Source of the DNA: Promethearchaeia archaeon
GTDB lineage: Archaea > Asgardarchaeota > Lokiarchaeia > Sigyniarchaeales > SOKP01
DNA: 64,000 nucleotides
Reading direction: 5' to 3'
NCBI GenBank assembly: GCA_029856125.1
Contig: JAHQWJ010000080.1
Coordinates: 32,001 to 96,000 of the forward strand
Shown: positions 1 through 64,000 of the stretch, one piece after another
Layout: each line of letters starts with the position of its first letter
How positions within the stretch are numbered: position 1 is the first letter of the stretch
Notes under the pieces: generated by a model
The model's database searches: none
Seen by the model: only the letters and a program-made list of their open reading frames with translations
What the model was told of the DNA's origin: nothing
Program-made: the position numbers and the translations under genes

Positions 1-824
1 TCCTCTTTGTTTTTAGGTAATCCAAACATATCCGCATATTTATCAGTTGTATTTAATTCTGCTGACCTTCCTTTTTTTACCGCTGTTATTAGATCGTTGT
101 CCAAGAGATATTTCACATGCTCGTAAGCGCCACTTCCTCTTAATTTAATTACGGTTGACTTTAAAATTGGCTGTTTCAGAGCAATTACAGTAAGTGTTCT
201 TAAATAGCGCTCAGCAATAGCACCACCTTTAGCGAATTTGGAAACTGTTTCTGTAAGTTCCGGTCTTAGCTGCATTTGATATTTTTCTCCAATTTGGGCG
301 ACAATCAATGCGCCTTCACGGTCTAAATAGTCAAAAGCAACAACATTTACAAGTTCTTCTACTTCTTTTTTTGGGATTTCTAATTTAGTTGATAATTCTT
401 CTACATCCAGAGGTCTACCAGCCGCATAAAGAGCGCCCTCTATTAGATTTCTCCGTAGAACATTTAATTGTAATTCTAATTCTTCTTTCGTGAGTTCTTT
501 AGGTATATGAAATTCAACTGTATCATCTCCTATAACTTCAGTCTCTCGTTCGCTTAAGTTTTCTTCTGAGGGGTCGAGACTCGATGATTCTTCCCCCTCA
601 ATATTTAATTCTTCTTCAATAAACTCTTGGAGATCTTCTTCTTCTTTAAAATCTTGTTTAGGAAAATCTTCTATGGTTTCTTTGGTTTCTAATTCGATCT
701 CAATATCTTCTAAATTCCTTTCTTCTTGAGGAATTTCTTCGGGATTAGTCTCATCTAAAGGTTCTACTTCATTCGTTTCGGCTTCGTATTGATTTTCGTG
801 TTCTTTTTCGTTATTTTCGTTCAG
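1..824 (-). CDS. scpB: Segregation/condensation protein ScpB (KITE) with a long acidic N-terminal extension; C-terminus runs off the window
   Basis: Manual translation: ...RRNLIEGALYAAGRPLDVEEL...KYQMQLRPE...LRTLTVIALKQPILKSTVIKLRGSGAYEHVKYLL...TTDKYADMFGL, typical of ScpB; lies downstream of smc-scpA. The only plausible start is CTG at 824, 6 nt after GGTGA (835-831), with in-frame stops just upstream. Confidence 0.93.
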   Translation of the reverse strand, partial: MNENNEKEHENQYEAETNEVEPLDETNPEEIPQEERNLEDIEIELETKETIEDFPKQDFKEEEDLQEFIEEELNIEGEESSSLDPSEENLSERETEVIGDDTVEFHIPKELTKEELELQLNVLRRNLIEGALYAAGRPLDVEELSTKLEIPKKEVEELVNVVAFDYLDREGALIVAQIGEKYQMQLRPELTETVSKFAKGGAIAERYLRTLTVIALKQPILKSTVIKLRGSGAYEHVKYLLDNDLITAVKKGRSAELNTTDKYADMFGLPKNKE

Positions 825-853
825 TTTCTATCACCAAAAATTAGGATTGTAAT

Positions 854-1858
854 TTAACTTTTTAAATTTATTGAGAAATCTTTAAAATCTTCGTCTTGAA
901 ATAGTTCTAACTTATTCCCTGTTGAGAGGAACATTAAAGCTAAAAACATGCGAACAAAAGCGAACTTCTTACCTATGTCGCTTTTTTCTTCGATATTAAT
1001 AATTTCTGCCATGTCATAAAAGGAGGTTTCTTTATCGTCAAGTTTTATTTTAGTTTTTATTCTGTTAAACCAAGCGTTGTGTAACTCTTCTACAGTTTGT
1101 TCCTTCCCGCTAATGTGTTTTAAAAGTTCTTTTGGCAGTTGCGCTTTAGATTTTTTTTGAATTCGCTGTTCTTTTAATTCATCCCGTCTCATTCTTCTCC
1201 TTTTTAGTTTTTCTTTTTTTTGCATTGTCTCAATTATTGCAGATCTCATAGCGTCAAATAATTCGTCTTTAGTGGAGATTAACATTTTAGGCTGAATAGG
1301 TTGTGGTAAAGATTTGGGTATCGATCTACCGTGCCTTGCCCTGAATTGCGCCAATTCTTCCTTTTTCTGAATCTGTTCTTCATCCCGTATTATGCTAGAG
1401 ATTTTGTAGTGATGTAATACTGCCGAAGTTTTAAGCGCGATTCCAGCAATTTTATAATTAATTAAATCTTCATGAAGCATATTATTGAAGAATTTATCAA
1501 CTAATGAAGCTAGATCGTAAAAGGCTACATTTGATTCCTTCGCGACTTCGGGATCTAAAAGGCTTGAAAAAGGCGGTTTCTGCCAGAACTTTAATTCTAA
1601 CTTTTCTTTATGCAATAATGCGGGATCTTCTTCCTCGCCGGCGACTAACTCTTCTTCCAATACTTCTTCATCCATATCATCTTGAGTTCGGTCTACAAAT
1701 TCTGGATGTGAAGCGATCTTTTCTATAAGTTTAATAATTTCATTTTTTTTTGATTTAGACGGTATCTTTATGTTGTTTTTACTTGCAAATTCCCTAAGTT
1801 GCTTTACAGACCATTCTTTGAAGTTGTATTTTTTCTCTTCACTCTCATTTTCTGGAAC
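854..1858 (-). CDS. scpA: Kleisin ScpA, probably with a 61-aa N-terminal extension carrying a HeH/SAP/Rho-N-like domain
   Basis: Lies between smc and scpB; kleisin N motif (DLASLVDKF...NYKIAGIALKTSAVLHHYK) and C-terminal wHTH (VRMFLALMFLSTGNKLELFQDEDFKDF). The frame stays open upstream of ATG 1675 to GTT 1858, 6 nt after AGGTGT. The start position is inferred. Confidence 0.88.
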   Translation of the reverse strand, partial: VPENESEEKKYNFKEWSVKQLREFASKNNIKIPSKSKKNEIIKLIEKIASHPEFVDRTQDDMDEEVLEEELVAGEEEDPALLHKEKLELKFWQKPPFSSLLDPEVAKESNVAFYDLASLVDKFFNNMLHEDLINYKIAGIALKTSAVLHHYKISSIIRDEEQIQKKEELAQFRARHGRSIPKSLPQPIQPKMLISTKDELFDAMRSAIIETMQKKEKLKRRRMRRDELKEQRIQKKSKAQLPKELLKHISGKEQTVEELHNAWFNRIKTKIKLDDKETSFYDMAEIINIEEKSDIGKKFAFVRMFLALMFLSTGNKLELFQDEDFKDFSINLKS

Positions 1859-1884
1859 GATTATACACCTTAAGTTTTTAATTT

Positions 1885-4800
1885 TTAATTTTCTTCAATA
1901 GTAGGAGGCACATCTGGAAGTTCGAGTAACCTTTTCGCTTCTTCTTCTAAATCGACACTAAAAATGTCGGTGATTCCGCTTTGTTGCATGGAAACACCGT
2001 ATATGCGATCTGCGTTAACTATATTCTCTTCACGATGACTTATCACCAAAAATTGCGCTTGTCTGGCAAATTCTTTAATTACCATACTTACTCTATGAAC
2101 ATTGGGACCATCTAAGGCAGCATCTATCTCGTCCATAATATAAAATGGCGCAGGATAAAATTCTTGAACCGCAAAAATAAATGACAAAGCAACGAGTGTT
2201 TTTTCTCCGCCACTCAATATTTCTAAACTGGAAATACGCTTCCCACGGGGTCTAGCTTCGATACTACATCCTCCTTCAAAAGGTTTATCTGGTCTATCGA
2301 GAATCATTTTTGCAGATCCCCCTGGTGAAAGCTTCTGAAATATTCGAGCAAACTCACGATTGATTTCGTGGTAAGCCTTCATGAATGTTCGAGTTTTTTC
2401 CAATTCAATTTTTTCAATAGCATCGAGAATTGCTTTTCTTTCACGTTGTATCGTTTGCCTTCTCATATCTATTTCGTCAAATCTCTCTTTTATAGTATCA
2501 TATTGCGTAATAGCTTTCAAGTTAACTGGTTCCAAAGCTTTTTTCTTGTTGGTAGCTGTAGAAATATCTGATTGTAATCCCGATTCTGAGAGCTCGTCAG
2601 TCACTACGGGCAAAGCACCGTAATCCTTCGATCTCTGATAAAAAGTTTCTATCTGATCTGTAGTAATAATCTTTTTTGATTCAAAATTGTTTAGTTTAGC
2701 ATTTTCCATTGAAAGATCAGAGCGTAGGTCGTTTATTAGTTTCTGATAATTTTTTTGTTTCTGCCAGGATATATCCTTTCCTTGAATCTGTTTATTAATT
2801 TCTTCCTGTTTTACATTCTTTTTGTCTTCTTCTTGTTTTAAATCAGTTTCAATGTTTTCAATATCTTTTACTATTAATTCTATTTGTTTCTCAGTTTCTT
2901 TGATGTCTTGGTTAAGAGAGATTATTTTTTGTTCTCGTTCTTTATTTTTATTTAATTCGTTTAATTTAGCTTGTATTTTTTGAAGATCTTTATTAAATTT
3001 ATTTAATTCTTTTTGAACTTTCTTTTGCGCTTCCAACTCTTTGTTTTTATCTTCTCTTAAAGCATCTATGACTAATTGGATTTCATTGACTTTCTTTTGT
3101 ACCTCATCTACTTGGGTATTAAAACCCTCCATGTCTTGAGCACACTGTTTAATATTTGCGTTAGCTTCCAAGTTTTCCTTAGTTAATTCTTCAATTGAAT
3201 TGATAACCATCATAACATTTTCAAGTGCCCTTAGGTTATCCATTGTACTCTCTAATTTTTTATTTTGGTTACCAATATGAGTTCTTAACTTTTCTGTATT
3301 CTCCCAAAACTTATTTTTTTCTAAAATTTGAGAATCGATTTTTACTGTTAAAGCTTCTTGTTCTAAATTGAGATTTGTAATGTTTTCTTCAGTGTTAATT
3401 ATAATATTTTTCTTATTTTCTATATTTGAATTTAATTCTTGGATATTATTCTCAATATCAATGATTTTTTCATAAAAATTTTGTATTCCCTGCAATTCTT
3501 GAAGTTTTTTATGCAAATCGTCTAATCCTTGCTGTTTTATTTCTATATTTTTCTTGATAGTAGAAACTTTATCCCAGTAGTCCTCTTTGAGTTGTTTTAC
3601 ATTGTTTATTTCTTCATTGAAATTTTCTTTTTGTTTTTCTCCTATAACAGTATTCCTCTGCTTAACCTCAGCTTCAGACTTTTCGATTTTCCCGACCAAT
3701 TCGGTGATTCTTTTATTAACTTCTTCTAATCTCTTATTAGTAACTGATAAATCGTCTGAATCATGCTTTTCTTGAGTATTTATCCGTGTTAAATCTTTTT
3801 CAATTTGGTTTAGATCCAGAGTTTGAGACGCAATATTTTCAGTGATCTCTTCAAGCTGTTTATATTGCTCTTGTGATTTTGACATAGTGAGTTTTCGCAA
3901 TGATAAGTATACATTCTCAAGAATTTCCATTAAATCTTGAACGAAGCTATCAAAAGTTGATGTAGATTGTTGAATTTCTACGTCAGCACTTTCCTTTACA
4001 GAATCAATTAACTGATCTATCGTTGTGTCAACATTCTCAGTAAAAAGAGTTAATGTCTGAAGTATAGACTTAAGAGTTTCAGACATTTCAGCAACCTCTG
4101 ATTTTTGTTCCGCTTCTGCTTCAGCTTCAGAGCTTACATCTTCAACCGTCTTCATAATATCGATAATATCAAGGACAAATTGTTTAAAGTTAACCCCTGA
4201 CGTCTCAATTGCCTCAGCATTAGACTGTTGAATGTTGCTCTTGATAGATTCGACGGAAATATTGATATTCTGAGTGAGCATGTTCAGTATTTGCAGGATT
4301 CCTGTTATATCTTCAGTATTTCTTTCGTATTCTTTTTCTGTATTTTCAATTTTAGCTAATAAATTATTTTTTTCAGTAGTTAGCTCTCCTATTCGTCTTT
4401 GAATATTATCTTTTCTTTTATTAAGCCCTTCTGATTCAGAGCTATTTTTAGTTAAATTTGCGTTTAGAGTTGACGATTTTAATTCTAAATCTTGTTTTTC
4501 CCTCTCAAGATTGGTCGATTCTTTTTTTAATAGATTTAACCTCGTATTAATATTATCAATTTTGGTTCTGTTATCATTAATTTCTGATTCAATAGAATCT
4601 TGTTTCATTAACAATAATTCTAATTCTTGTTCATTTTTTCTATAAATAGAATCTTCATCTTTTAATTGTTGTCGATAACTGTTTAATTCATTAGTTAGAG
4701 TATCTTTTTCCCTTAATAGCTCTTTTAACGCCTCTTCTGTGTCTTTCCCTTTACTTAATTCTTTGATTTTTTCTTCAGTTTTGATTTTATCTACATTCAA

Positions 4801-6354
4801 CTTTTCTATCCTATCGGAGTTCATCTTAATCTCTGTAGTTAGTGACGATAACATAGATTTGAAATCTGCAGACTTTGAATTAAGATTGTTCTTATCTTCT
4901 TGTAGGGTTACGATAATTTTCTCTAGATCTTGTTGATTTTCGTTCTCTTTTGAGATTTTTATATTTAAGTCATTAATTTCTTTTCTTGTTGCTTCAGCCT
5001 CACTCTTTGTATTAGCTATTGCATCTTCAATGCTTTCTGATTCTCCTTTTAATTTGCTAAGATCCAGTTCTAATTTCTGTTTTTTTTCTTCGTTTTTTTT
5101 AATATTCTTTTTCAGAATTTTAATTTGAGCTTTATTCGATGAAATACTTTGCTTTATAACGGAGATTTCTCCATTAAATCCTGTTTTTCCATCGTTTTGT
5201 TCTTTAATTTTTGCGTCAATGTCAGCTTGTTTTTGGTGTTTACTTTCTATTTCTGCTTTTGATGCTTCAATTTGACTTTCTGTATCTGCTACAACTTTCA
5301 TTTCTGATTCAATTAAAGAATCAAATGTTTGGCCTTCATCAAGAACCATCTGCAATTTTTCCAAAGTATTAATTTCTTGAGAAATTTTTTCAATTGACTT
5401 ATTTGCGAGGGTTAAAGACGTTTTATTTGAAGATTGTTGCGTTTTAAGTTGAGTGATTTTTTCAGTGATGATTTCTCTTTCTTTTTCTTTTTCAGTTATG
5501 TTTTTTTGTATATTTTCCATAACTAATGATTCTTGTTTTAAAATATCATCTTGTCTTGTTAATTTTTCTTTTAATTCTTCTAAGATTGTATTAGATTCTT
5601 CAATACTTTTTTCTAGATCATTTTCTTCCTTCCTTAATTTCTCTATCTTTAATGCTATCAATTGAGCGTTGTATAAGTCGATTTGTTCATCTAACTCTTT
5701 CCATGCCAAAGCATCATTCTTTTCTTTTTCTACTTTTTTTAATTGAGAGGAAACTTCTTTGAAAATTGCTTCAAATTGGCCTAGATCTCTTTCAGCCTTT
5801 TCTAGTTCCTTCATAGTTCCATCCTTCATTTCATCGTATTTCTGTAGGCCAATAAGATCTTCTATAAATATTCTGCGTGCTACCGGATTCATGTGAGTTA
5901 ATTCTACGATTTTCCCTTGTAGAACGAATTGATTACTTCCATCAGGATCTACATTTGCAGCTGCAAGAGCATTAAGAATCTGAGTTCTAGTAGATTTTTT
6001 GCCGTTCATTTTATATCCTCCGCCCCCTCCTCGTTGAATTGTTCGAGTAACTTCGAATGTTTCTGTTCCACCTGGGAAAATTTCCTCTGAGTTATCGAAA
6101 TATAATGTGACCGAAGCTCTGTTTGAAGGGTTTTTACCTCGGGATCCCGCAAAAATCAAATCTTCAAGACTCTTAGCTCTCATAGTTTTTTTGCTCAGTC
6201 TACCTAAAGCAAATGTTAAAGCGTCAATAATGTTAGATTTTCCTGCGCCGTTAGGGCCTACTATACAAGTAAATCCGCTCGAAAGCCTAAGAGTAACAGT
6301 TCTGTCACCGAATGATTTAAATCCGGTCATAGAAATTTTTTTGATGTAGGTCAA
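1885..6354 (-). CDS. smc: SMC ATPase, 1489 aa, elongated arms, no canonical hinge
   Basis: GFKSF, Walker A GPNGAGKSN, R-loop MRAKSL, Q-loop VLQG, PVNLKAI, signature LSGGEKT, Walker B/D-loop IMDEIDAALD, H-loop ISHR; first gene of the smc-scpA-scpB operon. Confidence 0.96.
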   Translation of the reverse strand: MTYIKKISMTGFKSFGDRTVTLRLSSGFTCIVGPNGAGKSNIIDALTFALGRLSKKTMRAKSLEDLIFAGSRGKNPSNRASVTLYFDNSEEIFPGGTETFEVTRTIQRGGGGGYKMNGKKSTRTQILNALAAANVDPDGSNQFVLQGKIVELTHMNPVARRIFIEDLIGLQKYDEMKDGTMKELEKAERDLGQFEAIFKEVSSQLKKVEKEKNDALAWKELDEQIDLYNAQLIALKIEKLRKEENDLEKSIEESNTILEELKEKLTRQDDILKQESLVMENIQKNITEKEKEREIITEKITQLKTQQSSNKTSLTLANKSIEKISQEINTLEKLQMVLDEGQTFDSLIESEMKVVADTESQIEASKAEIESKHQKQADIDAKIKEQNDGKTGFNGEISVIKQSISSNKAQIKILKKNIKKNEEKKQKLELDLSKLKGESESIEDAIANTKSEAEATRKEINDLNIKISKENENQQDLEKIIVTLQEDKNNLNSKSADFKSMLSSLTTEIKMNSDRIEKLNVDKIKTEEKIKELSKGKDTEEALKELLREKDTLTNELNSYRQQLKDEDSIYRKNEQELELLLMKQDSIESEINDNRTKIDNINTRLNLLKKESTNLEREKQDLELKSSTLNANLTKNSSESEGLNKRKDNIQRRIGELTTEKNNLLAKIENTEKEYERNTEDITGILQILNMLTQNINISVESIKSNIQQSNAEAIETSGVNFKQFVLDIIDIMKTVEDVSSEAEAEAEQKSEVAEMSETLKSILQTLTLFTENVDTTIDQLIDSVKESADVEIQQSTSTFDSFVQDLMEILENVYLSLRKLTMSKSQEQYKQLEEITENIASQTLDLNQIEKDLTRINTQEKHDSDDLSVTNKRLEEVNKRITELVGKIEKSEAEVKQRNTVIGEKQKENFNEEINNVKQLKEDYWDKVSTIKKNIEIKQQGLDDLHKKLQELQGIQNFYEKIIDIENNIQELNSNIENKKNIIINTEENITNLNLEQEALTVKIDSQILEKNKFWENTEKLRTHIGNQNKKLESTMDNLRALENVMMVINSIEELTKENLEANANIKQCAQDMEGFNTQVDEVQKKVNEIQLVIDALREDKNKELEAQKKVQKELNKFNKDLQKIQAKLNELNKNKEREQKIISLNQDIKETEKQIELIVKDIENIETDLKQEEDKKNVKQEEINKQIQGKDISWQKQKNYQKLINDLRSDLSMENAKLNNFESKKIITTDQIETFYQRSKDYGALPVVTDELSESGLQSDISTATNKKKALEPVNLKAITQYDTIKERFDEIDMRRQTIQRERKAILDAIEKIELEKTRTFMKAYHEINREFARIFQKLSPGGSAKMILDRPDKPFEGGCSIEARPRGKRISSLEILSGGEKTLVALSFIFAVQEFYPAPFYIMDEIDAALDGPNVHRVSMVIKEFARQAQFLVISHREENIVNADRIYGVSMQQSGITDIFSVDLEEEAKRLLELPDVPPTIEEN

Positions 6355-6471
6355 TTTTGAATCGCCATTTCATTCATTCTTTTATAAAATAAAGTATGAT
6401 TTCATCTATTTATATACTCGGGATATGAATGTTAGGATTCTTGTTTTTAATATTTTTTAAAATAAAAAAAA

Positions 6472-7656
6472 TTAGTGTTTGGTGAAAATAGCATCCATGA
6501 TAGGCTTTAGTTGCTTTGGGTTTATAACCATAAAGTAGTAATCGTAATTCAAGACATTGTCGTTAAAGTATCGAAAATTATTTATATCATTTTTTTTTGA
6601 AGCGTTTAATATCCCGATATTGCGTAAATTAACGATTAAATGCTTAAATTCCTCTATATCCTTTGTATAATCTAATGATTCACATGTTACATGATACAAT
6701 TCTCTTAATTCCCCGATAGTTATATAAAGATTTGCTTTTTTTAGAAAATAATTAGATAAATTATCCAGAAAAATCAGGTTTAACAGATCTGATTCTGAGA
6801 TATAGCTTATCATACTAAATTCATCTGTAATTTGAAGCGTGTCAAATTGGCTTTGAAGAATATCATAAATCTCGAACTTTTTTAAAGTCATTTTTTGATT
6901 TAAAACAGGATAAAGCTCTCTCAAAATTTCAATACCTTTTCCTGGAACAGGTACGTGGTGCTCGAAAATTAAATCAGTAATTAAATCTATTAACTCTTTA
7001 TCGATTTCATTGAAGAACGCCAAAGAAATTCTTTGCTTTATAATATCGTTAAGCTCGGAGAATGAAAAGTAGTCTAATTTCTTTTTAAAGTCAAATTCGC
7101 TCAAAATCTCCAGGATTGACGATCTTAATACTTGATTACCAGTAGATATTACGTTAATTTTGTTTTCTTTGCCGTATTTTAAAAATTTTCTAAAAGTCTC
7201 TGGTTGTATGTGTTCAATATTATTAAACACTAGAGTTATATTATGATCTACTTTTCTACATACAAGCTTAAACAAGTTCCATAAATCCAAGATAGAAGAA
7301 TTTAGAAACGAATTATAATCAAAATTGATGTTCTTTTTCCTTCCAACTTCAGCTATTAACGAAACTAATATCTCTTCCACAGTTTTTTCAGCGCAATCAA
7401 TTTGGATTTTTATAAGTTCAGTATTTAAAGTAGAAATATCGTTCAAGACCTTGTTTACAATAACTTTTTTCCCAATTCCTTGTAAACCAGAAAATAATAT
7501 ATTTAGTTGAAATTCATCTAGTATTGAATCTTTAAGAATTGAATAAAGCGATTTTTCTTCTGATTTTCGATGTAATATTTTAGGGGGGATATATGATTGA
7601 TCAAATAACGCTCTTGGACCAACGAATTCACTATTTATCCTTTGTGGAGAAATCAT
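6472..7656 (-). CDS. Orc1/Cdc6-like AAA+ protein with degenerate ATPase motifs
   Basis: N-terminal FDQSYIPPKILHRKSE typical of Orc1/Cdc6; Walker A GLQGIGKK (no T/S), Walker B LVFNNIE (no DE); C-terminal wHTH (ITIGELRELYHVTCESL...LRNIGIL). Confidence 0.8.
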   Translation of the reverse strand: MISPQRINSEFVGPRALFDQSYIPPKILHRKSEEKSLYSILKDSILDEFQLNILFSGLQGIGKKVIVNKVLNDISTLNTELIKIQIDCAEKTVEEILVSLIAEVGRKKNINFDYNSFLNSSILDLWNLFKLVCRKVDHNITLVFNNIEHIQPETFRKFLKYGKENKINVISTGNQVLRSSILEILSEFDFKKKLDYFSFSELNDIIKQRISLAFFNEIDKELIDLITDLIFEHHVPVPGKGIEILRELYPVLNQKMTLKKFEIYDILQSQFDTLQITDEFSMISYISESDLLNLIFLDNLSNYFLKKANLYITIGELRELYHVTCESLDYTKDIEEFKHLIVNLRNIGILNASKKNDINNFRYFNDNVLNYDYYFMVINPKQLKPIMDAIFTKH

Positions 7657-7823
7657 TTTATTTTTTATTTTTTATTTTTTATTATTAGTTTAAAAATTTA
7701 TATTTAAACCCCCCGGGAGATGGGTCATTGGATCTAAAACTGCTCAAATTTAAATTTGAAATTCACTCTGCAAATTGATAAAAAATTAGAACCAATTTTA
7801 AGAAAAGTTTATGTCTTTCTTAT

Positions 7824-8639
7824 TTAATTAGTTTTTCTTATGATAATTTCATTTTTTTCTATAACTTCTTTAAATCTCAATTTTCTCAGTTTTTTTGGAA
7901 ATGCTAAATCAATCTCATCATATATGTATCCACTCGAATCAATGGGGCCTTCAATTACCCTTAGTTTTGAAGGTGATATAAAATCTTTTTCAAACGATAT
8001 TATTTTACTATTTCCTGGGAATTTCCTTTTCATTATAGTTCCAAAAGTGTTACATGCTACAACTGGTATCCTATTTTCTAGAGCTCGAGTTTTTAAATAT
8101 GTTTTCCAATTTAACATCCCCTCTACACTGATTTGCGTAGGAGAAAACAATAAATCAGCCCCGCTTTCTGCAGCTAACCTAGGGGTTTCAAAAAACGCCA
8201 TGTCAAAACAAATTAAAATTGTAAAACTGATTTTTTTAAATGAAAAAACTATTAATTCTTTACCTGGTTCAAAGTTAAGCTTTTCATATGAATAAAGGTG
8301 TATTTTATCTTGTCTATAAATCTCATCTCCATTATTATCAAAGAAATAGCTAGTGATTCTCGGTTTAACCGTATCTTTTCTTTTTTCCCACAGAGCTCCT
8401 GATATTATACCTATTCCGTATTCTTTTGCTAAATTTTTTATAAATTTATAAGTACTTCCCCTTTCTTTTTGAATGTTAAGTTCTTTTTCATTAATAGGTG
8501 ATATCCATCTTTCTGGTAAACATATAATATCACAATTATTGTGGTGTTTAATAAGAGAATTCAATATTTTTTCAACTTCAGAATAACTTTTATCTATTTT
8601 GGGTAAAATTTCTGGTTGAATACAAGCAAGACGTATCAT
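7824..8639 (-). CDS. Carbon-nitrogen hydrolase (nitrilase superfamily)
   Basis: Catalytic triad contexts CLPER, QDKIHL, ICFD; RALEN motif. Confidence 0.92.
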   Translation of the reverse strand: MIRLACIQPEILPKIDKSYSEVEKILNSLIKHHNNCDIICLPERWISPINEKELNIQKERGSTYKFIKNLAKEYGIGIISGALWEKRKDTVKPRITSYFFDNNGDEIYRQDKIHLYSYEKLNFEPGKELIVFSFKKISFTILICFDMAFFETPRLAAESGADLLFSPTQISVEGMLNWKTYLKTRALENRIPVVACNTFGTIMKRKFPGNSKIISFEKDFISPSKLRVIEGPIDSSGYIYDEIDLAFPKKLRKLRFKEVIEKNEIIIRKTN

Positions 8640-9394
8640 TAGGCTTTTCCGATATAAAATTTTTTATTTATTTCATTGATAATATTAAAAAGTTCGTCTA
8701 GCCTTGAAATTTCATAATCAGGTTTGTTTTCCTCAGAAATGGTTTCACCTGTAACATGGATATCATATTTTCCACCACGATGTATGTAAACGCTATGGAT
8801 TTTATTAGATTTAGCAGGTATTATATCTTTGTATAGGTTATCTCCAACATAAAGTGTTTCGTGTCCCTTTACCTTAAATTTCTTTAAACAATAAGAAAAT
8901 AGTTCAGGATTTGGTTTTCTAATTCCAATTTCGTCAGATATTACGACTAAATCAATTAAATCGTCTATTCCAAGGCGTAAAATCTTCTCATATTGTTTGA
9001 TAGGAATTCCATCCGTTATAATAGCAGTTTTAATTGAAGATTTTTTAAGTTTTTCCAAGCAGTTTAAAACATCATCGTAAAGTTGAATATGCTTAATTTT
9101 TTGACTATGGTAAGCCATTACCGCTACTGTGATATATCTAATTTGCTCATTAAAATTTATCGCGTAATTTTCATGCTGGTTTAATCTCCTAATAAAGTAA
9201 TTGTAGTGCTTTGAAGAATTAGAACCATATTCAGCGACGATTTCTTGGATTAAGATCAAGGCTTTTTGCCTCTTAATTTTTAAACCTAAGCTTATCATCG
9301 CATCTATACCCTTAATTCTTGCTCTTTGAGAAAGACCTGTTGAATCGAAAAGGCAGTCATCGAGGTCGAATCCTACAAGTTTTATAGGGCACAT
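8639..9394 (-). CDS. HAD-superfamily hydrolase
   Basis: FDLDDCL motif I, ITDG, KPNP, VGDNLYKDI. Confidence 0.93.
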   Translation of the reverse strand: MCPIKLVGFDLDDCLFDSTGLSQRARIKGIDAMISLGLKIKRQKALILIQEIVAEYGSNSSKHYNYFIRRLNQHENYAINFNEQIRYITVAVMAYHSQKIKHIQLYDDVLNCLEKLKKSSIKTAIITDGIPIKQYEKILRLGIDDLIDLVVISDEIGIRKPNPELFSYCLKKFKVKGHETLYVGDNLYKDIIPAKSNKIHSVYIHRGGKYDIHVTGETISEENKPDYEISRLDELFNIINEINKKFYIGKA

Positions 9395-9544
9395 AAGCTC
9401 TTAGGAAAAACCTTAAATTACATTTAATTGAAATAAATTTATTTATTTTTACGAATATATAACCTTTAATATTAATTTATTCTATGTAAAACTGAAATTA
9501 GTTTGAAGAGATTTTTAAAACTATATATAACGGAGATTCGTTAA

Positions 9545-10705
9545 TTGAAACCAATTGTCGCATTATCTTATTTTCATCGAAAGATTGGTCCACTAGTGTT
9601 TTATTCATATCCTGAAAATATGCTAGGTGAACAACTTTCAACGAGAATAGCGAATATAATGGATCAAACAGTAAGCGAAGGATTTTTTACTCATTCTTTT
9701 GAACAAAATATCTCAAACAACTATTATTTTGAAATTCATTCTGATTGGGCTCGTGGAAATAAGGAAATGTTAATGGTCTCTATAATTTTTGATCAACAAA
9801 TAAATTTGGAAATAGAGCAAAATGTAAACATCTTATGCACTGAATTTCTTGAAAAATTGCTCTCTAATGAGGAAATTTTCACTGCGTTTTATGTAAATGA
9901 TATAAATAATTTTGAGGAACAAGACAAAGACCTTATCTATAAAAACAATTCTTTAATAAAATTATGGGTTAAGGAATTATATTGGGCAGCACTTGAAGAT
10001 ACAAGAGAAAAAAGCGAGGAAGAGAAGATTGCCACATTATTAAATAAAAGACATGTTTTTTTAATGTTAAAGAAACTTTCAAAAGGCCCAATTGCTTTAG
10101 ATGGATTAAGAGAATGGTATAACACCGCGTTTCCAAAATTAGATTTTAAAGAGTTAATCGACACTTTAGTCTCCAAACAGTTTATTTTCATAAATCAAAT
10201 TGGGATTGTAGAAAAGTACGTGTTATTATTGAAGGAAGTTAATGCTGAAAGAATACCCCCCGATAGCGTAATTGAATATATTGATGAAAATCCCGATTTA
10301 ATTGAACTTGAACTAATTGAATTATTACTTCCAAAAGTACAAGAGTATTTTAGTATTTATGAAAATAAAAATCAAAAAGAATTGGAGGAAGATACATTCG
10401 CTTTATTTCAAATTGTTTCTGATCCAAAAAAATACAATCTGCTATCAGAATTAAGAAATGGGCTAATTTCAAAAGATAAATTACCAAAATTAGTCTCAAA
10501 AAGAGCACTTGACCACCTCAACTCTTCATTGTCCTTCCTAAAAAAATATGATGTAATTGAAGAATTAAAATATAAAGACGAACGATATATTTTTTTAAAA
10601 ACTGATATTCAGATCAGTACGGCCTTTCCCGAGTATTTGAGAAAATCGTTGCCTCAGGAATCTAAGCCAGTAATTGCAAAAAAGTATAAACCAAAAGGAG
10701 ATTAG
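9545..10705 (+). CDS. Longin/uDENN-like domain protein with probable C-terminal winged helices
   Basis: N-terminus VALSYFHRKIGPLVFYSYP matches the uDENN/NPR2-type FHxxxGP start; two later segments have a wHTH-like pattern. Confidence 0.6.
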   Translation: MKPIVALSYFHRKIGPLVFYSYPENMLGEQLSTRIANIMDQTVSEGFFTHSFEQNISNNYYFEIHSDWARGNKEMLMVSIIFDQQINLEIEQNVNILCTEFLEKLLSNEEIFTAFYVNDINNFEEQDKDLIYKNNSLIKLWVKELYWAALEDTREKSEEEKIATLLNKRHVFLMLKKLSKGPIALDGLREWYNTAFPKLDFKELIDTLVSKQFIFINQIGIVEKYVLLLKEVNAERIPPDSVIEYIDENPDLIELELIELLLPKVQEYFSIYENKNQKELEEDTFALFQIVSDPKKYNLLSELRNGLISKDKLPKLVSKRALDHLNSSLSFLKKYDVIEELKYKDERYIFLKTDIQISTAFPEYLRKSLPQESKPVIAKKYKPKGD

Positions 10706-10711
10706 GATTCT

Positions 10712-10963
10712 ATGAGTAAGGAGGAAGAATCTCTTCAAGATTTAAAATGCTTACTTGGGAACATGGGTATTGAAATATTTTTCGCAATCGAAAAGGGAGC
10801 AAAAGATTATGAAAGTATGAAATTATTCTCAGGATTACCAATGGCTTGCATTAAAGGACGGGTACCGGTTCTCCTCGAATTAAAACTCGTAAAAAAAGAT
10901 ATCGAGGGTTATATTTTAACGAAAAAGGGTTTGAGCTTTAAGAAAAAGATCGAAAACGATTAA
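10712..10963 (+). CDS. Small winged helix-turn-helix protein
   Basis: FSGLPMACIKGRVPVLLELKLV...GYILTKKG wing motif. Confidence 0.7.
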   Translation: MSKEEESLQDLKCLLGNMGIEIFFAIEKGAKDYESMKLFSGLPMACIKGRVPVLLELKLVKKDIEGYILTKKGLSFKKKIEND

Positions 10964-10970
10964 TCAATAA

Positions 10971-11053
10971 ATTTAAATTTCAGTTTGGGGCGACAGCGTC
11001 ATCGCTTTGAGCAAAGCTCTTTCGATTGTCATAAGTTCATCATTAATTTAAAT
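10971..11053 (-). ncRNA. Box C/D guide sRNA
   Basis: Minus strand: C box ATGATGA (11043-11037), internal hairpin GAGC-TTT-GCTC, C'-like GCGATGA, D box CTGA (10983-10980), closed by a perfect 9-bp terminal stem ATTTAAATT/AATTTAAAT; GC-rich island between convergent genes. Confidence 0.8.
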
Positions 11054-11063
11054 TCTTATTTCT

Positions 11064-11609
11064 TTATAATTCACCGTCAGTTAAATTTTTTTTCCTAGGG
11101 AATTTCCTTTCGTAATATCCTGGCGTTTTTAAACCACCAGATTCAAGAATTAATTCTTTTAATCCCCCCTCTTCCTTTAAACGGTTTTTTATTCTGTGAT
11201 AATCCATGGGACTTAATTTTTTTTGTTCTAAAAGAAAGTCCAATATTTTTAAAGCATCCTTGGTTTCTGTGCATCTTCTGAGGAAGTCAATAACTCTAGG
11301 ATTTTTTAAATCTTCGCAATAGGGTTCTTTTGGAAGCCCTAGAATCTCTGCTTGTTCCGGCTCGATATCATCACCCACTCCTTCGATCTTGAGAGTTTTT
11401 TTTTTAACAGATAATTCATGCATTAATTGAGGGAATTGAGCCTCTAAATCGCTTTTATCGTATGAAAGGTTCAATCCCTCTTCATCGCTAATTTCAAGGT
11501 TTTTCTTCAATTTAATTTCTAGAGTATTTTTCACTTTGTTTTCTTCTTCTTTTTCTTTCATTTCCTTATTTGCTATTTTATTTTTTCTGATATTTTTCTT
11601 ATTTTCCAT
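11064..11609 (-). CDS. DUF2095-like protein
   Basis: FPQLMHEL, NPRVIDFLRRC...ALKILDFL, GGLKTPGYYER pattern. Confidence 0.75.
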   Translation of the reverse strand: MENKKNIRKNKIANKEMKEKEEENKVKNTLEIKLKKNLEISDEEGLNLSYDKSDLEAQFPQLMHELSVKKKTLKIEGVGDDIEPEQAEILGLPKEPYCEDLKNPRVIDFLRRCTETKDALKILDFLLEQKKLSPMDYHRIKNRLKEEGGLKELILESGGLKTPGYYERKFPRKKNLTDGEL

Positions 11610-11763
11610 GTTCCAAGTGATAACACATTCAAGGTTGTATTAGGTATAATTATAAATTTAAAACTATAAAATTATCGACAATCATATAAAAAGATGAAAT
11701 AATAAAATTAATTAATTTTCCATTATTTCAACATTTATTATACTATTGGAGTTTGCTTAAATC

Positions 11764-12348
11764 TTGAAGTCTGGATATAGTTATGTGAAAGATACATTCG
11801 AAAAACACGAAACTGGATATCAAACTAATCACTGGAATAGAGGAATTGAATATAGAAAAGGAAAGTCTATCGAACGAGTTGAAAAACCGACTAAATTGCA
11901 TAGAGCACGTACTTTAGGGTATAAGGCAAAACAAGGATATGTGGTTGTTCGAGCTAGAATCCGAAAAGGTGGGATGCATAAAGTTAGACCTAAAAGAGGG
12001 AGAAAACCTCGAGCAATGGGTGTTTCTAAGTACACAACTGGTAAAAATTTACAATGGGTAGCTGAAGAACGCGTACAGCGAAAATATCCAAATTTAGAGG
12101 TTCTGAATAGCTATAAAGTATATGCCGATGGAAGGAATTGGTACTACGAAGTTATTATGGTGGACAAGAATCATCCAGTTATTAAATCAGACCCAAAAAT
12201 TAATTGGATTTGCGAACCTCAACACACAAGAAGAGTAACTCGTGGTTTATCTGCTTCTGGAAAGAAAGCACGTGGATTAAATAAGAAGGGATGGGGTTCT
12301 GAAAAAACTCGACCAAGCTTAGGTGCTAATAAGGGGCGTGGCAAGTAA
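11764..12348 (+). CDS. rpl15e: 50S ribosomal protein L15e
   Basis: RARTLGYKAKQGYVVVRARIRKGG, AEERVQRKYPNLEVLNSY, RGLSASGKKARGL. Confidence 0.98.
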   Translation: MKSGYSYVKDTFEKHETGYQTNHWNRGIEYRKGKSIERVEKPTKLHRARTLGYKAKQGYVVVRARIRKGGMHKVRPKRGRKPRAMGVSKYTTGKNLQWVAEERVQRKYPNLEVLNSYKVYADGRNWYYEVIMVDKNHPVIKSDPKINWICEPQHTRRVTRGLSASGKKARGLNKKGWGSEKTRPSLGANKGRGK

Positions 12349-12471
12349 CTTTTAATTTTAACACTTACTCCTCTTAAAAAAGTTCTAATTTTTACTTCAA
12401 AACTTTAATAATTATAGGAAACTTTGATATTTTGATCTAATTTTTCTGATGAAATCTTGAGATTGTTCAAT

Positions 12472-12663
12472 ATGGAGCTAGATAATTTTGCTAGAGATTA
12501 TATTTTTTTAGGATTGCGGATCAACAAACATATCAATGGATATGTTGAACATTATTATGGTCCTCCCAAAAAAAAAAGAATGATGGTTTCTCATCAAGAG
12601 AAACTTACGGAACTGCATCTCCTGCGTGTGGCATGTTTGTTTTCACCATATACATTACTTTAA
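12472..12663 (+). pseudogene. Truncated/internally deleted remnant of a DUF885-like gene, paralogue of 34461..35672
   Basis: FARDYIFLGLRINKHINGYVEHYYGP aligns with FGEDFLLLALRINKHIKGYVDFYYGP of the 403-aa gene, then degenerates after an A10 run. Confidence 0.75.
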
Positions 12664-12863
12664 AAATCTAATTACTTACAATAAAAATTCAAAAAAGACA
12701 TATTAAAACAACACCATTTTTACTGAAATAATATTAAGTGAGAAGTAATTAATACCACAAAGTTATCCCTTGTCTTATCTACTTAGTAATAAAAGTAAAA
12801 TTTTAATTAATTGCAAATTATTTAATTATATTAAAACAAAATAATATATTTTTTTAGAACTCA

Positions 12864-12998
12864 GGACTCGTAGCCTAGCATGGCTGTTTTTACTCCAGTA
12901 TAAATGGTGTAAATAGGGCGTCGGACTTCTAATCCGAATGTCGCAGGTTCGAAATTATGAATTAAAAAATAATTCAAACGAATATCCTGCCGGGTCCG
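12864..12998 (+). tRNA. tRNA-Arg(TCT) with two non-canonical introns (12884-12912 in the D-loop; 12954-12984 in the T-loop)
   Basis: Exons join to GGACTCG TA GCCT AGCATGGATA GGGC G TCGGA CTTCTAA TCCGA ATGTC GCAGG TTCGAAT CCTGC CGGGTCC G; both introns fold into bulge-helix-bulge motifs; anticodon at 12928-12930. Confidence 0.92.
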
Positions 12999-13181
12999 CT
13001 TAATTTCAAAATAAGAATATTATATATGGCTTGAACTCATCGTAAGCAGGTGATTTAAGTCTAAAGGATAAATCTTTTCTACAAAAATTAATAAATCATT
13101 AATATGAGTTTTTTTTTATATTTGATGCATATTAGATAATAAATTAATATTTTTGAATAACCTTTATGAACCAAGAATTCC

Positions 13182-13907
13182 ATGCTAAAGAAAAAATTAT
13201 TTATTCATCAAAATATCCCATATGCCTTTAACTGGAATATCGTACACCATAAACAAAAAATTTCCCCTAAGAACCCTTATCGAGAGGAATTTAAAAACTT
13301 AGGTTCTTATTTTAAGAAGATTTACCAAGGGACCATACCGAATGAGTTATTCAATATACGGAACCTTCCGCGCGTCTCGCAATTTAAGATCAGAGGATTG
13401 AAACCCGCCTTTATAAATAGTTTTAGTAAAAGTTTAATTCGAGAGGGAAAAATAACGCATTATGGTTCAGATTCAAAATTACCTAATTATGCCAATAATG
13501 TTTATGAAAATTTTAGAATTAATGAAATTGGTAAAAAACCTGGACACGAACCGATTCTAAAGAATATTTTAATCAAAGATAGCAATTCTGTTGCGATTGA
13601 AATACCCATATGGAAAAAAATTGATAATAAAGTAATAACCGGACATATTGATCTTATCCAAATTGAAAATAATCTCGTCAAGGTAATAGATTATAAACCA
13701 GAAGGAAAATTTATGATTTCTCTACCACAAGTTGCCACATATGGTCTTTTAATTAAGTCTATGTTCAATTTACATAAAATTAAGTGCGTTTCCTTTAATA
13801 AGAAGGAGGCTTGGGAATACGATCCAGATATTTTATTGTCTGATGTTAAAAACTACTTAATCTCACAGAGAATTAACAATAGAAATTGGGAAGATTTCTT
13901 GATATAG
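13182..13907 (+). CDS. PD-(D/E)XK (RecB-like) nuclease family protein
   Basis: AIEIPIW...ITGHIDLIQ...VIDYKP...QVATYGL motifs. Confidence 0.82.
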   Translation: MLKKKLFIHQNIPYAFNWNIVHHKQKISPKNPYREEFKNLGSYFKKIYQGTIPNELFNIRNLPRVSQFKIRGLKPAFINSFSKSLIREGKITHYGSDSKLPNYANNVYENFRINEIGKKPGHEPILKNILIKDSNSVAIEIPIWKKIDNKVITGHIDLIQIENNLVKVIDYKPEGKFMISLPQVATYGLLIKSMFNLHKIKCVSFNKKEAWEYDPDILLSDVKNYLISQRINNRNWEDFLI

Positions 13908-13914
13908 GTAAAAT

Positions 13915-14187
13915 CTACTTCATTTTTGTTTTAGCTTTTTGGATTGATTTATTACGCCCCTCTTCTTTTGGAATGACATATCTTCGAAGTAATAAGTAAC
14001 TTATAATAATACCAATAACTTCAATGGTAATTCCAGCAAAAGCAATTATAGTTCCATTAAAACCAATAAATCTTAGGTATATTGCAAAACCTAAGCCAGA
14101 AATTGTAAGTCCTACTAGAAGTATTCCAATTAAAATCTGTGAAAACGAAGATTTTATGAATCCTAATTCCTTTTTAAACCAAGACAT
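13915..14187 (-). CDS. Small two-TM membrane protein
   Basis: Two hydrophobic segments and a basic tail. Confidence 0.7.
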   Translation of the reverse strand: MSWFKKELGFIKSSFSQILIGILLVGLTISGLGFAIYLRFIGFNGTIIAFAGITIEVIGIIISYLLLRRYVIPKEEGRNKSIQKAKTKMK

Positions 14188-14264
14188 AAGTAAATCAAAT
14201 TAATTAATAGAGTTTTAGTATAAAATTCTAAGTAAAGTAAATAATATTAATTTTAAAATTTTTG

Positions 14265-16661
14265 TTATTTTTTCGTTTTCTTCTTAAATTTGTAATAGAG
14301 AGTTTTATCTAGGATATTCCCAATTTTTTTGGCAATATCGTTGGAAATTTTGTAGCGTTCTCCTTCTATCATCTCTTTAATTTCTTCAGGATTCGGAGGT
14401 CGATTTAGCCTCTCAGAAAGTATATTATTAGTAAAAGCAGCTATTTCATGTTCTATTCTTTCTATATTGGGTAATTTCATATCTGGAACGAGGGATTTAA
14501 TTTTTTCGACCGCAAACAAATAAAACTCGCAGAATTTAGAAAAAATATCACCCTTTAATCCACTATGTAACTGAATTTGTTCGGTAAGTGTTTTTGTATC
14601 TTTTTCGCTCCAATAAAATTGACGTGGATTCATTCCACGGCGGCTAATTCCCATTAAATTTGATGTAATTTTACGTTCAATCCAATTAAATGTGCTTTCA
14701 TGACGTAATTTAATCAATTCTTTTTTCTTATCGTCCTTTATTTTCTTTTTTTCTACATTCGCACTTTCAATTTTAAGTTTTTCTAATTCTGCTAATTCTT
14801 CAAATCTTTTTATTAGATCGTAAGCTATACAATAGGATACAGGAGATACTAAATCCGCTCTTAGTTTTAAAGGTGATATGTCTTTATAAACATAACTTTC
14901 TTGGCTCTTTAACTCTGTCATACTTTCTTTCAGAGTTTTTATCTTCAAACGTGATAATATAAAACCATTTACAAGAAAAACTTGATTAACAGCATTAAAA
15001 ATTACTGCTAGTTCTTTTTGTCTTTTCATAATTCTCTCGATACTTAATTCCTCCAGTTTAACTTGAACCCAATCTTCAATACCTTTGTTTTCAATAACCG
15101 TCATTAGAGCCCGGGAGTAGATCGCCTTATCATTTGAAATAATACCATACAATTCTATTATCCTACTTAATTGTCTTAGAATTTTCGACAATAAATTGTA
15201 AAATAAATCTGTTACTATATTACTTAGTATCTCATCATAGTCAAGAAGAAGAATTATTTGAGAGTAATTGCTTAAATTCAAACCTTGAAAGAAAATCTTG
15301 TCGATAGTTTGTTTTTTCCTTACAAACTCTCTCAGATCGTTTATAGAAAATCCAGTTTTATTTTCTAAAATATCCCATAACTCGTCATATTCTGTTTCAT
15401 TTCTATAGAGAATTTTAAATAAATCAAATTCAACATTATCAGCAACTTTTGTAATAAATTTCTCAAGATACGGAAATTTCATGCTACATAATGCTTTTTT
15501 TGCCACATTGATCAAATTTTTTTGATTGTCATTTAATAGGATTAGATCTTGTTTTTTTATATTATATCTTATCATGCTTTTCTGTACATTTTCAGCTAAC
15601 TCATAATCAACATTCATTAAGTGTAAGGTATCCTTAATTCCTCTTTTATTAAGTAAAAAAATAGCATCCTCAAAACTTGATTCATTTAAACTTTGAAGGA
15701 AGTAGATAAAATCATTTGGATTTTTTTTTAACTGCTTAATTAGAGCAATTTTTAATTCTGAAAGAATATTATTTTCAAATTCATCATATTTTAGATCTTC
15801 TTTAAACGCGTTTTCAATTGATTTGATAGTTTCTTTTTTTAAATTATTCCCTTCGATAAAAGTTTTTAATCCAGATATAGATATAGGGAATTTATTTAAT
15901 TCATATTCCATTATGCGCTTTTTTATCATCCGGATAGGCATTGTTTGGATTTGTAATTCCTTATAGGATTTAAATTCAAATTGGTTTTGCATCCTCTCAA
16001 TTATTCTATTTAGAGTAAAAACTTCAATGAATTGGTCTTCCTTCTCTTCCTTTTCTAATTGTTCTTCAATTGGAAGCGAGATGCCTTTAAACGCAGCGCT
16101 TTCTTCTAAAATTTCCTGTTTTATGATTTCATTTAAGCCAATAATATCTCCTACAAAATCGTAAAAATAATAGGATGGTGATTTGGATATAATGTTCAAT
16201 AGTTCTCGTTCAATTTGAATTTCAATATCCTCTATTCTTTTTCTTCTCTGAGATTGTTGTAGACTACCTAGCCTGTCTTCTATTAACAAAGATATGAACA
16301 TATTTTCTAAATTAATAATTTCATCAAATAGAGCTCTTTCTAATTCAAAAGAATTTTTTAAAAAAGTCTCAACTTCTTCCATTAGAATCTGTTTCTCTTC
16401 CATTTCAAGTTGTTTAGTCGAATCAACTGTCAACTTGTTAGTATCTAAAGATTCATCTACTTTTATACCCATATAATGATACAAATGAACTGCTGCAGTA
16501 GCGATTAGAAGAGAGCGTAAGGTAGGTTCTTTACGAATCAATTCGAAAATTTTTTCTTTATCAGCTTCTCTTTTCAAATGGGAAATTATTAAATCTACAG
16601 TCTGAAAAAACCTAGAGGCACTTTCAGTCGCTGTTGATTTTCTTTTTACTCCGCTTATCAT
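14265..16661 (-). CDS. Large hypothetical, mostly alpha-helical protein
   Basis: ~800-aa ORF; likely start ATG 16661 overlaps the upstream stop (ATGA). Confidence 0.85.
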   Translation of the reverse strand: MISGVKRKSTATESASRFFQTVDLIISHLKREADKEKIFELIRKEPTLRSLLIATAAVHLYHYMGIKVDESLDTNKLTVDSTKQLEMEEKQILMEEVETFLKNSFELERALFDEIINLENMFISLLIEDRLGSLQQSQRRKRIEDIEIQIERELLNIISKSPSYYFYDFVGDIIGLNEIIKQEILEESAAFKGISLPIEEQLEKEEKEDQFIEVFTLNRIIERMQNQFEFKSYKELQIQTMPIRMIKKRIMEYELNKFPISISGLKTFIEGNNLKKETIKSIENAFKEDLKYDEFENNILSELKIALIKQLKKNPNDFIYFLQSLNESSFEDAIFLLNKRGIKDTLHLMNVDYELAENVQKSMIRYNIKKQDLILLNDNQKNLINVAKKALCSMKFPYLEKFITKVADNVEFDLFKILYRNETEYDELWDILENKTGFSINDLREFVRKKQTIDKIFFQGLNLSNYSQIILLLDYDEILSNIVTDLFYNLLSKILRQLSRIIELYGIISNDKAIYSRALMTVIENKGIEDWVQVKLEELSIERIMKRQKELAVIFNAVNQVFLVNGFILSRLKIKTLKESMTELKSQESYVYKDISPLKLRADLVSPVSYCIAYDLIKRFEELAELEKLKIESANVEKKKIKDDKKKELIKLRHESTFNWIERKITSNLMGISRRGMNPRQFYWSEKDTKTLTEQIQLHSGLKGDIFSKFCEFYLFAVEKIKSLVPDMKLPNIERIEHEIAAFTNNILSERLNRPPNPEEIKEMIEGERYKISNDIAKKIGNILDKTLYYKFKKKTKK

Positions 16662-18982
16662 AAATTTTTTATCCACTCTCTATAAACTTCCTTAAAATTG
16701 TCTGCAATATCATATTTTGCTTTATTGTGCCAGTATTTAAACTCAAAAACATGAAATAAGTCAGCGTTGAATAAGTCAATTTCTTCCGCAGTTAGTTCTT
16801 GTTTCAAAATCAAAGAAACTGGCCGAGGTATTAATTTTGAGAAATAACTGAGCTCCTTTTCCTTTACGTAATTATAAAATGTGTTCTGTTCATCAATACT
16901 AAGATATTTTTCAGGAGTGATTTTTTCTTGTTCAACTTTATATAAGTTAATTTCTTTTTCAACTTTATTTTGTACATACTTTGGAAATTCAGTTTTGATA
17001 CCAATACAAAACACATACTGTTTATAGAAATCTATTAAAATTTCTTTTTCTATGTCATTCGAAATTCTTAAAATATATTTGTCTAAAAATTTGAGGAACG
17101 TTTCTGGTTCTTGTTCGTCTGATTCTCGTTCTTCTAAATATTTTATAAATTCAAACAATGTTTCGTCTAAAGACCAATCTCGTATTTCTTCAATACTAAA
17201 AAAATTTTTAGCATAATCCTTTATCCATTCTAATATATATGTTTTCCAAGTTAAATTTATCGCTCCTATCCGCTTTTCTAAGAAACGATGGAATCTATTT
17301 GCAAAAGTTACTGGATCACTAATTTCTCCATCTGGTTCTTCTTTAAGAAAGCGATTTATCGTAGTATATCTCAGAATATAACTTAATAAATATTTTAATT
17401 CATCTGAGAAATGCTCAAATTTCTTTATATGTGAGTATATTAATTTTGAATCTTTTTCCATTTGGATTTCGGCGAAGGCAATTAAGTCACTAATGCTTAA
17501 ATTAATGCTATTAAAGAACGATTTGATGTTGTTATTTACTAACTTTTTAAATTCTTTGTTCAATACATCTTCGTTATAGGTACCAACTTTTAACAATACA
17601 ATTGGATTAATCTCTATCTGCGATATTAAATGTTGTTCGAATTTACTCAAAATATTTTGCCCTAAATTTTTAGAAGGTTTTTGTTCATTTTCAAATTTTT
17701 CGTGTAAAATTCTAATAAAGTGATAGGTCATGGTATTTAATCGATGGCGAGATAAGTATCGTGGAAACGAGTTTCTAATACAATTAATACTATTTTTAAC
17801 GACTTCTGCAAAGTAATTTATTACTGAATGTAATTCACTTGCCCTCAGCTTTCCTTCACTTATAATTGATAGAGTCATTGAACTTACAGCTAACTTGCTG
17901 ACATCCCTATAAAAATCAAGATTTTCTTCAGATTTGTCAATTATAAATGAGTTATATTTTTCTAACAACTCCGAGACATTCCCCAATTCGCCAGTTGTTA
18001 GGAAGTTCTTAGAAATTTTTAAAAAATTATCAACTTTGATATTTAAATCAGTTAACATCTTTTCCATATAAGAAATAATTTCGACACCAGAGAAGAGTTC
18101 TTGGTTTTTACTAAAACTTTCCTCGATTTTAGCAACAAAATATGATATAATTTTCTCTTGGATGTCATCTATTGTCCCAGTATTAGCTAATTTAAGTAAA
18201 TTGGTTCCTAGGATTAGTGTTTTTTCAACAATAAAATTTGCACTAGGCTCTGAAATAGCATATTTAAGGTGATCTATTGTTGACTTTCCAATATATGGCG
18301 ATTTTAGGCGATCATATTTTTGATCAGAAAATTTAATCTCAATGGGGCTTTTGTTCCAAAGATAATCTACATCCGTTCTTATAGATCCATAAGTAGACAA
18401 CATTCCTTTTTCAGTTGGTAAAGAAACACTTAAGCCTATTAGTTTTTTATTCCATTTATCCTCAATCAAATCTCCATAAAGTTTTTTGCTAAATCGAGTA
18501 GCAAATTTATTATAAACCTGAATTTTTTTTTGATGTTCTAATAATGGATGATTAGAAAACTCTTCTATTTCATAAAATAATTTACTTATATGATTAATTG
18601 ATTCTCTTGATTTGTGTGGATCTAAATATCCTGTTTCCGGTTTTAAAGCAAGTAATAAACTTTCACATTCCTTGTATTTACCGGGAATGAGTACCATCGA
18701 TTTTGGGTAAATATTCATTTGAGCGTCTTTTTGGTCGAAATTATACAATTCAAATTCTATTGAAAATACTTCAGAACCAGCAAAATCCCTCAGCATAGCA
18801 TTATACATTCGAAGATATGTTATTACCTCCTTAGAAAGCTCGTTAACCATTTCTTTAGTTAGTTTTCCAGGTCCTATTACATCTCCCGCTATTAAATCTG
18901 TTGGGCTAGAGTACCCAAAAATTAAAGAAAATTGAAAATTAATAGACTCACGTGTCGTTATCATAATTTCGTTTTTTTTCAA
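16658..18982 (-). CDS. Large hypothetical protein
   Basis: 774-aa ORF (start may be ATG 18964), translationally coupled to the downstream gene; no recognisable motif. Confidence 0.85.
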   Translation of the reverse strand: MKKNEIMITTRESINFQFSLIFGYSSPTDLIAGDVIGPGKLTKEMVNELSKEVITYLRMYNAMLRDFAGSEVFSIEFELYNFDQKDAQMNIYPKSMVLIPGKYKECESLLLALKPETGYLDPHKSRESINHISKLFYEIEEFSNHPLLEHQKKIQVYNKFATRFSKKLYGDLIEDKWNKKLIGLSVSLPTEKGMLSTYGSIRTDVDYLWNKSPIEIKFSDQKYDRLKSPYIGKSTIDHLKYAISEPSANFIVEKTLILGTNLLKLANTGTIDDIQEKIISYFVAKIEESFSKNQELFSGVEIISYMEKMLTDLNIKVDNFLKISKNFLTTGELGNVSELLEKYNSFIIDKSEENLDFYRDVSKLAVSSMTLSIISEGKLRASELHSVINYFAEVVKNSINCIRNSFPRYLSRHRLNTMTYHFIRILHEKFENEQKPSKNLGQNILSKFEQHLISQIEINPIVLLKVGTYNEDVLNKEFKKLVNNNIKSFFNSINLSISDLIAFAEIQMEKDSKLIYSHIKKFEHFSDELKYLLSYILRYTTINRFLKEEPDGEISDPVTFANRFHRFLEKRIGAINLTWKTYILEWIKDYAKNFFSIEEIRDWSLDETLFEFIKYLEERESDEQEPETFLKFLDKYILRISNDIEKEILIDFYKQYVFCIGIKTEFPKYVQNKVEKEINLYKVEQEKITPEKYLSIDEQNTFYNYVKEKELSYFSKLIPRPVSLILKQELTAEEIDLFNADLFHVFEFKYWHNKAKYDIADNFKEVYREWIKNL

Positions 18983-19199
18983 ATCTATTTTTATAAAAGA
19001 TAAAAATCATACATTTTAACCTTTAGCAATAGATTTTTTTTTAGCGTTTTGTGTTTTACTGCTTATCATTATTTTTCTATTATTAATTAATAATTGTGGA
19101 GAAGAAAAAATAAAGAAATAAAAAGTATCAATATTATATTAATAATACTTAAGTGAAGTAAAACCTCAAATAGTATTCTACCGTGGATGGTGATATGGA

Positions 19200-19607
19200 T
19201 TGGAGTTTGGTACAGACCTTGGAATTGGGCCCGATGAAATCGAAAAAATAAGTCCTCAAATTACTTTTATCACTTCAAACGCGGATATTGAAGCTATCGC
19301 TCTTGTGAGCTTGGAAGGTTATCAGATCGCTTTTTCAGCCCTTCCACAATATCAAGTTGACGGAGATCAGTTTTGTGGGCTAGCAAGTGCATTATTAATG
19401 ACTGGAAGTTCAACAATTAAAACACTATTTCAAGAAGATTTAAGTGAAATAATTGTGAGAGCTGAGAATGGTTATGTAATTGTAAGCAACGCAGGGCGTC
19501 TAGTAATCGTGTGTGCAGGAACGCTCATTGATACATTGATGAAAACTGTTAAAGTAATGAGGGTTGCTGCAAAGAATTTAGCTATGATTTTTGAACAAAA
19601 ACAATAA
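19200..19607 (+). CDS. Roadblock/LC7 domain protein
   Basis: IEAIALVSLEGYQI...GLASALL...EIIVRAENGYVIV; TTG start 6 nt after GGTGA. Confidence 0.9.
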   Translation: MEFGTDLGIGPDEIEKISPQITFITSNADIEAIALVSLEGYQIAFSALPQYQVDGDQFCGLASALLMTGSSTIKTLFQEDLSEIIVRAENGYVIVSNAGRLVIVCAGTLIDTLMKTVKVMRVAAKNLAMIFEQKQ

Positions 19608-19657
19608 AATCTGATTTTTTATTGAAGAATAAGTTTATAATGCTTCAAAAATACTTC

Positions 19658-19665
19658 TATAAATA
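19658..19665 (+). promoter_or_regulatory. Putative TATA box of the trpB2 leader transcript
   Basis: TATAAATA begins 29 nt upstream of the leader-peptide ATG (19687), the spacing expected for a leaderless transcript; an alternative TTTATAA lies at 19634. Confidence 0.5.
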
Positions 19666-19686
19666 TACATTTTATGGTTAAAATCG

Positions 19687-19758
19687 ATGTTTACTAAAAT
19701 AAACCTCCTTAAATGTTGGCATGGACTATGGCGTTTTAAAACGCTCTTTCAACGGTAA
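19687..19758 (+). CDS. Putative tryptophan leader peptide MFTKINLLKCWHGLWRFKTLFQR (23 aa)
   Basis: Two in-frame TGG codons (19717, 19729) in a uORF ending 151 nt upstream of trpB2, overlapped by alternative hairpins and followed by U-tracts. Confidence 0.65.
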   Translation: MFTKINLLKCWHGLWRFKTLFQR

Positions 19759-19909
19759 AACCATAAATTTTGCTCTGACTACTTTTTAACATCATTTTTT
19801 AATAACAAGCATTGCACCTGCAATCAAGCATTATTATTATTGATTTCCAATTTTAAGATGAGACATCATTTAAATTTGATGATGAAAAAATAGTAAAAAG
19901 GAAATAAGT

Positions 19910-21310
19910 ATGACAGATTTTTATAATACAAGAATTTTACTTGAACCAAATGAAATACCAAAGGAGTGGGTTAATATCGTACCAGATTTACCTGCTCCCA
20001 TGACGCCCTTAATAAATCCCATGGATGGGAAACCTGCACCTCCTGAGCTTGCATTTGCGATATTTCCAAAGGAATGTGTACTTCAGGAAGTCTCTCAAGA
20101 ACCTACAATTCAAATTCCTAAGGAATTAAGGGAGCTTTATGTTAGATCTTATCGGCCAACACCGCTTCATAGAGCATATGGTTTAGAGAAAGAACTTGGA
20201 ATTGAAGGTGAAGATATCAAAATTTTCTATAAAAATGAATCGGTTTCTCCCACTGGATCTCACAAACCAAACACAGCTCTAGCTCAAGCTTACTATTCTA
20301 AAAGAGACGGGGTCGATGAATTGATAACCGAAACAGGAGCGGGTCAATGGGGTTCTGCTTTATCTTACGGCTGTAATTTGTTTGACATTAAGTGTACTGT
20401 TTACATGGTGAGAGCTAGCTTTATCCAAAAACCAGGAAGAAAAATACTGATGAGAGCTTTTAATGGTCAAGTTCATGCAAGCCCTTCAAAATTGACAGAC
20501 TCTGGAAAATATTATTATGAACAAGACCCAGATCATCCAGGAAGTTTAGGAATTGCTATATCTGAAGCGGTTGAACATAGTATGAGAAGTGAGAAGTCGA
20601 GATATTCTTTAGGTAGCGTTGTGAATTTCGTTCTTTTACATCAAACTATCATAGGACAAGAGGTTAAAGCACAACTACAAAAAGTTAACGCTAAACCTGA
20701 TGTTCTGGTTGGATGTATGGGAGGAGGGTCTAATTTAGGAGGTCTAATGATTCCTTTCGCGAAAGATAAATTAGATGGAAAATATCCTGATTTAGAGATC
20801 GTGGGAGTAGAACCCAGAGCTTGCCCAAGTGTCAACAAAGGAGAATATAGATGGGACTACGGAGATTCTGCTAAAAAAGCTCCAATTTTAAAAATGTATA
20901 CATTAGGCCATAATTTTATTCCAAGCCCAATTCATTCAGGAGGATTACGATATCATGGAATGGCTCCAATAATTTCGATATTGGCGAAAAAGAAAATAAT
21001 GTCCTCAGTCATGCATCACCAAACTGAAGTTATTGGATCAGGTTTACTTTTTGCGAAAACAGAAGGGATTCTGCCTGCGCCTGAAGCCGCCCACGCAATA
21101 AAAGAAGCGATTGATCAAGCGTTAAGAGCAAAAGAAAACTCCGAAAAGAAAACAATCGTTTTCTGCTTAAGTGGACACGGATTTTTTGATTTATTAGCAT
21201 ATAAGGAATATATGGTTGGTAATTTAGTAGATTACGAACTACCAAATGTTGAGATTCAAAAGGCTTTAAGCGCGCCAGATATGCCTAGTATTGACGAAAC
21301 TCGGTTTTAA
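19910..21310 (+). CDS. trpB2: Tryptophan synthase beta chain, TrpB2 type
   Basis: IPKEWVNIVPDLP, YRPTPL, PLP-lysine SPTGSHKPN, TETGAGQWG, GCMGGGSN, IHSGGLRYHG, PAPEAAHA, LSGHG. Confidence 0.97.
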   Translation: MTDFYNTRILLEPNEIPKEWVNIVPDLPAPMTPLINPMDGKPAPPELAFAIFPKECVLQEVSQEPTIQIPKELRELYVRSYRPTPLHRAYGLEKELGIEGEDIKIFYKNESVSPTGSHKPNTALAQAYYSKRDGVDELITETGAGQWGSALSYGCNLFDIKCTVYMVRASFIQKPGRKILMRAFNGQVHASPSKLTDSGKYYYEQDPDHPGSLGIAISEAVEHSMRSEKSRYSLGSVVNFVLLHQTIIGQEVKAQLQKVNAKPDVLVGCMGGGSNLGGLMIPFAKDKLDGKYPDLEIVGVEPRACPSVNKGEYRWDYGDSAKKAPILKMYTLGHNFIPSPIHSGGLRYHGMAPIISILAKKKIMSSVMHHQTEVIGSGLLFAKTEGILPAPEAAHAIKEAIDQALRAKENSEKKTIVFCLSGHGFFDLLAYKEYMVGNLVDYELPNVEIQKALSAPDMPSIDETRF

Positions 21311-21325
21311 ATAAAACATATAGCA

Positions 21326-21352
21326 TTTTTATAATTTTTTTTTTTTATTTTT
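21326..21352 (+). terminator. Oligo-T terminator after trpB2
   Basis: T5, then T12, then T5 directly after the stop codon. Confidence 0.55.
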
Positions 21353-21404
21353 AATAAAGATTTTAAAATTTCTCAGATAATATCTAGAAGAAAACATAAA
21401 GAGA

Positions 21405-22499
21405 TTGTTATTTTTGGATACACTATCTATTATAATTACTAGTATTCTATATTTATATGGCTTGATTTCGCTTTATACTGCTTTTTTAGCAAAAAAAAGA
21501 AACGAAAAAGGGGCTTTCATTAATAACCTTGTAAATTCATTAATCCTCATTGTTAGCATTACAATTAATTTATTGATAAATTCTCTAAATATTTCTAATA
21601 TTGGGTTTATAGTATTTCCTTTTGACATATTTATGATAATTTTTATCATTTTTTTCTTACCTCATTTTTTATTATCTGTGAATAGAGAAAAAAGAAAAGT
21701 TAGATTAGAAGAGAAGCATACAGAAGAAGAAAATTCCAATTTGACTGAGGAACTACCTTTTAAATACGAACTTTACAGAAAATTAACTCATTTAGTAGTC
21801 TTAGGAATCGCTTTTTTCTATTTTACGCTTGGATTTTTAGTTCAAAATATTTTTATTTATATTCTAGAGCTTTTCCCTAATATTGTTTCTGAGTTCTTCT
21901 TCTCAATCTATAATATTGAAACTAACAAAATGATCTTTACTCAATATTTGGTAGTTTTTTTAGTTGGAGTATCTTTAATTGGGCTACTTACAGCAGATTT
22001 TATTAGAATTTTAAAACCAAACCTTTACCCTTTAAAACCAATTAACCGAATTCTTAGGAAAAAGGAGCGGCATATGAGATTAGGTCCACATATTTCTATG
22101 GGGATTGGTTGTTTTTCAATTATAATAATGTATGGCCCTTTTCAGCCTATTGGGCCAATTATTATATGTATTTCGATGACTATGTCTATTTTTGGAGATA
22201 TGGCTGCTAATTTGGTTGGAAGAAAATTCGGGCATAACAACATTCGAAAAACAAAAAAGACTTATGAGGGATTAATTGCTGGAATGAGCATAGCATACAT
22301 CTCAGGAATTATTACCATGCTATTTATAAATCAAATATATCCAATTAACCTTTTAAGTTTAATAATTCTTCCCGCTATTGGTACTCTTTTGATAGGATTT
22401 ATAGACTTCTTAGATTTGGATGTTGATGATAATTTATCATATAATTTTATGCTTTCAACTACTCTTTTCGTTATTTCTTTATTCATTTTAGGTTTATAA
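21405..22499 (+). CDS. CTP-dependent polyprenol/diacylglycerol kinase family membrane protein (dolichol/phytol kinase-like)
   Basis: ELYRKLTHL, GDMAANLVGRKFG, KKTYEG, DDNL motifs; multiple TM helices. Confidence 0.85.
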   Translation: MLFLDTLSIIITSILYLYGLISLYTAFLAKKRNEKGAFINNLVNSLILIVSITINLLINSLNISNIGFIVFPFDIFMIIFIIFFLPHFLLSVNREKRKVRLEEKHTEEENSNLTEELPFKYELYRKLTHLVVLGIAFFYFTLGFLVQNIFIYILELFPNIVSEFFFSIYNIETNKMIFTQYLVVFLVGVSLIGLLTADFIRILKPNLYPLKPINRILRKKERHMRLGPHISMGIGCFSIIIMYGPFQPIGPIIICISMTMSIFGDMAANLVGRKFGHNNIRKTKKTYEGLIAGMSIAYISGIITMLFINQIYPINLLSLIILPAIGTLLIGFIDFLDLDVDDNLSYNFMLSTTLFVISLFILGL

Positions 22500-22554
22500 A
22501 TTGAAGGATGTTATTAGCAAAATTTTTCAATCACAAAATTTTATTTAAAAGAAC

Positions 22555-23058
22555 ATGAGCGAAGAAAAATTAAAAATAGATAAAATAAAGAAAGGGACAG
22601 TTATTGACCATATTGATGGCGGTTACGCTTTAACCATTCTGAATTTAACTGGACTTGGAGAATCTCCTAATCTAATGACAATTGGTGTTAATGTTTCTTC
22701 AAAGAAATACAATAAAAAAGATATTATTAAAATTGAAGGTGTTTTTCTCAATCAAATTCAACTTCAGCAAATTTCGATCCTTTCTCCAAACTCAAAGATA
22801 TCCTTGATTGAAGATTATAAAGTAATTGAAAAAAAGAAAGTGAAACTCCCAGATATTATCAAAAGTCTTATTTTATGTCGAAGTAATACATGTATTTCAA
22901 ATTCTGGTGAACCCATTGATACAGAATTTAATGTTTTAGAAGAAAAACCATTGAAAATTCAATGTGTGTATTGCAACAGGATATATAAATTGGATGAAAT
23001 CGTTTTCAGTTCTAAAGAAAAAATTGAAAAAAGAGTAAAACAATCAATCAAACTGTAA
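22555..23058 (+). CDS. pyrI: Aspartate carbamoyltransferase regulatory chain
   Basis: IKKGTVIDHI, NVSSKKYNKKDIIKIE, zinc site CxxxxC...CVYC. Confidence 0.96.
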   Translation: MSEEKLKIDKIKKGTVIDHIDGGYALTILNLTGLGESPNLMTIGVNVSSKKYNKKDIIKIEGVFLNQIQLQQISILSPNSKISLIEDYKVIEKKKVKLPDIIKSLILCRSNTCISNSGEPIDTEFNVLEEKPLKIQCVYCNRIYKLDEIVFSSKEKIEKRVKQSIKL

Positions 23059-23064
23059 AAAATT

Positions 23065-23484
23065 TTAGATAAAAGCTAAAAAGGTATGGGTAACTACCGT
23101 AACGAGCATAAATAACAAGAAAAATATGCCTATACCTGGTTTAATTATATTTTTCCAATTCCATTCTTCTTTATCGTATTGATATTTTAAGATAATAAAA
23201 CTAACAAAAAACGGAGTTAAAAACCAAAAACACAACATCCAAATAAACAACCCTAAACCCGAATATACTGGTAAAATCCCGAAAAACAACCTTCCTAATA
23301 AACCACTTAGCACTGCAGTAATTGCCCTAATCCAATAAAGTTTTGTTTCCTTCTCAAGCCGTATGTCAATCTTTTTTGTTGATTTTTTATCAATGTTAAT
23401 TTCTTGTTCAGGCTGTGATTTTCTCTTCTCTTTTATAAGTTTTTGCCGTTCTTTTTTAATGTTAATTCTTTTTGGTTTGGGCAT
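23065..23484 (-). CDS. EMC6/Rab5ip-like three-TM protein
   Basis: Basic N-terminus, then LYWIRAITAVLSGLLGRL, three TMs ending GIGIFFLLFMLVTVV. Confidence 0.6.
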   Translation of the reverse strand: MPKPKRINIKKERQKLIKEKRKSQPEQEINIDKKSTKKIDIRLEKETKLYWIRAITAVLSGLLGRLFFGILPVYSGLGLFIWMLCFWFLTPFFVSFIILKYQYDKEEWNWKNIIKPGIGIFFLLFMLVTVVTHTFLAFI

Positions 23485-23636
23485 AATTAGTATTATTAAT
23501 ATTATTTTTTTTATTAAAATTTTGAAATTTACACAGAGTATAAATTATATTTGTATCTGTGAAAAATGGAAAAATAGAAAAAAATGAATGCATGATTAAT
23601 AAATAAGAAAGCAATAATTTTTAACGATAATGCAAA

Positions 23637-25697
23637 ATGAAGAAAAATATTAAATTTTCAAATTTTGATGTATTTGCAGTTACAAAAGAATTAGGAACTG
23701 TTCTCCCTCATGGAAAAATTGATAATATTTATGAAATTGATGGGGAATTATTAATTTTAAAAATAAAAACACTACAAAACGAGAAAAAGAATTTAATTAT
23801 AAAAAACGATTCTCGTTTAAATTTTACTAACTTTAACTACCCGATTCCAAAATATCCCTCACAGTATATAATGTCTCTAAGAAAGTACCTTAAAAATAGG
23901 AGAATTTTATCTGTTAGTCAACATAACTTTGATAGAATTATTATCTTCGAAATAAGTAATATGGAGGGAAATTCATGGAAATTTATTGTTGAACTATTTA
24001 ACAAAGGTAATTATATTCTGCTTGATGAAAATAACATCGTTAAAATCGCAAAAAGTTATAGTAAATACAGAGATAGGGACATTTTAGCTAATAGACAATA
24101 TACTTTTCCTAGTTCTCGTGGCAAAGATTTTCTTAACCTTTCTCAAATCGATTTTAATGAAACAGTAAGTAATTTAGAAGATGAAATCGTTAGAATCCTT
24201 GCAAGAAATATTAATATCTCAGGAACAATCTCAGAAGAAATATGCCTTAGGGCGGGAGTTGATAAAAAGCGATCAGGAAGTGATCTTACTCCCCTAGAAC
24301 TAGATGCTCTATTTAATTCCTTTAAAAAATTAAGAAATGAATTACTTTTTGGGGAAATGAAGGCACAAATTGTATTCAACGAACAGGATGAACAAACTTC
24401 AGTTATACCTTTTGATTTAAAGCTTTACAAGGATAATAAAGTTCAGTACTTCAATTCCTTTAATGAAGCTGTTGATATGTTCTTCTCTAAACTAGATTCT
24501 AACAAAATTCTTTCGCCCAAAGATCAAGCCGTTAATCAAAAAATAAAATCTCAAGAAAAAATATTAAAAAACCAACTAGAATACCTTGAAGAGCTAAAAA
24601 TAAAAAAAAAATTGTACTATGATCATGGTGCCTTTATATATGCTAATTTCAACACTTTTAATAAATTATTTAGTGGAATTAAAGAAGCAAAAGAAAAAGG
24701 CTATTCTATACAGGAAATAAACACGAAACTAACAGATGCTAAAAGCGAAAAATTTGAAGATTTGGATATTTTTGTTAAAATTTTAACTGCAACTAGACAA
24801 ATAGTAATATTAATTGATAAAAATGAAGTTTACTTGGATTTAAACAAAAGTGTTGGAGAAAATGCAAATATGATTTATTCGAAAGGCAAAAAGGCTGAGA
24901 AAAAATTAAAGGGAACCCTTCCAGCGATTCAAAAAACAGAAGAAAATATTAGAAAGCTAAAAATTAAGAGAGAATCTATCGAATTAGATATTGATTTTCT
25001 AGTAAGGAAACCACAAAAGAAATGGTATGAAAAATTTAGATGGTTTACTTCTTCCGATGAATTTCTAATTATAGGTGGACGAGACGCTAGCTCAAACGAA
25101 ACGATATTTAAAAAATATATAGAACCCAACGATATAATTTTTCACACAAACTTTCCTGGGTCCCCCCTTACTGTAATAAAGAATCCAGAAAATAAACAAA
25201 TACCTGAAAAGTCAATAAAAGAAGCCGCAAACTTTGTAGCTAGCTATTCAGTAGCGTGGAAAGAAAATTGGGGTATTGTTGATGTATTTTATGTGTTTGC
25301 TGATCAAATTTCTAAAACGCCACCTACAGGTGAATATTTACCAAAAGGTAGTTTCATGATTTTAGGGAAAAAAAATTTAATCAAGGGGGCCAAAACCGAA
25401 ATTGGGCTTAGGTTAAATTTTCTTGAAATAAAAAACGAAAGCGCTTCTGATTCTAAATTATTCTATCCTCAAGTACTGTATGAACCTCTTAATACAATTA
25501 ATAATAAAGAAAGCAATTTAATAATAGTTAAGCCCTCAAAATCAGGGAAAACAAAGGGACAGATAGCAAAAGAGATCAAAACATATTTTCTTAACAATTC
25601 AGAAGCAGAGAAGAAAAAATGGGTTAAAATTTTACCTATAGACGATATAATACTAGTCTTACCTACAGGTAAATCTAAAATTAATGTTCCCCGTTAA
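23637..25697 (+). CDS. rqcH: Ribosome quality-control factor RqcH/Rqc2/NEMF (NFACT family)
   Basis: LRKYL...QHNFDRII, VELFNKGNYILLD, ENANMIYSKGKK, KKWYEKFRWF, GGRDASSNE, PTGEYLPKGSFMILG. Confidence 0.95.
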   Translation: MKKNIKFSNFDVFAVTKELGTVLPHGKIDNIYEIDGELLILKIKTLQNEKKNLIIKNDSRLNFTNFNYPIPKYPSQYIMSLRKYLKNRRILSVSQHNFDRIIIFEISNMEGNSWKFIVELFNKGNYILLDENNIVKIAKSYSKYRDRDILANRQYTFPSSRGKDFLNLSQIDFNETVSNLEDEIVRILARNINISGTISEEICLRAGVDKKRSGSDLTPLELDALFNSFKKLRNELLFGEMKAQIVFNEQDEQTSVIPFDLKLYKDNKVQYFNSFNEAVDMFFSKLDSNKILSPKDQAVNQKIKSQEKILKNQLEYLEELKIKKKLYYDHGAFIYANFNTFNKLFSGIKEAKEKGYSIQEINTKLTDAKSEKFEDLDIFVKILTATRQIVILIDKNEVYLDLNKSVGENANMIYSKGKKAEKKLKGTLPAIQKTEENIRKLKIKRESIELDIDFLVRKPQKKWYEKFRWFTSSDEFLIIGGRDASSNETIFKKYIEPNDIIFHTNFPGSPLTVIKNPENKQIPEKSIKEAANFVASYSVAWKENWGIVDVFYVFADQISKTPPTGEYLPKGSFMILGKKNLIKGAKTEIGLRLNFLEIKNESASDSKLFYPQVLYEPLNTINNKESNLIIVKPSKSGKTKGQIAKEIKTYFLNNSEAEKKKWVKILPIDDIILVLPTGKSKINVPR

Positions 25698-26425
25698 TTT
25701 CCTCTTATTATCTTAAGATTATGACAATCATCAAATAATATACCATCTATCTGGTTATCAATTAATTTGTTTATTACTTGTAGAGGTTGTTTATAACCCA
25801 AAAAGCCCCAAGCAAGTGACTTAATATCGTTAACACGGCATATCTTTATAAATTGATTAGAAATTAAATCTGATCGAAGATTTATCATATCCGGAAGATT
25901 TTTAAGTTTTTTTCGATGACCTTTTTCTATAAATTGCTTTAAATTTAAACCTCTACCTTTAGTCATGTTAAAACATGTTCTTATCGGTTTAAATGCTTCC
26001 TTATATCTTTTTAATTTATTAATATATCTTCCACTTATTATACAATTCTTTAGAACACCTCTTTTATCTATTAAATCTAATACTTCTTTTTCAATTCCAT
26101 CATCTTTCAAGTGTATTATAAACTGCGTTTTATCTGTTAAGTAATCTATAGCTTCTTCTAAAAGGGGGATTTTTTGGTTTCTTATTTTTGTCTTAAGATT
26201 TTTAACATCGTTATAAGTTAAATTTTTTAATACTCCTTTACCATTAGTGGTCCTGGTTAATGTAATATCGTGAAAAACGATTAACTTTCTATCTTTTGTT
26301 CTTCTAACGTCAAGTTCTATGCAATTTGCTCCAGATTTAATTGCAATATCGAACGCTTCTAATGTGTTTTCATCGTAATCTACTAAAGTGCCTCTATGGC
26401 CAATAAAAAGTGTAATTTTTTTCAT
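25694..26425 (-). CDS. Glycerophosphodiester phosphodiesterase family protein
   Basis: IGHRG, ENTLEAF, IELDVRRTKD, VFHD. Confidence 0.9.
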   Translation of the reverse strand: MKKITLFIGHRGTLVDYDENTLEAFDIAIKSGANCIELDVRRTKDRKLIVFHDITLTRTTNGKGVLKNLTYNDVKNLKTKIRNQKIPLLEEAIDYLTDKTQFIIHLKDDGIEKEVLDLIDKRGVLKNCIISGRYINKLKRYKEAFKPIRTCFNMTKGRGLNLKQFIEKGHRKKLKNLPDMINLRSDLISNQFIKICRVNDIKSLAWGFLGYKQPLQVINKLIDNQIDGILFDDCHNLKIIRGN

Positions 26426-26458
26426 TAAAAGAAATAAATTTTAAGAATATAAATTTTG

Positions 26459-26875
26459 TTAGTTTTCTTGAACTAAAAACAAGTAAACTATTATTATTAA
26501 TAGGCCTATTAGACTGAAAGAAAAAACTATAGAATCTCTAAAAGATTGGATTAAAGAAAAGATAAAAATAAGCACAATTAACTTCAAATCTAATGGTTTA
26601 CCAGTTAATTCCTTATAATTTCCGATACTAATCATCATAAAAATGAAGAAAAATAGGATTACTAGAACCTTAACAGTGATATCTAGAGTTTGCAACAGGA
26701 TGGTTTCGCGTGCAAACAGAGATAGATAACCACCGTTTAATAAAATTGATATTATTAATAGTATTCCGGCAATAATGGCTGATAGTATGACTGAACGATG
26801 AGCAGATTTTTCTTTTAATTTGGGTTTTCTTTTGACCGTTCCTGATTTTAAATTTTCTTTTTTTATTTTTGACAT
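26459..26875 (-). CDS. Hypothetical multi-TM membrane protein
   Basis: About four hydrophobic segments. Confidence 0.75.
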   Translation of the reverse strand: MSKIKKENLKSGTVKRKPKLKEKSAHRSVILSAIIAGILLIISILLNGGYLSLFARETILLQTLDITVKVLVILFFFIFMMISIGNYKELTGKPLDLKLIVLIFIFSLIQSFRDSIVFSFSLIGLLIIIVYLFLVQEN

Positions 26876-26884
26876 GCTAGCACA

Positions 26885-27706
26885 TTAACTCCTAATTCTT
26901 TCGATTTCTTTCTTAAGTCGTGTAATTCGATAGATATAATAAGCAAAAAATGCTCCAATCGTAGAAAAAATGACAATTGTGGAGATTGACATCAAAAGCT
27001 CACCAATAGGTAATTTGGGGGCTCCGGGGGGGTATTGCAAATCGATAGAAATAATATTCGCAATAATAATTCCAATGGGATAGTCTGTAGATTTACCGAA
27101 TATTATCTTAAAGTTAAATGTATCACCATAGTCTAATTCTACATCCTCTATACCACCTTCGAGATTTTCAACAGGCATGGAAAACTCATAAGTTATTTGA
27201 TTTCCCTCTAATTTCGCAGCTCCATCACCGTCAGGATTCATGTCTCCATAATAACCCGTATCGTTAATATAATAATCTAAATAACTATAACTGTTCGTTG
27301 ACATGTTTGAAAATTGAACAATTTTAGCATCAGTGAAGTCCAAATCTGCATCCCAATCTGCAATTAAAATCCCAAGAAATTCTTTATCGAATTCACTAGA
27401 GCTATGATCGTCGAAATCAAATCGAGCTAAAATATATAAGTTTGGTTCAGCTTGTATAACCCATAGTTCAATAGGTAAACCATCGCTTTGGTTTAATAAA
27501 TCAGGAAATAGCTCAATTTCTAACTTTTCCGCTGAATCCCATTCGCCTGTGGCACCATCAACAACGCCGTCTATAACAGGTGCTGTTCCAAATCCCACAT
27601 CAATCTCAATTGGAGTCCCATAGCTTTTTTCAATGAGGAATGCTGAACTTACAAGTATCTGAGCAATGAAGATGAAAATAATAATGGTTGTTGTGTGTTT
27701 TTTCAC
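26885..27706 (-). CDS. Secreted, C-terminally anchored surface protein with a CBM9/DOMON-like domain
   Basis: Signal peptide, APVIDGVVD...EWDSA start motif, YEFSMP, C-terminal TM followed by basic residues. Confidence 0.65.
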   Translation of the reverse strand: MKKHTTTIIIFIFIAQILVSSAFLIEKSYGTPIEIDVGFGTAPVIDGVVDGATGEWDSAEKLEIELFPDLLNQSDGLPIELWVIQAEPNLYILARFDFDDHSSSEFDKEFLGILIADWDADLDFTDAKIVQFSNMSTNSYSYLDYYINDTGYYGDMNPDGDGAAKLEGNQITYEFSMPVENLEGGIEDVELDYGDTFNFKIIFGKSTDYPIGIIIANIISIDLQYPPGAPKLPIGELLMSISTIVIFSTIGAFFAYYIYRITRLKKEIERIRS

Positions 27707-27909
27707 TTTTATATAGCCACTTTTTTATCATTAAGCGATAGTTCAATTTTACTTTTAATTAAAGAAACTTAATAAAGTTGATAATTAAAATTGAATTTAA
27801 TATTTTTTCTTTGTCTTAGCAAATTATGAGGATTTTCAATCAAAAATTTTTGGGATTTCCTTTGTGAAGAAGAGATAGTACTCTTTTCAATATTTAAAGA
27901 ACTTTCATT

Positions 27910-28359
27910 TTATGAAAGATAATTAGGTAATAGAACGCTGCAATTGAATTTGTTTAAATAAGTTACAATATAATTTATCAAGCGTTTTATATCATGTTTA
28001 GTTTCAAGAATATTACTATTATTATATTCTGCGAATTCCTTTGGTCCAATTGCAATTAACAGCCCCGATAGATCTTTCTCTCTCTTAATAAAAAGCCAAA
28101 AAGGATTTTTTTTTTCACTATCTTTAATTAGGAGTAGCATCCATGGATTTAAAGTCCATTCTTTAGAATCGGGTCCGATTACTTTTTCTATAGCATGCCC
28201 TGTAGAATATTTTTTAGTTATTTTTATAGCTTTTACTAACCGGTTAAAGTAGGACCGTTTCAGTTTTAAATATCCTTTGAAATAAGACTTGGCGTCGTAG
28301 AGTTCTAATTCATTACTTGTTCCATCTGCGAATTTCAGATCAATTTTCCAAGTACTCAT
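27910..28359 (-). CDS. Hypothetical protein
   Basis: 149-aa ORF directly downstream of pop5 on the same strand. Confidence 0.75.
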   Translation of the reverse strand: MSTWKIDLKFADGTSNELELYDAKSYFKGYLKLKRSYFNRLVKAIKITKKYSTGHAIEKVIGPDSKEWTLNPWMLLLIKDSEKKNPFWLFIKREKDLSGLLIAIGPKEFAEYNNSNILETKHDIKRLINYIVTYLNKFNCSVLLPNYLS

Positions 28360-28381
28360 ATTAAATCCAAATAATTTTTCT

Positions 28382-28762
28382 TTAGCTTATTTCCATAATT
28401 TGAATATCTTTATTATTCTTATTATTTCTATCCAAAAATAATTTTTTAGTAATTTGAATACTACGAATAGTCCCGGATGTTTTTATAGGAGAAAAAACGA
28501 TTTTATTACCAGATATTTCAGTGATTAATGTCAAAGCGGATATCACGACTTCTTTTGTTTGATGAGAACATCTTATAATTCCAAAACCTTCTAAAAAATT
28601 AATATCAACCAACCACAATCCTACTCTGCTAGCTTCTTTTAAGCCAAAATACTTCCATAGGGATGCCCATATCGAATTTAGAATCTCTTGATTATTCAAA
28701 TGTTTAATATGTTCCGATATCACTTTAAATAGGATATACCTATGACGTTCATTTTTTACGAC
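28382..28762 (-). CDS. rnp2: RNase P protein Pop5/Rpp14 family
   Basis: IWASLWKYFG, GIIRCSH, KTSGTIR; the conserved ERHRYILFK motif lies upstream of the ORF-track GTG, implying a start at GTC 28762 (6 nt after GGTGA). Confidence 0.9.
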   Translation of the reverse strand, partial: VVKNERHRYILFKVISEHIKHLNNQEILNSIWASLWKYFGLKEASRVGLWLVDINFLEGFGIIRCSHQTKEVVISALTLITEISGNKIVFSPIKTSGTIRSIQITKKLFLDRNNKNNKDIQIMEIS

Positions 28763-29487
28763 TACTCTTCACCCTGATTTATTATTTTTACTCCCGATTC
28801 TATGAAATTTCTATCTTGACGCATTTGTACTCGATTTAGAAGAGAAATTACATTTTTAGAGAAACAATTTTTAGCTCGCAGCATTGAAATGCCTAAAAGG
28901 GTATGACAAACGCTAATTAAAGCTCGAGGATGTCGTATTGAATAAAGATCGTCAAAATTTCCGCTTATGATATAGTTTGCATTTAATTTATTAGCGAGTT
29001 GTACGCCTCGGTAAAGATTTCTTAGATTTTTGGACTGTAATGATTTATTTTTTACCATTATTGAAGCGAGCGAAAATTCGATAAACGACTTATTCTGTTT
29101 GGTAAGAGAAATTACACCTGGAAAAATCGTTTTGAGTACAGCCTGCTCTGAAAACGAGATTAAGTCCACTCTGGAATCTTTAGCAGCCTGAATTTGAATT
29201 TTTTTATCTGGAGATTCAACCACTATAATGTTGGATGATTGTCCAATTCCTTTGAGTTTCTTAATTAGGCTTTCTAGATTTTTTGGATTAATATTAGTAC
29301 GATATTTAACATTTATATTTGTGATCTCTTCTATTCTTCTTTTTAAATCTGGTTGTATTTTTTCTCTATTATTTTCAAGCTCTACAATCACATTTTGAAC
29401 CCCTAATAATTTACAAAAATGTAACTTCTGCTCAATTTCCTTGAAGTTGTTAGTTTTTACCCTTAACCTTGATTCAAAATATGACAA
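28762..29487 (-). CDS. rnp3: RNase P protein Rpp30
   Basis: AAKDSRVDLI, FIEFSL, IISGN...IRHPRALISV; adjacent to pop5. Confidence 0.88.
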   Translation of the reverse strand: MSYFESRLRVKTNNFKEIEQKLHFCKLLGVQNVIVELENNREKIQPDLKRRIEEITNINVKYRTNINPKNLESLIKKLKGIGQSSNIIVVESPDKKIQIQAAKDSRVDLISFSEQAVLKTIFPGVISLTKQNKSFIEFSLASIMVKNKSLQSKNLRNLYRGVQLANKLNANYIISGNFDDLYSIRHPRALISVCHTLLGISMLRAKNCFSKNVISLLNRVQMRQDRNFIESGVKIINQGEE

Positions 29488-29607
29488 TCAGATCTTAACC
29501 TCTAATTTCAGATCGGGATTTATCTGTAGCGTTTTCGATGTTTTAAGTGTTCTTAAATAAAAAAAAATTTATTAGAATAAATATTTTACATGTTATATAT
29601 GTTATAA

Positions 29608-30906
29608 GTGGTTCTATTGGCTAATAAACGAAAGCTTTCTGATATAAAGAAAAAAATTCATAACGGCAATGCAAATGTTCTTACTGCTCAGGAATTTATC
29701 AGTCGCATTGAAAAGGGAGAAAACTTTAAGTTTGAAGACATTGATGTGATTACGACCGCCACTAAAGGTCTAATGAGTGGAATTATGGGGGTATTTTCCT
29801 TTAGATTAGCACCCCCAAAAACCTTAAGAAAATTTACTGAAATCACCCTAAACGGAATCTCAGCTTTTCCTGGACCGTGCCCCAATGAGTATTTAGGAAT
29901 TGCTGATCTAATTGTTTACGGTACTGCTCAAAGTCATTCAAGAGAAAATTATTGTGGAGGATCCTTGTTTAGAGAACTAGTGGAAGGAAAACCCATCTCC
30001 ATCCATGCTAAAAGCAGTGAGGGAAATATTATCGATATGGATTTAACATTAAAAGAGATGCAATTTGCAAAACTTATGGGGACTCGTCAAGCGATAAAAA
30101 ATTACAATGCGATGCTTAACTGCGAAACATTTCAAGTAGATACTATATTTTCTTGTCTTCCTTTTGAACCTAATAAGTCAGAATTAACATTTTCTGGCTG
30201 TGGTGCTCTAAATCCTTTTCAAAACGATCCTAATTTCCGGACTTTTGGAGTGGGATCCCCACTCTTAGTTAATGGAGCTCAAGGGTATTTGATGGGACCA
30301 GGAACGCGAAATTATATCGCAAAACCTAATATGATGACAATCGCCCCCATGGATCAAATGAAGCCGGAATATTTGGGAGCTTTTAAAACTTCTTATGGAT
30401 TAGAACCCATATGCTCAATAGCTATTCCCATACCTATATTAACCGACAAAATTTTTGATGACATTGTCAAATCAGACAAAGATGTTAATTTAACGATTTT
30501 AAGTCTCGTAGGACGTGAAAAAGTTGGAGAGATCACTTATGCAGATGTATGGGATAATAATTTCGTAATGAAGTTTAACCCTAAAGCGTGTAGTAAAGGA
30601 TATAAGTGTAAAGTTATAGACAACTGCCCTACAAATGCTTTTATTATAAGAGAGGGATTAATCTCAGCAATTGATAGAGCTAGATGTTTTAATTGCGGAA
30701 ATTGTGCGAAGTTATGTCCCGACGCTTTTAGTATGGACTTAAAATCAATTCAGTATGAAGGAAAGGAAATTCCCGTTGTTTTAAGGCAATCTGATAGGGC
30801 AGGAGCTATCATGCTAGCTGAGGAACTTAAACAACAGATTCTAAAAGAGGAATTTCAGTTAAAAAAGCCAACTGGAATGCTAGATTTTGCTGAAAAATTA
30901 AAATAG
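29608..30906 (+). CDS. Methanogenesis marker 16-like metalloprotein (DUF39 domain plus C-terminal ferredoxin)
   Basis: DIDVITTAT.GLMSG, LNGISAFPGPCPNE.LG, TFSGCGALNPFQNDP, YADVW, CFNCGNCAKLCP, LRQSDR. Confidence 0.85.
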   Translation: MVLLANKRKLSDIKKKIHNGNANVLTAQEFISRIEKGENFKFEDIDVITTATKGLMSGIMGVFSFRLAPPKTLRKFTEITLNGISAFPGPCPNEYLGIADLIVYGTAQSHSRENYCGGSLFRELVEGKPISIHAKSSEGNIIDMDLTLKEMQFAKLMGTRQAIKNYNAMLNCETFQVDTIFSCLPFEPNKSELTFSGCGALNPFQNDPNFRTFGVGSPLLVNGAQGYLMGPGTRNYIAKPNMMTIAPMDQMKPEYLGAFKTSYGLEPICSIAIPIPILTDKIFDDIVKSDKDVNLTILSLVGREKVGEITYADVWDNNFVMKFNPKACSKGYKCKVIDNCPTNAFIIREGLISAIDRARCFNCGNCAKLCPDAFSMDLKSIQYEGKEIPVVLRQSDRAGAIMLAEELKQQILKEEFQLKKPTGMLDFAEKLK

Positions 30907-30936
30907 CATCAAATCGAGATTAAAGGTGAATTCTAA

Positions 30937-31380
30937 ACGACTGATATCAAATTAGATAAATTTGATCAAATTGGGATTGTAGTTAATAATATTGAAAAAG
31001 CGGCTCAAATGTATCGAAAGCTTTTTAACTTTAAAGGGAACATAAATATCGTTGAACAGAGCGCAACCGTTAACTACAAGGGAAAAGATGTGACCTTTAA
31101 CATGAAAAAAATTATGCAGTTCTTTGGAGGCAAACAATTTGAAATCGTTGAAGTAGTTGATGCAACTGGTCCCAATCTTTACTCGGAGTTTATAGCAGAG
31201 GGAAATACTGGCTTACACCACTTAGGTATTTACACAAAAAACGCTGAAGAATTAATTGAACAATTTAAACAACAATTTGATGTGGAAACCGCTCAAGTGG
31301 GAAAATTGGGTAAGTTAACTTTTACTTACTTAGACACTAAAGAGATTCTAGGATATTACATTGAAATCCTTGAGTTTTAA
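30937..31380 (+). CDS. VOC/glyoxalase family protein (methylmalonyl-CoA epimerase-like)
   Basis: DQIGIVVNNIEKA (upstream of the ORF-track ATG), QFEIVE, GLHHLG, YLDT..LGYYIEI; inferred start ACG 30937, immediately after an in-frame TAA. Confidence 0.88.
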   Translation, partial: TTDIKLDKFDQIGIVVNNIEKAAQMYRKLFNFKGNINIVEQSATVNYKGKDVTFNMKKIMQFFGGKQFEIVEVVDATGPNLYSEFIAEGNTGLHHLGIYTKNAEELIEQFKQQFDVETAQVGKLGKLTFTYLDTKEILGYYIEILEF

Positions 31381-31445
31381 CATTAAACTATTGGTTTCTG
31401 TTCTTATGTAATAAAGTTTATTTTTAATTTATAATACTTTAATTT

Positions 31446-33188
31446 ATGTCAAAACAAAATACTAATCCGTTAGACGGGGGAGATTTGGTTGTGAAAAGCC
31501 TCCTTAAAGAGGGAATCACTAAAATTTTCGGTCTCGTTGGCGGAGAATTATTAAGGATTTATGACGCTATAGAACGATATGGTCGAGAAGAGGGCATAGA
31601 TACTGTAATGGTTCGCCATGAACAAGCGGCTGGACACATGGCAGACGCTTGGGCGCGCGCTACAGGGAAATTAGGTGTTTGTTTAGGGACTGCGGGGCCT
31701 GGCGTTACTCATCTTGTGCCAGCTGTGGCTACGGCGTGGGCAGATTCAATCCCACTTCTTGTTATTGGAGCTCAGATAGGAAGGATGTTTGATGATACGG
31801 GTATTCTCCAGGGAGGCTTAGATCAAATGAAATTAATGGAGCCGATTACAAAAGCGCAGATATCAGTTGAAGAACCTTACGAAATTCCAAGAGCAGTACA
31901 AAGAGCTATTAAAGTTGCGATGTCAGGTCGAAGAGGTCCTGTTTTTCTAGAATTTCGAGAAACCGCTCTTGTTAGAAAAGCTTCAGAGGATGACCTTAAG
32001 AACATTTTAGAGCCTGAGCAATATAGACCCATTTATAGGCCAGTAGGAAATCCAGATGCGATTAAGGCTGCTATAGAAATTTTAAAAACTGCAAAAAATC
32101 CATTAATCGTTGCGGGAGGAGGAATTCACGCTTCAGATGCGTCTACCGAGCTTAAAAAATTATCTACAACATACAAAATTCCGTGTGGAACAAGCATAAA
32201 CGGTGTTGGTGCTATTGATATTCGTAGTGAAACATATGTTGGGTCGTATCTAGTTGCAAACGCATATCGAAAGGCAGTATCAGAAGCCGATGTGGTTATA
32301 TCGTTCGGTGCTAAATGGGATTATACAATCTTGTTCGGAGCTCCACCCATTTGGAACCCAAACGCGAAGATTATTCAAAACGATATCGACCCAGAAATGA
32401 TCGGTCGAAATAGAAAAGTTTCTGTTGCTATTATTGGCGACGCTAAGGTCGTAATAAATCAGTTACTAGCAGAAATGGAACAAGCACTCCCTAAAGAAAA
32501 AATTTCTGAATGGTCTGAATGGAATTCTTATCTATCAGATCTCAAAAAAAATGACGCTTTAGCTATTCAAAAATTAATGAAATATGATAAGTTGCCTATG
32601 AAACCAGAAAGATTTGCATATGAAGTGTTGGATTCATTAAAACACGATTCTCAACTAGTAATTGATGGTGGCGATATAGCCGTCTTCACTTTTGGGTTAA
32701 TCAGTAACTTCCCTCGCGATCCAAGAACGCTATATTTCCCATTAACGATGGGACATCTAGGTACGGGTATTCCTCACGCAATAGGTGCCCAAATAGCTAA
32801 TCCAGATAAACAAGTTGTTTGCATTAACGGAGATGGTAGTTTTATGTTCAACATTCAGGAGCTTGATACGGCAGTTCGACTAAATTTACCCATCATTATT
32901 ATTATTGCTAATAATTGCGCGTGGGGCATGATAAAAAGCAAGCAAAAAGGGGAATTTAAGAAAAGATATTGCGATGTAGATTTACCGCCAACCAATTATG
33001 CAGAAATAGCAAAAGGTTTCGGTTGTTACGGCGAAAAGATAGAAAAACCAGAGGATATTAAGCCTGCTATACAAAGAGCAATAGAATCTAAAAAACCAGC
33101 CGTTCTAGATGTAGATATCGCTTTTGAAACGCCCATTGCGATGAAAGTAATCGGAAATCTTAAGAAAAACCGTGGATTATATGGTTAA
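31446..33188 (+). CDS. Thiamine-diphosphate enzyme, acetolactate synthase-like / 2-hydroxyacyl-CoA lyase (ILVBL-type)
   Basis: RHEQAAGHMADAWAR, TAGPG, IDGGD, GDGSFMF...NNCAWGMI. Confidence 0.9.
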   Translation: MSKQNTNPLDGGDLVVKSLLKEGITKIFGLVGGELLRIYDAIERYGREEGIDTVMVRHEQAAGHMADAWARATGKLGVCLGTAGPGVTHLVPAVATAWADSIPLLVIGAQIGRMFDDTGILQGGLDQMKLMEPITKAQISVEEPYEIPRAVQRAIKVAMSGRRGPVFLEFRETALVRKASEDDLKNILEPEQYRPIYRPVGNPDAIKAAIEILKTAKNPLIVAGGGIHASDASTELKKLSTTYKIPCGTSINGVGAIDIRSETYVGSYLVANAYRKAVSEADVVISFGAKWDYTILFGAPPIWNPNAKIIQNDIDPEMIGRNRKVSVAIIGDAKVVINQLLAEMEQALPKEKISEWSEWNSYLSDLKKNDALAIQKLMKYDKLPMKPERFAYEVLDSLKHDSQLVIDGGDIAVFTFGLISNFPRDPRTLYFPLTMGHLGTGIPHAIGAQIANPDKQVVCINGDGSFMFNIQELDTAVRLNLPIIIIIANNCAWGMIKSKQKGEFKKRYCDVDLPPTNYAEIAKGFGCYGEKIEKPEDIKPAIQRAIESKKPAVLDVDIAFETPIAMKVIGNLKKNRGLYG

Positions 33189-33324
33189 TCTTCTTATATT
33201 CAATTTTCTTAACTCCTTTTTTAATTTTTTATGATTTTTAAATAACATTTAATTCAATGTAGAATAAGGTTAATCTAAAAAACGCTTATAAATTAAATTC
33301 CATAATTCTAAGAGGTAGTATAAA

Positions 33325-34131
33325 CTGTCAGATAATAAATTTTTAAACGGAAAAGTATCTTTAATTACAGGGGCTGGTAGTGGGTTTGGGAGAGAAATGG
33401 CCATAGCTTTTGCTAAAAATGGATCTTCTCTTGTCTTGAACGATATAAATATGGCTGGTCTTGAAGACACGCGTGATTTAATTTTAAAAAACTTTCCTTC
33501 TACATCAATCCTCTTGGCTCAAGCTGACATTTCGAAGATCCAAGAAGTAGAAAGAATGAAAAAGCAAGTATTTGAAAAATTTGATAATGTTTTTATACTG
33601 GTAAACAATGCCGGAATTGACGGAGGTGCTTACAAATCATTATCTGCGTCAGAAGAAATCTATGATAAAGTAATGGGTGTCAATGCTAAAGGAACTTGGA
33701 ATGTAACTAAAACTTTCTTCAGAAAAATGAAAAGCCAAAGGCATTTTCAACCAATTCGAGCTAAAATCATTAATATTGCCAGTTGTGCTGGGACTGCTAA
33801 TGGAATCAACCCAATGTTAGGCATATATAGTGCTAGTAAAGCAACAGTTATCGCCTTCACAAAATTATGGGCTCTAGAGCTCGGCCCTGTTGATATAACA
33901 GTTAATGCAATCTCCCCGGGTGTTTTTCTTACACCTATATATGATAACGATCCGGTTAAAATACGACAGTTTTTAGAAACGAGAGGGGTTAAACTTCCAT
34001 TGGATAGAATTGGAGAATCTAAATGGGTAGCTGACTTAGCAGTATTTTTAGCATCTCCAACAGCTGATTACATCTCTGGACAAAACCTAATTATTGATGG
34101 TGGAATGACAGTTTCAATAAATAAGCTATAA
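33325..34131 (+). CDS. Short-chain dehydrogenase/reductase
   Basis: TGAGSGFG cofactor motif lies upstream of the ORF-track ATG; NNAG, YSASK, VNAISPG, DGG; inferred start CTG 33325 after GAGGT. Confidence 0.93.
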   Translation: MSDNKFLNGKVSLITGAGSGFGREMAIAFAKNGSSLVLNDINMAGLEDTRDLILKNFPSTSILLAQADISKIQEVERMKKQVFEKFDNVFILVNNAGIDGGAYKSLSASEEIYDKVMGVNAKGTWNVTKTFFRKMKSQRHFQPIRAKIINIASCAGTANGINPMLGIYSASKATVIAFTKLWALELGPVDITVNAISPGVFLTPIYDNDPVKIRQFLETRGVKLPLDRIGESKWVADLAVFLASPTADYISGQNLIIDGGMTVSINKL

Positions 34132-34244
34132 TAATCCTCTTATACTTTATAAAGAACAAGAAAGTTTTAATTAAAAAAGAAAGAAAAATAAGTGGTGGTT
34201 TTATTAAGAGTATCAATTATAACACTCTTATAAATATCACCAGT

Positions 34245-34274
34245 TTAGGGTACAGCACCAGGATGGCCAGGCAT
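34245..34274 (-). CDS. Putative 9-aa micro-ORF MPGHPGAVP
   Basis: GGAGTGA SD 5 nt upstream of ATG, TTTTATAT TATA-like box further upstream, GC-rich codons in an AT-rich spacer, downstream hairpin and T-tracts. Confidence 0.45.
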   Translation of the reverse strand: MPGHPGAVP

Positions 34275-34460
34275 TTTAATCACTCCTTTCAATATTTGAA
34301 AAAATATTTACTCTATTTTTATTTTCGATATAAAAGTGAAATTCAGTTCCCGTTCTTTCTTCACTTATTAGTTCTTCTTAAAATAATTATTTAAACTACG
34401 AAATTAGTACTTAAAAAATTTTTAATAGAAATTTTTGGCAAATTTTTTGGTGTAAGATTG

Positions 34461-35672
34461 TTAAACTAAATCAGAAGGTAAGATCGGATTAATCAAAAGA
34501 TATCGAAAATCTTTAACAGAGGGGAATTCTCCATATTTATTTTTAATGATATTCATTCCGAGGTTATATGTGAAAACATTTTTTGAATATATTGGATCAT
34601 TGAGGCTTTTTATTTGATTTCTTAGGCTAGCTTCACCATAAATCTCAAAATCTTTTCCATATCTAATCAATTCCTCCTCGGTGTAATTATCAATAAGAGC
34701 GTGATAAGCAAAATTATACCAAAAAAGCGTAAGCTTATACCTTACTCTATTTTGCGCAATCATGGCGTCTAGGGAATCTTCTTTTGAAACATCCGGACAA
34801 AACTCGTTTAATCCAATTTCAACTTGTTCTCGATAAGAATAAAGCACATTTATAGCAAGATCTGCTATTCCTTCACTGATTATTAATTTAGGAGAATTAA
34901 GGAGTAAAATTGAGTGTTCGAATTGATTTAATTCCCGATACAATATCAGTTCTTTGACAGAAAATTCCGTATGATGTCCCGGATATCCTTCATGAGCAGT
35001 ATGCATTAGTAAAGTAGTCCAGTACATATTAAATTTCGGATTAAGTTCTAATCGGCTATTATAGTTACCCAAATACCATTCATAGCAAGTCCATTTTATC
35101 TTGTCTTCGTTTTTTTCTTGTGTTAAATCTAACAAAATTTGCTCATTTTCAGGTAAAAGATTTATAAACAACTCCTTTGTTCGCTTCTCTGTGATTTTAA
35201 GTGCTCTTTTAAAAAATTTAAAAACTTTTTCCTCAGGAACTCTACGTTTTAACCTTAATTTTTCGAATCGTTCTTCTAGGCTTCCAGTACCACCGTAAGC
35301 TTCGTTTACTTCTTCCTTTAAATTCTCCAACTCTACCTCTTTAACTGGGTGTAAAACTATATCATATAGGTGTAACAATTGTTCCTCAATAGAAATATTA
35401 TCCTGGTTTAAATTATCTAATGTTGTCCACATAGCAATTAACATCTTTTCTAAGTAGCGCTCGCGTTCTTTATTGAAGCTCTGTGAGTCTAATTTTTCGA
35501 GTAATGATTTAGAGTCGATTAACAGTTTTTTTGGAGAAATAATGGATTCGTTTTCAACAACTTGCTGAAATTTTTCTGGACCGTAATAAAAATCAACATA
35601 TCCTTTGATATGTTTATTGATGCGGAGCGCAAGAAGTAAAAAATCTTCACCAAACTTTGATAATTTTTTCAT
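34461..35672 (-). CDS. DUF885-like zincin metallopeptidase
   Basis: AHEGYPGHHTE and a downstream SEGIA third-ligand motif; YNLG near the C-terminus. Confidence 0.75.
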   Translation of the reverse strand: MKKLSKFGEDFLLLALRINKHIKGYVDFYYGPEKFQQVVENESIISPKKLLIDSKSLLEKLDSQSFNKERERYLEKMLIAMWTTLDNLNQDNISIEEQLLHLYDIVLHPVKEVELENLKEEVNEAYGGTGSLEERFEKLRLKRRVPEEKVFKFFKRALKITEKRTKELFINLLPENEQILLDLTQEKNEDKIKWTCYEWYLGNYNSRLELNPKFNMYWTTLLMHTAHEGYPGHHTEFSVKELILYRELNQFEHSILLLNSPKLIISEGIADLAINVLYSYREQVEIGLNEFCPDVSKEDSLDAMIAQNRVRYKLTLFWYNFAYHALIDNYTEEELIRYGKDFEIYGEASLRNQIKSLNDPIYSKNVFTYNLGMNIIKNKYGEFPSVKDFRYLLINPILPSDLV

Positions 35673-35795
35673 TTTTTAACCAAATATGTAAAAAGTTGAT
35701 CATTTTACAAGTATTTCCAACTGTTTTTAATGTTTTTAAATAAAAATTATAATTATATTAATTCACTAATCATTTATGGTTCACATTAATAAGAA

Positions 35796-36944
35796 CTATG
35801 TAAAAAACTTAATTTTTGAATCTATAACTATTAAATCTGACTTAGGAGAAAACGGCTTAACAACCTTGGAGTTCAAAATTTCTTCGATATGCCATCCACT
35901 ACCTTTTAAATTAGTATTTAAATTTTCGATTCCTTTTTTGATTGGATTTGGTTTTTCGCAAAATTGATAGAAATGTAGTATTCCGCTTGATTTTTTCATC
36001 AAAAAGCAAGCAATATCAAGAAAATTAATAGATTGTTCTGGTAAATTCATTATAATTCTGTCGATTTTATTTTTTAAATAATTTCCTAATTTGTTATCGT
36101 GATTCAATAGCTTTTTAACATCCATATTATGAGCAATTACCTCTCCTTTCATTTTGTTATTTTCAATATTTTCAAGGAGGTATTTATAGGCAGATGGGTT
36201 AACATCGAAGGCATAAATTTTCGCATCGTTATTTTTTGCTATTTGAATCGAGAATGGGCCAACTCCCGTAAACATATCTACAACAGTTTCTTGTTTTTTG
36301 AAACTACTTGAACTTACACGCTTTCTTTCAAATACTAACCTGGGGGTGAAATAAGTTTTTTTTACATCTAATTTAAATAGGCAGCCGTTTTCTTTATGGA
36401 TCGTTTCTGGATTGTCATCACCATAGATAACTTTTAACTCTTTTAATCTATATCTTCCCTTCACTTCGCTTTTCTTCTCGTAAACTGTCTCCACTGATTT
36501 ATTTACGCTTACCAGCGCTTTAGCTACTTTTTTCTTATAAGATAAGACATTTTTATCGATAATTGTGTTTAGTTGGTCGAATTCAACAATCGCAATCTTT
36601 CCAATAATATCGTAAGATTTTGGAACCAATTCTAAAATATTTTTTGGTAATTCATCAATGAGAGCTTCTTCTATTGAGCGACATTTGTATCTTACTTCAA
36701 AAATTCCCTCAGCACTAACTATATTAAAATTTATCTGATTTGAAATCCCTCCGATTAACGCTTTTACTTTTTCTGCATCATCAATTAGGGGAAAAAGCAC
36801 ATATGGACCCTCGTGTTTAACTTTAATTCTTCTATCGAGGAAGGGTTCATTATGTAATTTTATTTTTAGTAAATTGAGGAATTTCTCAGCAGAATCCTGT
36901 TTAATCTTTACAAATTGTGTTTGGTCCTTATTACTTCTACCCAT
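35796..36944 (-). CDS. trm5: tRNA (guanine-37-N1) methyltransferase Trm5 family
   Basis: SYDIIGKIAI, HKENGC.F.LD, YFTPRL..ER, DMFTGVGPF, IMNLP. Confidence 0.9.
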   Translation of the reverse strand: MGRSNKDQTQFVKIKQDSAEKFLNLLKIKLHNEPFLDRRIKVKHEGPYVLFPLIDDAEKVKALIGGISNQINFNIVSAEGIFEVRYKCRSIEEALIDELPKNILELVPKSYDIIGKIAIVEFDQLNTIIDKNVLSYKKKVAKALVSVNKSVETVYEKKSEVKGRYRLKELKVIYGDDNPETIHKENGCLFKLDVKKTYFTPRLVFERKRVSSSSFKKQETVVDMFTGVGPFSIQIAKNNDAKIYAFDVNPSAYKYLLENIENNKMKGEVIAHNMDVKKLLNHDNKLGNYLKNKIDRIIMNLPEQSINFLDIACFLMKKSSGILHFYQFCEKPNPIKKGIENLNTNLKGSGWHIEEILNSKVVKPFSPKSDLIVIDSKIKFFT

Positions 36945-37368
36945 TTACATCATTAACTTTAAAAATAATTGAAAATCGTTCCTTGGAATTGGTTAAATTC
37001 TTAATAATATTTCTGTCCAGTTCGCTTGAGGATTTAGAACATTTTATTAAAATCGTTCTGTTGCATATAAAATCACTTTTTCGAAAAACTATGTCTTTTT
37101 TACTAAGTAAGGTTAAATTTTTATCGCCAAAACCATAGAAAGAATCAATATCATCCCCCGTTTTTATAATAACTGTGATTTTTTCTCCCTCTATGATCTT
37201 TTTCTTTAGGAGCGGATTTAGATCGTAGCAAGCTTTTGATGCCCCTATTCCTAATATGCACGTTCCATTTCTCGTGAGATAAGTATCCTTAGTTAATTCA
37301 ATGGTCGTGGCATGGGTGCATTGAATTAGTTGGTGGCCTTTTGCGGTAATAGTATCTAATATAGTCAT
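36937..37368 (-). CDS. DUF371 family protein
   Basis: AKGH..I..THATTIELTKD.YLT.NG.CILGI, IVFRKSDF. Confidence 0.88.
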   Translation of the reverse strand: MTILDTITAKGHQLIQCTHATTIELTKDTYLTRNGTCILGIGASKACYDLNPLLKKKIIEGEKITVIIKTGDDIDSFYGFGDKNLTLLSKKDIVFRKSDFICNRTILIKCSKSSSELDRNIIKNLTNSKERFSIIFKVNDVNG

Positions 37369-37371
37369 ATC

Positions 37372-39024
37372 CTAATTTTCCTTAAAAAAATGTAAAATAT
37401 CCTTAATTTGACTAAATACAGAAAAATTTGAATTATACGCTTTCTTTAAAATAATGTTCAATCCATGAATGAGATGATTTTCTGGAAATTGTATTGATTC
37501 TTCAAATTGGTTTAGATAAAAATCAGGAATTAGAAGTCCACATTTCTCATAAGTAGCCGAAAATTTATCTACAAACTTTTCTGCTGTTACAATAGAATTT
37601 TGATAGCTACCATCATTTGTCCCATAAGTGGGACTTGTTTCGTATTGCCCCATTGGAAAAGAATTAATTAGCTCATACGGAATAATGCCGTAAATAATAG
37701 AGTAAAATGCTAAATGTATCTGGTTTCTTTTAATTAAATCGTTGTTGTCAATTTCAGCTAACCATTTTATAACCATAGGAGAGGTTTTACCCTTAACATC
37801 TAATTCAGGTAAAATGATAAAATATTTAGCATCTTTAGGCGGACGATAATTATTTAATAATTTCTGTTCATATCGATAAATTAAAGGTCTTTCTATGCTC
37901 TCTTTAGATGAGTAAAGTCTTCCATGGTTTTTATAAATTTTCTCATAAACTTCGAAGAGGGGTTTATTTCTTTTTATTAAACTTGCTGCTTTAACTAAAT
38001 TGGGATGACTACGAATTCTTTGTTCAACTAACTCCCATAAATTGCCTTCTCTAATCGCTTGTCTAATAGTTTTCAATTCTGAGAACGATAAGTATAAATT
38101 GTGCTTAGCAATTAATTGTATCCTCAAATCCTCTTCAAACTTCATAAGCTCGGTTGGTGAATATTTTACACAGATTGGGCAATGGCAAGGGAATTCGTTT
38201 AATTCCTCAAGTTTCTTGGTGCCTGTGGATAAGGTAAAATAACGATTTTCCTTAGCAAACAAGATATATGCAGCCGAATCCATTAAATCACACCCACACG
38301 CTACAGCTAAAGAAAAATATTGTGGTAATCCTAGCCCAAACATGTGAACTGGTTTGTTAGGAATAACATATCGTTTTACAGTTAATAGGATTTGTGTGGT
38401 GAGGTCAAATCTATAATTTAAAAATGCTTTTACAATTCCTCCTACTGCATAGATTCCAAAATCTAATTTGCTCATTTCAATTGTGCTTTCTTTCAACAAT
38501 TCGAAATGCGTTCCTCCGTGTAACGGTCCAAACCAATAGCAATCCTGCCGAGACCTCCTTGAAATATTATCTTTTGCCCTCTCAATGGTTGTATTAACTT
38601 TTACTTTTGCTATTTCGTAATTATCTTCTAATTGTACTGGAATATCTAATATTACAGGGAAGTCTGAACCGATATCTTCTTGAAATCTTTCTATGGTGGT
38701 AGCATCAAGATCAAAAGAGTCTTTGTTATACATATATTGTTGAAACGCACCACTATCTGTTGCAATTATCCCATCGTAATTCAGGTACTCATGGAGTCCT
38801 TTATGGAGAACCTGAGCTCTTAATTTTTCGTTTTTATAAATAATGTATGCGTTGGTAAAAAGGCATTGAGCTCCGAATGTTTTTAGATCTTGTGGTGTGA
38901 TAATATTTCTGGATGGATGTATTACCGGAAATAGATTGGGAGTAATCATCTCTTTACCGTTCAAACTGATTCGTCCTAACCTTGCTAATGCATCAACATC
39001 TTCTATTTCAAACTTCATATTCAT
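37372..39024 (-). CDS. tgtA: Archaeosine tRNA-guanine(15) transglycosylase
   Basis: TPNLFPV, TDSGAFQ, VHMFGLG, DLMDSAAY, zinc site CHCPIC...HNL, EGNLWELVE.R. Confidence 0.95.
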   Translation of the reverse strand: MNMKFEIEDVDALARLGRISLNGKEMITPNLFPVIHPSRNIITPQDLKTFGAQCLFTNAYIIYKNEKLRAQVLHKGLHEYLNYDGIIATDSGAFQQYMYNKDSFDLDATTIERFQEDIGSDFPVILDIPVQLEDNYEIAKVKVNTTIERAKDNISRRSRQDCYWFGPLHGGTHFELLKESTIEMSKLDFGIYAVGGIVKAFLNYRFDLTTQILLTVKRYVIPNKPVHMFGLGLPQYFSLAVACGCDLMDSAAYILFAKENRYFTLSTGTKKLEELNEFPCHCPICVKYSPTELMKFEEDLRIQLIAKHNLYLSFSELKTIRQAIREGNLWELVEQRIRSHPNLVKAASLIKRNKPLFEVYEKIYKNHGRLYSSKESIERPLIYRYEQKLLNNYRPPKDAKYFIILPELDVKGKTSPMVIKWLAEIDNNDLIKRNQIHLAFYSIIYGIIPYELINSFPMGQYETSPTYGTNDGSYQNSIVTAEKFVDKFSATYEKCGLLIPDFYLNQFEESIQFPENHLIHGLNIILKKAYNSNFSVFSQIKDILHFFKEN

Positions 39025-39044
39025 CCTCTTCTAATCCAGATTTA

Positions 39045-39638
39045 CTAATCAAAAAATTGCTCCAAACGATCCTCTTGAGATAATTTTTCTAACCAATCGA
39101 TTTTTCCAATGATATATTCATTCACATCTACCATCCCTGTAAGAATTTTTGTTATTGTCTTGGTAATTACATCAATACTATTATTTGTAGTATCAATTTC
39201 CAGTATTGGTTTGTTCAATTGTTTATTCAAGAAATAATTTGCAGAGTTTCCTAAAATTTCAGACTGGACGTTTTCTCTAATTTTTTCCTTTTTATAACCC
39301 CTTTCCTTTAACCTGACACATAATTCGTCGGGATCACATCTTAAAATTATAACATAATTGATATATTGCGAGGGTACAATGTCAGAAAAATGGCTTTCGA
39401 TAATTAGATATTCTAGATCTAGTTTATTATAACGTTCTATTAACTTTATTATGTGACGAACCAATTTTTTTTCATTGATCACTGATGTTTCTCTTTCCAT
39501 GTCATATTTTATAATTAACTTCTCTGAAATTGCTAATTCGTTTAAGCTAATTACTTTATATTTAAAGTTGTTTAATATATTTTGTGAAACTGTTGTCTTT
39601 CCGGTTCCAGGAGTTCCAGAAACGATTAAAAATTTCAT
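39045..39638 (-). CDS. Adenylate kinase 6 / Fap7-like nucleoside monophosphate kinase
   Basis: GTPGTGKTT, IIESH, LKERGY..EKIRENVQSEI, IDWL; likely start MKFLIV at 39638. Confidence 0.92.
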   Translation of the reverse strand: MKFLIVSGTPGTGKTTVSQNILNNFKYKVISLNELAISEKLIIKYDMERETSVINEKKLVRHIIKLIERYNKLDLEYLIIESHFSDIVPSQYINYVIILRCDPDELCVRLKERGYKKEKIRENVQSEILGNSANYFLNKQLNKPILEIDTTNNSIDVITKTITKILTGMVDVNEYIIGKIDWLEKLSQEDRLEQFFD

Positions 39639-39762
39639 GTTTAAATAATTAGAATCATCGGTAAAATATAAAAATAGTAATCTAATAATGAAAAAAAACC
39701 TAAGATGAACCTCGTTTGAAGAAAGATGTATAACAAGAGCATTCATTTAAGATACATTTTAA

Positions 39763-39836
39763 TGGGAAAGGGGGGCTTCGAACCCCCGACCTCACGGTTA
39801 TCAGCCGTGCGCTATACCAGGCTAAGCCACTCTCCC
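39763..39836 (-). tRNA. tRNA-Ile(GAT), intronless
   Basis: GGGAGAG TG GCTT AGCCTGGTA TAGC G CACGG CTGATAA CCGTG AGGTC GGGGG TTCGAAG CCCCC CTTTCCC A. Confidence 0.97.
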
Positions 39837-39991
39837 GATAAAAAACCTATAATTTTAACGACTTCCACAAATGTTTTAAAAATAAGTTTTTAATATCTCA
39901 CTAAATATTATTTATTTAAAAAATTTTTGTGTTGTTAAGCCTTAAATTTTAATAGAATAAAGAGAATATTTTTTTATATGATAGTGAAAAA

Positions 39992-40432
39992 GTGAACCAA
40001 TTGCCTAAAATATTAAATTATTCAATTATTGGTTTAGAAGATTATCTTATCAGTTTTGAAAATTATTGTTCACCCTGTCAAATTCAAAAATTTTGTAAAT
40101 ACGGCAGGACTGAGCCTTTTACGATAGCGATTAATTGTAGCGATTTAAATAGGGCGAAAGAAAAAATCAAATTTGAGCAGCTCCAAAAATTGCAGAAAAA
40201 AGAAGATGTTTCTGTAACCTATGAGGAATTAGTGAAAAAAGTTAAAATAAACGTTCAGAACATATTTAGTCAGATATGGAAGGATAAAGTTAAAGCACGT
40301 AAAGAAGAAATAAGATGTTTAAATTCAAAGAAAGTAGATTCAATGTTGGTTTCTCAGCAGGGACAAGACTGGTGGCAAGATTTTAACTTTACTATAAAGG
40401 TAATAAACCGTGAATGCGAAAAAATACTTTGA
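39992..40432 (+). CDS. Hypothetical protein with a Cys cluster
   Basis: CSPC.....C...C pattern; 146-aa ORF. Confidence 0.7.
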   Translation: MNQLPKILNYSIIGLEDYLISFENYCSPCQIQKFCKYGRTEPFTIAINCSDLNRAKEKIKFEQLQKLQKKEDVSVTYEELVKKVKINVQNIFSQIWKDKVKARKEEIRCLNSKKVDSMLVSQQGQDWWQDFNFTIKVINRECEKIL

Positions 40433-40542
40433 ACTCTTTCTTACGCTTTCTAAAGATCATTATGTACTAAAAAAAAATTAAAATTGAACGATGACTTTTA
40501 AAATGGGTAGTTTTTTTATATTCATTTTTAGATAAATATAAG

Positions 40543-41163
40543 ATGAAAAATTTTTGCTATACATACCAATCAACCTATGCACTCGATAGCGTTTTAGATC
40601 CCTTAGAAGAAATCTGCTCAGAATTTAATAGTTTTGCTCTGATTTTTTTTCAATATTTTAAGTATATATTTGTTATTGTCTTGATTGGTTGTGGAGTTTT
40701 AACCCTTCTAAAATTGAGAGGTTATTATTTCAGATCAAGATCATTTTCTGCTGAAGGAGACTCAAATAAAAAAGATCCATTTAATAAACCGCGTTTAGTT
40801 GTCGGAGCTGTTTATATCTTTATAGGTTTTGGGATTCTTTTTAATTATCTTATATACTTTTTCATATGGCTTTTGGACCCCCTGCCAGATCGCTTTATTT
40901 TTAATCTTCTAAGCCTAATTGATATTGATCCCTTTAATCTAAATAGAATCACTGATATTCACTCGGCTATTTATCCACATGAACAAACATGTTATTACAT
41001 AGTTGCAATGCTTTCTTTTACTAGTACAATTCATTCAACGGTTGCAATATGGTATTTTATCAATAATGTTCGAAATCCTAGAAAAACTATAATTTGGGTG
41101 TTCTCATCAGTTCCAGGAGGAATATTTTTTGGGTTTACAACATTTTTGCCATTCATGCTTTAG
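40543..41163 (+). CDS. Hypothetical membrane protein
   Basis: Four hydrophobic segments. Confidence 0.75.
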   Translation: MKNFCYTYQSTYALDSVLDPLEEICSEFNSFALIFFQYFKYIFVIVLIGCGVLTLLKLRGYYFRSRSFSAEGDSNKKDPFNKPRLVVGAVYIFIGFGILFNYLIYFFIWLLDPLPDRFIFNLLSLIDIDPFNLNRITDIHSAIYPHEQTCYYIVAMLSFTSTIHSTVAIWYFINNVRNPRKTIIWVFSSVPGGIFFGFTTFLPFML

Positions 41164-41359
41164 GAACTCTCGGATGGTGAATGGGTTTGATCAAAAGATT
41201 TATATATTCAAGTTACATATAATTATTTTGCATTCAAGTAGTAAATCGATTTTCAGTCACACGAATAAAGATTTATTGAATTTAGTAATATTTTGTGTTA
41301 GTTTACACGGGAAATAATTAAGTTTTGTGAAGGTTAATTTCAAAAAAGAGGTTTTTAAA

Positions 41360-42247
41360 GTGGTAATAAAATCAGAAGTTAGTAACATATCAAGCTTATG
41401 TCCAGAATGTAAAGGTAAGACAATTCCAATTCACGAAAAAGGAGAAATTGTATGTCGTCAATGTGGTTTAGTTATAAGTGAAAGGTTATTAGATATATCA
41501 CATAGCGGTAAGCGAGCATTCACAAAGCAGGAGAAAGATAGAAGAGAGAGGACGGGATCTCCTATTTCAATTCTATTACCTGATATGGGGTTAAGTACTA
41601 TTATTGACAAAAACAACATAAGAAGTCCTGATTTGAAAAGAGCTGCAAAATGGAATTCTCGCATGACGTGGGATAAAAGAAACATGCTAATTGCTACTAC
41701 TGAACTAAAAAGAATCGGGAGCAATTTAAATTTGCCCAACCATATAAAAAAGGCAGCTATTAAATTGTATATTGAAGCGTTTAAGAAAAAATTACTCCGC
41801 GGTAGGTCAATCAACGGTATGGTCGCTGCTTGCTTGTATTTTGCTTGTAGAGAACGAAAAATCCCTAGAACACTTCAAGAAATATTAGATCAAACTTCAG
41901 TCAATGCAAAAAATGTTAGGAGATGTTATAGAACAATAATAAGAGAATTAAATTTAAAAGCACCTTCCACTAACCCTATTTCTCTCATTCCCAGATTTGT
42001 TGCAGAATTAGGATTAGATGCTGAAACTGAACAAGTAACGATCAAGATTTTACAATCTTTTATCTCAAAATATTCAACAAGTGGTAAGGATCCGAAGGGA
42101 TTATGCGCAGGAGCATTATATTTAGTATGCAAAAAGAGAGATAAGAGGATTTCTCAAAAAGATATAGCAAATGTAGTAGGAGTTACCGAAGTTACTTTAC
42201 GCTCTAGGTATAAAGAATTGATTGATAAATTAAATATTGAAATATAA
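41360..42247 (+). CDS. tfb: Transcription initiation factor IIB
   Basis: Zn ribbon CPEC...CRQCG, two cyclin repeats (LLRGRS, PRTL.EI, TSGKDPKG, VGVTEVTLRSRYKEL); start GTG 41360 after GAGGT. Confidence 0.97.
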   Translation: MVIKSEVSNISSLCPECKGKTIPIHEKGEIVCRQCGLVISERLLDISHSGKRAFTKQEKDRRERTGSPISILLPDMGLSTIIDKNNIRSPDLKRAAKWNSRMTWDKRNMLIATTELKRIGSNLNLPNHIKKAAIKLYIEAFKKKLLRGRSINGMVAACLYFACRERKIPRTLQEILDQTSVNAKNVRRCYRTIIRELNLKAPSTNPISLIPRFVAELGLDAETEQVTIKILQSFISKYSTSGKDPKGLCAGALYLVCKKRDKRISQKDIANVVGVTEVTLRSRYKELIDKLNIEI

Positions 42248-42253
42248 TTTTTT

Positions 42254-42835
42254 TTAATTTTCTCTTTGTAAAAGTAGTTTAACAAAGTCAGGTAGTGTTA
42301 AGAGATAACTTTGTGCATTAGGTAGTTGTTCTTTAATTTTCATGAAGAGTTGAGAATAATGTTCTGCTCGATCTTTTTGTTTTAATACCTCGTTTCTCGA
42401 TTGTTCCCTTATTGGCTCAACCGGAATTCCCCGTAATACTGATCTCGCGGGAATTGTTAAACCAGGAGGGACCTGGCTATTTTTAATAATGATAGACCCT
42501 TCTCCAATTGAACTTTCTTCATAAATAAGAGTCCCTTCCATAATTTGTATGTAATCTTCCATGAAGCAACCTAGAATTGTAACTCCTGATTCAATTATGC
42601 AATAACGCCCAATATTAATTGAACTTTTTTGAGATCTCGTAAACATCATCGCACCATTAAAAACTGTTGTATACTCACCGATATTAATTTTTGAGTTTTC
42701 AGCTCGAATTATAGAGCCGGGCCAAATAATTGCATTATCATTTACAGTAACATCGCCAATTAAAGTCGCTAGTGGAGATACATAACAATTATCACTAATA
42801 TTAGGGCTTCTTCCATTATATTCAAGTATTACCAT
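42254..42835 (-). CDS. Gamma-carbonic-anhydrase-like left-handed beta-helix protein lacking the His ligands
   Basis: YVSPLATLIGDV....IWPGSIIR hexapeptide repeats, IPARSVLRGIP; no His within the beta-helix. Confidence 0.85.
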   Translation of the reverse strand: MVILEYNGRSPNISDNCYVSPLATLIGDVTVNDNAIIWPGSIIRAENSKINIGEYTTVFNGAMMFTRSQKSSINIGRYCIIESGVTILGCFMEDYIQIMEGTLIYEESSIGEGSIIIKNSQVPPGLTIPARSVLRGIPVEPIREQSRNEVLKQKDRAEHYSQLFMKIKEQLPNAQSYLLTLPDFVKLLLQREN

Positions 42836-42985
42836 TGTTCTTCAACTATGTTTTTATTATTTAGACTGAAAAAAAGGTAAAATTCAAACCATTTAAATTT
42901 AATTAAATTATCAAGTTAAATAATCTCTTTTCTTAATAATGAAAATCTACATCTTCATAAATTCTCGATTTATTAGAAGTTCATT

Positions 42986-43801
42986 TTAATTAAAAATATT
43001 TATAGGATCTCTTGATTCAAAGAAATAAAAATCATCATGAGGAAACTCTAAACTCAGAATGTTATGCATTTTTTTCAAAGCAATAATGTTGCAGTTATAA
43101 AGAGATATTCCTATTAAGTTTAAACGGGATTCTTTAGCATAACTAGCAATTTGATTATCGAAATAACCAGAGATATAACAATCACAATTGTTTTTTAATG
43201 CCTTTCTAAGATAATTTATATTTAATTTATCTTCTCCTACAATACAAATTTTCTTTACTTCTGAATTTAATTCACCTACGAATAAAACTTCTTCAACTTC
43301 TAAATTAGATTTAATCCTTTTAAGTAAATTATCTAAAGTCATAATTTTAGTGTTCTCTGTATAAGAATTTGGGACGCATATTCTTCCTATAGGAACAGAA
43401 TCGCCCCTATTGTTTTTAACATTAAGTGTTTGATCCAATTTTAGATAGAGAGATTCCATAATAGTATCTGAAACACCTCCCTCAGCAGCTATAAAACTTG
43501 AGTTTAAAATAAAAATCAACAAAGGGTATCTGGATAGTAAATTTAACTTATTTATTAATAACTGATTAAAATGAGTGATAGGGTTATTATTGAAGTTGTT
43601 GAGAGAAATTATGAGGTTTATTTTATTCTTTATTGCATAATGAATTGATTCCAAGCTTAAATCAACCGTAAACAATATTTTTTTAATATGTTTCTTACTG
43701 TTGATTTGTCCGTAATATAATCCATAGTATTCAGAATCAATTCTATAAATTTTTGGAGATAATTTGTTTTCAATTATTGATTTAATCTCATTAAAAAACA
43801 T
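42986..43801 (-). CDS. Nif3-like protein with a degenerate metal site
   Basis: YYGL..G, KKILFTVDL, AEGGVSD, VPIGRI, VKKICIVG, DCYISG; the conserved HHP/H/H-E ligands are replaced. Confidence 0.78.
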   Translation of the reverse strand: MFFNEIKSIIENKLSPKIYRIDSEYYGLYYGQINSKKHIKKILFTVDLSLESIHYAIKNKINLIISLNNFNNNPITHFNQLLINKLNLLSRYPLLIFILNSSFIAAEGGVSDTIMESLYLKLDQTLNVKNNRGDSVPIGRICVPNSYTENTKIMTLDNLLKRIKSNLEVEEVLFVGELNSEVKKICIVGEDKLNINYLRKALKNNCDCYISGYFDNQIASYAKESRLNLIGISLYNCNIIALKKMHNILSLEFPHDDFYFFESRDPINIFN

Positions 43802-43926
43802 TCAAATCACAACCCACTTGGTAATCTTTGAGATTTAAATAAACTAAAAAAATTAAAAGGCTGTCAAGGTTTTTTAAAGTTCATTATTTTTAATCATTAT
43901 ATAATTATCGTAAGTGAGGTAAGTTA

Positions 43927-44346
43927 TTGTTGAGTAACGATGATTGCATATTTTGTAAAATAATTGCAAAAGAAATTCCTTCAAAAATTTTGTATCAAAA
44001 TAATGATACGATCGCATTTCTAGATATTTTTCCAATATCTCAAGGTCATACTATTGTTATACCAAAAAAACATTATACTAATCTAGAAACCATTCCGATA
44101 AATGAATTATATGAGGTTATAGGAGCTGTCAAAATTGTATCTAACTTGATTTATAAAAATTTGAATATTGATGGATACAACATATTGCAGAATAACCATA
44201 AGGCCGCTGGACAAGTAATTAATCACTTTCATATCCACATAATTCCTAGGAGTAGGGGAGATGGAAAATTCAAATTGATAATCCCTAGAGAACAAGCAAC
44301 TGAAGAAGAGCTCGATCAAACACTAAAAATTATTAGCGATTCATAA
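43927..44346 (+). CDS. HIT family hydrolase
   Basis: CIFCKII, AFLDIFP..GHT.VIPK.H, HFHIHIIPR. Confidence 0.96.
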   Translation: MLSNDDCIFCKIIAKEIPSKILYQNNDTIAFLDIFPISQGHTIVIPKKHYTNLETIPINELYEVIGAVKIVSNLIYKNLNIDGYNILQNNHKAAGQVINHFHIHIIPRSRGDGKFKLIIPREQATEEELDQTLKIISDS

Positions 44347-44414
44347 TATTATGCTTTTTAGTTTAGTTTAAAAGGTTTTTTTTACAATATAAGGCAAAAA
44401 AGATCTTTTTTAGT

Positions 44415-44648
44415 ATGAAGAAGAAATCCATTAAACAAATGAAAAAAACAATTCTAAGCAAAATAAAAGCTTTCTTCTCAGACGAATATGGAGGTAATCT
44501 AATAGAATATGCTCTACTAATTGGATTAGCGTTATTTATTTTCTTTATAATTGTCGGAGTTATGACTTCTTTACTAGACTGGCCTTTAGATTTAGCAAAT
44601 AATTTTTGGGAAGACTTTGGTGCGATACTTAAAAACCAATTTCTTTAA
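44415..44648 (+). CDS. Flp-like type IV prepilin
   Basis: Basic leader, FFSDEYG|GNLIEYALLIGLAL with E+5/Y+6, short hydrophobic mature peptide. Confidence 0.75.
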   Translation: MKKKSIKQMKKTILSKIKAFFSDEYGGNLIEYALLIGLALFIFFIIVGVMTSLLDWPLDLANNFWEDFGAILKNQFL

Positions 44649-44701
44649 ATCAGGAGATTTAAGTTTTTAAATTGTGCAAACGAAAGAAGAATAGATAAAT
44701 T

Positions 44702-45076
44702 TTATTCCTGATCTTTTATAACAAGGTTTTCTATGATCCTAATATCATATTTTTCTGTCCATATATGAATATTCTCCAAAACCAACTTTTTATCGACTTG
44801 AAGAAAATTTATAAAATCATCAAAAGGTATTTTATCAGCGCCTTTAAATAGATTCTTGATTCTTTTGTTAATTATTGCATCATCAGGTGGGAATAATTCT
44901 CTTCTTTTTGCCTTCATTTTATCTATAACATCGTCAAATCTACCGTAATCAAAAAAATGTTCCACAATTCTGCTAATTACTGAAGCAGGAGTACTTCCAA
45001 AAACCCCTACTAATTCTTTTACTTGATTCATACTAATTCGGCTTAAAGTTACCGTTGTTCGTGTAGTTTCGGTCAT
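44702..45076 (-). CDS. Ribbon-helix-helix (CopG-like) DNA-binding protein with an extra C-terminal domain
   Basis: TRTTVTLS strand, helix, GSTPASVISRIVEHF. Confidence 0.72.
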   Translation of the reverse strand: MTETTRTTVTLSRISMNQVKELVGVFGSTPASVISRIVEHFFDYGRFDDVIDKMKAKRRELFPPDDAIINKRIKNLFKGADKIPFDDFINFLQVDKKLVLENIHIWTEKYDIRIIENLVIKDQE

Positions 45077-45135
45077 TTTAATGTTGGTTTAGCTTTGTTT
45101 CACAAATATAAAATAATTTTGTCGCTTTTAAGTTT

Positions 45136-45170
45136 ATGCTTATTGATGATAATAATGCATCAATAAGCAT
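45136..45170. promoter_or_regulatory. 13-bp perfect inverted repeat (operator-like) between the divergent RHH and wHTH genes
   Basis: ATGCTTATTGATG-N9-CATCAATAAGCAT. Confidence 0.7.
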
Positions 45171-45299
45171 CTTTATATAAAACTCGGTACTACTATATAA
45201 TATAACAATACGCACTGTCTCATTAGTGAAAATGTCGAAAAATTGTCGAATTAATTAATATAATAGAGAAAAATAAAATAAAAAATGGAGGAATAAATT

Positions 45300-45554
45300 A
45301 TGGTAAATAAAGTTATAACCAACACCGATTTTAACTCAAAAGGGTATTTGACTCCAATTCAGAGTAATTTGATTAATAAATTACGAAATAACGGACCAAC
45401 TACTCGCAAAGATTTAGTGAAAATATTAAATAGTCCCCGAACCACCATTTATGATAATCTTTTAAAGCTACAAAAAAGAAAACTTATCGAAAAGTTTACA
45501 AGAAACAATGGAATGAGAGGTAGACCGTTAGTTTTTTGGAAAGTAAAAGAGTAA
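45300..45554 (+). CDS. Small winged-helix DNA-binding protein (TrmB/ArsR-like)
   Basis: GPTTRKDLVKILNSPRTTIYDNLLKL...GRPLVFW. Confidence 0.85.
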   Translation: MVNKVITNTDFNSKGYLTPIQSNLINKLRNNGPTTRKDLVKILNSPRTTIYDNLLKLQKRKLIEKFTRNNGMRGRPLVFWKVKE

Positions 45555-45613
45555 ATATCAATTTCTTTTTCTTCTTTTTTTAAAAGACAAGAATTAATTA
45601 ATAAAAAACAATA

Positions 45614-45792
45614 ACTCCTATTTTTCCACTGCAAAAAAAAATTAAACAAAGTAAAAAAAATTTTTTGTATATTATAATTAAACAAGCCCCAGTTTCAAAT
45701 TATTTATTCATATTTAAATTATATTATTAATATTTTAATTTTAACTTGATATTTCCTAAGTTATTAACATTTTCCAATGGAAAAATAGGAGT
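45614..45792. other. Inverted pair of ORB-like boxes flanking an AT-rich spacer (candidate replication origin)
   Basis: TTTTGCAGTGGAAAAATAGGAGT (minus, 45636-45614) and TTTTCCAATGGAAAAATAGGAGT (plus, 45770-45792), 21/23 identical, 133-bp AT-rich spacer. Confidence 0.55.
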
Positions 45793-45828
45793 AAATCGGT
45801 TTAAGGATTATTTAAATTCCAAATTTTT

Positions 45829-47619
45829 TTATTTATGAACGTAATAGTACTCGTTGATCCTTTTTTGATAGGTATCTTTTGTACTTCCTATCTTATTAAC
45901 TCGAGGTCTTTTTGTTTCTTTCTCTCTTCTAAAGGTGATTCCCATCATTTTTAAAAATAGATTAAACCCATCTCTTAAATTTAAAGGAGCTAGCGCTCTT
46001 CCTTCTATCCCTGGAGTTCCTTCAAACACTAAAATTGAGTCTGCTATAAAATCTTGCGTGATGATATCGTGTTCTACAACGAACGCTGATTTTTTTAATT
46101 CTTCTATTGACTTTCGTAATAATTGAGCTACAGTTAATCTCATTTCTATATCTAAAAAAGCTGATGGTTCGTCTAATAAATAAATATCGGCTTCAGTAGA
46201 CAGGCAGTCTGCAATTGTTACCCGTTGTAACTCACCACCACTTAGTTCAGATATTTTTCTATCTTTAATATTGTTGAGTTTAAGGCTGTTTATTAATCGT
46301 TTTTTATATGATTGACTAAGATAAGAAGCCATTTTAATTTTCGATAATGTATCAGAAACTAATTTAGATTCATCTATTTTGATATATTGAGGTTTTAAAG
46401 AAATTTTTAGTTTATCTTCTTCAAAATCATCAATTTTATTTGCAATTAAATCAATAAATGTAGACTTTCCAATTCCATTGGGTCCTAGAATTCCTAGAAT
46501 TTCGCCGGCATGGACTTCGCTCCCCGTTATTGTCAAGTGGAAATCACCAAGAGTTTTTTCTAAATTTTCATACGAAAAAATGCTCACACCAGTATCAAAT
46601 GAAGTATCAATTGGAGGTCTTTCGTGAAATTGAATGGGTTCATCCCTAATTCTTACATTTTCATCTTTAATATATCCATTCAAATAGATATTAATTCCTA
46701 CTCGTACACCTTGTGGATGTGATATAATACCATATGCTCCAGGAACCCCATAGAATAAAGATATATAATCACTTAAATAATCTAATATCGCTAAATCATG
46801 TTCTACAACTACTACAGTTTTATTGTCATCAGTAAGGCTTCTGATCAATTTCGCCATATTTATTCTTTCACTAACATCTAGGTAAGAACTAGGCTCATCA
46901 ATAAGATATACATCAGCATCTTTCAAGTAAGCAGCAGCAATTGCTACTCTTTGAACCTCTCCTCCAGAGAGAACAGATAAGTTTCTATCAAGAATTTCAT
47001 TGAGATTTAATTCTTTAACAACATTATCTAAAAGATCATTTACATCGTTCTTTTTTAGGAGATCATAAACTTTACCAACTACATGTTTAGGAATAAGGTT
47101 AATATTTTGAGGTTTATGAACAACGCTTAATTTTTTATCAAATAACTCTAAGAAATACTGTTGTAGTTCTGAACCTTTAAAAAATTTAATAATGGCGTCG
47201 TTATTGGGAGTATCTTCATTAAATTTACCCAAATTCATTTTCAGATCTCCTGAAAGAATCGATAACATCGTACTTTTTCCAATTCCATTTTGACCAATTA
47301 GCCCTAAAACTTTTCCTCTTTTAGGAATGGCCATTCGAAATAAAGAGAATTGATCGGGACCGTATCGATAAGTTATCTGATTTTTCAAGGGATCTGGTAA
47401 GTTAATAATGCTTATCGCATTGAATGGGCATTTTTTTATACAGATGCCGCATCCAGTGCAAAGACTTTCAGTAATTTCAACAGACTTCCCAGTAGAGCTT
47501 AATACTATTGTTTCATCTCCTGTTCTTACCTTAGGGCAGTATTTTATACATGGTTTTTCACCATATGGACTACATTTATCAGGTTTGCAGCGATCCTTAC
47601 TAAGTACGGCGATTCTCAA
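45829..47619 (-). CDS. abcE1: Ribosome recycling ATPase ABCE1/RLI
   Basis: N-terminal Fe-S domain (CKPDKC...CTGCGICIKKCPF), two NBDs (GQNGIGKST, GPNGIGKST, LSGGE), FRRE..T.RPRVNK. Confidence 0.98.
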   Translation of the reverse strand: MRIAVLSKDRCKPDKCSPYGEKPCIKYCPKVRTGDETIVLSSTGKSVEITESLCTGCGICIKKCPFNAISIINLPDPLKNQITYRYGPDQFSLFRMAIPKRGKVLGLIGQNGIGKSTMLSILSGDLKMNLGKFNEDTPNNDAIIKFFKGSELQQYFLELFDKKLSVVHKPQNINLIPKHVVGKVYDLLKKNDVNDLLDNVVKELNLNEILDRNLSVLSGGEVQRVAIAAAYLKDADVYLIDEPSSYLDVSERINMAKLIRSLTDDNKTVVVVEHDLAILDYLSDYISLFYGVPGAYGIISHPQGVRVGINIYLNGYIKDENVRIRDEPIQFHERPPIDTSFDTGVSIFSYENLEKTLGDFHLTITGSEVHAGEILGILGPNGIGKSTFIDLIANKIDDFEEDKLKISLKPQYIKIDESKLVSDTLSKIKMASYLSQSYKKRLINSLKLNNIKDRKISELSGGELQRVTIADCLSTEADIYLLDEPSAFLDIEMRLTVAQLLRKSIEELKKSAFVVEHDIITQDFIADSILVFEGTPGIEGRALAPLNLRDGFNLFLKMMGITFRREKETKRPRVNKIGSTKDTYQKRINEYYYVHK

Positions 47620-47705
47620 GACTATTACACCACTATTAAAAATGAAAAATGATAAATAATTTTTATGCTTTACTCAGTTAAGGTTTTGTTAAGTAGTGAA
47701 AATAA

Positions 47706-49418
47706 TTGATAAATAAAGCGTTCACTCACTGGCTAGAAGAGACAGTGGAAAAAATATCTAAAAGAAATTTAACAGAGTTAACTTTTTCCACCGGTAAAAC
47801 ACCCTCAGGACATATACACATTGGAATTTTAAGAGAAATAATCATATGCGATGCTTTAAGGAGAATTTTTGAGAAAAAAGGATTTAAAGTCTCTTTTTAT
47901 TTGTTCATGGACGATTTTGATGCTGCTAAAAGATTTCCAGACTATATAGATCCAGAATATCAAAAAAAATATATAGGTAAACCTTTTGCGCTTATCCCCT
48001 GTCCCTTTGACGATTGTGGATGTGAAAGCTACGCTCGCCATTTTGGAAATGAATTAATTTCAACATTCGAATACTTTGGAATAAAAAATGAAATTGTCTG
48101 GACATATGATTTGTACCAAAAAAGAGAAATGCAAGAAAAAATAAGAATTGCTCTTGAGAATACTGATAAAATTAAAGAAATATTAAAAAAATATATATTT
48201 CCCACACTGGATAACGATCGAAAACAGTTATTTATTGATATGCAAAAAACTTGGATACCTGCCATGATTATCTGTGACGAGTGCAATAAAATACAGTATA
48301 AAGCCACGGACGGAACAATTCGGCCAAATAGGGTCATTAAGTATCTAAAAAAAGAACGAGAGGTGTTGTACGAATGCCCTGGATGTGGTCATAAAGGAAA
48401 AAAATCAATTTTCAGCGGTAAATTAAAATTAAATTGGAGAGTCGATTGGCCTGCAAAATGGGCCTTATTTAATGCAACGTGTGAACCTGCTGGTAAAGAT
48501 CATAGCGTAAAAGGAGGGGCATACGACACTGGGATAGAAATTTGTCAAAAAGTTTATGATTATGAAGGTCCAATTAAACTTCCTTATGAATGGTTAAGAT
48601 TAGGGGATAAAGATATGAAGACATCTAAAGGTATTGTTTTTACTCCTAAACAATACATGGAATTAGCCGATCCAGAAATTTACCGAATGTTGATATTGAG
48701 AACAAATCCAATGAAACACATTTCTCTAAGGATGGAAGAAATCCGTCAATATCAGGACTACTACGAAAAAATGGAAAATATTTTTTATGGGGTAGAGGAA
48801 CCTGAATCCAAGGAAGAATACGATTTTTACAAATATTTATATCCTTTGACCAAGGTTATTAATGTTCCAGAGTTTAAACCAATCAGGATTCCTTTAACAT
48901 TATTAACTTTCCTTTCTCAAATGCAGAATATTTTAAAATTAGATAAATTATATGAAAAAGCAATCTCAACTTTAAGAGTTAATAATAACGAAAAAACGAT
49001 TTCAATCAAAGAGTTTAAATTTTTATTAAAAAGAACAGAAAAATGGATTAAAGAAATTGAAAATGAATTAACTAAAATAACGGATCCCAAAATAAAAAGA
49101 AATATTCAGAATAAAATCGAAATTTTTACAATTCCTAAAAAAATTGACAAAAAAATCATCAAAAATTTATCCGATGATCAAATTAACGGCTTAAAAAAAT
49201 TCCGAGAATATTTAGCTGATAACGACGATCTTGATGCCGATTCAATACAAAATAAAATATTTACTATAGCCAAAAAGGAATTAAAAATTCCACCTAAGAA
49301 ATTATTTGAAGCATTTTATCTCGTTCTTTTAGGTTCGAAATCTGGGCCAAGATTAGGACCTTTTATTCAAATGTTAGACAAAAAATGGTTGATGGATAGA
49401 CTAAATCAAATATTATAA
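47706..49418 (+). CDS. lysS: Class I lysyl-tRNA synthetase
   Basis: TPSGHIHIG, KLNWRVDWPAKW, EPAGKDH, DMKTSKG, SGPRLGPF. Confidence 0.97.
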   Translation: MINKAFTHWLEETVEKISKRNLTELTFSTGKTPSGHIHIGILREIIICDALRRIFEKKGFKVSFYLFMDDFDAAKRFPDYIDPEYQKKYIGKPFALIPCPFDDCGCESYARHFGNELISTFEYFGIKNEIVWTYDLYQKREMQEKIRIALENTDKIKEILKKYIFPTLDNDRKQLFIDMQKTWIPAMIICDECNKIQYKATDGTIRPNRVIKYLKKEREVLYECPGCGHKGKKSIFSGKLKLNWRVDWPAKWALFNATCEPAGKDHSVKGGAYDTGIEICQKVYDYEGPIKLPYEWLRLGDKDMKTSKGIVFTPKQYMELADPEIYRMLILRTNPMKHISLRMEEIRQYQDYYEKMENIFYGVEEPESKEEYDFYKYLYPLTKVINVPEFKPIRIPLTLLTFLSQMQNILKLDKLYEKAISTLRVNNNEKTISIKEFKFLLKRTEKWIKEIENELTKITDPKIKRNIQNKIEIFTIPKKIDKKIIKNLSDDQINGLKKFREYLADNDDLDADSIQNKIFTIAKKELKIPPKKLFEAFYLVLLGSKSGPRLGPFIQMLDKKWLMDRLNQIL

Positions 49419-49439
49419 TAACTAGTTAAAAATAATTCT

Positions 49440-49637
49440 TCAATCAGATTCTTCAGATTTTTGTTTCTTATTTTTAAATTTGTACCATTTCTTCTTTTGC
49501 TTTTTATCTTGTAGAATAGTATAGCATTCAGAACAATAAGTGATACCCTCTTCAATCATTCTTTCACATTTCTTACAGTGCTTATGAGGATAAATATATT
49601 CTACTGATTGTTTTTTGTATCTTTCGTATTTACTCAA
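49440..49637 (-). CDS. DUF2116-type Zn-ribbon protein
   Basis: PHKHCKKC...YCSEC; GGAGA SD. Confidence 0.8.
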   Translation of the reverse strand: MSKYERYKKQSVEYIYPHKHCKKCERMIEEGITYCSECYTILQDKKQKKKWYKFKNKKQKSEESD

Positions 49638-49681
49638 TATAAATCTCCAATATTGTATTAATTATTTATATAGTCAATAAA

Positions 49682-50941
49682 TTATAACTTTTTCACTCCG
49701 GGAACTATTTTAATTTTAAAAAATTGAGCATTTTTTAATCGATCCCTAGCTTCTAAGGGGTACTCTGGAAAGAGAGATAGGTAATATTCCTCGTTGGTAA
49801 TAATTTTACTCAATTCCTCCTTCCAGCTCAATAGAACAGCATCAATTCTATCCGGTTTTACGAGAGCAAATATCGATCCACCACCACCAGCTCCTGTTAA
49901 TTTTGCAGCAAAAACATCTGAGTTGTACTCAATTAGACGTATCAGAATATTATTAAACAACCCAATTCCATGCAAAAACCCAACATGTCTCATCAAATTA
50001 TTCATAATGGCTGTGTTTTCCTTGAAATAAACTCCTAATTGTTTCCAATCATGTCTCATCAAAGCAAAACGTGATTTCCAAGAAATCTCTGCAAGATTTT
50101 GATAACCCTTTATAATTATGGGATCCCCATTCAAATAACATCTCCTTAATTTTTCATGAACAACTCCACTTTCATGAGTTACGCCTGAAAAACAAATAAT
50201 TATTGGTAAAGTTTTTATATTGTATGTTAAATCGATCCTATCGTATATCGCTAAAGGTTCCAACGAAATTTTCTTATGAAAAACTTTTCCAAAGTAGGAG
50301 CAAAATCCTAACCCACCTCTCGCTATTACATATCGATCTCCATACCCCGCAGTTATTTTGAGATCATGGTCTTCTACCTTAGTCGCTATTTCTGCTAAAA
50401 TGTCTCTGTTTATTGGAAACTCTCCCGTTTTTAGACTTATAAAGTTATTATATAAACCAAAATATTTTGCCAAGCCATACATAATCCCGATTATTATAGC
50501 TGCGCTCCCCCCCAAACCACTTTTTAGAGGGATAGTTGTAATAATTCCAATTTCAAAATTCTCTTTTTCAAATTTTTCCTTAAAAGCGGAATTTGTTTTG
50601 ATTAACCGATAGATACTGGCATAGAAGAGCTTAAATTCCCCCTTTAATTTCTTCATTACATCATTTAAGTTCTTTTCGATCTTTTCTTCTTTTAAAACAC
50701 AAATATTTACTTTACCAGCACCATCTAAATTTGAATAAAATTTTACTGAACCGAGCATTTCCCTCTTTTTTATATAAACAAAAACAGATAGTGGGTTATC
50801 TAATCCATTGATTGCTGCTGAAGGCATCCAAAAATCGCCTTCAACAGCATCTAAAGGATTAATTAAGTTAATTCTTGCTGGGGCTTGAATTAAAATATCA
50901 GGGTTTAATCCTTTTATGAAATCTAAAATTTGTTGTAACAT
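49682..50941 (-). CDS. GHMP-family sugar kinase
   Basis: APARINL, IPLKSGLGGSAA, AKLTGAGGGG. Confidence 0.9.
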   Translation of the reverse strand: MLQQILDFIKGLNPDILIQAPARINLINPLDAVEGDFWMPSAAINGLDNPLSVFVYIKKREMLGSVKFYSNLDGAGKVNICVLKEEKIEKNLNDVMKKLKGEFKLFYASIYRLIKTNSAFKEKFEKENFEIGIITTIPLKSGLGGSAAIIIGIMYGLAKYFGLYNNFISLKTGEFPINRDILAEIATKVEDHDLKITAGYGDRYVIARGGLGFCSYFGKVFHKKISLEPLAIYDRIDLTYNIKTLPIIICFSGVTHESGVVHEKLRRCYLNGDPIIIKGYQNLAEISWKSRFALMRHDWKQLGVYFKENTAIMNNLMRHVGFLHGIGLFNNILIRLIEYNSDVFAAKLTGAGGGGSIFALVKPDRIDAVLLSWKEELSKIITNEEYYLSLFPEYPLEARDRLKNAQFFKIKIVPGVKKL

Positions 50942-51072
50942 CTAATATCATCCGACATGTTTTCTTGAGCATTATAAATGATAACAAACAATTTTAATTA
51001 TATATATTTTAAAAAGGGTAGTTATTAGTTTTATCTACATCTTAAATCATCTAATTTTTTCAATTTTATTTA

Positions 51073-51114
51073 TGTTTAGTTAGCGTGAAAGCGATCATTC
51101 CACTCTACTAAACA
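51073..51114 (-). other. Imperfect long hairpin in a divergent intergenic region
   Basis: TGTTTAG TAG A GTGGAA TGATCGC TTTCAC G CTA A CTAAACA; its G-U pair favours the minus strand. Confidence 0.5.
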
Positions 51115-51156
51115 AATATAATAAGTTTTTATAATTATTTTTAAAAAAATATTGAA

Positions 51157-52293
51157 ATGGTTAAGAAGGGTAAATTTAAGTTGTTTTCATTTTTATTGGA
51201 GAGTTATTTAATTTATTATAAAAGCATTAACAAGAATAATAAGCTTATTGCTTTTTCTATTCTTGAATGCGACAATTTCCTTAGAATTCTTAAACCTCTT
51301 AATGAATTTTTATTAAATAAATATCTATTCTATTATTCTATTCAGCTTAATATCCCTCAAAAAAGAAAAACTATAATCATTATATCCTTTATCGGTGAAA
51401 AAAGAAGCAATATTGATAAATTCTTTAATTTGATTAAAGAACAGATTAATAATATTGATAAATCTGTATCGTTTTTAAAAAATCGAAAATTGAAAAGGCA
51501 TTTTTTACATGTCTTGTCAAATAATATAGAGGGAGGAGCAAATTCAATGAAACAACCGAACTTTTTGGTTTTAAAGTATGGTGATAATCTAAAATTTATT
51601 CAAATTCATCAAATAAATTGTGACAACCTAAAAAACCAAATGATTCCCTTACATAGTTTACTGAAAGCCCTTAAAAACTTTAACCAAAAAGGGTATATGG
51701 TTTTTAACGTTAGAACCAATAATCGTCAGAAAATTGTAACCAATGCGTACTTTTTAGACATAAAACATGATGTAGCCTCAAACCCCATTAACATAGATAA
51801 AGAAATAAACCAACTTTATAATTGCGAACTATTCAAGAAATCAAACCCTAATATATCAAGCATTTTTCGTATATTATGGAGAGTAAATGTTTCAGATAAT
51901 TTTTATGCAATAAACAACGATGCTGACATCTTTTTTTCATTAAGTCATTTTAATTTTCAGGATATCTCTAAGTTTAACACTCAATTTGTTAAAAACCTGC
52001 AATTGAACAATTTAAATTATTATCGTCTAAAACCAAATCTTTTCTTTATTGAAGAGAAAATTTTATTTTTAATATTAGAAGATAACAATTTAAAAGACAT
52101 TAAAAAACTACTAGAACGTTTTTTCTCTCAATATTTCATATTCATTTTAATTTTAAATCATAAAGAATATAGAAAATTAATTGAATCTAAAGAAGTAGGT
52201 TTGTTGGATAATTTAAAAATTCTTAACTTTAAAGATTTTGCTATGCTTGATTTCTTAGAGATGAACAAAGAAAATTTATTAAAAAATGCCTAA
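51157..52293 (+). CDS. Hypothetical protein
   Basis: 378-aa ORF convergent with rpl23. Confidence 0.75.
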
Positions 52294-52542
52294 ATCGATA
52301 GCGATATCCTGAGCAGAATAATTTGGGTGGAGTTTAATTAAAGCTTTTTTTTCCCCTTTAGGTGTTATGATTGTATTCACTTTGATCACTTTGACATTAT
52401 GTATTTTCTCTATTGCTTGCTTTATCTGGCTTTTATTAGCTTTTTTATTAACGATAAAAACTAACTTGTTTTCCCTCTCGATAATATCGAAGGTTTTTTC
52501 AGTTATCAACGGTCTTTGAATAATCTTATAATAAGTTTCCAA
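52279..52542 (-). CDS. rpl23: 50S ribosomal protein L23
   Basis: [14 protein letters not shown]...ANK.QIK.AIE, VNT.ITP.GEKKA. Confidence 0.97.
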
Positions 52543-52543
52543 G

Positions 52544-53332
52544 CTAAACTAACACCTCGTACCTTTCTAATTCACTAAAAGCGGACTGAGTCCATAAACT
52601 TAATCGCCCTGGCAACCCTCCAGGTGCTAAATTTGCGATTGACAAGTTTTCAATTTTTATAACATCTAAACCAGGAATATTTCTTGATGCTTTAATTATT
52701 CCGAAATCTTCCTTAATTACGATTAAAACGCTTTTCTTATTTTTATATTTTCGTCCCCGTCTCTTCCCTTTTCCAGCTCTAATTTTTTTTCCTTGTTTTG
52801 CTCGAAACAGATCTTCTGCTAATCCTAGTTCTGTAAGGATTGAATACAGAAATTTAGTTTTTTTAACCGTTTGTATTTTATCATCGATCACTAAAGGAAT
52901 TTCAGGAATATTTTTAATTATATGACCCCGATTTTTTACCCATTCTTGATTACCAGAAGCGGATATCGCAGAAATTATAGATAACTTGTTAATTTTTTTG
53001 TTTAATTTTTTTTCAACAATTTTATCTGTTTTTATTGGGTGAGCTCTTCTCCCTCCCTTTGCAAAAGGGACCCTTCCTACATTTCGAGATGTAGGGAACC
53101 CAGAACCTTTAATACGTGGGGCTCTTGACATTCCATGACCTGTTCCCCAACCTTCAGCGGTATTTCTTAAACCTGCCCTCTTATTTCTTCCTTGAATTTG
53201 TTTATTTCTACTTGAAGAAACTTCACTTGCTAGCTGAATAAGATCCCTTCGAGGCTTTACATTGAATAAATGCGGTATATCAACTAGATTTTTCTTGTTG
53301 CCATCTAGATCATAAACGTTAACTTTTTCCAT
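52544..53332 (-). CDS. rpl4: 50S ribosomal protein L4
   Basis: [44 protein letters not shown]. Confidence 0.98.
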
Positions 53333-53349
53333 AGAATCACAATCTTATA

Positions 53350-54369
53350 TTATTTTCTTTGTTGACTTTCCCTACTAATAAATGTTATCTCAGGTGATTT
53401 AATCGTAAAGGATTTAATAGGTCTTATTGTTTTTCTTATTCTTACTAATCTATTTTTTGGTCCAGGTATAGAGCCGAGTAGAAGAAGATAATCTCCATTA
53501 ATATTTCCATATTTAACAAATCCTCCCTTTGGATTGATTTCTTCTTCATTTTCTCCAATTACCATAATTCTCTTATGATATTCCGTCCTCTGATGAAACC
53601 CTAATTGTCCCGGGCGTGGAACGGTATAAAGTACCCTAGCAGGATGCCAGGGACCAATGCAGGCAACAGCTCTCCTTATTTTGCTATTTTTCCTTGTTAA
53701 TATTTTAACGCCAAATCTTTTCACGGGACCTTGGAATCCCTTTCCCTTTGTGACTGATAATATATCGACTAGCTCTCCTTCGGTTAACATGTCTCTAACT
53801 TTAATTTTTTTTCCTAGTAAATTTAGAGCATAAGCGAATTCATCCTTTGGATTTCCAATTGAATTAAGTTTAATTTCAATAAGATCTGGCTTTTTCCTCG
53901 GTAAAGATGTGAGATGGGGTTGAGTTTGAAAAATTCCTCTAATTTGGCTATTGTAACTAAGCCCGTTTAATAGTTTTTCTTTATTCCCTTCAAAATCATA
54001 TCGTTCTTTAATTGGGAGGGTGATTTTTCGACTAAGATAATCATTCAATTCGGGTGAAAAAATATCTCCTACGATATATCTACCATAATCATCTTCATTA
54101 TACACCCTTATACCAATCAAAATCAGAGGTGGTACTTCAACAACCGTAACAGGTTTCATTAGTTCTTTTCCAAAATAGGGGCTGTTTTTCTGATCTTCTA
54201 TATAAGTAATATGTGTCATACCTGCCTTGAAACCAGCATATCCTAGAAATGTAATATTATCAGACGCATCTAACCAGTGTCTTACCCGACCTTTAGTTTG
54301 TGCAGCTCTTTTTCTTGGAAGAAATGCTAAAGAGCCATGCCTTGGTGCGTGTTTTTTACGGTGTCCCAT
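53350..54369 (-). CDS. rpl3: 50S ribosomal protein L3
   Basis: APRHGSLAFLPRKRA, GFKAGMTH, TKGKGFQG, CIGPWHP, GFHQRTE. Confidence 0.98.
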   Translation of the reverse strand: MGHRKKHAPRHGSLAFLPRKRAAQTKGRVRHWLDASDNITFLGYAGFKAGMTHITYIEDQKNSPYFGKELMKPVTVVEVPPLILIGIRVYNEDDYGRYIVGDIFSPELNDYLSRKITLPIKERYDFEGNKEKLLNGLSYNSQIRGIFQTQPHLTSLPRKKPDLIEIKLNSIGNPKDEFAYALNLLGKKIKVRDMLTEGELVDILSVTKGKGFQGPVKRFGVKILTRKNSKIRRAVACIGPWHPARVLYTVPRPGQLGFHQRTEYHKRIMVIGENEEEINPKGGFVKYGNINGDYLLLLGSIPGPKNRLVRIRKTIRPIKSFTIKSPEITFISRESQQRK

Positions 54370-54500
54370 GAATAATCACTTTAAATATAAAATGTTAAAT
54401 TTATCACAATAAAAAAAGTTTTTCATTCAGAAATAACATTTAATTCCCTTAAATTAATAAATATGGGCTTTTTAAATTTAAATTTAAAATAAATAATTAG

Positions 54501-56678
54501 ATGACATCGAAAATAGATAAGTTAAGCCATTTCCAAGTAAAAGATGCTTTAGACGATAAAGAAGATAAGACATTAATAATAAATTGTTCAATTTGTTCAA
54601 ATTTAGAAGTAGGTAGAAATTTCACAAGTGAATGTATTTACTGTGTACTCAAGAATCTTCATTTAAACAAAAATTTCATAGACCAAACCACTTCGGTAAA
54701 AAGGCGCGAAAACCTGATTAAATATAATCAGCTTTTATCCATATTAGGCTTTTTTAATAAAATTAGTTCTATTAAAAAGATTTGGAAGAAAATAGATAAC
54801 ATTAGAAAAATAAAATGCAAATATCAAGAATTTAATTGTAGGATTGGAACCTTATACAATTTTCCTTTTTCTACTGATTCTAGTCCTATTTATGAACCAA
54901 TTTCGATTTTCAATTCTATTCATGATAAAATAAATGAACTAAAAGTAACAGAAGTCATCAATTTAGATTGTCAAAAATGTATTAAAAAAGTTTTAAGCCT
55001 TTTAGAAAACATATTAGATGTATTAAATAAGCTAGATATCATTCAAAAATACAAACAATTTTCTACAAAAAACAATAGTGTCATAAATTTTTATAACCAT
55101 ATCATATTTGAGACACCCATCACTTCAATAACCAACGAATTCACTAATAATTCTTTTATTACATCAGGAAGTGATTTGATTGAAACATATAGTATCGAAA
55201 AGAATGAAATTTTTCAAATACTAATTTTTGATGTAATTAACGAATACGAGAAACATTATGTTGTTAAATTTTCATTTCAATCTTCTGGAGAAGAAGATTT
55301 TTTTAAAAAGATTGTAAAAGACGCGAAGAACAACTTAAAGCTTCTAGACTCTGATAAGATTATTCCTTTAGAGGAATTAATAAGCTTATATCGGATGAAT
55401 GCTAAACGCTATTTAGCTTCTAAATACAAACTTTCTGAAAACGAAATAGAAAGCATATCATTTGTTTCTGCTTTGCATAAATTAAAAATAGAAAAGATTT
55501 TTCCTTTATTGATAGACGATCAAATTGAAGAAATTTTTTTAGATTCTCCAAAGGAAAAGGTTTATATTAACCACCAGAAATTTGGGCGCTGTAGAACCGA
55601 TATTAAATTAGATATAAAGGATATTGAGAGATTAAAAACATTTCTAAGGTTATACAGTGGAAGAAGACTTGATTTTTCAAATCCGAGCATTAAAATTGTT
55701 ATTAAAAACAAATATTTCTATTGTAGGTTTGCTATCGATGTAGGGCCAGTTCAATTGTACAATTTCGCATTAGATATAAGAAAATTAAATAAAAACATAT
55801 ATACTATTCAAGATTTGTTGAAAAATGGCACTCTTAATCCCACGATTTCTGCTTTTTTATATTTTTTGATTTTAAGGAGGGTCAACATAACGGTTACTGG
55901 CGAAACAGATACCGGAAAAACAACTTTAATTAATGCATTAGATCTATTAACGCCTAAAGAATTTCGAAAAATATATGTAGAAAATATAATTGAATCATTA
56001 AATCAATCACAGTATCAAAGACATCAATTAAAATACCAGGTGGATTCTCTTGAAGAACAAGCAACACATCAAACATCTAAACAAAAACAAATTAAAAATT
56101 TGCTCCATCGTACTCCTGATATTATTTATTTAGGCGAAATATTAACTAAAGAGGAAGCTGAAGCGCTTTTTCACTGTTTAGCAGCAGGTTTAAAAGGTTT
56201 TCAAACAATTCATTCTAACAATATTGATTCGTTTCTAAATAGAATTATACATCACTTCAAGATTCACATTTCGTGTTTAAGTGATTTAGGGCTATTAATT
56301 TTAATGAAGAAGAATCGACAAGGAAGAATTATTGCCTCGATAGTAGAGATGAAAAACAATATAGTTGAAACTAATAAAATTTATAACACTCTTTTCAAGT
56401 TCGACCCTCATCTAAAAAATTGGAGTGCTTTTAAATCTTTGTACGTATCAAATTTAGTAGAACAAATAAGAAAATCCGAGGATATTTCTCAAGATAAATT
56501 CCAATCTTTGTTTGAGCTTTATCAGGATGTCTTTAAAACGCTTCAACAAATCGATAAACTAAATATTTATAAGTTAATCGAATTATTTGATCAACTATCG
56601 TTTTATTCGTTAACAAATGTTAAGACTCTTTGTGTGTTTTGGGAAAATTGGAAAAACTCATGTAGTTTAAATTCATAA
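54501..56678 (+). CDS. Type II/IV secretion (TadA/CpaF/ArlI-like) ATPase with a Cys-rich N-terminal extension
   Basis: PLLIDDQIEEIF, DIRK, Walker A GETDTGKTT, LHRTPDIIYLGEI, FQTIHS. Confidence 0.9.
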   Translation: MTSKIDKLSHFQVKDALDDKEDKTLIINCSICSNLEVGRNFTSECIYCVLKNLHLNKNFIDQTTSVKRRENLIKYNQLLSILGFFNKISSIKKIWKKIDNIRKIKCKYQEFNCRIGTLYNFPFSTDSSPIYEPISIFNSIHDKINELKVTEVINLDCQKCIKKVLSLLENILDVLNKLDIIQKYKQFSTKNNSVINFYNHIIFETPITSITNEFTNNSFITSGSDLIETYSIEKNEIFQILIFDVINEYEKHYVVKFSFQSSGEEDFFKKIVKDAKNNLKLLDSDKIIPLEELISLYRMNAKRYLASKYKLSENEIESISFVSALHKLKIEKIFPLLIDDQIEEIFLDSPKEKVYINHQKFGRCRTDIKLDIKDIERLKTFLRLYSGRRLDFSNPSIKIVIKNKYFYCRFAIDVGPVQLYNFALDIRKLNKNIYTIQDLLKNGTLNPTISAFLYFLILRRVNITVTGETDTGKTTLINALDLLTPKEFRKIYVENIIESLNQSQYQRHQLKYQVDSLEEQATHQTSKQKQIKNLLHRTPDIIYLGEILTKEEAEALFHCLAAGLKGFQTIHSNNIDSFLNRIIHHFKIHISCLSDLGLLILMKKNRQGRIIASIVEMKNNIVETNKIYNTLFKFDPHLKNWSAFKSLYVSNLVEQIRKSEDISQDKFQSLFELYQDVFKTLQQIDKLNIYKLIELFDQLSFYSLTNVKTLCVFWENWKNSCSLNS

Positions 56679-56694
56679 ATATCTAATATGATAT

Positions 56695-57108
56695 ATGACA
56701 AATCTGTTAGAGAAAGCATTATTGACAGGTTTTGGAATATTTATTCTTCTTATTTTTGTTTCCCTAATTAATCCATTTATGATTAGTATTTCTGAATTTA
56801 ATAGTACTATTAAAAATGATGTAGAGAAGTACAATAACTTTTTTGAGGAAGTAGATACAGCAATTCTTTTTATCATTGAGAATCCTCATTTAAATTATTT
56901 AAATGAAATTGAATACCCAAGAAATTTAAATGTTACATTGACTGAAGATTATGTTAAATATAACTTCTTGATAGAAAGCGAAATACAATGCAAAATCTAT
57001 GAATATGTGAAACCTTTCATTAGTCGTTCATATATTAACCTCTCTTCTTCTCGATACATCTTAAATATTTCATGCAATTATAATTATATTAATATTCAAT
57101 TCATCTAA
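56695..57108 (+). CDS. Pilin/pseudopilin-like single-TM protein
   Basis: N-terminal TNLLE followed by a hydrophobic helix; lies between the ATPase and platform genes. Confidence 0.55.
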   Translation: MTNLLEKALLTGFGIFILLIFVSLINPFMISISEFNSTIKNDVEKYNNFFEEVDTAILFIIENPHLNYLNEIEYPRNLNVTLTEDYVKYNFLIESEIQCKIYEYVKPFISRSYINLSSSRYILNISCNYNYINIQFI

Positions 57109-57128
57109 TTGAGAGTTATAGATATACT

Positions 57129-58646
57129 ATGGATTTTACCAATAGACTGATATTTTTATCTCAAAAAATTCATCCGTATAATATCCCCGGATTCAGATTT
57201 AGAAAATTAGATACCAGATACAAATTAATGTATGAAAAAGAATACAATCTTAATGAGAATGATATTAACAAAGCTAGTTTTATTGTATTTTTAATTTCGT
57301 TCATTTCAATATTCACTACTTCCATTTTTCTATCAATATTCAATCTTGTCCAAATATTTTCTTATTCCTTAATATTCTCCTTATTTTTTTCTTACAGCTT
57401 CAATAATAAGTTTTATAAAGAGATATTAAAGAAGGAGAATCAATTGAATGCCTTTGTTTATGTTATTAGAATTTATTTTTCACTTATACAAAAATCTGTT
57501 GGAAATAGTGCCGATTTAGCTATTAATTTTATCAGACTAATTTCCGACCATAACCTTCCAATTAAGAAAGAATTCAGGAAAATATTAAACAAGATTCAAC
57601 TAGGGCAAAATCCCGAGATATTACTCTCGAATGTTATCACTCCTTCAATAGATTTTAATTCCTATTTAAAAGAATTGTTAATCTCTAATTTTACTTATAA
57701 TGAAACTCTTATCGAAAATTCAGTAGAAAAAAAATTTCGACAATATTTAAGAGAAATTGAGTCAAAATTAAGTGTGTTCTTTTTTATAGGATTATTTTTC
57801 CCTTTGGGTGTGTGTTTTTTAATTTTGTTCCAAAAAATTAATCTTATTTTATTAGTTATAATGTTACCACTTTATTTCATATCAATTAAAACATTAAACA
57901 AGAAATTTCTACGAAATGATTCATTCTTGCTCGGATTGTTAAATAATTATTCGAAGGAAGAAAAAGTTAAATTTCACGAATTCATCTCCTTCTTGAAAAG
58001 TTTTACCTTAAATTTACAGAAAAACTCCTCACCTGAAATTGCATTCATAAATTCATATTCACAAAATAAAAGCCAAATCGTATTAATGGACAGTCCAATA
58101 AAGTCACAAATCACCAATCTTTTAAATTTCTCCTGTTCTTTTGAGGAAATGTTGGAAAACTTACAAATTGAGATAAATTCAATACGATTTAAAATAATAC
58201 TAGATGTTATTGGAAAGTTAGTTAGTAAAAACGCATATGTTTCTCATAAAAAGATCAATGAGTTATTAAATGAAATTTCAAAACATCAAAAACTAGAAAG
58301 GCAGTTAGAAATTATAATTAGAGGAGAAAGGTTTAGGGTATTATTCTTCTTATTCCTACTACCTATCGTAATTGGGGGAATCGGGGGATTATTTCCCATG
58401 TTTAATATTATGATTAACAATATATCCTTCTCAAGTAATATTCACTTATCTTCATTATTAGAACTATTCTTTAGTTATGATTTCGTTGTGATTTTTCTTG
58501 CACTATGGTTTTGCGTCTATACATCCTCTTACTATTTCTTGAAAATCATATCTTACGAAAGAAAGAATATTCTAATTATTACTTCCTGTATAATTTATAT
58601 AATAGCATTTTTCTCAAGTTTTTTTAATGTTCTCAATTATTTTTAA
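57129..58646 (+). CDS. Type IV pilus membrane platform (TadB/TadC/ArlJ-like)
   Basis: Duplicated T2SSF-like pattern (EFRKIL.KIQLGQNPE; SPEIAF), multiple TMs, operon context. Confidence 0.72.
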   Translation: MDFTNRLIFLSQKIHPYNIPGFRFRKLDTRYKLMYEKEYNLNENDINKASFIVFLISFISIFTTSIFLSIFNLVQIFSYSLIFSLFFSYSFNNKFYKEILKKENQLNAFVYVIRIYFSLIQKSVGNSADLAINFIRLISDHNLPIKKEFRKILNKIQLGQNPEILLSNVITPSIDFNSYLKELLISNFTYNETLIENSVEKKFRQYLREIESKLSVFFFIGLFFPLGVCFLILFQKINLILLVIMLPLYFISIKTLNKKFLRNDSFLLGLLNNYSKEEKVKFHEFISFLKSFTLNLQKNSSPEIAFINSYSQNKSQIVLMDSPIKSQITNLLNFSCSFEEMLENLQIEINSIRFKIILDVIGKLVSKNAYVSHKKINELLNEISKHQKLERQLEIIIRGERFRVLFFLFLLPIVIGGIGGLFPMFNIMINNISFSSNIHLSSLLELFFSYDFVVIFLALWFCVYTSSYYFLKIISYERKNILIITSCIIYIIAFFSSFFNVLNYF

Positions 58647-58663
58647 GAAGAATTTAGTAAGTA

Positions 58664-58960
58664 TTAACCAAAAAAACTGGAATAAAATAATTCAGCTATT
58701 AAAAAAACTCCAATAAATATAATAAAGAATTTAGAATAAGATATTATCGTTTTAAATAATAAATTATCAATGTTAATATTAAACATAAAAATTTCTATTT
58801 CATTTAGAATTTGGAGAAAAGGTATTAACAATATTAAGAAAATTATAATAGAAACAAATAGCGTTGTTGGTTCGGTTGATGTTATGGAATATAGAAAAAT
58901 AAAAATAAAAAGCGATACCAATATGAAGAATTGCAATAGGTTCAAAGTAAAATTCGACAT
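58664..58960 (-). CDS. Small hydrophobic membrane protein
   Basis: Three hydrophobic segments. Confidence 0.55.
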   Translation of the reverse strand: MSNFTLNLLQFFILVSLFIFIFLYSITSTEPTTLFVSIIIFLILLIPFLQILNEIEIFMFNINIDNLLFKTIISYSKFFIIFIGVFLIAELFYSSFFG

Positions 58961-59147
58961 AATCCAACTTATATAACAAAAAAACTATTTAAAATTCTAA
59001 GAATATTTTAAGAGATCATGGGATATTGAGATTAAAAAACTAAATATTTATAAGTGACAAGAATTAGGTTTATCTCACATTATGTTTTCGAAAGTTAAAT
59101 TGTATAAAAATCAAATTAACCTAGTAAATATTATATAAAAAAATGAT

Positions 59148-59648
59148 TTGATTATAATTATGAGAAATTTAAAATTAAAGGGATTAAAATACGATAAGGG
59201 GAAATACGATTTATATAATGAAAGATTTGTGTTTTTCCCCCCACAAATAGTTGACATACTATCATCGATATATGGAGAGGGTGTAAAATCTTTACTAGTT
59301 TGGTTAGGTAAAAAAGTTGGGTGGGCGTTGATTCAGAAATGGGACGATAATTTAAAATCAAAAACATTAAACGATTTAGTTAATCAATTTTGCACAATTG
59401 TAAGCAACCATGGATGGGGAATTTTTAATCCAAAACAAATTTCAGACAACTTAATAGTAATTGAACTTCAACATAATATCGCAAACAATTTAAATAACAA
59501 ATCAAAGTATATATGTTATTATATTACGGGATTATTAGCTGGTTTTGGAGAATATGCGCTCTATAAAGTAAATGTTATAGAAAATAATTGTAATATTGAG
59601 GATCCAGGTTTAAATTCATGCGAATTTAGAATCGAGAAAATTCTTTAA
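59148..59648 (+). CDS. V4R domain protein
   Basis: LGKKVG, GWG, CYYITGLLAGF, E..C......CEF; start may be ATG 59160. Confidence 0.88.
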   Translation: MIIIMRNLKLKGLKYDKGKYDLYNERFVFFPPQIVDILSSIYGEGVKSLLVWLGKKVGWALIQKWDDNLKSKTLNDLVNQFCTIVSNHGWGIFNPKQISDNLIVIELQHNIANNLNNKSKYICYYITGLLAGFGEYALYKVNVIENNCNIEDPGLNSCEFRIEKIL

Positions 59649-59657
59649 AGAATTAAA

Positions 59658-60044
59658 TCACCAAGGATCCCATTCTTCAGGATTCAGTTCATTAACCTCA
59701 TTATTTTTAAGATCTTTCTCTGTAATTTGAGGTTCTATTTTTACATAGATATTTTCATCTTCACTTATCATTTTGTGTGATTCAAGATCTTCGCGAATTA
59801 AGTCATCAGTTAATGATAATTTATCATCGCCTATTACTACATCTTTAAAAGCAGAAATTAATGACAAAAAATTAAAAAACTCTTCCTTTTTCATTTCCAC
59901 ATTTATAAAATCACTATTTTTTAATAATTTAAGTTTCACCAACCGAACTTCTCCGCTTATTTCTACTGAAGTCAATTCAATATTTTCATTTTTATTTTTT
60001 AACTGAATCTTCCATGAAGTTTCTCTTGTTTTTTCGATTTCCAT
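59658..60044 (-). CDS. Hypothetical protein with an acidic tail ending EWDPW
   Basis: GTGAGG SD before ATG 60044; the longer ORF-track N-terminus is probably not translated. Confidence 0.75.
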   Translation of the reverse strand: MEIEKTRETSWKIQLKNKNENIELTSVEISGEVRLVKLKLLKNSDFINVEMKKEEFFNFLSLISAFKDVVIGDDKLSLTDDLIREDLESHKMISEDENIYVKIEPQITEKDLKNNEVNELNPEEWDPW

Positions 60045-60181
60045 TAATATAGCCTCACTCTTTAGATAATTAAATATCAATAATTTAATAAAAATTAACC
60101 AATTTAAAATTATTCTTATATAAGTACCGAAGATTTTAATCAAAAAGTAAAAAAAAAGAGGTTCTTATTACTTTTTTTTTA

Positions 60182-60847
60182 TTAGAAAAGATAATTAATT
60201 ATCAAAAAATCATAGGAAATAAAGATTAATACAGCAATTGGAGACCTAATTTGTGCAAAAAATTGAAATTTTTCTCTTTCTTCATTATAAAACAAAGTAA
60301 GTGATTTCATCTGGAGTTTGGTACCTGAATATTTATTTAATTGCGAGAAATCTAAAAACCTATAAAATAATTTCAAAAAGATCCCTCGAGAATATGAAAT
60401 TTTCTCATTTAATGCATGCAACATATTGTAAGGATGAGATTTTGTTAAGAAACGATTGAAAAGGTAATTACATGATACTAGTAATAAAAATAAGATCAAA
60501 AGGTATGAAAAAAAAGAAAAAAACAGATGGAAATCAAAACCTAGAATTGGAAAAGCGAAGAACAAAAAGATAATTAACTTACCATCACTTCCCCCTATTA
60601 ATTTTAAACAGAACAGCAAAAAAGAAAAAGTAAAAGCTAATAAAACGATTAAAGATTTGCAGATCACAAAAATCATCAGGTTAGTATAAAAATTTTGCGC
60701 TTCAATAAGTATAAAGACGAAACCAACAATAAAAAAAAATACAAGACTTTTGTTGGGTATTTTCCTAAACCAGATATCTCTATACATACAGTATAATAGA
60801 ACTATATTTGAATAATAGAAAAAAAACCCATCGATGTTTGGAAGCAA
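60182..60847 (-). CDS. A24-family prepilin peptidase
   Basis: YRDIWFRKIPN and IGGSDGKL (GxGD-like) aspartate motifs; multiple TMs. Confidence 0.85.
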   Translation of the reverse strand: MLPNIDGFFFYYSNIVLLYCMYRDIWFRKIPNKSLVFFFIVGFVFILIEAQNFYTNLMIFVICKSLIVLLAFTFSFLLFCLKLIGGSDGKLIIFLFFAFPILGFDFHLFFSFFSYLLILFLLLVSCNYLFNRFLTKSHPYNMLHALNEKISYSRGIFLKLFYRFLDFSQLNKYSGTKLQMKSLTLFYNEEREKFQFFAQIRSPIAVLIFISYDFLIINYLF

Positions 60848-60850
60848 TCC

Positions 60851-61144
60851 TTATAAATCGCCTTCCCATATGTCTATAAATGTTTTTAAACTCTTAGCTC
60901 TAATGTTTTCATATTTGTATCTATATATTTTAATCCGCCCAAATATTTTCTCCTGAATTAATTTATAGGATTTTAAATAATCTAAGTGACTTTTAACGCT
61001 TGCGTGATTAAGTTTAGTAAACTTTATAATCTGAGATATTGATAATTCTTGATTTAATGCTAATACTTTTAAGATTTTAATTCTTGCCCGTGACCCTAAT
61101 AAATTTTCAATCTTAAAGTTCTCTTCTGCACCTTTTACTATCAA
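60851..61144 (-). CDS. Winged helix-turn-helix protein coupled to cdc6
   Basis: LGSRARIKILKVL...LSISQI...LNH....HL..L...FGRIKIY; overlaps the cdc6 stop codon. Confidence 0.88.
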   Translation of the reverse strand: MIVKGAEENFKIENLLGSRARIKILKVLALNQELSISQIIKFTKLNHASVKSHLDYLKSYKLIQEKIFGRIKIYRYKYENIRAKSLKTFIDIWEGDL

Positions 61145-62355
61145 ATTTTAATGCCTTTAGTTTCCATTACTTCTAATAATAATTCTTTATACTTTGAAAT
61201 TGGAATATTTTGAACAGTTATTTGAGCTTTTCGGCCTTTAATAGCCTCACTGACGATTTCCATGGTAATTAAATCTTCTTTTTTAAACTCCTGGAGGTAA
61301 TTCCATAGTTGTGAATGAGTCCGTGGTTGAATTCCTAAGCTTTCACATAATATTAAATATGATTCAGTAATTTCACGAACAGATGTATGAATTCTTTTGC
61401 ACTTATCTAAAGCATTTATAATAGCTAATAAAAAAATGATTTTTTGAGTAGACATATATTTTAGTATATCTAGTGTTGAAAAAGGAACTATGTCTTGATT
61501 TGCAAGACGGATTGATTCTATTGTGATGTATTTTAAATTCTGATTTTCAGCGATTTTAGTTGATTTCCAGAGTAAGTTTAATCCATACCTTATATCTCCA
61601 GTCTGATAAACTAAATCCGTAATAATTTGGATTAAGTTATCCGAAAAAATATTATCTTTTAAACTAATTTCTGTTCTATACTTCAATATTTCAAAAAGTT
61701 GTTCTTTACTATAATTGTTGAAATTTATTATATTTCTTTGTAAAGTGCTCATAGTACTAGCATCCAAACCACTTAAACAAGATATATCTCGTGCAATTCC
61801 AATGATAGAAATGTGTCGACTAGTATTGAACGCGTCATCGTTAATTCTTGTAAGTGAATAAATAAGATCCCCCTCCTTACCAATTAAATAACTTAATTCA
61901 TCCAAAACAATTAATAAATGGAGATTTTGATCTTTAATAATATCAACAATAATTTCAAGTAAATCTTGTGGAGAGTATCCTCTTTTTGGAAAAGTATTAT
62001 TGAGTGCTCGAACAATTTTGATTAATACTTTATAGCTAGTTCTTTCTTTCCGACAATTAATATGAACATACTTAATGTCTCCTGATCTTTTTTGAGCTGC
62101 GTTTACTAACATTTCTCCAAAGAGCTTAATTGTAACTGTTTTTCCTATTCCAGTTTTCCCAATTATCAATATTTTTCGTGAAATTGAATTCGGATTTGTT
62201 ACGAGCACTAAAAATAGTTGAGATAGCAGTGACAACTCTTTTTCACGATGCGGTAGCCTTTTAGGAACATAATTGTTATCGAGTTTACTTTCCTTTTTGA
62301 ACAACGATGGTTTTTTTAATAAATCTTCAAAGTAATCTATTGTCATGAAGGACAT
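61141..62355 (-). CDS. cdc6: Orc1/Cdc6 replication initiator
   Basis: YVPKRLPHREKE, Walker A GKTGIGKT, HINC, Walker B IVLDELS, GDIRYGL sensor 2, wHTH with KGR wing. Confidence 0.96.
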   Translation of the reverse strand: MSFMTIDYFEDLLKKPSLFKKESKLDNNYVPKRLPHREKELSLLSQLFLVLVTNPNSISRKILIIGKTGIGKTVTIKLFGEMLVNAAQKRSGDIKYVHINCRKERTSYKVLIKIVRALNNTFPKRGYSPQDLLEIIVDIIKDQNLHLLIVLDELSYLIGKEGDLIYSLTRINDDAFNTSRHISIIGIARDISCLSGLDASTMSTLQRNIINFNNYSKEQLFEILKYRTEISLKDNIFSDNLIQIITDLVYQTGDIRYGLNLLWKSTKIAENQNLKYITIESIRLANQDIVPFSTLDILKYMSTQKIIFLLAIINALDKCKRIHTSVREITESYLILCESLGIQPRTHSQLWNYLQEFKKEDLITMEIVSEAIKGRKAQITVQNIPISKYKELLLEVMETKGIKI

Positions 62356-62614
62356 CTGATAAAATGATATTAGAAGTTAGAAAATCATAATATATAATGA
62401 AATACAGAGTACTAATTTTTTATTATTATAATGAATTATTAACCATTTTAGTTCTCAAGTTCCTCTCTGGAGAGTATACCATTGTTCGTGCTATTAATAA
62501 TTATCACTTCTTTGCGTCAATTAAAAGCGTTATTCTTTTTTGTCGGTTGGAAGATTGCATCCTTGTAATTATATTGTAAAAGTTAGTTCTATAATTCCCC
62601 ATTCGATTTTTGTT

Positions 62615-63829
62615 TTAAAACTTAAATGTGATATCTCTAATTAATTTAAAACCTGCTTTTTTGTATTTATATACTTTTAAACAAATTGATGTAAAAAGAG
62701 AAGTTAAAATTGAAAGGAGACAAATATTAAGAAAATAGAACGAGCTATAATTTCTGGGATATTGAAAATTTTGAATTTGAAAGGATAGACATATCGTTCT
62801 ATTCTCTAAATAACTAGTTCCGTTAAATATAACATCTACATAAAATATTTTGTCATCCTCTTTAAAGTTGAAAATAGACGGCAATATATTGATATTAACG
62901 AATCCCGTTTGATTAGTCTTCAATGTCTCCTCGTATTCGATGGTTGAATTACTATAAATAATAATTTTTAAACTCTCATTTTCAAGCGGTTTTTTGTTTG
63001 TATTAAAATAGTAGTAAAATAGCTGAATTTTAAGCAAGCTACCTTCTTCTGTATTATCTACCAAATTAGTAATTTCTACATAAACAGGGATTTTTTTTAC
63101 ATATACTTCATATGAGAATGTTGTATCCAAATAGTACGAGTTGTTTTTAATAATAAACGATACATTATTTCTTCCTAAACCTAAGTGCTTAACCGTTGAA
63201 ATGTTGAAAGAAAGCATTCCATCTTTATCTGTTGTGAAAATAGTTTGATAGATAATCTCTTCATTATTCCTTATTATACATTGCAGTGTTTCATTTTCTA
63301 AACAAAAACTCGTATTTCCATTGTAGAAGTTTGCATTAAACAAGTTAGATTCTCCATATATTAAGTCACTTTTAAAATTGGTTAATTCACAATCAACAGC
63401 ACGTTTAGTAATATTAATTGTTATAATTTCTTTATATGTTGTTCCAACTTCGTTAGAATTGAAATCTTCGTGGTAATTAAACATTTTTATGTAAATTCTA
63501 CAGGGGTAATTTGTAAGTGTTAAGTTTAAGAATTGAATATTAATCGTCCAATTTTTCTGTGAAATACCGATTGTGTAGTAATTAGAAGAATTCCAAAGGA
63601 TTGTATCAAAAATATTAGTAATCTGAATTTGAACATAGGAAACTTCAAACCCTGAGTCATAATATAACTCCCAGGATCCATTTAGATAAATATTCTCATT
63701 ATTATAATATGTATTTTTATCGGATACTAGCAGAGTATTACTACATGAAAATCCTAAAACCGTTTTGGGAATAAGCATTATTCCTAACATAAAATATAGG
63801 AAAAGAACCGCTTTTATTTTTTTTTTCAC
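62615..63829 (-). CDS. Secreted/surface protein with Ig-like repeats and a C-terminal TM anchor
   Basis: Signal peptide, SDKNTYY, TTDKDG and KTNQTG repeats, FNGTSY, many NxS/T sites, C-terminal hydrophobic segment. Confidence 0.75.
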   Translation of the reverse strand: MKKKIKAVLFLYFMLGIMLIPKTVLGFSCSNTLLVSDKNTYYNNENIYLNGSWELYYDSGFEVSYVQIQITNIFDTILWNSSNYYTIGISQKNWTINIQFLNLTLTNYPCRIYIKMFNYHEDFNSNEVGTTYKEIITINITKRAVDCELTNFKSDLIYGESNLFNANFYNGNTSFCLENETLQCIIRNNEEIIYQTIFTTDKDGMLSFNISTVKHLGLGRNNVSFIIKNNSYYLDTTFSYEVYVKKIPVYVEITNLVDNTEEGSLLKIQLFYYYFNTNKKPLENESLKIIIYSNSTIEYEETLKTNQTGFVNINILPSIFNFKEDDKIFYVDVIFNGTSYLENRTICLSFQIQNFQYPRNYSSFYFLNICLLSILTSLFTSICLKVYKYKKAGFKLIRDITFKF

Positions 63830-64000
63830 ATCAATTATATCTATTAAAATATAAAAACTCAGATAATTCCAAAAAACATTTATTTTGTCAAAGATTTAAA
63901 TTCAAAACTAAGAAATTTGTTATTGTTGAATGAAAGTGGGAAAAGTAAGAACCCTATTGATAAAGAAAGTCTCAAAAGAATTAATAAGTAAATATCCAGA

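Follow-up and report, generated by a model that had tools for sequence, protein, structure and literature searches.

The window analysed here, a 64,000-nt stretch of a Promethearchaeia archaeon assembly (contig JAHQWJ010000080.1), carries five genes whose proposed start codons are neither ATG nor GTG nor TTG: scpB, scpA, pop5, a VOC/glyoxalase-family gene and an SDR gene. The preliminary description placed these odd codons 6 or 7 nt behind a GGTGA-type Shine-Dalgarno (SD) motif, in frames bounded upstream by a stop, and all five sites were found with the odd codon, the SD spacing and the in-frame stop as described. The features are as follows.

1..824, minus strand: scpB coding region, its 3' end beyond the window edge; Pfam SMC_ScpB at residues 127-273
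822..824, minus strand: CTG, proposed scpB start, 6 nt behind GGTGA, the frame being closed by a TAG two codons earlier
831..835, minus strand: SD GGTGA of scpB; tttttGGTGA is conserved in CTG-bearing relatives
854..1858, minus strand: scpA (kleisin) coding region including the stop; cluster members are named 'Rec8/ScpA/Scc1 kleisin' by JGI
1856..1858, minus strand: GTT, scpA start in the preliminary description, at the SD-aligned position, 6 nt after GGTGT
1859..1861, minus strand: ATC, alternative scpA start, in frame, at an aligned spacing of 4 (3 nt behind GGTGT)
1865..1869, minus strand: SD GGTGT of scpA, followed by ATA ATC and GTT
1885..6354, minus strand: smc, with TTG as the first canonical start; from its stop TAA (1887..1885) to the scpA GTT the gap is 26 nt
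19200..19202, plus strand: TTG 6 nt after GGTGA, the earlier spacing reference, opening a 135-codon frame of a putative roadblock gene
28382..28762, minus strand: pop5 (RNase P component 2) coding region including the stop; Pfam Rpp14/Pop5 at residues 8-103 (profile 1-100)
28760..28762, minus strand: GTC, proposed pop5 start, 6 nt after GGTGA, sharing 1 nt with the TAG stop of the upstream gene
28769..28773, minus strand: SD GGTGA of pop5, within the end of the upstream gene, followed by AGA GTA and GTC
30925..30929, plus strand: SD GGTGA of the VOC gene, followed by 7 nt ending in TAA
30937..30939, plus strand: ACG, proposed start of the VOC/glyoxalase-family gene, 7 nt behind GGTGA and immediately preceded, in frame, by TAA
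30937..31380, plus strand: VOC coding region including the stop; Pfam Glyoxalase_4 from residue 10, first ATG at residue 25
33312..33316, plus strand: SD GAGGT of the SDR gene, part of GAGGTAG (33312-33318) with the TAG in frame, followed by TAT AAA
33325..33327, plus strand: CTG, proposed SDR start; TTG in G010 (94% identical), CTG in G024 (87%)
33325..34131, plus strand: SDR coding region including the stop; Pfam adh_short from residue 10, TGAGSGFG before the first ATG (residue 25)

Counted from the last G of GGTG, the spacing of canonical starts in this genome peaks at 7-8 nt, and the five window sites all lie at 7-8. Four of these sites have an in-frame stop 0-3 codons upstream. In scpB the order on the minus strand is GGTGA (835..831), TAG AAA and CTG (824..822), and the next in-frame ATG/GTG/TTG is a TTG at 308, 172 codons downstream, which is residue 173, within SMC_ScpB. 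The pop5 frame has a TGA inside the SD, and its first canonical codon is a GTG at residue 14. The scpA frame is open further upstream, its TGA (1897..1895) lying 12 codons before the GTT with ATT 1882, ATA 1864 and ATC 1861 also in frame; its first canonical codon is an ATG at 1675, 61 codons downstream of the GTT.

Orthologue alignments detected ATG, GTG or TTG at the aligned codon in some same-genus species for all five genes, while other species of the genus carry the same or another non-canonical codon there, behind the same SD motif. The scpB codon is CTG in G007, G024, G013 and G014, TTG in G010 and G011, and ATG in G008, G004 and G016. For pop5 it is GTC in G003 and G010, GTG in G016 and G004, ATG in G008, G023 and G002, and in further relatives ATA (four genomes) or ATC (four). 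The VOC codon is ACG in G003 and ATG in G010 (both 95% identical) and ATG or TTG in more distant relatives; the SDR codon is ATG, TTG or GTG in 13 further relatives. At the position of the scpA GTT, about 8 genomes have GTT and about 10 have ATT; three have ATA, three ATC (with TAA directly upstream) and one GTA, and more distant relatives have ATG. Non-canonical starts are a conserved feature of scpA in the genus, compatible with the hypothetical tuning of SMC:ScpA:ScpB stoichiometry by TTG, GTT and CTG that the preliminary description raised.

The odd codons could in principle be assembly or binning errors, or the genes pseudogenes; the genome is a metagenome-assembled genome of 153 contigs with 6% estimated contamination. 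The same codons were however detected in independent metagenome-assembled genomes and in run contigs of other studies. The letters of the pop5 GTC are identical in contigs of three studies, and those of the VOC ACG in the X2 and X5 contigs; the SDR CTG is present in X2 and X5, and a strain about 99% identical (runs X7/X8) has ATG. Five substitution errors falling exactly on start codons are not credible, the genes are intact and conserved, and some are essential (uS4, aIF1, Pop5), so we regard error or decay of the genes as hardly conceivable.

Current gene calls assume another possibility, in which the odd codons are decayed starts and translation begins at the next ATG, GTG or TTG, giving N-terminally shortened proteins. 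Public calls for ScpA and VOC do begin at the first ATG, and for pop5 the downstream GTG would cost just 13 residues. The stretches that would be skipped are nevertheless under purifying selection, with dN/dS of 0.0-0.7 upstream of the first canonical codon in the five genes. In the acidic N-terminal stretch of ScpB dN/dS is 0.3-0.7. For scpA codons 2-61, two comparisons allowed an estimate of dS and gave dN/dS of 0.17-0.19; in the other 14, with dS saturated, dN is low (0.05-0.33). In ScpB, Pop5, VOC, SDR and aIF1 a Pfam domain begins ahead of the first canonical codon, and ScpA residues 13-46, which precede the first ATG, score just under the curated cut-offs of the HeH-like models Ish1 and Rho_N. 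Shortening would deprive the SDR of its TGAGSGFG, ScpB of 46 domain residues and two Ras-family GTPases of their P-loops, and in the aIF1 gene of G000 the first canonical codon comes only at codon 110 of a 116-codon open frame. SDs are present at the odd codons and absent at the downstream canonical ones, and the association is frame-specific genome-wide (see below). Translation from the downstream codons is therefore very unlikely, and the five odd codons of the window (for scpA, the GTT or the adjacent ATC) are very probably real translation starts, read by the ordinary initiator tRNA after an SD.

For the genome-wide test, we took in-frame codons at least 4 codons upstream of the first canonical codon and scored an SD at spacing 6-9. 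In-frame CTG, ATT, ATC, ATA and ACG were preceded by an SD in 2.7% of cases vs 0.64% for other codons (OR 4.3, p 2e-20), and out-of-frame copies of the same five codons showed no SD enrichment (0.64% and 0.84%). With the window excluded, the enrichment in frame was the same in kind (OR 4.4, p 4e-20). The per-codon odds ratios were 13 for CTG, 5.8 for ACG, 4.8 for ATT, 3.9 for ATA and 3.5 for ATC; AAG, AGG, TTA, CTA and CTT were not enriched behind SDs genome-wide. GTT and GTC together were enriched with an OR of 10.5 (p 1.6e-5; SD of at least 6 nt, window excluded). Together with the alignments of all five genes, this frame-controlled result supports the proposal of SD-anchored non-canonical initiation in the lineage. 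The earlier remark that TTG starts are very common also holds genome-wide, TTG being the first canonical codon in 579 of 3005 cases (19%).

The test yielded 81 SD-led non-canonical candidates; at a background of 0.64%, chance alone should account for about a quarter of them. We estimate about 65-70 such genes in the genome, or ~2-3% of all genes and about one in every 4-5 that are SD-led. Among 40 unselected genome-wide candidates, a Pfam domain starts upstream of the first canonical codon in 19, including Ras-family GTPases, uS4, TatD, RuBisCO and PALP, and 21 were uninformative. In G032, a 1.2 Mb genome of another family, the enrichment was weak and non-significant (OR 1.9, p 0.09), with a few plausible ATT/ATA cases. 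The most likely interpretation of these sequence patterns is that in this Promethearchaeota genus a few percent of intact genes start at CTG, ACG, ATT/ATA/ATC and even GTC/GTT behind an SD at a fixed distance. The commonest odd starts genome-wide, ATT, ATA and ATC, were not named in the preliminary description, nor was the ATT start of aIF1.

Two other approaches were set aside. A first SD tally looked for GGTGA ahead of a long frame that had no canonical start close by; it counted 87 'orphans', and about as many were obtained with scrambled control motifs, which made the count uninformative. Hexamer scores for coding potential, calculated for the stretches before the starts, were positive for nearly any open stretch and did not separate coding from merely open sequence.

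Starts at odd codons might alternatively reflect termination-reinitiation, in which ribosomes that have just finished on the upstream gene, and not a free small subunit, are laxer in codon choice. The pop5 GTC, with its 1-nt overlap, has the geometry for this, and it is kept in relatives (TAGTC, TAGTG, TAATG, TAATA, ATAG); scpA, scpB and VOC lie 26-30 nt behind a same-strand upstream gene. In published work, however, coupling was efficient only where genes overlap or are very closely spaced (PMC10666635), and a stop/start overlap of -4/-1 nt or a very short gap was found for pop5 alone among the five genes. The SDR gene is separated from the previous gene by 136 nt. Genome-wide, a position within 30 nt of the end of an upstream gene was found for 18% of the SD-led non-canonical candidates, against 42% of SD-led canonical starts and 16% of starts with no SD. 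Reinitiation is thus an improbable general explanation, if slightly less so than shortened proteins, and direct SD-led initiation is preferred.

Outside the window, the gene for initiation factor aIF1, which matches Pfam PF01253 (SUI1 fold), has an ATT start in all 17 same-genus genomes where it was found; the start is ATA in G030 and G034, and TTG, GTG or ATG in other families. The ribosomal protein uS4 gene starts with ATC-GGA-GAT-CCA in 10 genus members, with ATA in 2 and with ATG elsewhere. At C112:44144-44497, G000 and G011 have GTC or GTT as the codon immediately following an in-frame TGA, and the aligned codon is ATT in ten relatives and ATG in three. The suggested extension of start-codon choice to GUU/GUC is thus supported overall, by the pop5 GTC and by C112:44144-44497, and the scpA GTT is an insecure example, with ATC one codon upstream. 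The FAD oxidoreductase gene at C9:56195-57607 was dropped as an independent GTC case: close relatives have TTC/TTT there, with a conserved ATT/ATC two codons downstream. TTY codons were also considered; TTT/TTC occupy the start position in two genes, but TTT, TTC and TTA are unenriched genome-wide.

For scpA alone, there is almost an even chance that the start is the ATC at 1861..1859, 3 nt after GGTGT, with GTT as codon 2. ATC is enriched as a start genome-wide, and pairs of this kind recur in scpA, as 'ATC GTT' in G000, G007 and G010, 'ATC GTA' in G011 and 'ATT ATT' in G008, G016 and G004; an 'ATT GTT' pair is also found in another gene, C32+10064. The aligned spacing of 4 occurs at some canonical starts (19 vs 93 at spacing 7), which also means that spacing 7 is five times commoner. 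The GTT position, in turn, is the unambiguous scpA start position in other species, with ATC after TAA in G022, G015 and G001, ATA in G024, ATT in G014 and ATG in G023. The scpA gene of G013, the only relative with GTT that lacks an ATH neighbour at spacing 4, reads 'AAC GTT', and GTT and GTC do appear to serve at C112:44144-44497.

As a mechanism, we suggest that the SD pairs with the 3' end of 16S rRNA (consensus GGAGGTGATC), so bringing into the P site a codon that lies 7-8 nt beyond the last G of GGTG. There, the ordinary initiator tRNA with its CAU anticodon would be accepted at more codons than ATG, TTG and GTG: at ATT, ATA and ATC with a third-base mismatch, at CTG with a first-base and at ACG with a second-base mismatch, and less often at GTC and GTT, which combine the first base of GTG with a third-base mismatch. 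Ribosomes would initiate at the odd codons and methionine would be residue 1. The initiator tRNA carries the anticodon CAU, the pair A1:U72 and, in its anticodon stem, three G:C pairs (G29-31:C39-41); no sign of a changed initiator tRNA or genetic code was seen in this one initiator-type tRNA, from an incomplete aragorn survey that gave 17 tRNAs with or without intron mode. Inspection of aIF1 for changed fidelity residues, a proposed check, detected conservative changes only in loop 1 (K-W-G-K here, vs R-Y-G-K in a Pyrococcus chain and R-F-G-K in M. jannaschii), and no structural cause was identified.

The ATT start of the aIF1 gene resembles the AUU of infC and suggests a feedback loop that may set the permissiveness of initiation. 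A more far-reaching and speculative version, which we consider rather unlikely, is that start stringency is deliberately low and set by aIF1 feedback via its own AUU start, with a near-cognate regulon (ScpA/ScpB, small GTPases, uS4, metabolic enzymes) moving with aIF1 and the third base largely ignored after all three canonical first bases (ATN, GTN, occasionally TTY); the eukaryotic control of non-AUG initiation by eIF1 would then have an archaeal forerunner.

In E. coli, infC (encoding IF3) and pcnB have AUU starts, and NCBI table 11 lists ATT, ATC, ATA and CTG as alternative initiators; ACG, GTC and GTT are absent from it. The starts described here are similar to the bacterial SD-led near-cognate starts in having the odd codon at normal SD spacing and, as proposed, the ordinary initiator tRNA, and similar to infC in that a fidelity-factor gene, here aIF1, has an AUU-type start, conserved across the genus. 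They differ in belonging to an archaeon with the eukaryote-type factors aIF1/aIF2 and not IF3, and in a far higher frequency (~2-3% of genes) that includes highly expressed genes such as uS4; the efficiency of ATT in E. coli is ~0.3% of that of ATG (PMC10666635).

In Streptomyces, the GTC start of sigR is repressed by IF3, and the weak start sets the ratio to a same-operon partner (PMC5472188). That GTC, like the GTC/GTT proposed here, is a conserved start codon, although sigR is one bacterial gene studied experimentally, while GTC/GTT here is found at several genes (pop5, C112:44144-44497, possibly scpA) and is known from sequence alone; a link to subunit ratios would be hypothetical here. 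In eukaryotes, eIF1 is autoregulated and near-cognate initiation occurs at CUG, ACG and AUU (PMC4705826, PMC5666671). The factor family is the same, the tolerated codons are similar, AAG and AGG are unused, and feedback via the factor's own weak start is possible; unlike in eukaryotes, the SD positions the codon, without scanning or Kozak context, and the feedback here is conjectural.

Archaeal initiation has been described at AUG, GUG and UUG, with aIF1 discriminating against non-canonical codons (PMC6237735, PMC7531240). This genome is similar to the described archaea in SD consensus (GGAGGTGA), spacing, initiator tRNA features and the aIF1 zinc knuckle, and differs from those accounts in the routine use of non-canonical codons, which is not described there; a 2020 review (among PMC6237735, PMC7531240) notes, on this subject, just that in the cultured Lokiarchaeon SDs are not widespread. 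A literature search did not find a published account of such starts in Asgard archaea.

Standard gene finders take only ATG, GTG and TTG, and a few percent of the proteins in these Asgard genomes are for this reason probably shortened or missed. In small GTPases of eukaryote-like type the P-loop is affected and in the kleisin ScpA the HeH-like domain; aIF1 is a further example. Because Asgard genomes are heavily mined for eukaryotic signature proteins, wrong N-termini would distort domain inventories, structure predictions and phylogenies. A lineage near the eukaryotic stem that apparently uses CUG, ACG, AUH and GUY, with an AUU-started aIF1, may serve as a natural system for the evolution of start-codon stringency.

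The predicted N-terminal mis-annotation was recovered in two of the three genes tested: the ScpA and VOC public calls on the contig are the forms cut at the first ATG, for VOC a 123-aa protein from residue 25, and for the third, the SDR cut at its first ATG, no matching sequence was found in the public protein collection. For uS4, at least 120 public proteins were listed, the call for this genome not among them, and the closest of those listed are 169-aa forms of other strains, beginning MEIGDP.

We confirmed five sites in the window at which a codon other than ATG, GTG or TTG (the canonical codons) follows a Shine-Dalgarno (SD) sequence. Codon, SD and spacer read at all five as the preliminary description gave them, with 6-7 nt between SD and codon.

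Start sites of the five window genes
scpB, minus strand: SD GGTGA 835..831, spacer TAG AAA, CTG 824..822; first canonical codon TTG 308, 172 codons downstream
scpA, minus strand: SD GGTGT 1869..1865, spacer ATA ATC, GTT 1858..1856; first canonical codon ATG 1675, 61 codons downstream
pop5, minus strand: SD GGTGA 28773..28769, spacer AGA GTA, GTC 28762..28760; first canonical codon GTG, residue 14
VOC, plus strand: SD GGTGA 30925-30929, 7-nt spacer with TAA at its end, ACG 30937; first ATG, residue 25
SDR, plus strand: SD GAGGTAG 33312-33318, spacer TAT AAA, CTG 33325; first ATG, residue 25

The first canonical codon of scpB falls within the ScpB domain (Pfam, residues 127-273), the TGAGSGFG motif of the SDR precedes its first canonical ATG, and the pop5 GTC shares one base with the upstream stop TAG. 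An in-frame stop had been described shortly upstream of each site; scpA is the sole imprecise point, with the stop 12 codons upstream, so that ATT, ATA and ATC are likewise usable in frame.

For each gene, start regions from as many as 24 genomes of the same genus and 16 of other families were aligned. The source genome is a MAG of 3.69 Mb (153 contigs, 32.7% GC). At the position of the SDR CTG, a 94%-identical relative has TTG, one at 87% identity keeps CTG, and 13 others have ATG, TTG or GTG. The VOC ACG recurs in one relative (G003) and is ATG in another (G010), both 95% identical with the SD unchanged; remoter relatives carry ATG or TTG. For scpB the position is CTG in five genomes, TTG in two and ATG in three, and for pop5 it is GTC in three, GTG in two, ATG in three, ATA in four and ATC in four, with Val-Lys after the start codon in all orthologues and the stop/start overlap retained. 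At the scpA position, about 8 genomes have GTT, about 10 have ATT, 3 have ATA, 1 has GTA and 3 have ATC, the last immediately preceded by an in-frame TAA; ATG occurs there only in remoter genomes. Two SDR orthologues (L016 of G012 and L018 of G021) read ATGATAATTTTT and ATGATAAATTTTT, one homopolymer A apart, which shifts the ATG of G012 out of frame; either an assembly error or a genuine move to a downstream or ATT start could account for this.

Assembly errors masking an ATG, GTG or TTG had been named as an outcome that would refute the proposal, and the check came out negative. Logan contigs from four sequencing runs of other studies, compared over window positions 28300-34200, keep the odd codons: the pop5 GTC is identical in the X2, X5 and X7/X8 contigs, and the VOC ACG and SDR CTG are identical in X2 and X5. 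The X7/X8 strain, about 99% identical, has A at 33325 and thus ATG instead of the SDR CTG, a within-species polymorphism of the start codon. Its SDR start region differs by two base changes, spacer TAG>TAA (33318) and start CTG>ATG (33325); the 283-nt X7/X8 contig has only one further difference, common to all four runs.

The genome-wide tally used 3005 open frames, each 90 codons or longer and passing a hexamer coding score. In-frame codons that precede the first ATG, GTG or TTG by 4 codons or more were tested for an SD, defined as at least 5 contiguous bases of GGAGGTGATC at canonical-start spacing, which peaks at 7-8 nt.

Codons with an SD at canonical-start spacing (OR, odds ratio)
CTG, ATT, ATC, ATA and ACG, in frame: 81/2997 (2.7%), OR 4.3, p 2e-20
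Other codons, in frame (reference set): 115/17893 (0.64%)
The five triplets, frame +1: 0.64%, OR 0.50, p 0.004
The five triplets, frame +2: 0.84%, OR 0.66, p 0.16
The five triplets, in frame, window excluded: 78/2948, OR 4.4, p 4e-20
GTT and GTC, SD of at least 6 nt, window excluded: 7/445, OR 10.5, p 1.6e-5

The five triplets showed no SD enrichment in the out-of-frame controls (+1 and +2), and the SD rate within genes was flat at about 1.3% whatever the codon. Codon by codon, the OR was 13 for CTG, 5.8 for ACG, 4.8 for ATT, 3.9 for ATA and 3.5 for ATC; the same per-codon test found no enrichment for AAG, AGG, TTA, CTA, CTT and GTA. Over background, the five codons account for about 62 extra genes and GTT and GTC for about 6, set against 240 canonical starts with an SD under the same rule, which puts an odd codon in roughly one-quarter to one-fifth of SD-led genes. 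This estimate is a lower bound, because the initiation factor gene aIF1, described below, fails the filter. Together, the frame-controlled tally and the orthologue alignments argue for SD-anchored, relaxed start selection as proposed, with SD-led initiation probable at the odd codons, scpA GTT being uncertain and the suggested tuning of subunit stoichiometry hypothetical.

Protein domains were checked in 40 of the 42 candidates that combined a stop no more than 4 codons away on the upstream side, a first canonical codon 12 or more codons downstream and a length of 110 aa or more. A Pfam domain begins ahead of the first canonical codon in 19 of these 40 unselected candidates, and the remaining 21 gave no information. 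Examples are uS4, TatD, the RuBisCO large subunit, a PALP enzyme, Gfo/Idh/MocA paralogues, a Hef-like helicase with GTA, and two Ras-family small GTPases:

C82:19782, plus strand: ATT start, first canonical codon 98 codons downstream
C63:10170, plus strand: ATA start, first canonical codon 80 codons downstream

At these distances, standard calls would strip both GTPases of the P-loop along with half of the G domain.

The stretches from the odd codon to the first canonical codon were also compared with relatives by dN/dS, which was 0.0-0.4 for VOC, SDR and aIF1. Ahead of its Pfam domain, ScpB has an N-terminal extension of acidic, low-complexity sequence, about 126 residues long (window 445-824, minus strand) and kept across the genus with dN/dS 0.3-0.7. 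For ScpA, whose assignment is borne out by the JGI name of cluster members (Rec8/ScpA/Scc1 kleisin), dN/dS was 0.17-0.19 where dS could be estimated; in the remaining comparisons dS was saturated and dN low. Its N-terminal stretch of about 60 residues (window 1676-1858, minus strand) matches the HeH/SAP-like Pfam families Ish1 and Rho_N at residues 13-46, just under the curated cut-offs, and is absent from public gene calls; the ScpA N-termini of other families differ and are Lys-rich. The public ScpA (273 aa) and VOC (123 aa) proteins of contig JAHQWJ010000080.1 both begin at the first ATG, so the predicted N-terminal mis-annotation is real for these two.

The extension to GUU and GUC, the most unusual element of the proposal, was examined separately and held in part. 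GTC is probably the start of pop5, where the source genome and G003 have no ATT, ATC or ATA alternative. An unrelated gene, C112:44144-44497, has GTC in the source genome, G013 and G014 and GTT in G011, with an in-frame TGA directly before the codon in the source genome and G011; the position is ATT in ten relatives, ATG in three and TTT in two genomes. The genome-wide enrichment points the same way. For scpA, the start could equally be the ATC one codon upstream of GTT, at an aligned spacing of 4 that 19 canonical starts use (93 use spacing 7). The pairs 'ATC GTT', 'ATC GTA' and 'ATT ATT' recur among relatives, in favor of ATC, but G013 has 'AAC GTT', the only such case among them; we give GTT and ATC an even chance.

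TTT or TTC stands at the SD-aligned start position in two genes (L300 of G003, L311 of G002, L283 of G007, L284 of G022), where other relatives have GTC, GTT, ATT or ATG. TTT and TTC behind SDs showed no genome-wide enrichment. An FAD oxidoreductase was set aside as a GTC case, its position being TTC and TTT in close relatives and thus ambiguous.

Two genes of the translation apparatus outside the window have odd codons at the start position:

C82:28861-29361, plus strand: uS4, ATC start (orthologue loci L190, L317-L346)
C84:118620-118958, plus strand, 22.6 kb past the window end: aIF1 (SUI1), ATT start (orthologue loci L151-L181)

The uS4 gene begins ATC-GGA-GAT-CCA in 10 same-genus genomes, the ATC lying 6 nt behind AAGGTGA; the first canonical codon comes 43 codons later. 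The start is ATA in 2 genomes and ATG in the remaining genus members and every other family examined. The aIF1 ATT is present in all 17 same-genus genomes found (17/17), with near-invariant sequence upstream. In the source genome the earliest ATG, GTG or TTG is the 110th codon of an open frame of 116 codons. Elsewhere aIF1 starts with ATA (two genomes of another family) or with TTG, GTG or ATG.

The same SD test on 1.2 Mb of the complete genome G032, of another family, gave OR 1.9 (p 0.09), against OR 3.2 (p 6e-5) for a size-matched sample of the source genome; a few individual cases in G032 are plausible. The trait thus appears strongest in the source genus and its close relatives. NCBI table 11 lists ATT, ATC, ATA and CTG as rare initiators, and E. 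coli infC (the IF3 gene) and pcnB start with AUU. Streptomyces sigR has an IF3-controlled GTC start (PMC5472188), and discrimination of Sulfolobus aIF1 against non-canonical codons is cited in PMC6237735. On the cultured Lokiarchaeon, a 2020 review of archaeal initiation states only that SDs are not prevalent (PMC7531240), and our literature search found no publication describing non-canonical starts in Asgard archaea. Near-cognate initiation is itself known; the novelty would lie in how often it occurs, in the inclusion of ACG, GTC and GTT, in the use of such starts by uS4 and aIF1, and in the Asgard host.

The one initiator-type tRNA found has a CAU anticodon, A1:U72 and three G:C pairs, so this same tRNA must read codons with a single mismatch, or with one mismatch besides a G·U pair. 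The accepted codons would be A- and G-initial ones with any third base, together with CTG and ACG, never AAG or AGG, in agreement with the near-cognate rankings established for bacteria and eukaryotes. Termination-reinitiation may contribute at pop5 but is not the general route: 18% of odd-start candidates lie at most 30 nt from an upstream gene end, versus 42% of SD-led canonical starts. Loop 1 of aIF1 retains the basic-aromatic-Gly-Lys motif (K-W-G-K here, R-Y-G-K in a Pyrococcus chain, R-F-G-K in M. jannaschii), and inspection of these fidelity residues revealed no loss of function. By analogy with infC, aIF1 may regulate itself, a lower factor level allowing more initiation at its own weak ATT. 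Aragorn, run both with intron mode and without it, detected only 17 tRNA genes in this genome of estimated 99% completeness; presumably, tRNA genes are split or carry unusual introns.

Follow-up and report, generated by a model that had tools for sequence, protein, structure and literature searches.

The Smc protein dimerises via an alpha/beta hinge, whereas Rad50 does so via a zinc hook. The hinge is regarded as universal in SMC–kleisin motors, and the roles proposed for it include binding DNA and serving as the gate through which DNA enters. To our knowledge, every characterised SMC–kleisin complex needs a junction at its tip (Smc, MukB and Rad50 all do). Cells of B. subtilis grow normally with a chimera, Smc(Zh), in which the zinc hook of Pyrococcus Rad50 replaces the hinge (Burmann et al. 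2017, PMC5344682). A natural "hinge-less" clade, with SMC-type heads and arms and neither hinge nor zinc hook, has been described in marine Actinobacteria (PMC12153180, 2025).

The Lokiarchaeal Smc encoded in the window (the whole 64,000-nucleotide stretch of DNA that we analysed) differs from each of these. With canonical Smc–ScpAB (Pyrococcus 5xei/4i99; B. subtilis 3zgx/5xg3; TIGR02168/TIGR02169) it shares the ABC head, antiparallel arms with a joint, and adjacent scpA and scpB genes, but it lacks PF06470, its arms are longer, its tip is a duplicated helical hairpin, and it is a paralogue that accompanies canonical Smc in some genera and occurs without it in others. Like Smc(Zh), which shows that the hinge fold as such can be dispensed with, it combines a Smc–ScpAB motor with an unrelated tip element on a coiled-coil hairpin; unlike that artificial chimera with its CxxC hook, it is natural, its helical module is much larger and its arms are longer. 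Rad50/SbcC resembles it in having an SMC-superfamily head, a long antiparallel coiled coil, a hairpin end without a globular hinge and rod-like pairing of the hook-proximal coils (6zff is among the fold matches), but the Lokiarchaeal protein has no CxxC hook and its partners are a kleisin and a kite rather than Mre11. The Actinobacterial proteins, by their description, belong to an unrelated bacterial lineage and have no reported duplicated apex module or extended arms (PMC12153180). Neither a hingeless Lokiarchaeal Smc nor the protein identifiers of the MK-D1 homologues turned up in a search of the open-access literature.

Table 1. Features of the smc–scpA–scpB locus (positions are those of the window).
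Feature	Positions	Strand	Residues and basis
smc, long-armed hingeless Smc paralogue	1885..6354	minus	1489 aa, TTG start; open reading frame and translation
N-terminal half of ATPase head	5845..6354	minus	aa 1-170; Walker A GPNGAGKSN and Q-loop (translation)
N-terminal arm helix	4321..5844	minus	aa 171-678
Apex unit 1	4144..4320	minus	aa 679-737; repeat test, density of conserved hydrophobics, 21-orthologue alignment
Acidic, poorly conserved linker	4084..4143	minus	aa 738-757; predicted hairpin turn at aa ~746-753
Apex unit 2	3907..4083	minus	aa 758-816; direct repeat of unit 1
C-terminal arm helix	2425..3906	minus	aa 817-1310; joint near aa 1243-1256 (AF2)
C-terminal half of head	1885..2424	minus	aa 1311-1489; LSGGEKTL, Walker B/D-loop FYIMDEIDAALD, H-loop
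scpA (kleisin)	854..1894	minus	called from ATG at 1675 (273 aa); frame open to 1894
scpB (kite)	1..827	minus	last ~17 codons outside the window; long acidic N-terminal extension

The smc sequence is real and not an assembly artefact. An independent 5934-nt metagenome contig from another study spans 1885-6195 with four differences and no indel, and a contig from a third study spans 2944-4869 with two differences, the central region being free of indels. In a small metatranscriptome run a single contig covered 1885-2595 only, at 95-99% likeness; DNA carry-over could account for it, and it leaves expression unproven.

The protein carries an SMC-type ABC head split over its N- and C-termini, with Walker A, Q-loop, signature, Walker B/D-loop and H-loop all present. 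The motifs GPNGAGKSN, LSGGEKTL and FYIMDEIDAALD can be read directly in the translation, Pfam SMC_N spans aa 3-1462 (E 7e-43), and a PDB search matched the heads of Pyrococcus Smc at E 5e-118 as well as those of Bacillus Smc, all of which bears out the original prediction of canonical heads. Column conservation in the N-terminal head half (aa 1-170) is 0.68-0.94, and by BLASTP the C-terminal head is 42% identical to canonical Loki Smc over aa 1255-1478. The score for TIGR02168 lies narrowly above the cut-off (567.6 bits, cut-off 567.35), the model aligning aa 1018-1469 with its positions 714-1181, and that for the archaeal-type model TIGR02169 falls below it (590.6 vs 729.4), a shortfall that fits a missing hinge. 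A phylogeny of 45 head domains (IQ-TREE), the analysis that the original prediction had proposed, recovered the long Smc proteins as a clade (support 100/100) inside one cluster with the canonical Asgard SMCs (100/99), apart from a divergent-hinge group. By these comparisons the heads group with SMC proper and not with SMC5/6-like or other SMC-related proteins, and the long Smc is a lineage-specific paralogue of the canonical archaeal Smc. Other identities were discarded on model scores: the best Rad50 models reached 79-83 bits (cut-offs 700-1087), ASRP (NF045487) 137.6 bits (cut-off 300) and RecN (TIGR00634) 37 bits (cut-off 408), while arcadin-4 and MukB-type identities were ruled out by model scores together with the head tree.

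Between the heads, the alpha/beta hinge and the region adjoining it are replaced by an all-helical hairpin of roughly 480 aa whose tip lies at aa ~680-830. Positions 3860-4320 (minus strand), which correspond to aa 679-832 of the 1489-aa protein, had been predicted to hold neither a canonical hinge nor a zinc hook, and both absences were upheld. Pfam SMC_hinge (PF06470) gave no match on the whole protein at E<=0.1, none on aa 640-880 even at E<=5 and none on three orthologues, as had been anticipated. There is no CxxC anywhere in the window's Smc, which has no cysteine at all within aa 500-1020, nor is there one in this central region of 20 orthologues, each with 0-1 cysteines there. Proline is absent between aa 170 and 1248; the only conserved glycines in aa 500-1020 are at positions 536 and 685, and they form no conserved motif. 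AlphaFold2 (AF2) models of aa 600-920 and aa 165-1325 are both all-helical, with no beta-strand. Fold searches with the models listed only long-hairpin proteins and no hinge fold, which by itself leaves the absence of a hinge unproven. At E<=5 Pfam returned only sub-threshold noise on the apex (for example Apolipoprotein, E 0.007), a profile built from the apex alignment matched only generic coiled coils among PDB sequences, and the best look-alike in the ESM Atlas scored 0.81, below the meaningful level.

The apex, which occupies the site of the missing hinge, is a functional module that is helical, conserved and duplicated within itself. The two similar helical units noticed in the original reading align without gaps over 58 residues (aa ~680-737 against ~757-815) with a BLOSUM62 score of 89; shuffled apex sequences score 27.9 +/- 5.4 (z 11.4), 0 of 2000 reach the observed value, and the best of 82 arm windows in the same test scores 38. 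The repeat is also detectable in distant orthologues (z 7.7-9.4). Conservation is higher in the apex than in the arms (0.67-0.71 vs 0.50-0.60) and the fraction of charged residues lower (0.17-0.29 vs 0.40-0.48). Unit 1 consists of a hydrophobic-dense segment (683-697), a polar-core segment and a second hydrophobic-dense segment (721-740). Over the whole arm, 14-aa windows with at least seven conserved hydrophobic columns start only at aa 680-689, 720-728 and 799-811; arm windows hold 3.2 +/- 1.0 such columns on average and six at most. The linker between the units (aa 738-757) varies in length among orthologues.

In the AF2 models unit 2 packs antiparallel on unit 1, and the chain turns at fragment residues 152-153 of the 321-aa model (aa 600-920) and 582-589 of the 1161-aa model (aa 165-1325), both corresponding to aa ~750. 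Apex pLDDT is 74-82 in the shorter and 41-62 in the longer model, the underlying alignments being shallow (28 and 18 sequences), and with such moderate values it is uncertain how the four segments pack; they may form a bundle within one chain. The top fold match is the chemoreceptor cytoplasmic hairpin of T. maritima (2ch7; Foldseek E 5e-5, VIA Z 14.6), near the level expected of any long helical hairpin. This MCP signalling hairpin, roughly 300 residues long and antiparallel, forms a homodimeric four-helix bundle of the geometry that we propose below for the apex, but at 12-16% identity and with no Pfam MCPsignal match at E<=5 the likeness is one of analogy and not of membership.

The arms were found to differ from those of canonical Smc as well, and on this point the picture of an otherwise standard complex proved wrong. 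At about 490-580 aa (about 490-510 aa to the base of the apex module) they are about 1.5 times the canonical length of about 340 aa, so that each is about 150-230 aa longer. BLASTP aligns aa 1-571 with aa 2-545 of canonical Loki Smc, that is, up to the hinge entry, and the remainder is extra arm. In AF2 the model of aa 165-1325 is helical throughout, folding back at the apex, and the N-terminal arm breaks at aa ~335-343, 436-441 and 535-539; fold matches include the arms of Smc, Smc5/6 and MukB. Natural arm lengths have been reported to fall into modes of 238, 341 and 515 aa (PMC5344682), and the long Smc offers a test of whether arm length follows these discrete modes, which are known elsewhere.

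Kleisin and ScpB genes follow smc, as originally claimed, and the long Smc has thereby kept kleisin and kite genes of its own. On its called 119-aa part ScpB matches Pfam SMC_ScpB at E 7e-22, and its whole frame starts with CTG. For ScpA the Pfam SMC_ScpA match (E 0.005) lies below the cut-off, and a profile of 13 orthologues matched the ScpA N-domain 6ivh (E 3e-5) and the C-domains of Pyrococcus ScpA and Scc1 (E 0.04-0.07). A conserved ScpA N-terminus extends upstream of the called ATG, and in 15 of 20 related loci scpA is found at this place as well. The order smc–scpA–scpB is kept here and in most of those loci, where no other neighbour of smc is conserved.

We favour, with moderate confidence, the reading that this protein is the condensin-type Smc of a lineage-specific Smc–ScpA–ScpB complex of Lokiarchaeia in which a helical tip takes over from the hinge in joining the two arms. 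Each strand of the hairpin would be formed by one repeat unit, and the wide, conserved hydrophobic faces of the units would pack on their counterparts in another Smc molecule; the simplest such arrangement would be a parallel four-helix bundle. Packing at the apex would join the arms at the tip, which is the only function of the hinge known to be essential, and the resulting Smc–kleisin ring or rod would measure about 85 nm in length instead of about 50 nm. Dimerisation of the apex, with a four-helix bundle as its probable form, is suggested by its conservation and by the unusual width of its hydrophobic faces, which could equally serve a partner protein; a homodimer prediction for aa 640-880 returned a score of 0.01, which speaks neither for nor against binding. 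Since the tip is acidic, hinge-like DNA binding at the apex is unlikely.

That the centre is instead a hinge diverged past recognition, or one lost through mis-assembly, is scarcely credible and already effectively refuted. We found nothing to support it, and besides the lack of any PF06470 match even at E 5 and of a strand in either AF2 model, the divergent hinge of another SMC paralogue is still detectable (38-44 bits), the same architecture recurs in over 90 genomes, closed ones among them, and independent contigs confirm the sequence. A reading that we take more seriously, although we consider it unlikely, makes the apex an intramolecular cap, either a hairpin or a folded-back four-helix bundle, with the complex held by ATP-engaged heads and kleisin only, its tips free and its rod single- or double-armed. 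A plain hairpin satisfies the AF2 monomer models, the four hydrophobic-dense segments of one chain could bury each other, and the tip linker is acidic and variable; a straight hairpin, however, gives each dense segment a single partner and leaves part of the hydrophobic face exposed, and no conserved glycine or proline breaks the units where a fold-back is needed. A cap would also go against the established need for a tip junction noted at the outset. Replacement of the B. subtilis hinge, moreover, worked only with another dimerisation domain (PMC5344682).

Somewhat more doubtful is the proposal that the apex serves chiefly as a docking module for proteins that carry or bind the same module, tethering the tip to, for example, a DNA-binding factor, with or without self-association. 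It draws on head-less proteins of 925-1077 aa, encoded in genomes of the MK-D1 family, that match the two-unit apex module (E 4e-12), carry two copies of it and also have a beta-rich region and a lysine-rich tail, the latter with a weak Pfam HC2 (histone-H1-like) match. With the window's apex as query, however, these proteins were found only in the MK-D1 family (f2; six second matches), whereas the apex of Smc is conserved throughout the order, the window's own family included, and only scpA and scpB are conserved beside smc. One might go further and regard the duplicated apex as a self-contained association module that can be transferred between proteins and that takes the hinge's place as the arm-closing junction; because the module occurs twice in these lysine-tailed proteins, it might also pair the Smc tip with other module-bearing proteins. 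We hold this to be improbable; if true, a loop-extruding motor in the cultured organisms closest to eukaryotes would carry at its tip a programmable tether and not a fixed hinge.

The long Smc is thus nature's equivalent of the engineered Smc(zinc hook) chimera and provides a direct way to ask which functions of the hinge are truly needed—dimerisation, DNA binding or gate opening. On the favoured reading, of a dimerising helical tip, the junction between its two arms is of a kind so far undescribed. The long Smc forms a clade restricted to one Asgard order: 90 of the 101 genomes searched there yielded the apex, including the cultured Promethearchaeum syntrophicum MK-D1 (protein DSAG12_00820), as against 1 of 199 from the rest of the phylum, so that a whole order with a cultured species maintains Smc–ScpAB with a helical module for a hinge on much longer arms. 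Members of the clade are always about 1475-1500 aa long and are usually followed by scpA and scpB. Between two families the long paralogue shows 75% identity in its heads and the canonical paralogue of the same genomes 63%, and the order maintains the long Smc under strong constraint.

Strong hinge matches occur in only 17 of the 101 genomes and in none from the window's genus (g1) or genus g2. No canonical hinge-bearing Smc turned up in the 32 other genomes searched of the window's genus, draft genomes on which the apparent loss rests, and 29 of these 32 gave only a weak hinge match, from the other paralogue; since canonical Smc was not found in the 32, the long Smc is probably the sole condensin-type motor of that genus, and apparently the only condensin-type Smc in many genera. 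In some sister genera a canonical Smc with a hinge has been retained, next to which lies a ScpB of its own. The possibility of a second, hinge-containing smc in the same genome, raised in the original prediction, was realised: the window's genome has a second SMC, cut by a contig end after its first 124 aa, whose same-genus orthologue carries a divergent SMC_hinge. That no hinge at all was matched in this genome (0 matches at E<=1) is an effect of this truncated assembly. Genomes of the order hold up to three distinct SMC complexes, which bears on any reconstruction of the SMC proteins that the archaeal ancestor of eukaryotes possessed.

Searches of the Smc protein encoded in the window return one Pfam SMC_N match over aa 3–1462 (E 7e-43), together with AAA-type N-terminal matches, and no SMC_hinge match anywhere on the protein. 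The hinge model PF06470 likewise found nothing in aa 640–880, even at E<=5, or in three orthologues. Conserved glycines within aa 500–1020 are confined to positions 536 and 685, proline does not occur between aa 170 and aa 1248, and CxxC is absent from this Smc and from 20 orthologues; the original observation of a protein with neither a glycine-rich hinge motif nor a CXXC zinc hook thus holds. An AlphaFold2 model of aa 600–920 (28-sequence alignment) consists of two long helices (mean pLDDT 84.5) with a turn at aa ~751–753, inside an acidic linker. A model of aa 165–1325 (18 sequences, pLDDT 77) is helix throughout with no strand, with breaks at ~335–343, 436–441, 535–539, 909–912, 953–954 and 1243–1256 and a turn at 746–753; its apex (aa 679–832) has a low pLDDT of 41–62 and the packing there is only tentative. 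Both models are helical where a hinge fold would have spoken against the earlier claim. Taken together, these searches and models show an inter-head region that lacks any recognizable hinge or hook and is predicted to be helical and to fold back at aa ~750. The N-arm breaks at aa ~339, ~438 and ~537 are spaced by ~99 residues, and a motif that contains Gly sits at each of them; their C-arm counterparts are less regular.

Coordinates of the features discussed
Feature	Location	Strand	Remark
smc ORF, 1489 aa, TTG start	window 1885-6354	-	single ORF in translation
Smc apex, aa 679-832	window 3860-4320		exact middle of Smc
N-arm helix breaks (AlphaFold2)	window ~4740-5350
scpA, upstream part	window 1676-1894	-
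scpB	window 1-827	-
Orc1/Cdc6-like gene	window 6472-7656	-	directly upstream of smc
GPNWSGK SMC, first 124 aa	C122:18970-19341 (L003/L022)		window's own assembly (G000), outside window
Head-less apex protein, Ca. Harpocratesius repetitus	L079:500-3631
Head-less apex protein	L080
Head-less apex protein, P. syntrophicum MK-D1	L100:981-3746
Apex-match frame, closed genome of sister genus	G279:C1:2199309-2200007		879 aa

This is a bona fide member of the Smc-ScpAB family. Its heads match the crystallised Pyrococcus Smc heads with an E value of 5e-118, followed by Bacillus Smc and eukaryotic SMC1-4. NCBIfam TIGR02168 scores 567.6 bits (cut-off 567.35) and TIGR02169 590.6 bits, below its cut-off of 729.4; the ASRP model (138 bits), the Rad50 models (~80) and RecN (37) all fall far under their cut-offs. 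The presence of scpA and scpB partner genes was likewise upheld: the window ScpB matches Pfam with E 7e-22, a profile of 13 ScpA orthologues matches the PDB kleisin N- and C-terminal domains, and in 15 of 20 related loci an scpA-like frame directly follows smc, usually with scpB next. In both scpA and scpB of the window, conserved N-terminal regions lie ahead of any ATG, GTG or TTG. Ahead of its called ATG, the scpA frame stays open for a further 73 codons. The scpB frame is open for ~300 codons, with CTG as the second codon past the stop, where an orthologue appears to begin; this suggests non-canonical start codons or start mutations. The Orc1/Cdc6-like gene scores far below its family cut-offs (TIGR02928 52.8 bits versus 181). 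This gene and the source names attached to homologues mark the DNA as that of a Loki-type Asgard archaeon.

The assembly (3.69 Mb, 153 contigs, 99% complete, 6% contamination) is backed at smc by a contig from another study over 1885–6195 (four differences, no indel) and one from a third study over 2944–4869 (two differences, no indel). A metatranscriptome contig from the small run X20 covers the smc 3' end (1885–2595) at 95–99% likeness, with DNA carry-over possible; it has a diverged 207-nt stretch and so comes from a relative.

BLASTP against the canonical Smc of a sister genus aligns aa 1–571 with its residues 2–545, up to the hinge entry, and aa 1255–1478 with its residues 974–1196, and leaves the hinge itself unaligned, so that a helical hairpin of ~480 aa stands in the hinge's place. 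At its centre the two similar helical units noticed originally are true repeats: aa ~680–737 and ~757–815 form a gapless alignment that scores 89, versus 27.9 ± 5.4 for shuffles (z 11.4; 0 of 2000 reach 89) and a best score of 38 among 82 arm windows, and distant orthologues give z 7.7–9.4. Across 21 orthologues the apex is better conserved than the arms (0.67–0.71 versus 0.50–0.60), less charged (0.17–0.29 versus 0.40–0.48) and more hydrophobic. Each unit is laid out as a hydrophobic-dense stretch, a stretch with conserved polar residues (S, N, Q, D, T) at its core and a second dense stretch. Within the 1140-aa inter-head region, 14-residue windows with at least seven conserved hydrophobic columns start only at 680–689, 720–728 and 799–811, versus a mean of 3.2 ± 1.0 and a maximum of 6 for arm windows; aa 758–772 is weaker (6/15). 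The turn at ~750 sets 721–740 opposite 758–772 and 683–697 opposite 798–822. Judged by sequence, the apex is thus shown to be a conserved duplicated module, with faces predicted to be unusually hydrophobic.

A two-helix coiled coil requires ~2 hydrophobic positions per 7, versus ~3.5 in the dense apex segments, so these faces should be partly exposed in a lone hairpin and a further interface is expected. We infer that two Smc chains are held together at the apex, the simplest arrangement being a parallel four-helix bundle that would let the arms co-align. Each arm would be ~85 nm long (~580 residues at ~0.15 nm each) and the acidic tip would not bind DNA. Fold searches return long helical hairpins, led by the chemoreceptor cytoplasmic domain 2ch7 (Foldseek E 5e-5; VIA Z 14.6 over 300 residues), which works as a four-helix-bundle dimer, with the arms of Smc, Smc5/6, MukB and Rad50 lower; a match at this level is usual for any long hairpin and the likeness to 2ch7 is analogy only. 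Joined tips are backed by B. subtilis Smc, which supports normal growth with a Rad50 zinc hook for its hinge, and by the clustering of natural SMC arm lengths at 238, 341 and 515 aa (PMC5344682); the arm of the window Smc measures ~490–510 aa to the module base.

Two other readings of the module would dispense with this joining or add to it. The hairpin could close on itself as an intramolecular cap with no tip dimerisation, a reading that the partly exposed faces expected of a lone hairpin speak against. Alternatively, the apex could be a docking module for other proteins, as prompted by head-less proteins of 925–1077 aa: they carry the two-unit module twice (E 4e-12 for the first copy and 0.035 for the second), and after it come a region rich in beta structure and a tail rich in lysine and threonine. 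The apex query used found them only in the MK-D1 family.

A tree of the heads alone (LG+C20, 45 sequences, careful search) unites the long Smcs in one clade (100/100) within the canonical Asgard SMC cluster (100/99), with no resolved placement relative to the same-order hinge-bearing clade; the divergent-hinge SMCs make up a third group, distant from the long clade. Head identity between two families is 75% for the long paralogue versus 63% for its canonical counterpart in those genomes. PF06470 has no match in the window's own assembly and a weak one in 29 of 32 same-genus genomes (E 1e-5 to 5e-11), arising from a separate SMC of 1149–1167 aa with Walker A GPNWSGK, whose group is far from canonical SMCs in the tree. 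The second, hinge-type smc sought in this genome was found as a fragment of its first 124 aa, which share 92% identity with a same-genus protein of 1167 aa that has a divergent SMC_hinge (38–44 bits). The fragment lies at the very end of its contig behind a 425-aa gene that is upstream in both genomes, so the lack of any PF06470 match in this assembly is due to the contig break. Of the 101 genomes of the order, 17 give strong hinge matches (E 1e-27 or better, in ORFs of ~1200 aa), none of them from the window's genus or from sister genus g2; in one of the 17, a dedicated ScpB comes after the canonical Smc. From these matches, that ScpB and the divergent-hinge paralogue, the order had up to three SMC complexes, of which two seem to persist in the window's genus, the long hingeless one and the divergent-hinge one.

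Rad50 and RecN are known hingeless members of the SMC superfamily. A 'hinge-less SMC' clade was described in marine Actinobacteria in 2025 (PMC12153180), and a preprint on SMC evolution reports that entire SMC complexes underwent a further duplication in some Asgard archaea, with no mention of a missing hinge. We found no description of the lokiarchaeal form in the literature searched; it should interest SMC specialists because one of the Asgard archaea that have it is in culture and because the complex concerned is a bona fide Smc-ScpAB.

The long hingeless Smc is conserved across the order. The survey covered 301 Asgard genomes with a completeness of 80% or more, the window's own included. 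The apex occurs in 80 of the 91 from the window's family, in 9/9 and 1/1 from two sister families in the order, and in none of the remaining families surveyed apart from one genome. In the head tree that copy (L064), which lies on an 8.6-kb contig, is a close neighbour of a sequence from a sister family, so bin contamination or a recent transfer is likely. Against 1.84 billion representatives aa 640–880 found only 34 clusters, with full-length members of 1464–1487 aa, and a word-indexed search returned 168 proteins, nearly all 1473–1487 aa and none with a precomputed SMC_hinge. The Promethearchaeum syntrophicum MK-D1 copy is QEE14997.1 (DSAG12_00820, 1493 aa), and Ca. Harpocratesius repetitus is another of the genomes with the apex. 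The short frame in the closed sister-genus genome (~1485 aa elsewhere) could reflect a frameshift or stop in the assembly.

Follow-up and report, generated by a model that had tools for sequence, protein, structure and literature searches.

The leader described here lies in a window of 64,000 nucleotides (the whole stretch of DNA that was analysed) from a Lokiarchaeia genome, directly in front of trpB2, a gene whose closest relatives are labelled Promethearchaeota (= Lokiarchaeia). A tblastn search of the genome, whose assembly is 99% complete, did not find trpD, C, F, B1, A or E; trpB2 is the sole gene of the Trp pathway detected and therefore the sole detected route to Trp, which we take to be, probably, the salvage of indole. 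Directly 5′ of the leader, as in most loci of the family, stands a Roadblock/LC7-like gene (window 19200-19607; called by eye, with no NCBIfam match), whose terminator may be a U6 tract at 19615-20. A tRNA-Ile(GAT) gene occupies positions 39763-39836 of the window, on the minus strand.

The region between the Roadblock/LC7-like gene and trpB2 contains a short upstream open reading frame (uORF) for a putative leader peptide, followed by a spacer of 151 nt that separates its stop codon from the trpB2 start and holds three tracts of at least four U (Table 1). All the features on which the preliminary description had drawn, i.e., the uORF and its two in-frame TGG codons, the hairpins at 19731-19744, 19811-19824 and 19864-19881, the U-tracts, an overlapping frame and a TATA-like word, are present in the DNA at their positions. 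Considered alone, the locus makes a weak case, because uORFs with at least two Trp in 8 codons lie upstream of 17 of the 850 genes of this genome (2%) and because the leader folds no better than shuffled sequences (z = -0.67). An Rfam scan of the leader, covering Trp_leader and other leader or T-box models, returned nothing near the gathering score.

Table 1. Features of the trpB2 leader and its gene, in window coordinates
Feature	Position	Strand	Remarks
Conserved TATA-like box, purine-rich BRE-like stretch just 5′	19634-19641	+	Motif peaks 55-65 nt 5′ of the uORF start in 98 leaders
Helix P0	5′ arm (5′UTR) 19671-19679; 3′ arm 19759-19767	+	9 bp, -9.4 kcal/mol; 3′ arm directly after the stop codon
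Helix Pa	19684-19719	+	Start-codon region 19684-93 with 19710-19, including the first Trp codon; MFE fold
Leader peptide uORF, 23 aa	19687-19758	+	Trp at codon 11 (19717) and codon 15 (19729); two-Trp read-through variant of the W-Q-W-P-W-R-x-stop family
Hairpin P1	19730-19745	+	Over the last Trp-Arg codons; -5.6 kcal/mol
CANNGG motif	19750-19755	+	In 90/98 leaders; also in a distant Asgard lineage
U-tract region	19768-19800	+	U4 at 19768, U5 at 19783, U6 at 19795; candidate aCPSF1/FttA termination signal
Small hairpin P3 (subclade)	19811-19824	+	16/110 loci, all in the window's genus
Hairpin P4 (family-wide)	19828-19865	+	Conserved 5-nt loop (19843-47) and 3-nt bulge (19861-63)
Hairpin P5 (subclade)	19864-19881	+	7/110 loci; overlaps the P4 base
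Weak Shine-Dalgarno-like site of trpB2	19898-19902	+	Complementary to the 3′ tail of the genome's 16S rRNA
trpB2, stand-alone tryptophan synthase beta-2	19910-21310	+	PRK12391 and TIGR01415 matches over cut-off

The comparison with relatives was based on the regions 5′ of trpB2 at 110 loci of the Lokiarchaeia family containing this genome; the genomes compared are kin and not independent samples, and no p-value is claimed. At 98 of these loci a Trp-rich uORF is found in the same place, with its start 195-258 nt 5′ of trpB2 in nearly all 98 leaders. These frames measure 12-28 codons, begin with ATG in 90 of the 98, carry from 2 to 6 Trp codons (four in 47 leaders) and typically end in W-Q-W-P-W-R-x-stop. 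The strict test, i.e., at least 2 Trp in 8 codons, is passed by 90 of the 110 trpB2 loci and by none of 30 leuA loci, which places the leader above chance; the in-frame TGG count (371:21) is partly circular, as the reading frames were picked for Trp. Moreover, every trpDCFBA(EG) operon having upstream DNA (18/18) is headed by a Trp leader, whose RNA motifs are for the most part those found at trpB2; about 100 relatives thus carry the leader ahead of Trp genes, so that the search among relatives proposed in the preliminary description found conserved Trp-codon uORFs before both trpB2 and the trp operons. The leader has been kept at 89 of the 90 trpB2 loci in genomes without a detected trpB1, but at only 9 of the 19 where trpB1 is present. 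Outside the family, other Lokiarchaeia families show a Trp-ended uORF 5′ of trpB2 at 18 of their 23 usable loci, and the remainder of the phylum does so at about 9 of the 26 that were sampled; a phylum-wide search with the DNA pattern W-Q/H-W-x-W was too loose to be informative, since it also matches ordinary coding sequence.

Some loci depart from this common plan. One trp operon (L121, genome G130) carries a second Trp leader inside the operon, directly 5′ of trpE (oriented coordinates 10523-10603); the long stem downstream of it is a different one, and leaders of this type are also present in L117, L119, L126 and L127. Between the Trp leader and trpD, an unannotated open reading frame of about 70-85 codons with a conserved G-P-E-K motif was observed in L111-L113, L121, L125, L129 and L130. 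Furthermore, one contig (G094 C50) bears two copies of trpB2 (L044 and L048), each with its own Trp leader, and the two leaders resemble different lineages. Of two closed genomes, G272 (6.0 Mb) shows a W-P-W-H leader 5′ of trpB2, and in G269 (4.4 Mb) the 800 nt preceding the gene yielded no leader. Finally, the leaders L018, L021 and L022 have lost the uORF yet display P4, and L022 also retains a decayed P1 3′ arm together with the CANNGG motif.

The codons of these leaders correspond to the pathway of the gene that follows. Among the top matches of a genome-wide scan were two uORFs with Leu codons, a poly-Leu one 5′ of leuA and a Leu-rich one 5′ of a leucyl-tRNA synthetase gene, and both are conserved (leuA, 30/30 loci; leuS, 8/8 loci), each with a hairpin within a few bases on its 3′ side; the preliminary description had suggested looking for uORFs with cognate codons before other biosynthetic genes. 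In the cross-controls, Trp leaders were found before none of the 30 leuA loci and Leu leaders before none of the 110 trpB2 loci. That codon and pathway agree at four types of gene is, as read from the sequences, the strongest argument for a sensor read by the ribosome, and we regard the Trp-leader family as very likely a translated Trp sensor. Conservation and amino-acid specificity lend strong support to the core of the earlier proposal, namely that a Trp-codon uORF controls trpB2. Cognate-codon leaders are not universal, since no His leader is seen before the his operon of this genome; no leader is seen before its two aspartate kinase genes either.

The leuA leader (G000:C140, minus strand, ~6129-6231; L131, L191) consists of a 32-codon uORF that ends in a Leu run 90 nt 5′ of leuA-leuC-leuD, with a G+C-rich hairpin directly 3′ of it. 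The Leu-rich uORF before the leucyl-tRNA synthetase gene (G000:C126:25752-25847; L281, L282) is followed by a 3′ hairpin whose loop has a conserved U/C tract. With a strict cut-off, no more than 8 of 41 genomes gave a close match to the synthetase behind this leader, and the family may therefore hold two LeuRS types.

Regarding the promoter, the preliminary description had assigned this role to the TATA word at 19658-19665. The word exists, but four of its eight sites vary among six close species and it would put the start site on the uORF AUG, so that it was rejected. The conserved TATA-like box lies further upstream, at 19634-41, a call that rests on a histogram of motif positions; the difference in TATA counts (97/98 vs 16/98) was obtained with unequal patterns and windows. 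From the usual archaeal spacing, transcription is predicted to start near 19664, leaving a 5′UTR of about 23 nt. Among the assembled RNA contigs of relatives, none spans the leader, which counts neither for nor against the prediction.

The preliminary description had also suggested a test for covarying stems. The leader RNA would be able to form several helices, three of which (P0, P1 and P4) show compensatory changes in the family; no covarying antiterminator was found among them. P0 has compensatory cores (GGTTT/AAACC vs GATTT/AAATC) and its arms pair better with their own partner than with swapped ones (-5.0 vs -2.9 kcal/mol); some 47% of leaders have it, and one genus largely lacks it. A Pa-like helix emerges in family averages, with an energy of -5 kcal/mol or below in 79% of leaders; covariation of its individual pairs was not shown. 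For P1, whose loop holds the stop codon in most relatives, G-C, A-U, C-G and U-A all occur at one pair, and own arms pair better than swapped ones in 57 of 61 cases, a partly circular count given that the anchors were chosen by pairing. A conserved RNA hairpin overlapping the regulatory codons is found, then, in P1 with its compensatory pairs, with Pa and P0 in addition.

On the 3′ side of the leader, the two hairpins named in the preliminary description (P3 and P5) do exist but are not family-wide, and the family-wide one, P4, was missing from it. The P4 pattern was recovered in 89 of 129 leaders; its one free pair is A-U in 63, G-C in 8, U-A in 4 and a wobble in 7, and its own arms reach -6.9 kcal/mol vs -5.0 for swapped ones, the base being weakened in this copy. 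Two other identities considered for P4 were dropped by eye: a bulge-helix-bulge splicing motif, as the central helix exceeds 4 bp, and a mimic of the tRNA-Trp anticodon, as there is no anticodon stem.

The search for alternative pairings was less productive. The helix that had been proposed to compete for the second Trp codon (19727-38/19756-65; 5 bp, -5.3 kcal/mol) is unconserved and is outcompeted by P0, with which it shares its 3′ strand; 19759-67 has its conserved partner in the 5′UTR and not in the Trp codon, and the proposal was rejected. Candidate pairings for a mutually exclusive antiterminator lack covariation except in one genus, and that between the P1 3′ arm and the P4 5′ arm does not covary. 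For CANNGG, no covarying partner was found among the start codon, the Gln-Trp codons and the P4 loop; its pairing with the P4 loop, possible in many leaders, is no better with own than with swapped partners (36/68). Global mutual information on the MAFFT alignment was dominated by phylogeny.

How the signal would be passed on to trpB2 is a distinct problem. The sensor is clear but the switch is not, because no bacterial-type terminator, covarying antiterminator or anti-Shine-Dalgarno element was found. Indeed, the interval 19560-19960 contains no site of the bacterial type (a G+C-rich hairpin followed by a U-run), and the U-tracts lie 5′ of P4. At least two U4 tracts occur in the U-rich region of 82 of the 98 leaders, with a U content of 0.55-0.57 vs about 0.3 in the flanks. 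The factor aCPSF1/FttA, a homolog of eukaryotic CPSF73, is encoded in the genome (a profile match over the cut-off). Archaeal termination at U-tracts needs no hairpin, and Lokiarchaeal aCPSF1 cooperates with such tracts (PMC8716108); moreover, it has been hypothesized in print that the ribosome and aCPSF1 exclude each other at Spt4/5 (PMC8116511, PMC13681488).

With these elements, we lean, if only just, to a leader that acts as a ribosome-read Trp gauge controlling premature termination. We infer a course of events that runs from the start site and uORF translation, through stalling and a relay step, to termination. Transcription would begin at the predicted start near 19664 and a ribosome would translate the uORF. 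When Trp-tRNA is ample, the ribosome would complete the uORF and depart, upon which the 5′ domain (P0, Pa, P1) would fold, concealing the start of the uORF as well, and the U-tracts, left untranslated in the spacer, would be open to aCPSF1/FttA or to U-tract termination before trpB2. When Trp-tRNA is scarce, the ribosome would stall at the Trp codons and hold P1 and Pa open; either by its remaining coupled to RNA polymerase or by a refolding of the freed strand, termination would be avoided and trpB2, the indole salvage gene, would be made.

Several observations count against termination as the output. About 40 nt separate the last Trp codon from the beginning of the U-tracts, more than the footprint of a ribosome covers, and AT-rich intergenic DNA commonly contains U-runs. 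Furthermore, equilibrium folding with a modelled ribosome leaves the pairing of the U-tracts and of P4 unchanged, and P4 persists at loci that lost the uORF. We put termination before trpB2, weighed by itself as the output, at about an even chance or marginally above it.

The same Trp sensor might act instead on translation, with stalling in, or completion of, the uORF altering ribosome access or re-initiation at the trpB2 start, an output that we judge unlikely. P4 in this copy and the hairpin of the leuA leaders end 25-45 nt before the start codon with no U-run behind, and inspection of the sequence of this copy indicates that the P4 loop is complementary to the Shine-Dalgarno region. Nevertheless, in a family-wide scan for anti-Shine-Dalgarno elements no 14-nt window of a leader paired better with its own Shine-Dalgarno site than with swapped ones, and about 150 nt separate the uORF stop from the trpB2 start. 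In two 1.4-Mb Asgard genomes, the distant leaders L265 and L266 are short Trp leaders that keep CANNGG, have no P4 and contain a CCTCT word complementary to the GGAGG ribosome-binding site, which hints at a translational output there.

Somewhat less credible again is an output in which the completed transcript is cleaved or decays, or in which a protein would act as the switch on P4 or CANNGG. Sequence conservation without covarying partners, as is often the case for protein-binding sites, characterizes the P4 loop, the 3-nt bulge of P4 and CANNGG, and aCPSF1 is itself a ribonuclease. However, no protein of this kind has been identified, and cleavage and termination are coupled in archaea (PMC13675443), so that cleavage may not be a separate route.

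The copy in the window belongs to a six-species clade (support 97/96) that shares the two-Trp read-through variant. In this clade the middle Trp codon has been altered and the P1 loop is two bases shorter, with the consequence that the early stop was lost and the frame extended to 23 codons. The losses of the middle Trp codon and of the early stop, a weakened P4 base, and a match between CANNGG and the P4 loop that is nearly gone (-1.4 kcal/mol) would fit a decaying relic with little or no regulation, in a family whose sensor is real, and L022 exemplifies decayed remnants in other lineages. In spite of this, we consider such an end state improbable. In all six species the ATG, P0 and P1 have been retained and both Trp codons stay in frame, and the leader varies at 30 of 200 sites (15%), as against 57 of 160 fourfold sites of trpB2 (36%), which is why the copy looks reduced yet still under selection; over 19750-67, a single site in 18 varies. 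Similar read-through variants recur in other lineages, and E. coli trpL works with two Trp codons. We hold, with good though not full confidence, that the two-Trp copy still works, and the variant suggests that the third Trp codon and the position of the stop are dispensable, those elements kept being the start, two Trp codons, P0 and P1. The preliminary description had also counted, as a third TGG (19722, out of frame with the 23-codon uORF), the Trp codon of an overlapping 8-aa frame, MLAWTMAF, from 19713; the frame exists, but its Trp occurs in only 2 of the 6 close species and was rejected as a functional element, being incidental.

Lastly, it is most improbable that the region is a DNA operator for a TrpY- or Tar-like factor, or that the peptide itself is the product, with incidental Trp codons, since, even if the archaeal trp control so far known relies on DNA-binding regulators (PMC6737238) and the top of P4 is palindromic, the frame is kept through length changes, Leu replaces Trp as the cognate residue in front of leu genes, G-U wobbles among the variants of P4 speak for a role as RNA and the N-terminus of the peptide varies freely.

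Returning to the leader as a gauge of termination, a broader reading would be that Asgard archaea possess a general system of cognate-codon leaders in which the stalled ribosome controls aCPSF1/FttA, with no RNA architecture shared with bacterial attenuators; we advance it tentatively, at slightly worse than even chances. If true, archaea would have a form of transcription attenuation that is mediated by the ribosome and founded on a terminator of the cleavage type. If the leaders act through termination, they need coupling between ribosome and polymerase, for which direct archaeal evidence is scarce (PMC13681488), and they would constitute a natural, mutable reporter for the competition between ribosome and aCPSF1 at Spt4/5. 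A paper from 2021 states that no mechanisms of transcription attenuation or antitermination are known in archaea (PMC8448881), and in the open-access literature we found no later archaeal report, and none for Asgard archaea.

The closest formal likeness is with the enterobacterial attenuators (E. coli trpL, leuL, hisL and pheL; Rfam Trp_leader and Leu_leader), which also combine a short uORF, cognate codons near its end, a structured leader with a hairpin over the regulatory codons and the stop, and biosynthesis and synthetase genes downstream. Unlike them, the Asgard leader has no G+C-rich hairpin with a U-run, no Rfam match and no covarying 2:3 antiterminator; its Trp codons alternate (W-x-W-x-W), its U-tracts come before the last hairpin and its promoter is of the archaeal TATA type. 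It resembles trpL-type attenuators at the sensing step but is not filed as a member of the class, because no terminator of their type was found.

A second likeness is with E. coli tnaC and the Rho-dependent ribosome-controlled attenuators, where a long untranslated spacer between uORF and gene allows a factor to load unless a stalled ribosome prevents it; the spacer found here is likewise long and untranslated and contains tracts on which a termination factor could load, and the factor is encoded. With TnaC, it is free Trp that causes the stall, at the stop codon of the leader peptide, and the operon turned on is a degradative one. The Asgard leader differs from tnaC in having multiple cognate codons before biosynthetic genes, with aCPSF1/FttA and not Rho as the candidate factor.

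Among archaea, Xie and Reeve reportedly proposed in 2005 a two-codon Met-Trp uORF in the trpY leader of Methanothermobacter, which concerns a regulator gene and not a conserved leader family. TrpY of Methanothermobacter thermautotrophicus and Tar/TK0271 of Thermococcus kodakarensis likewise provide Trp-responsive control of archaeal trp genes, but they are DNA-binding proteins acting at initiation (PMC6737238). The Leu leaders, in turn, resemble, at the level of what is described for them, the Leu- and Cys-rich leader frames of actinobacteria (the LEU element and the mycobacterial polycysteine uORFs), which are bacterial and where, according to those descriptions, a run of cognate codons up to the stop is followed by structure and no classical terminator. 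Seen beside these systems, the leader very probably lets the ribosome gauge the supply of Trp, a bacterial style of control in archaea.
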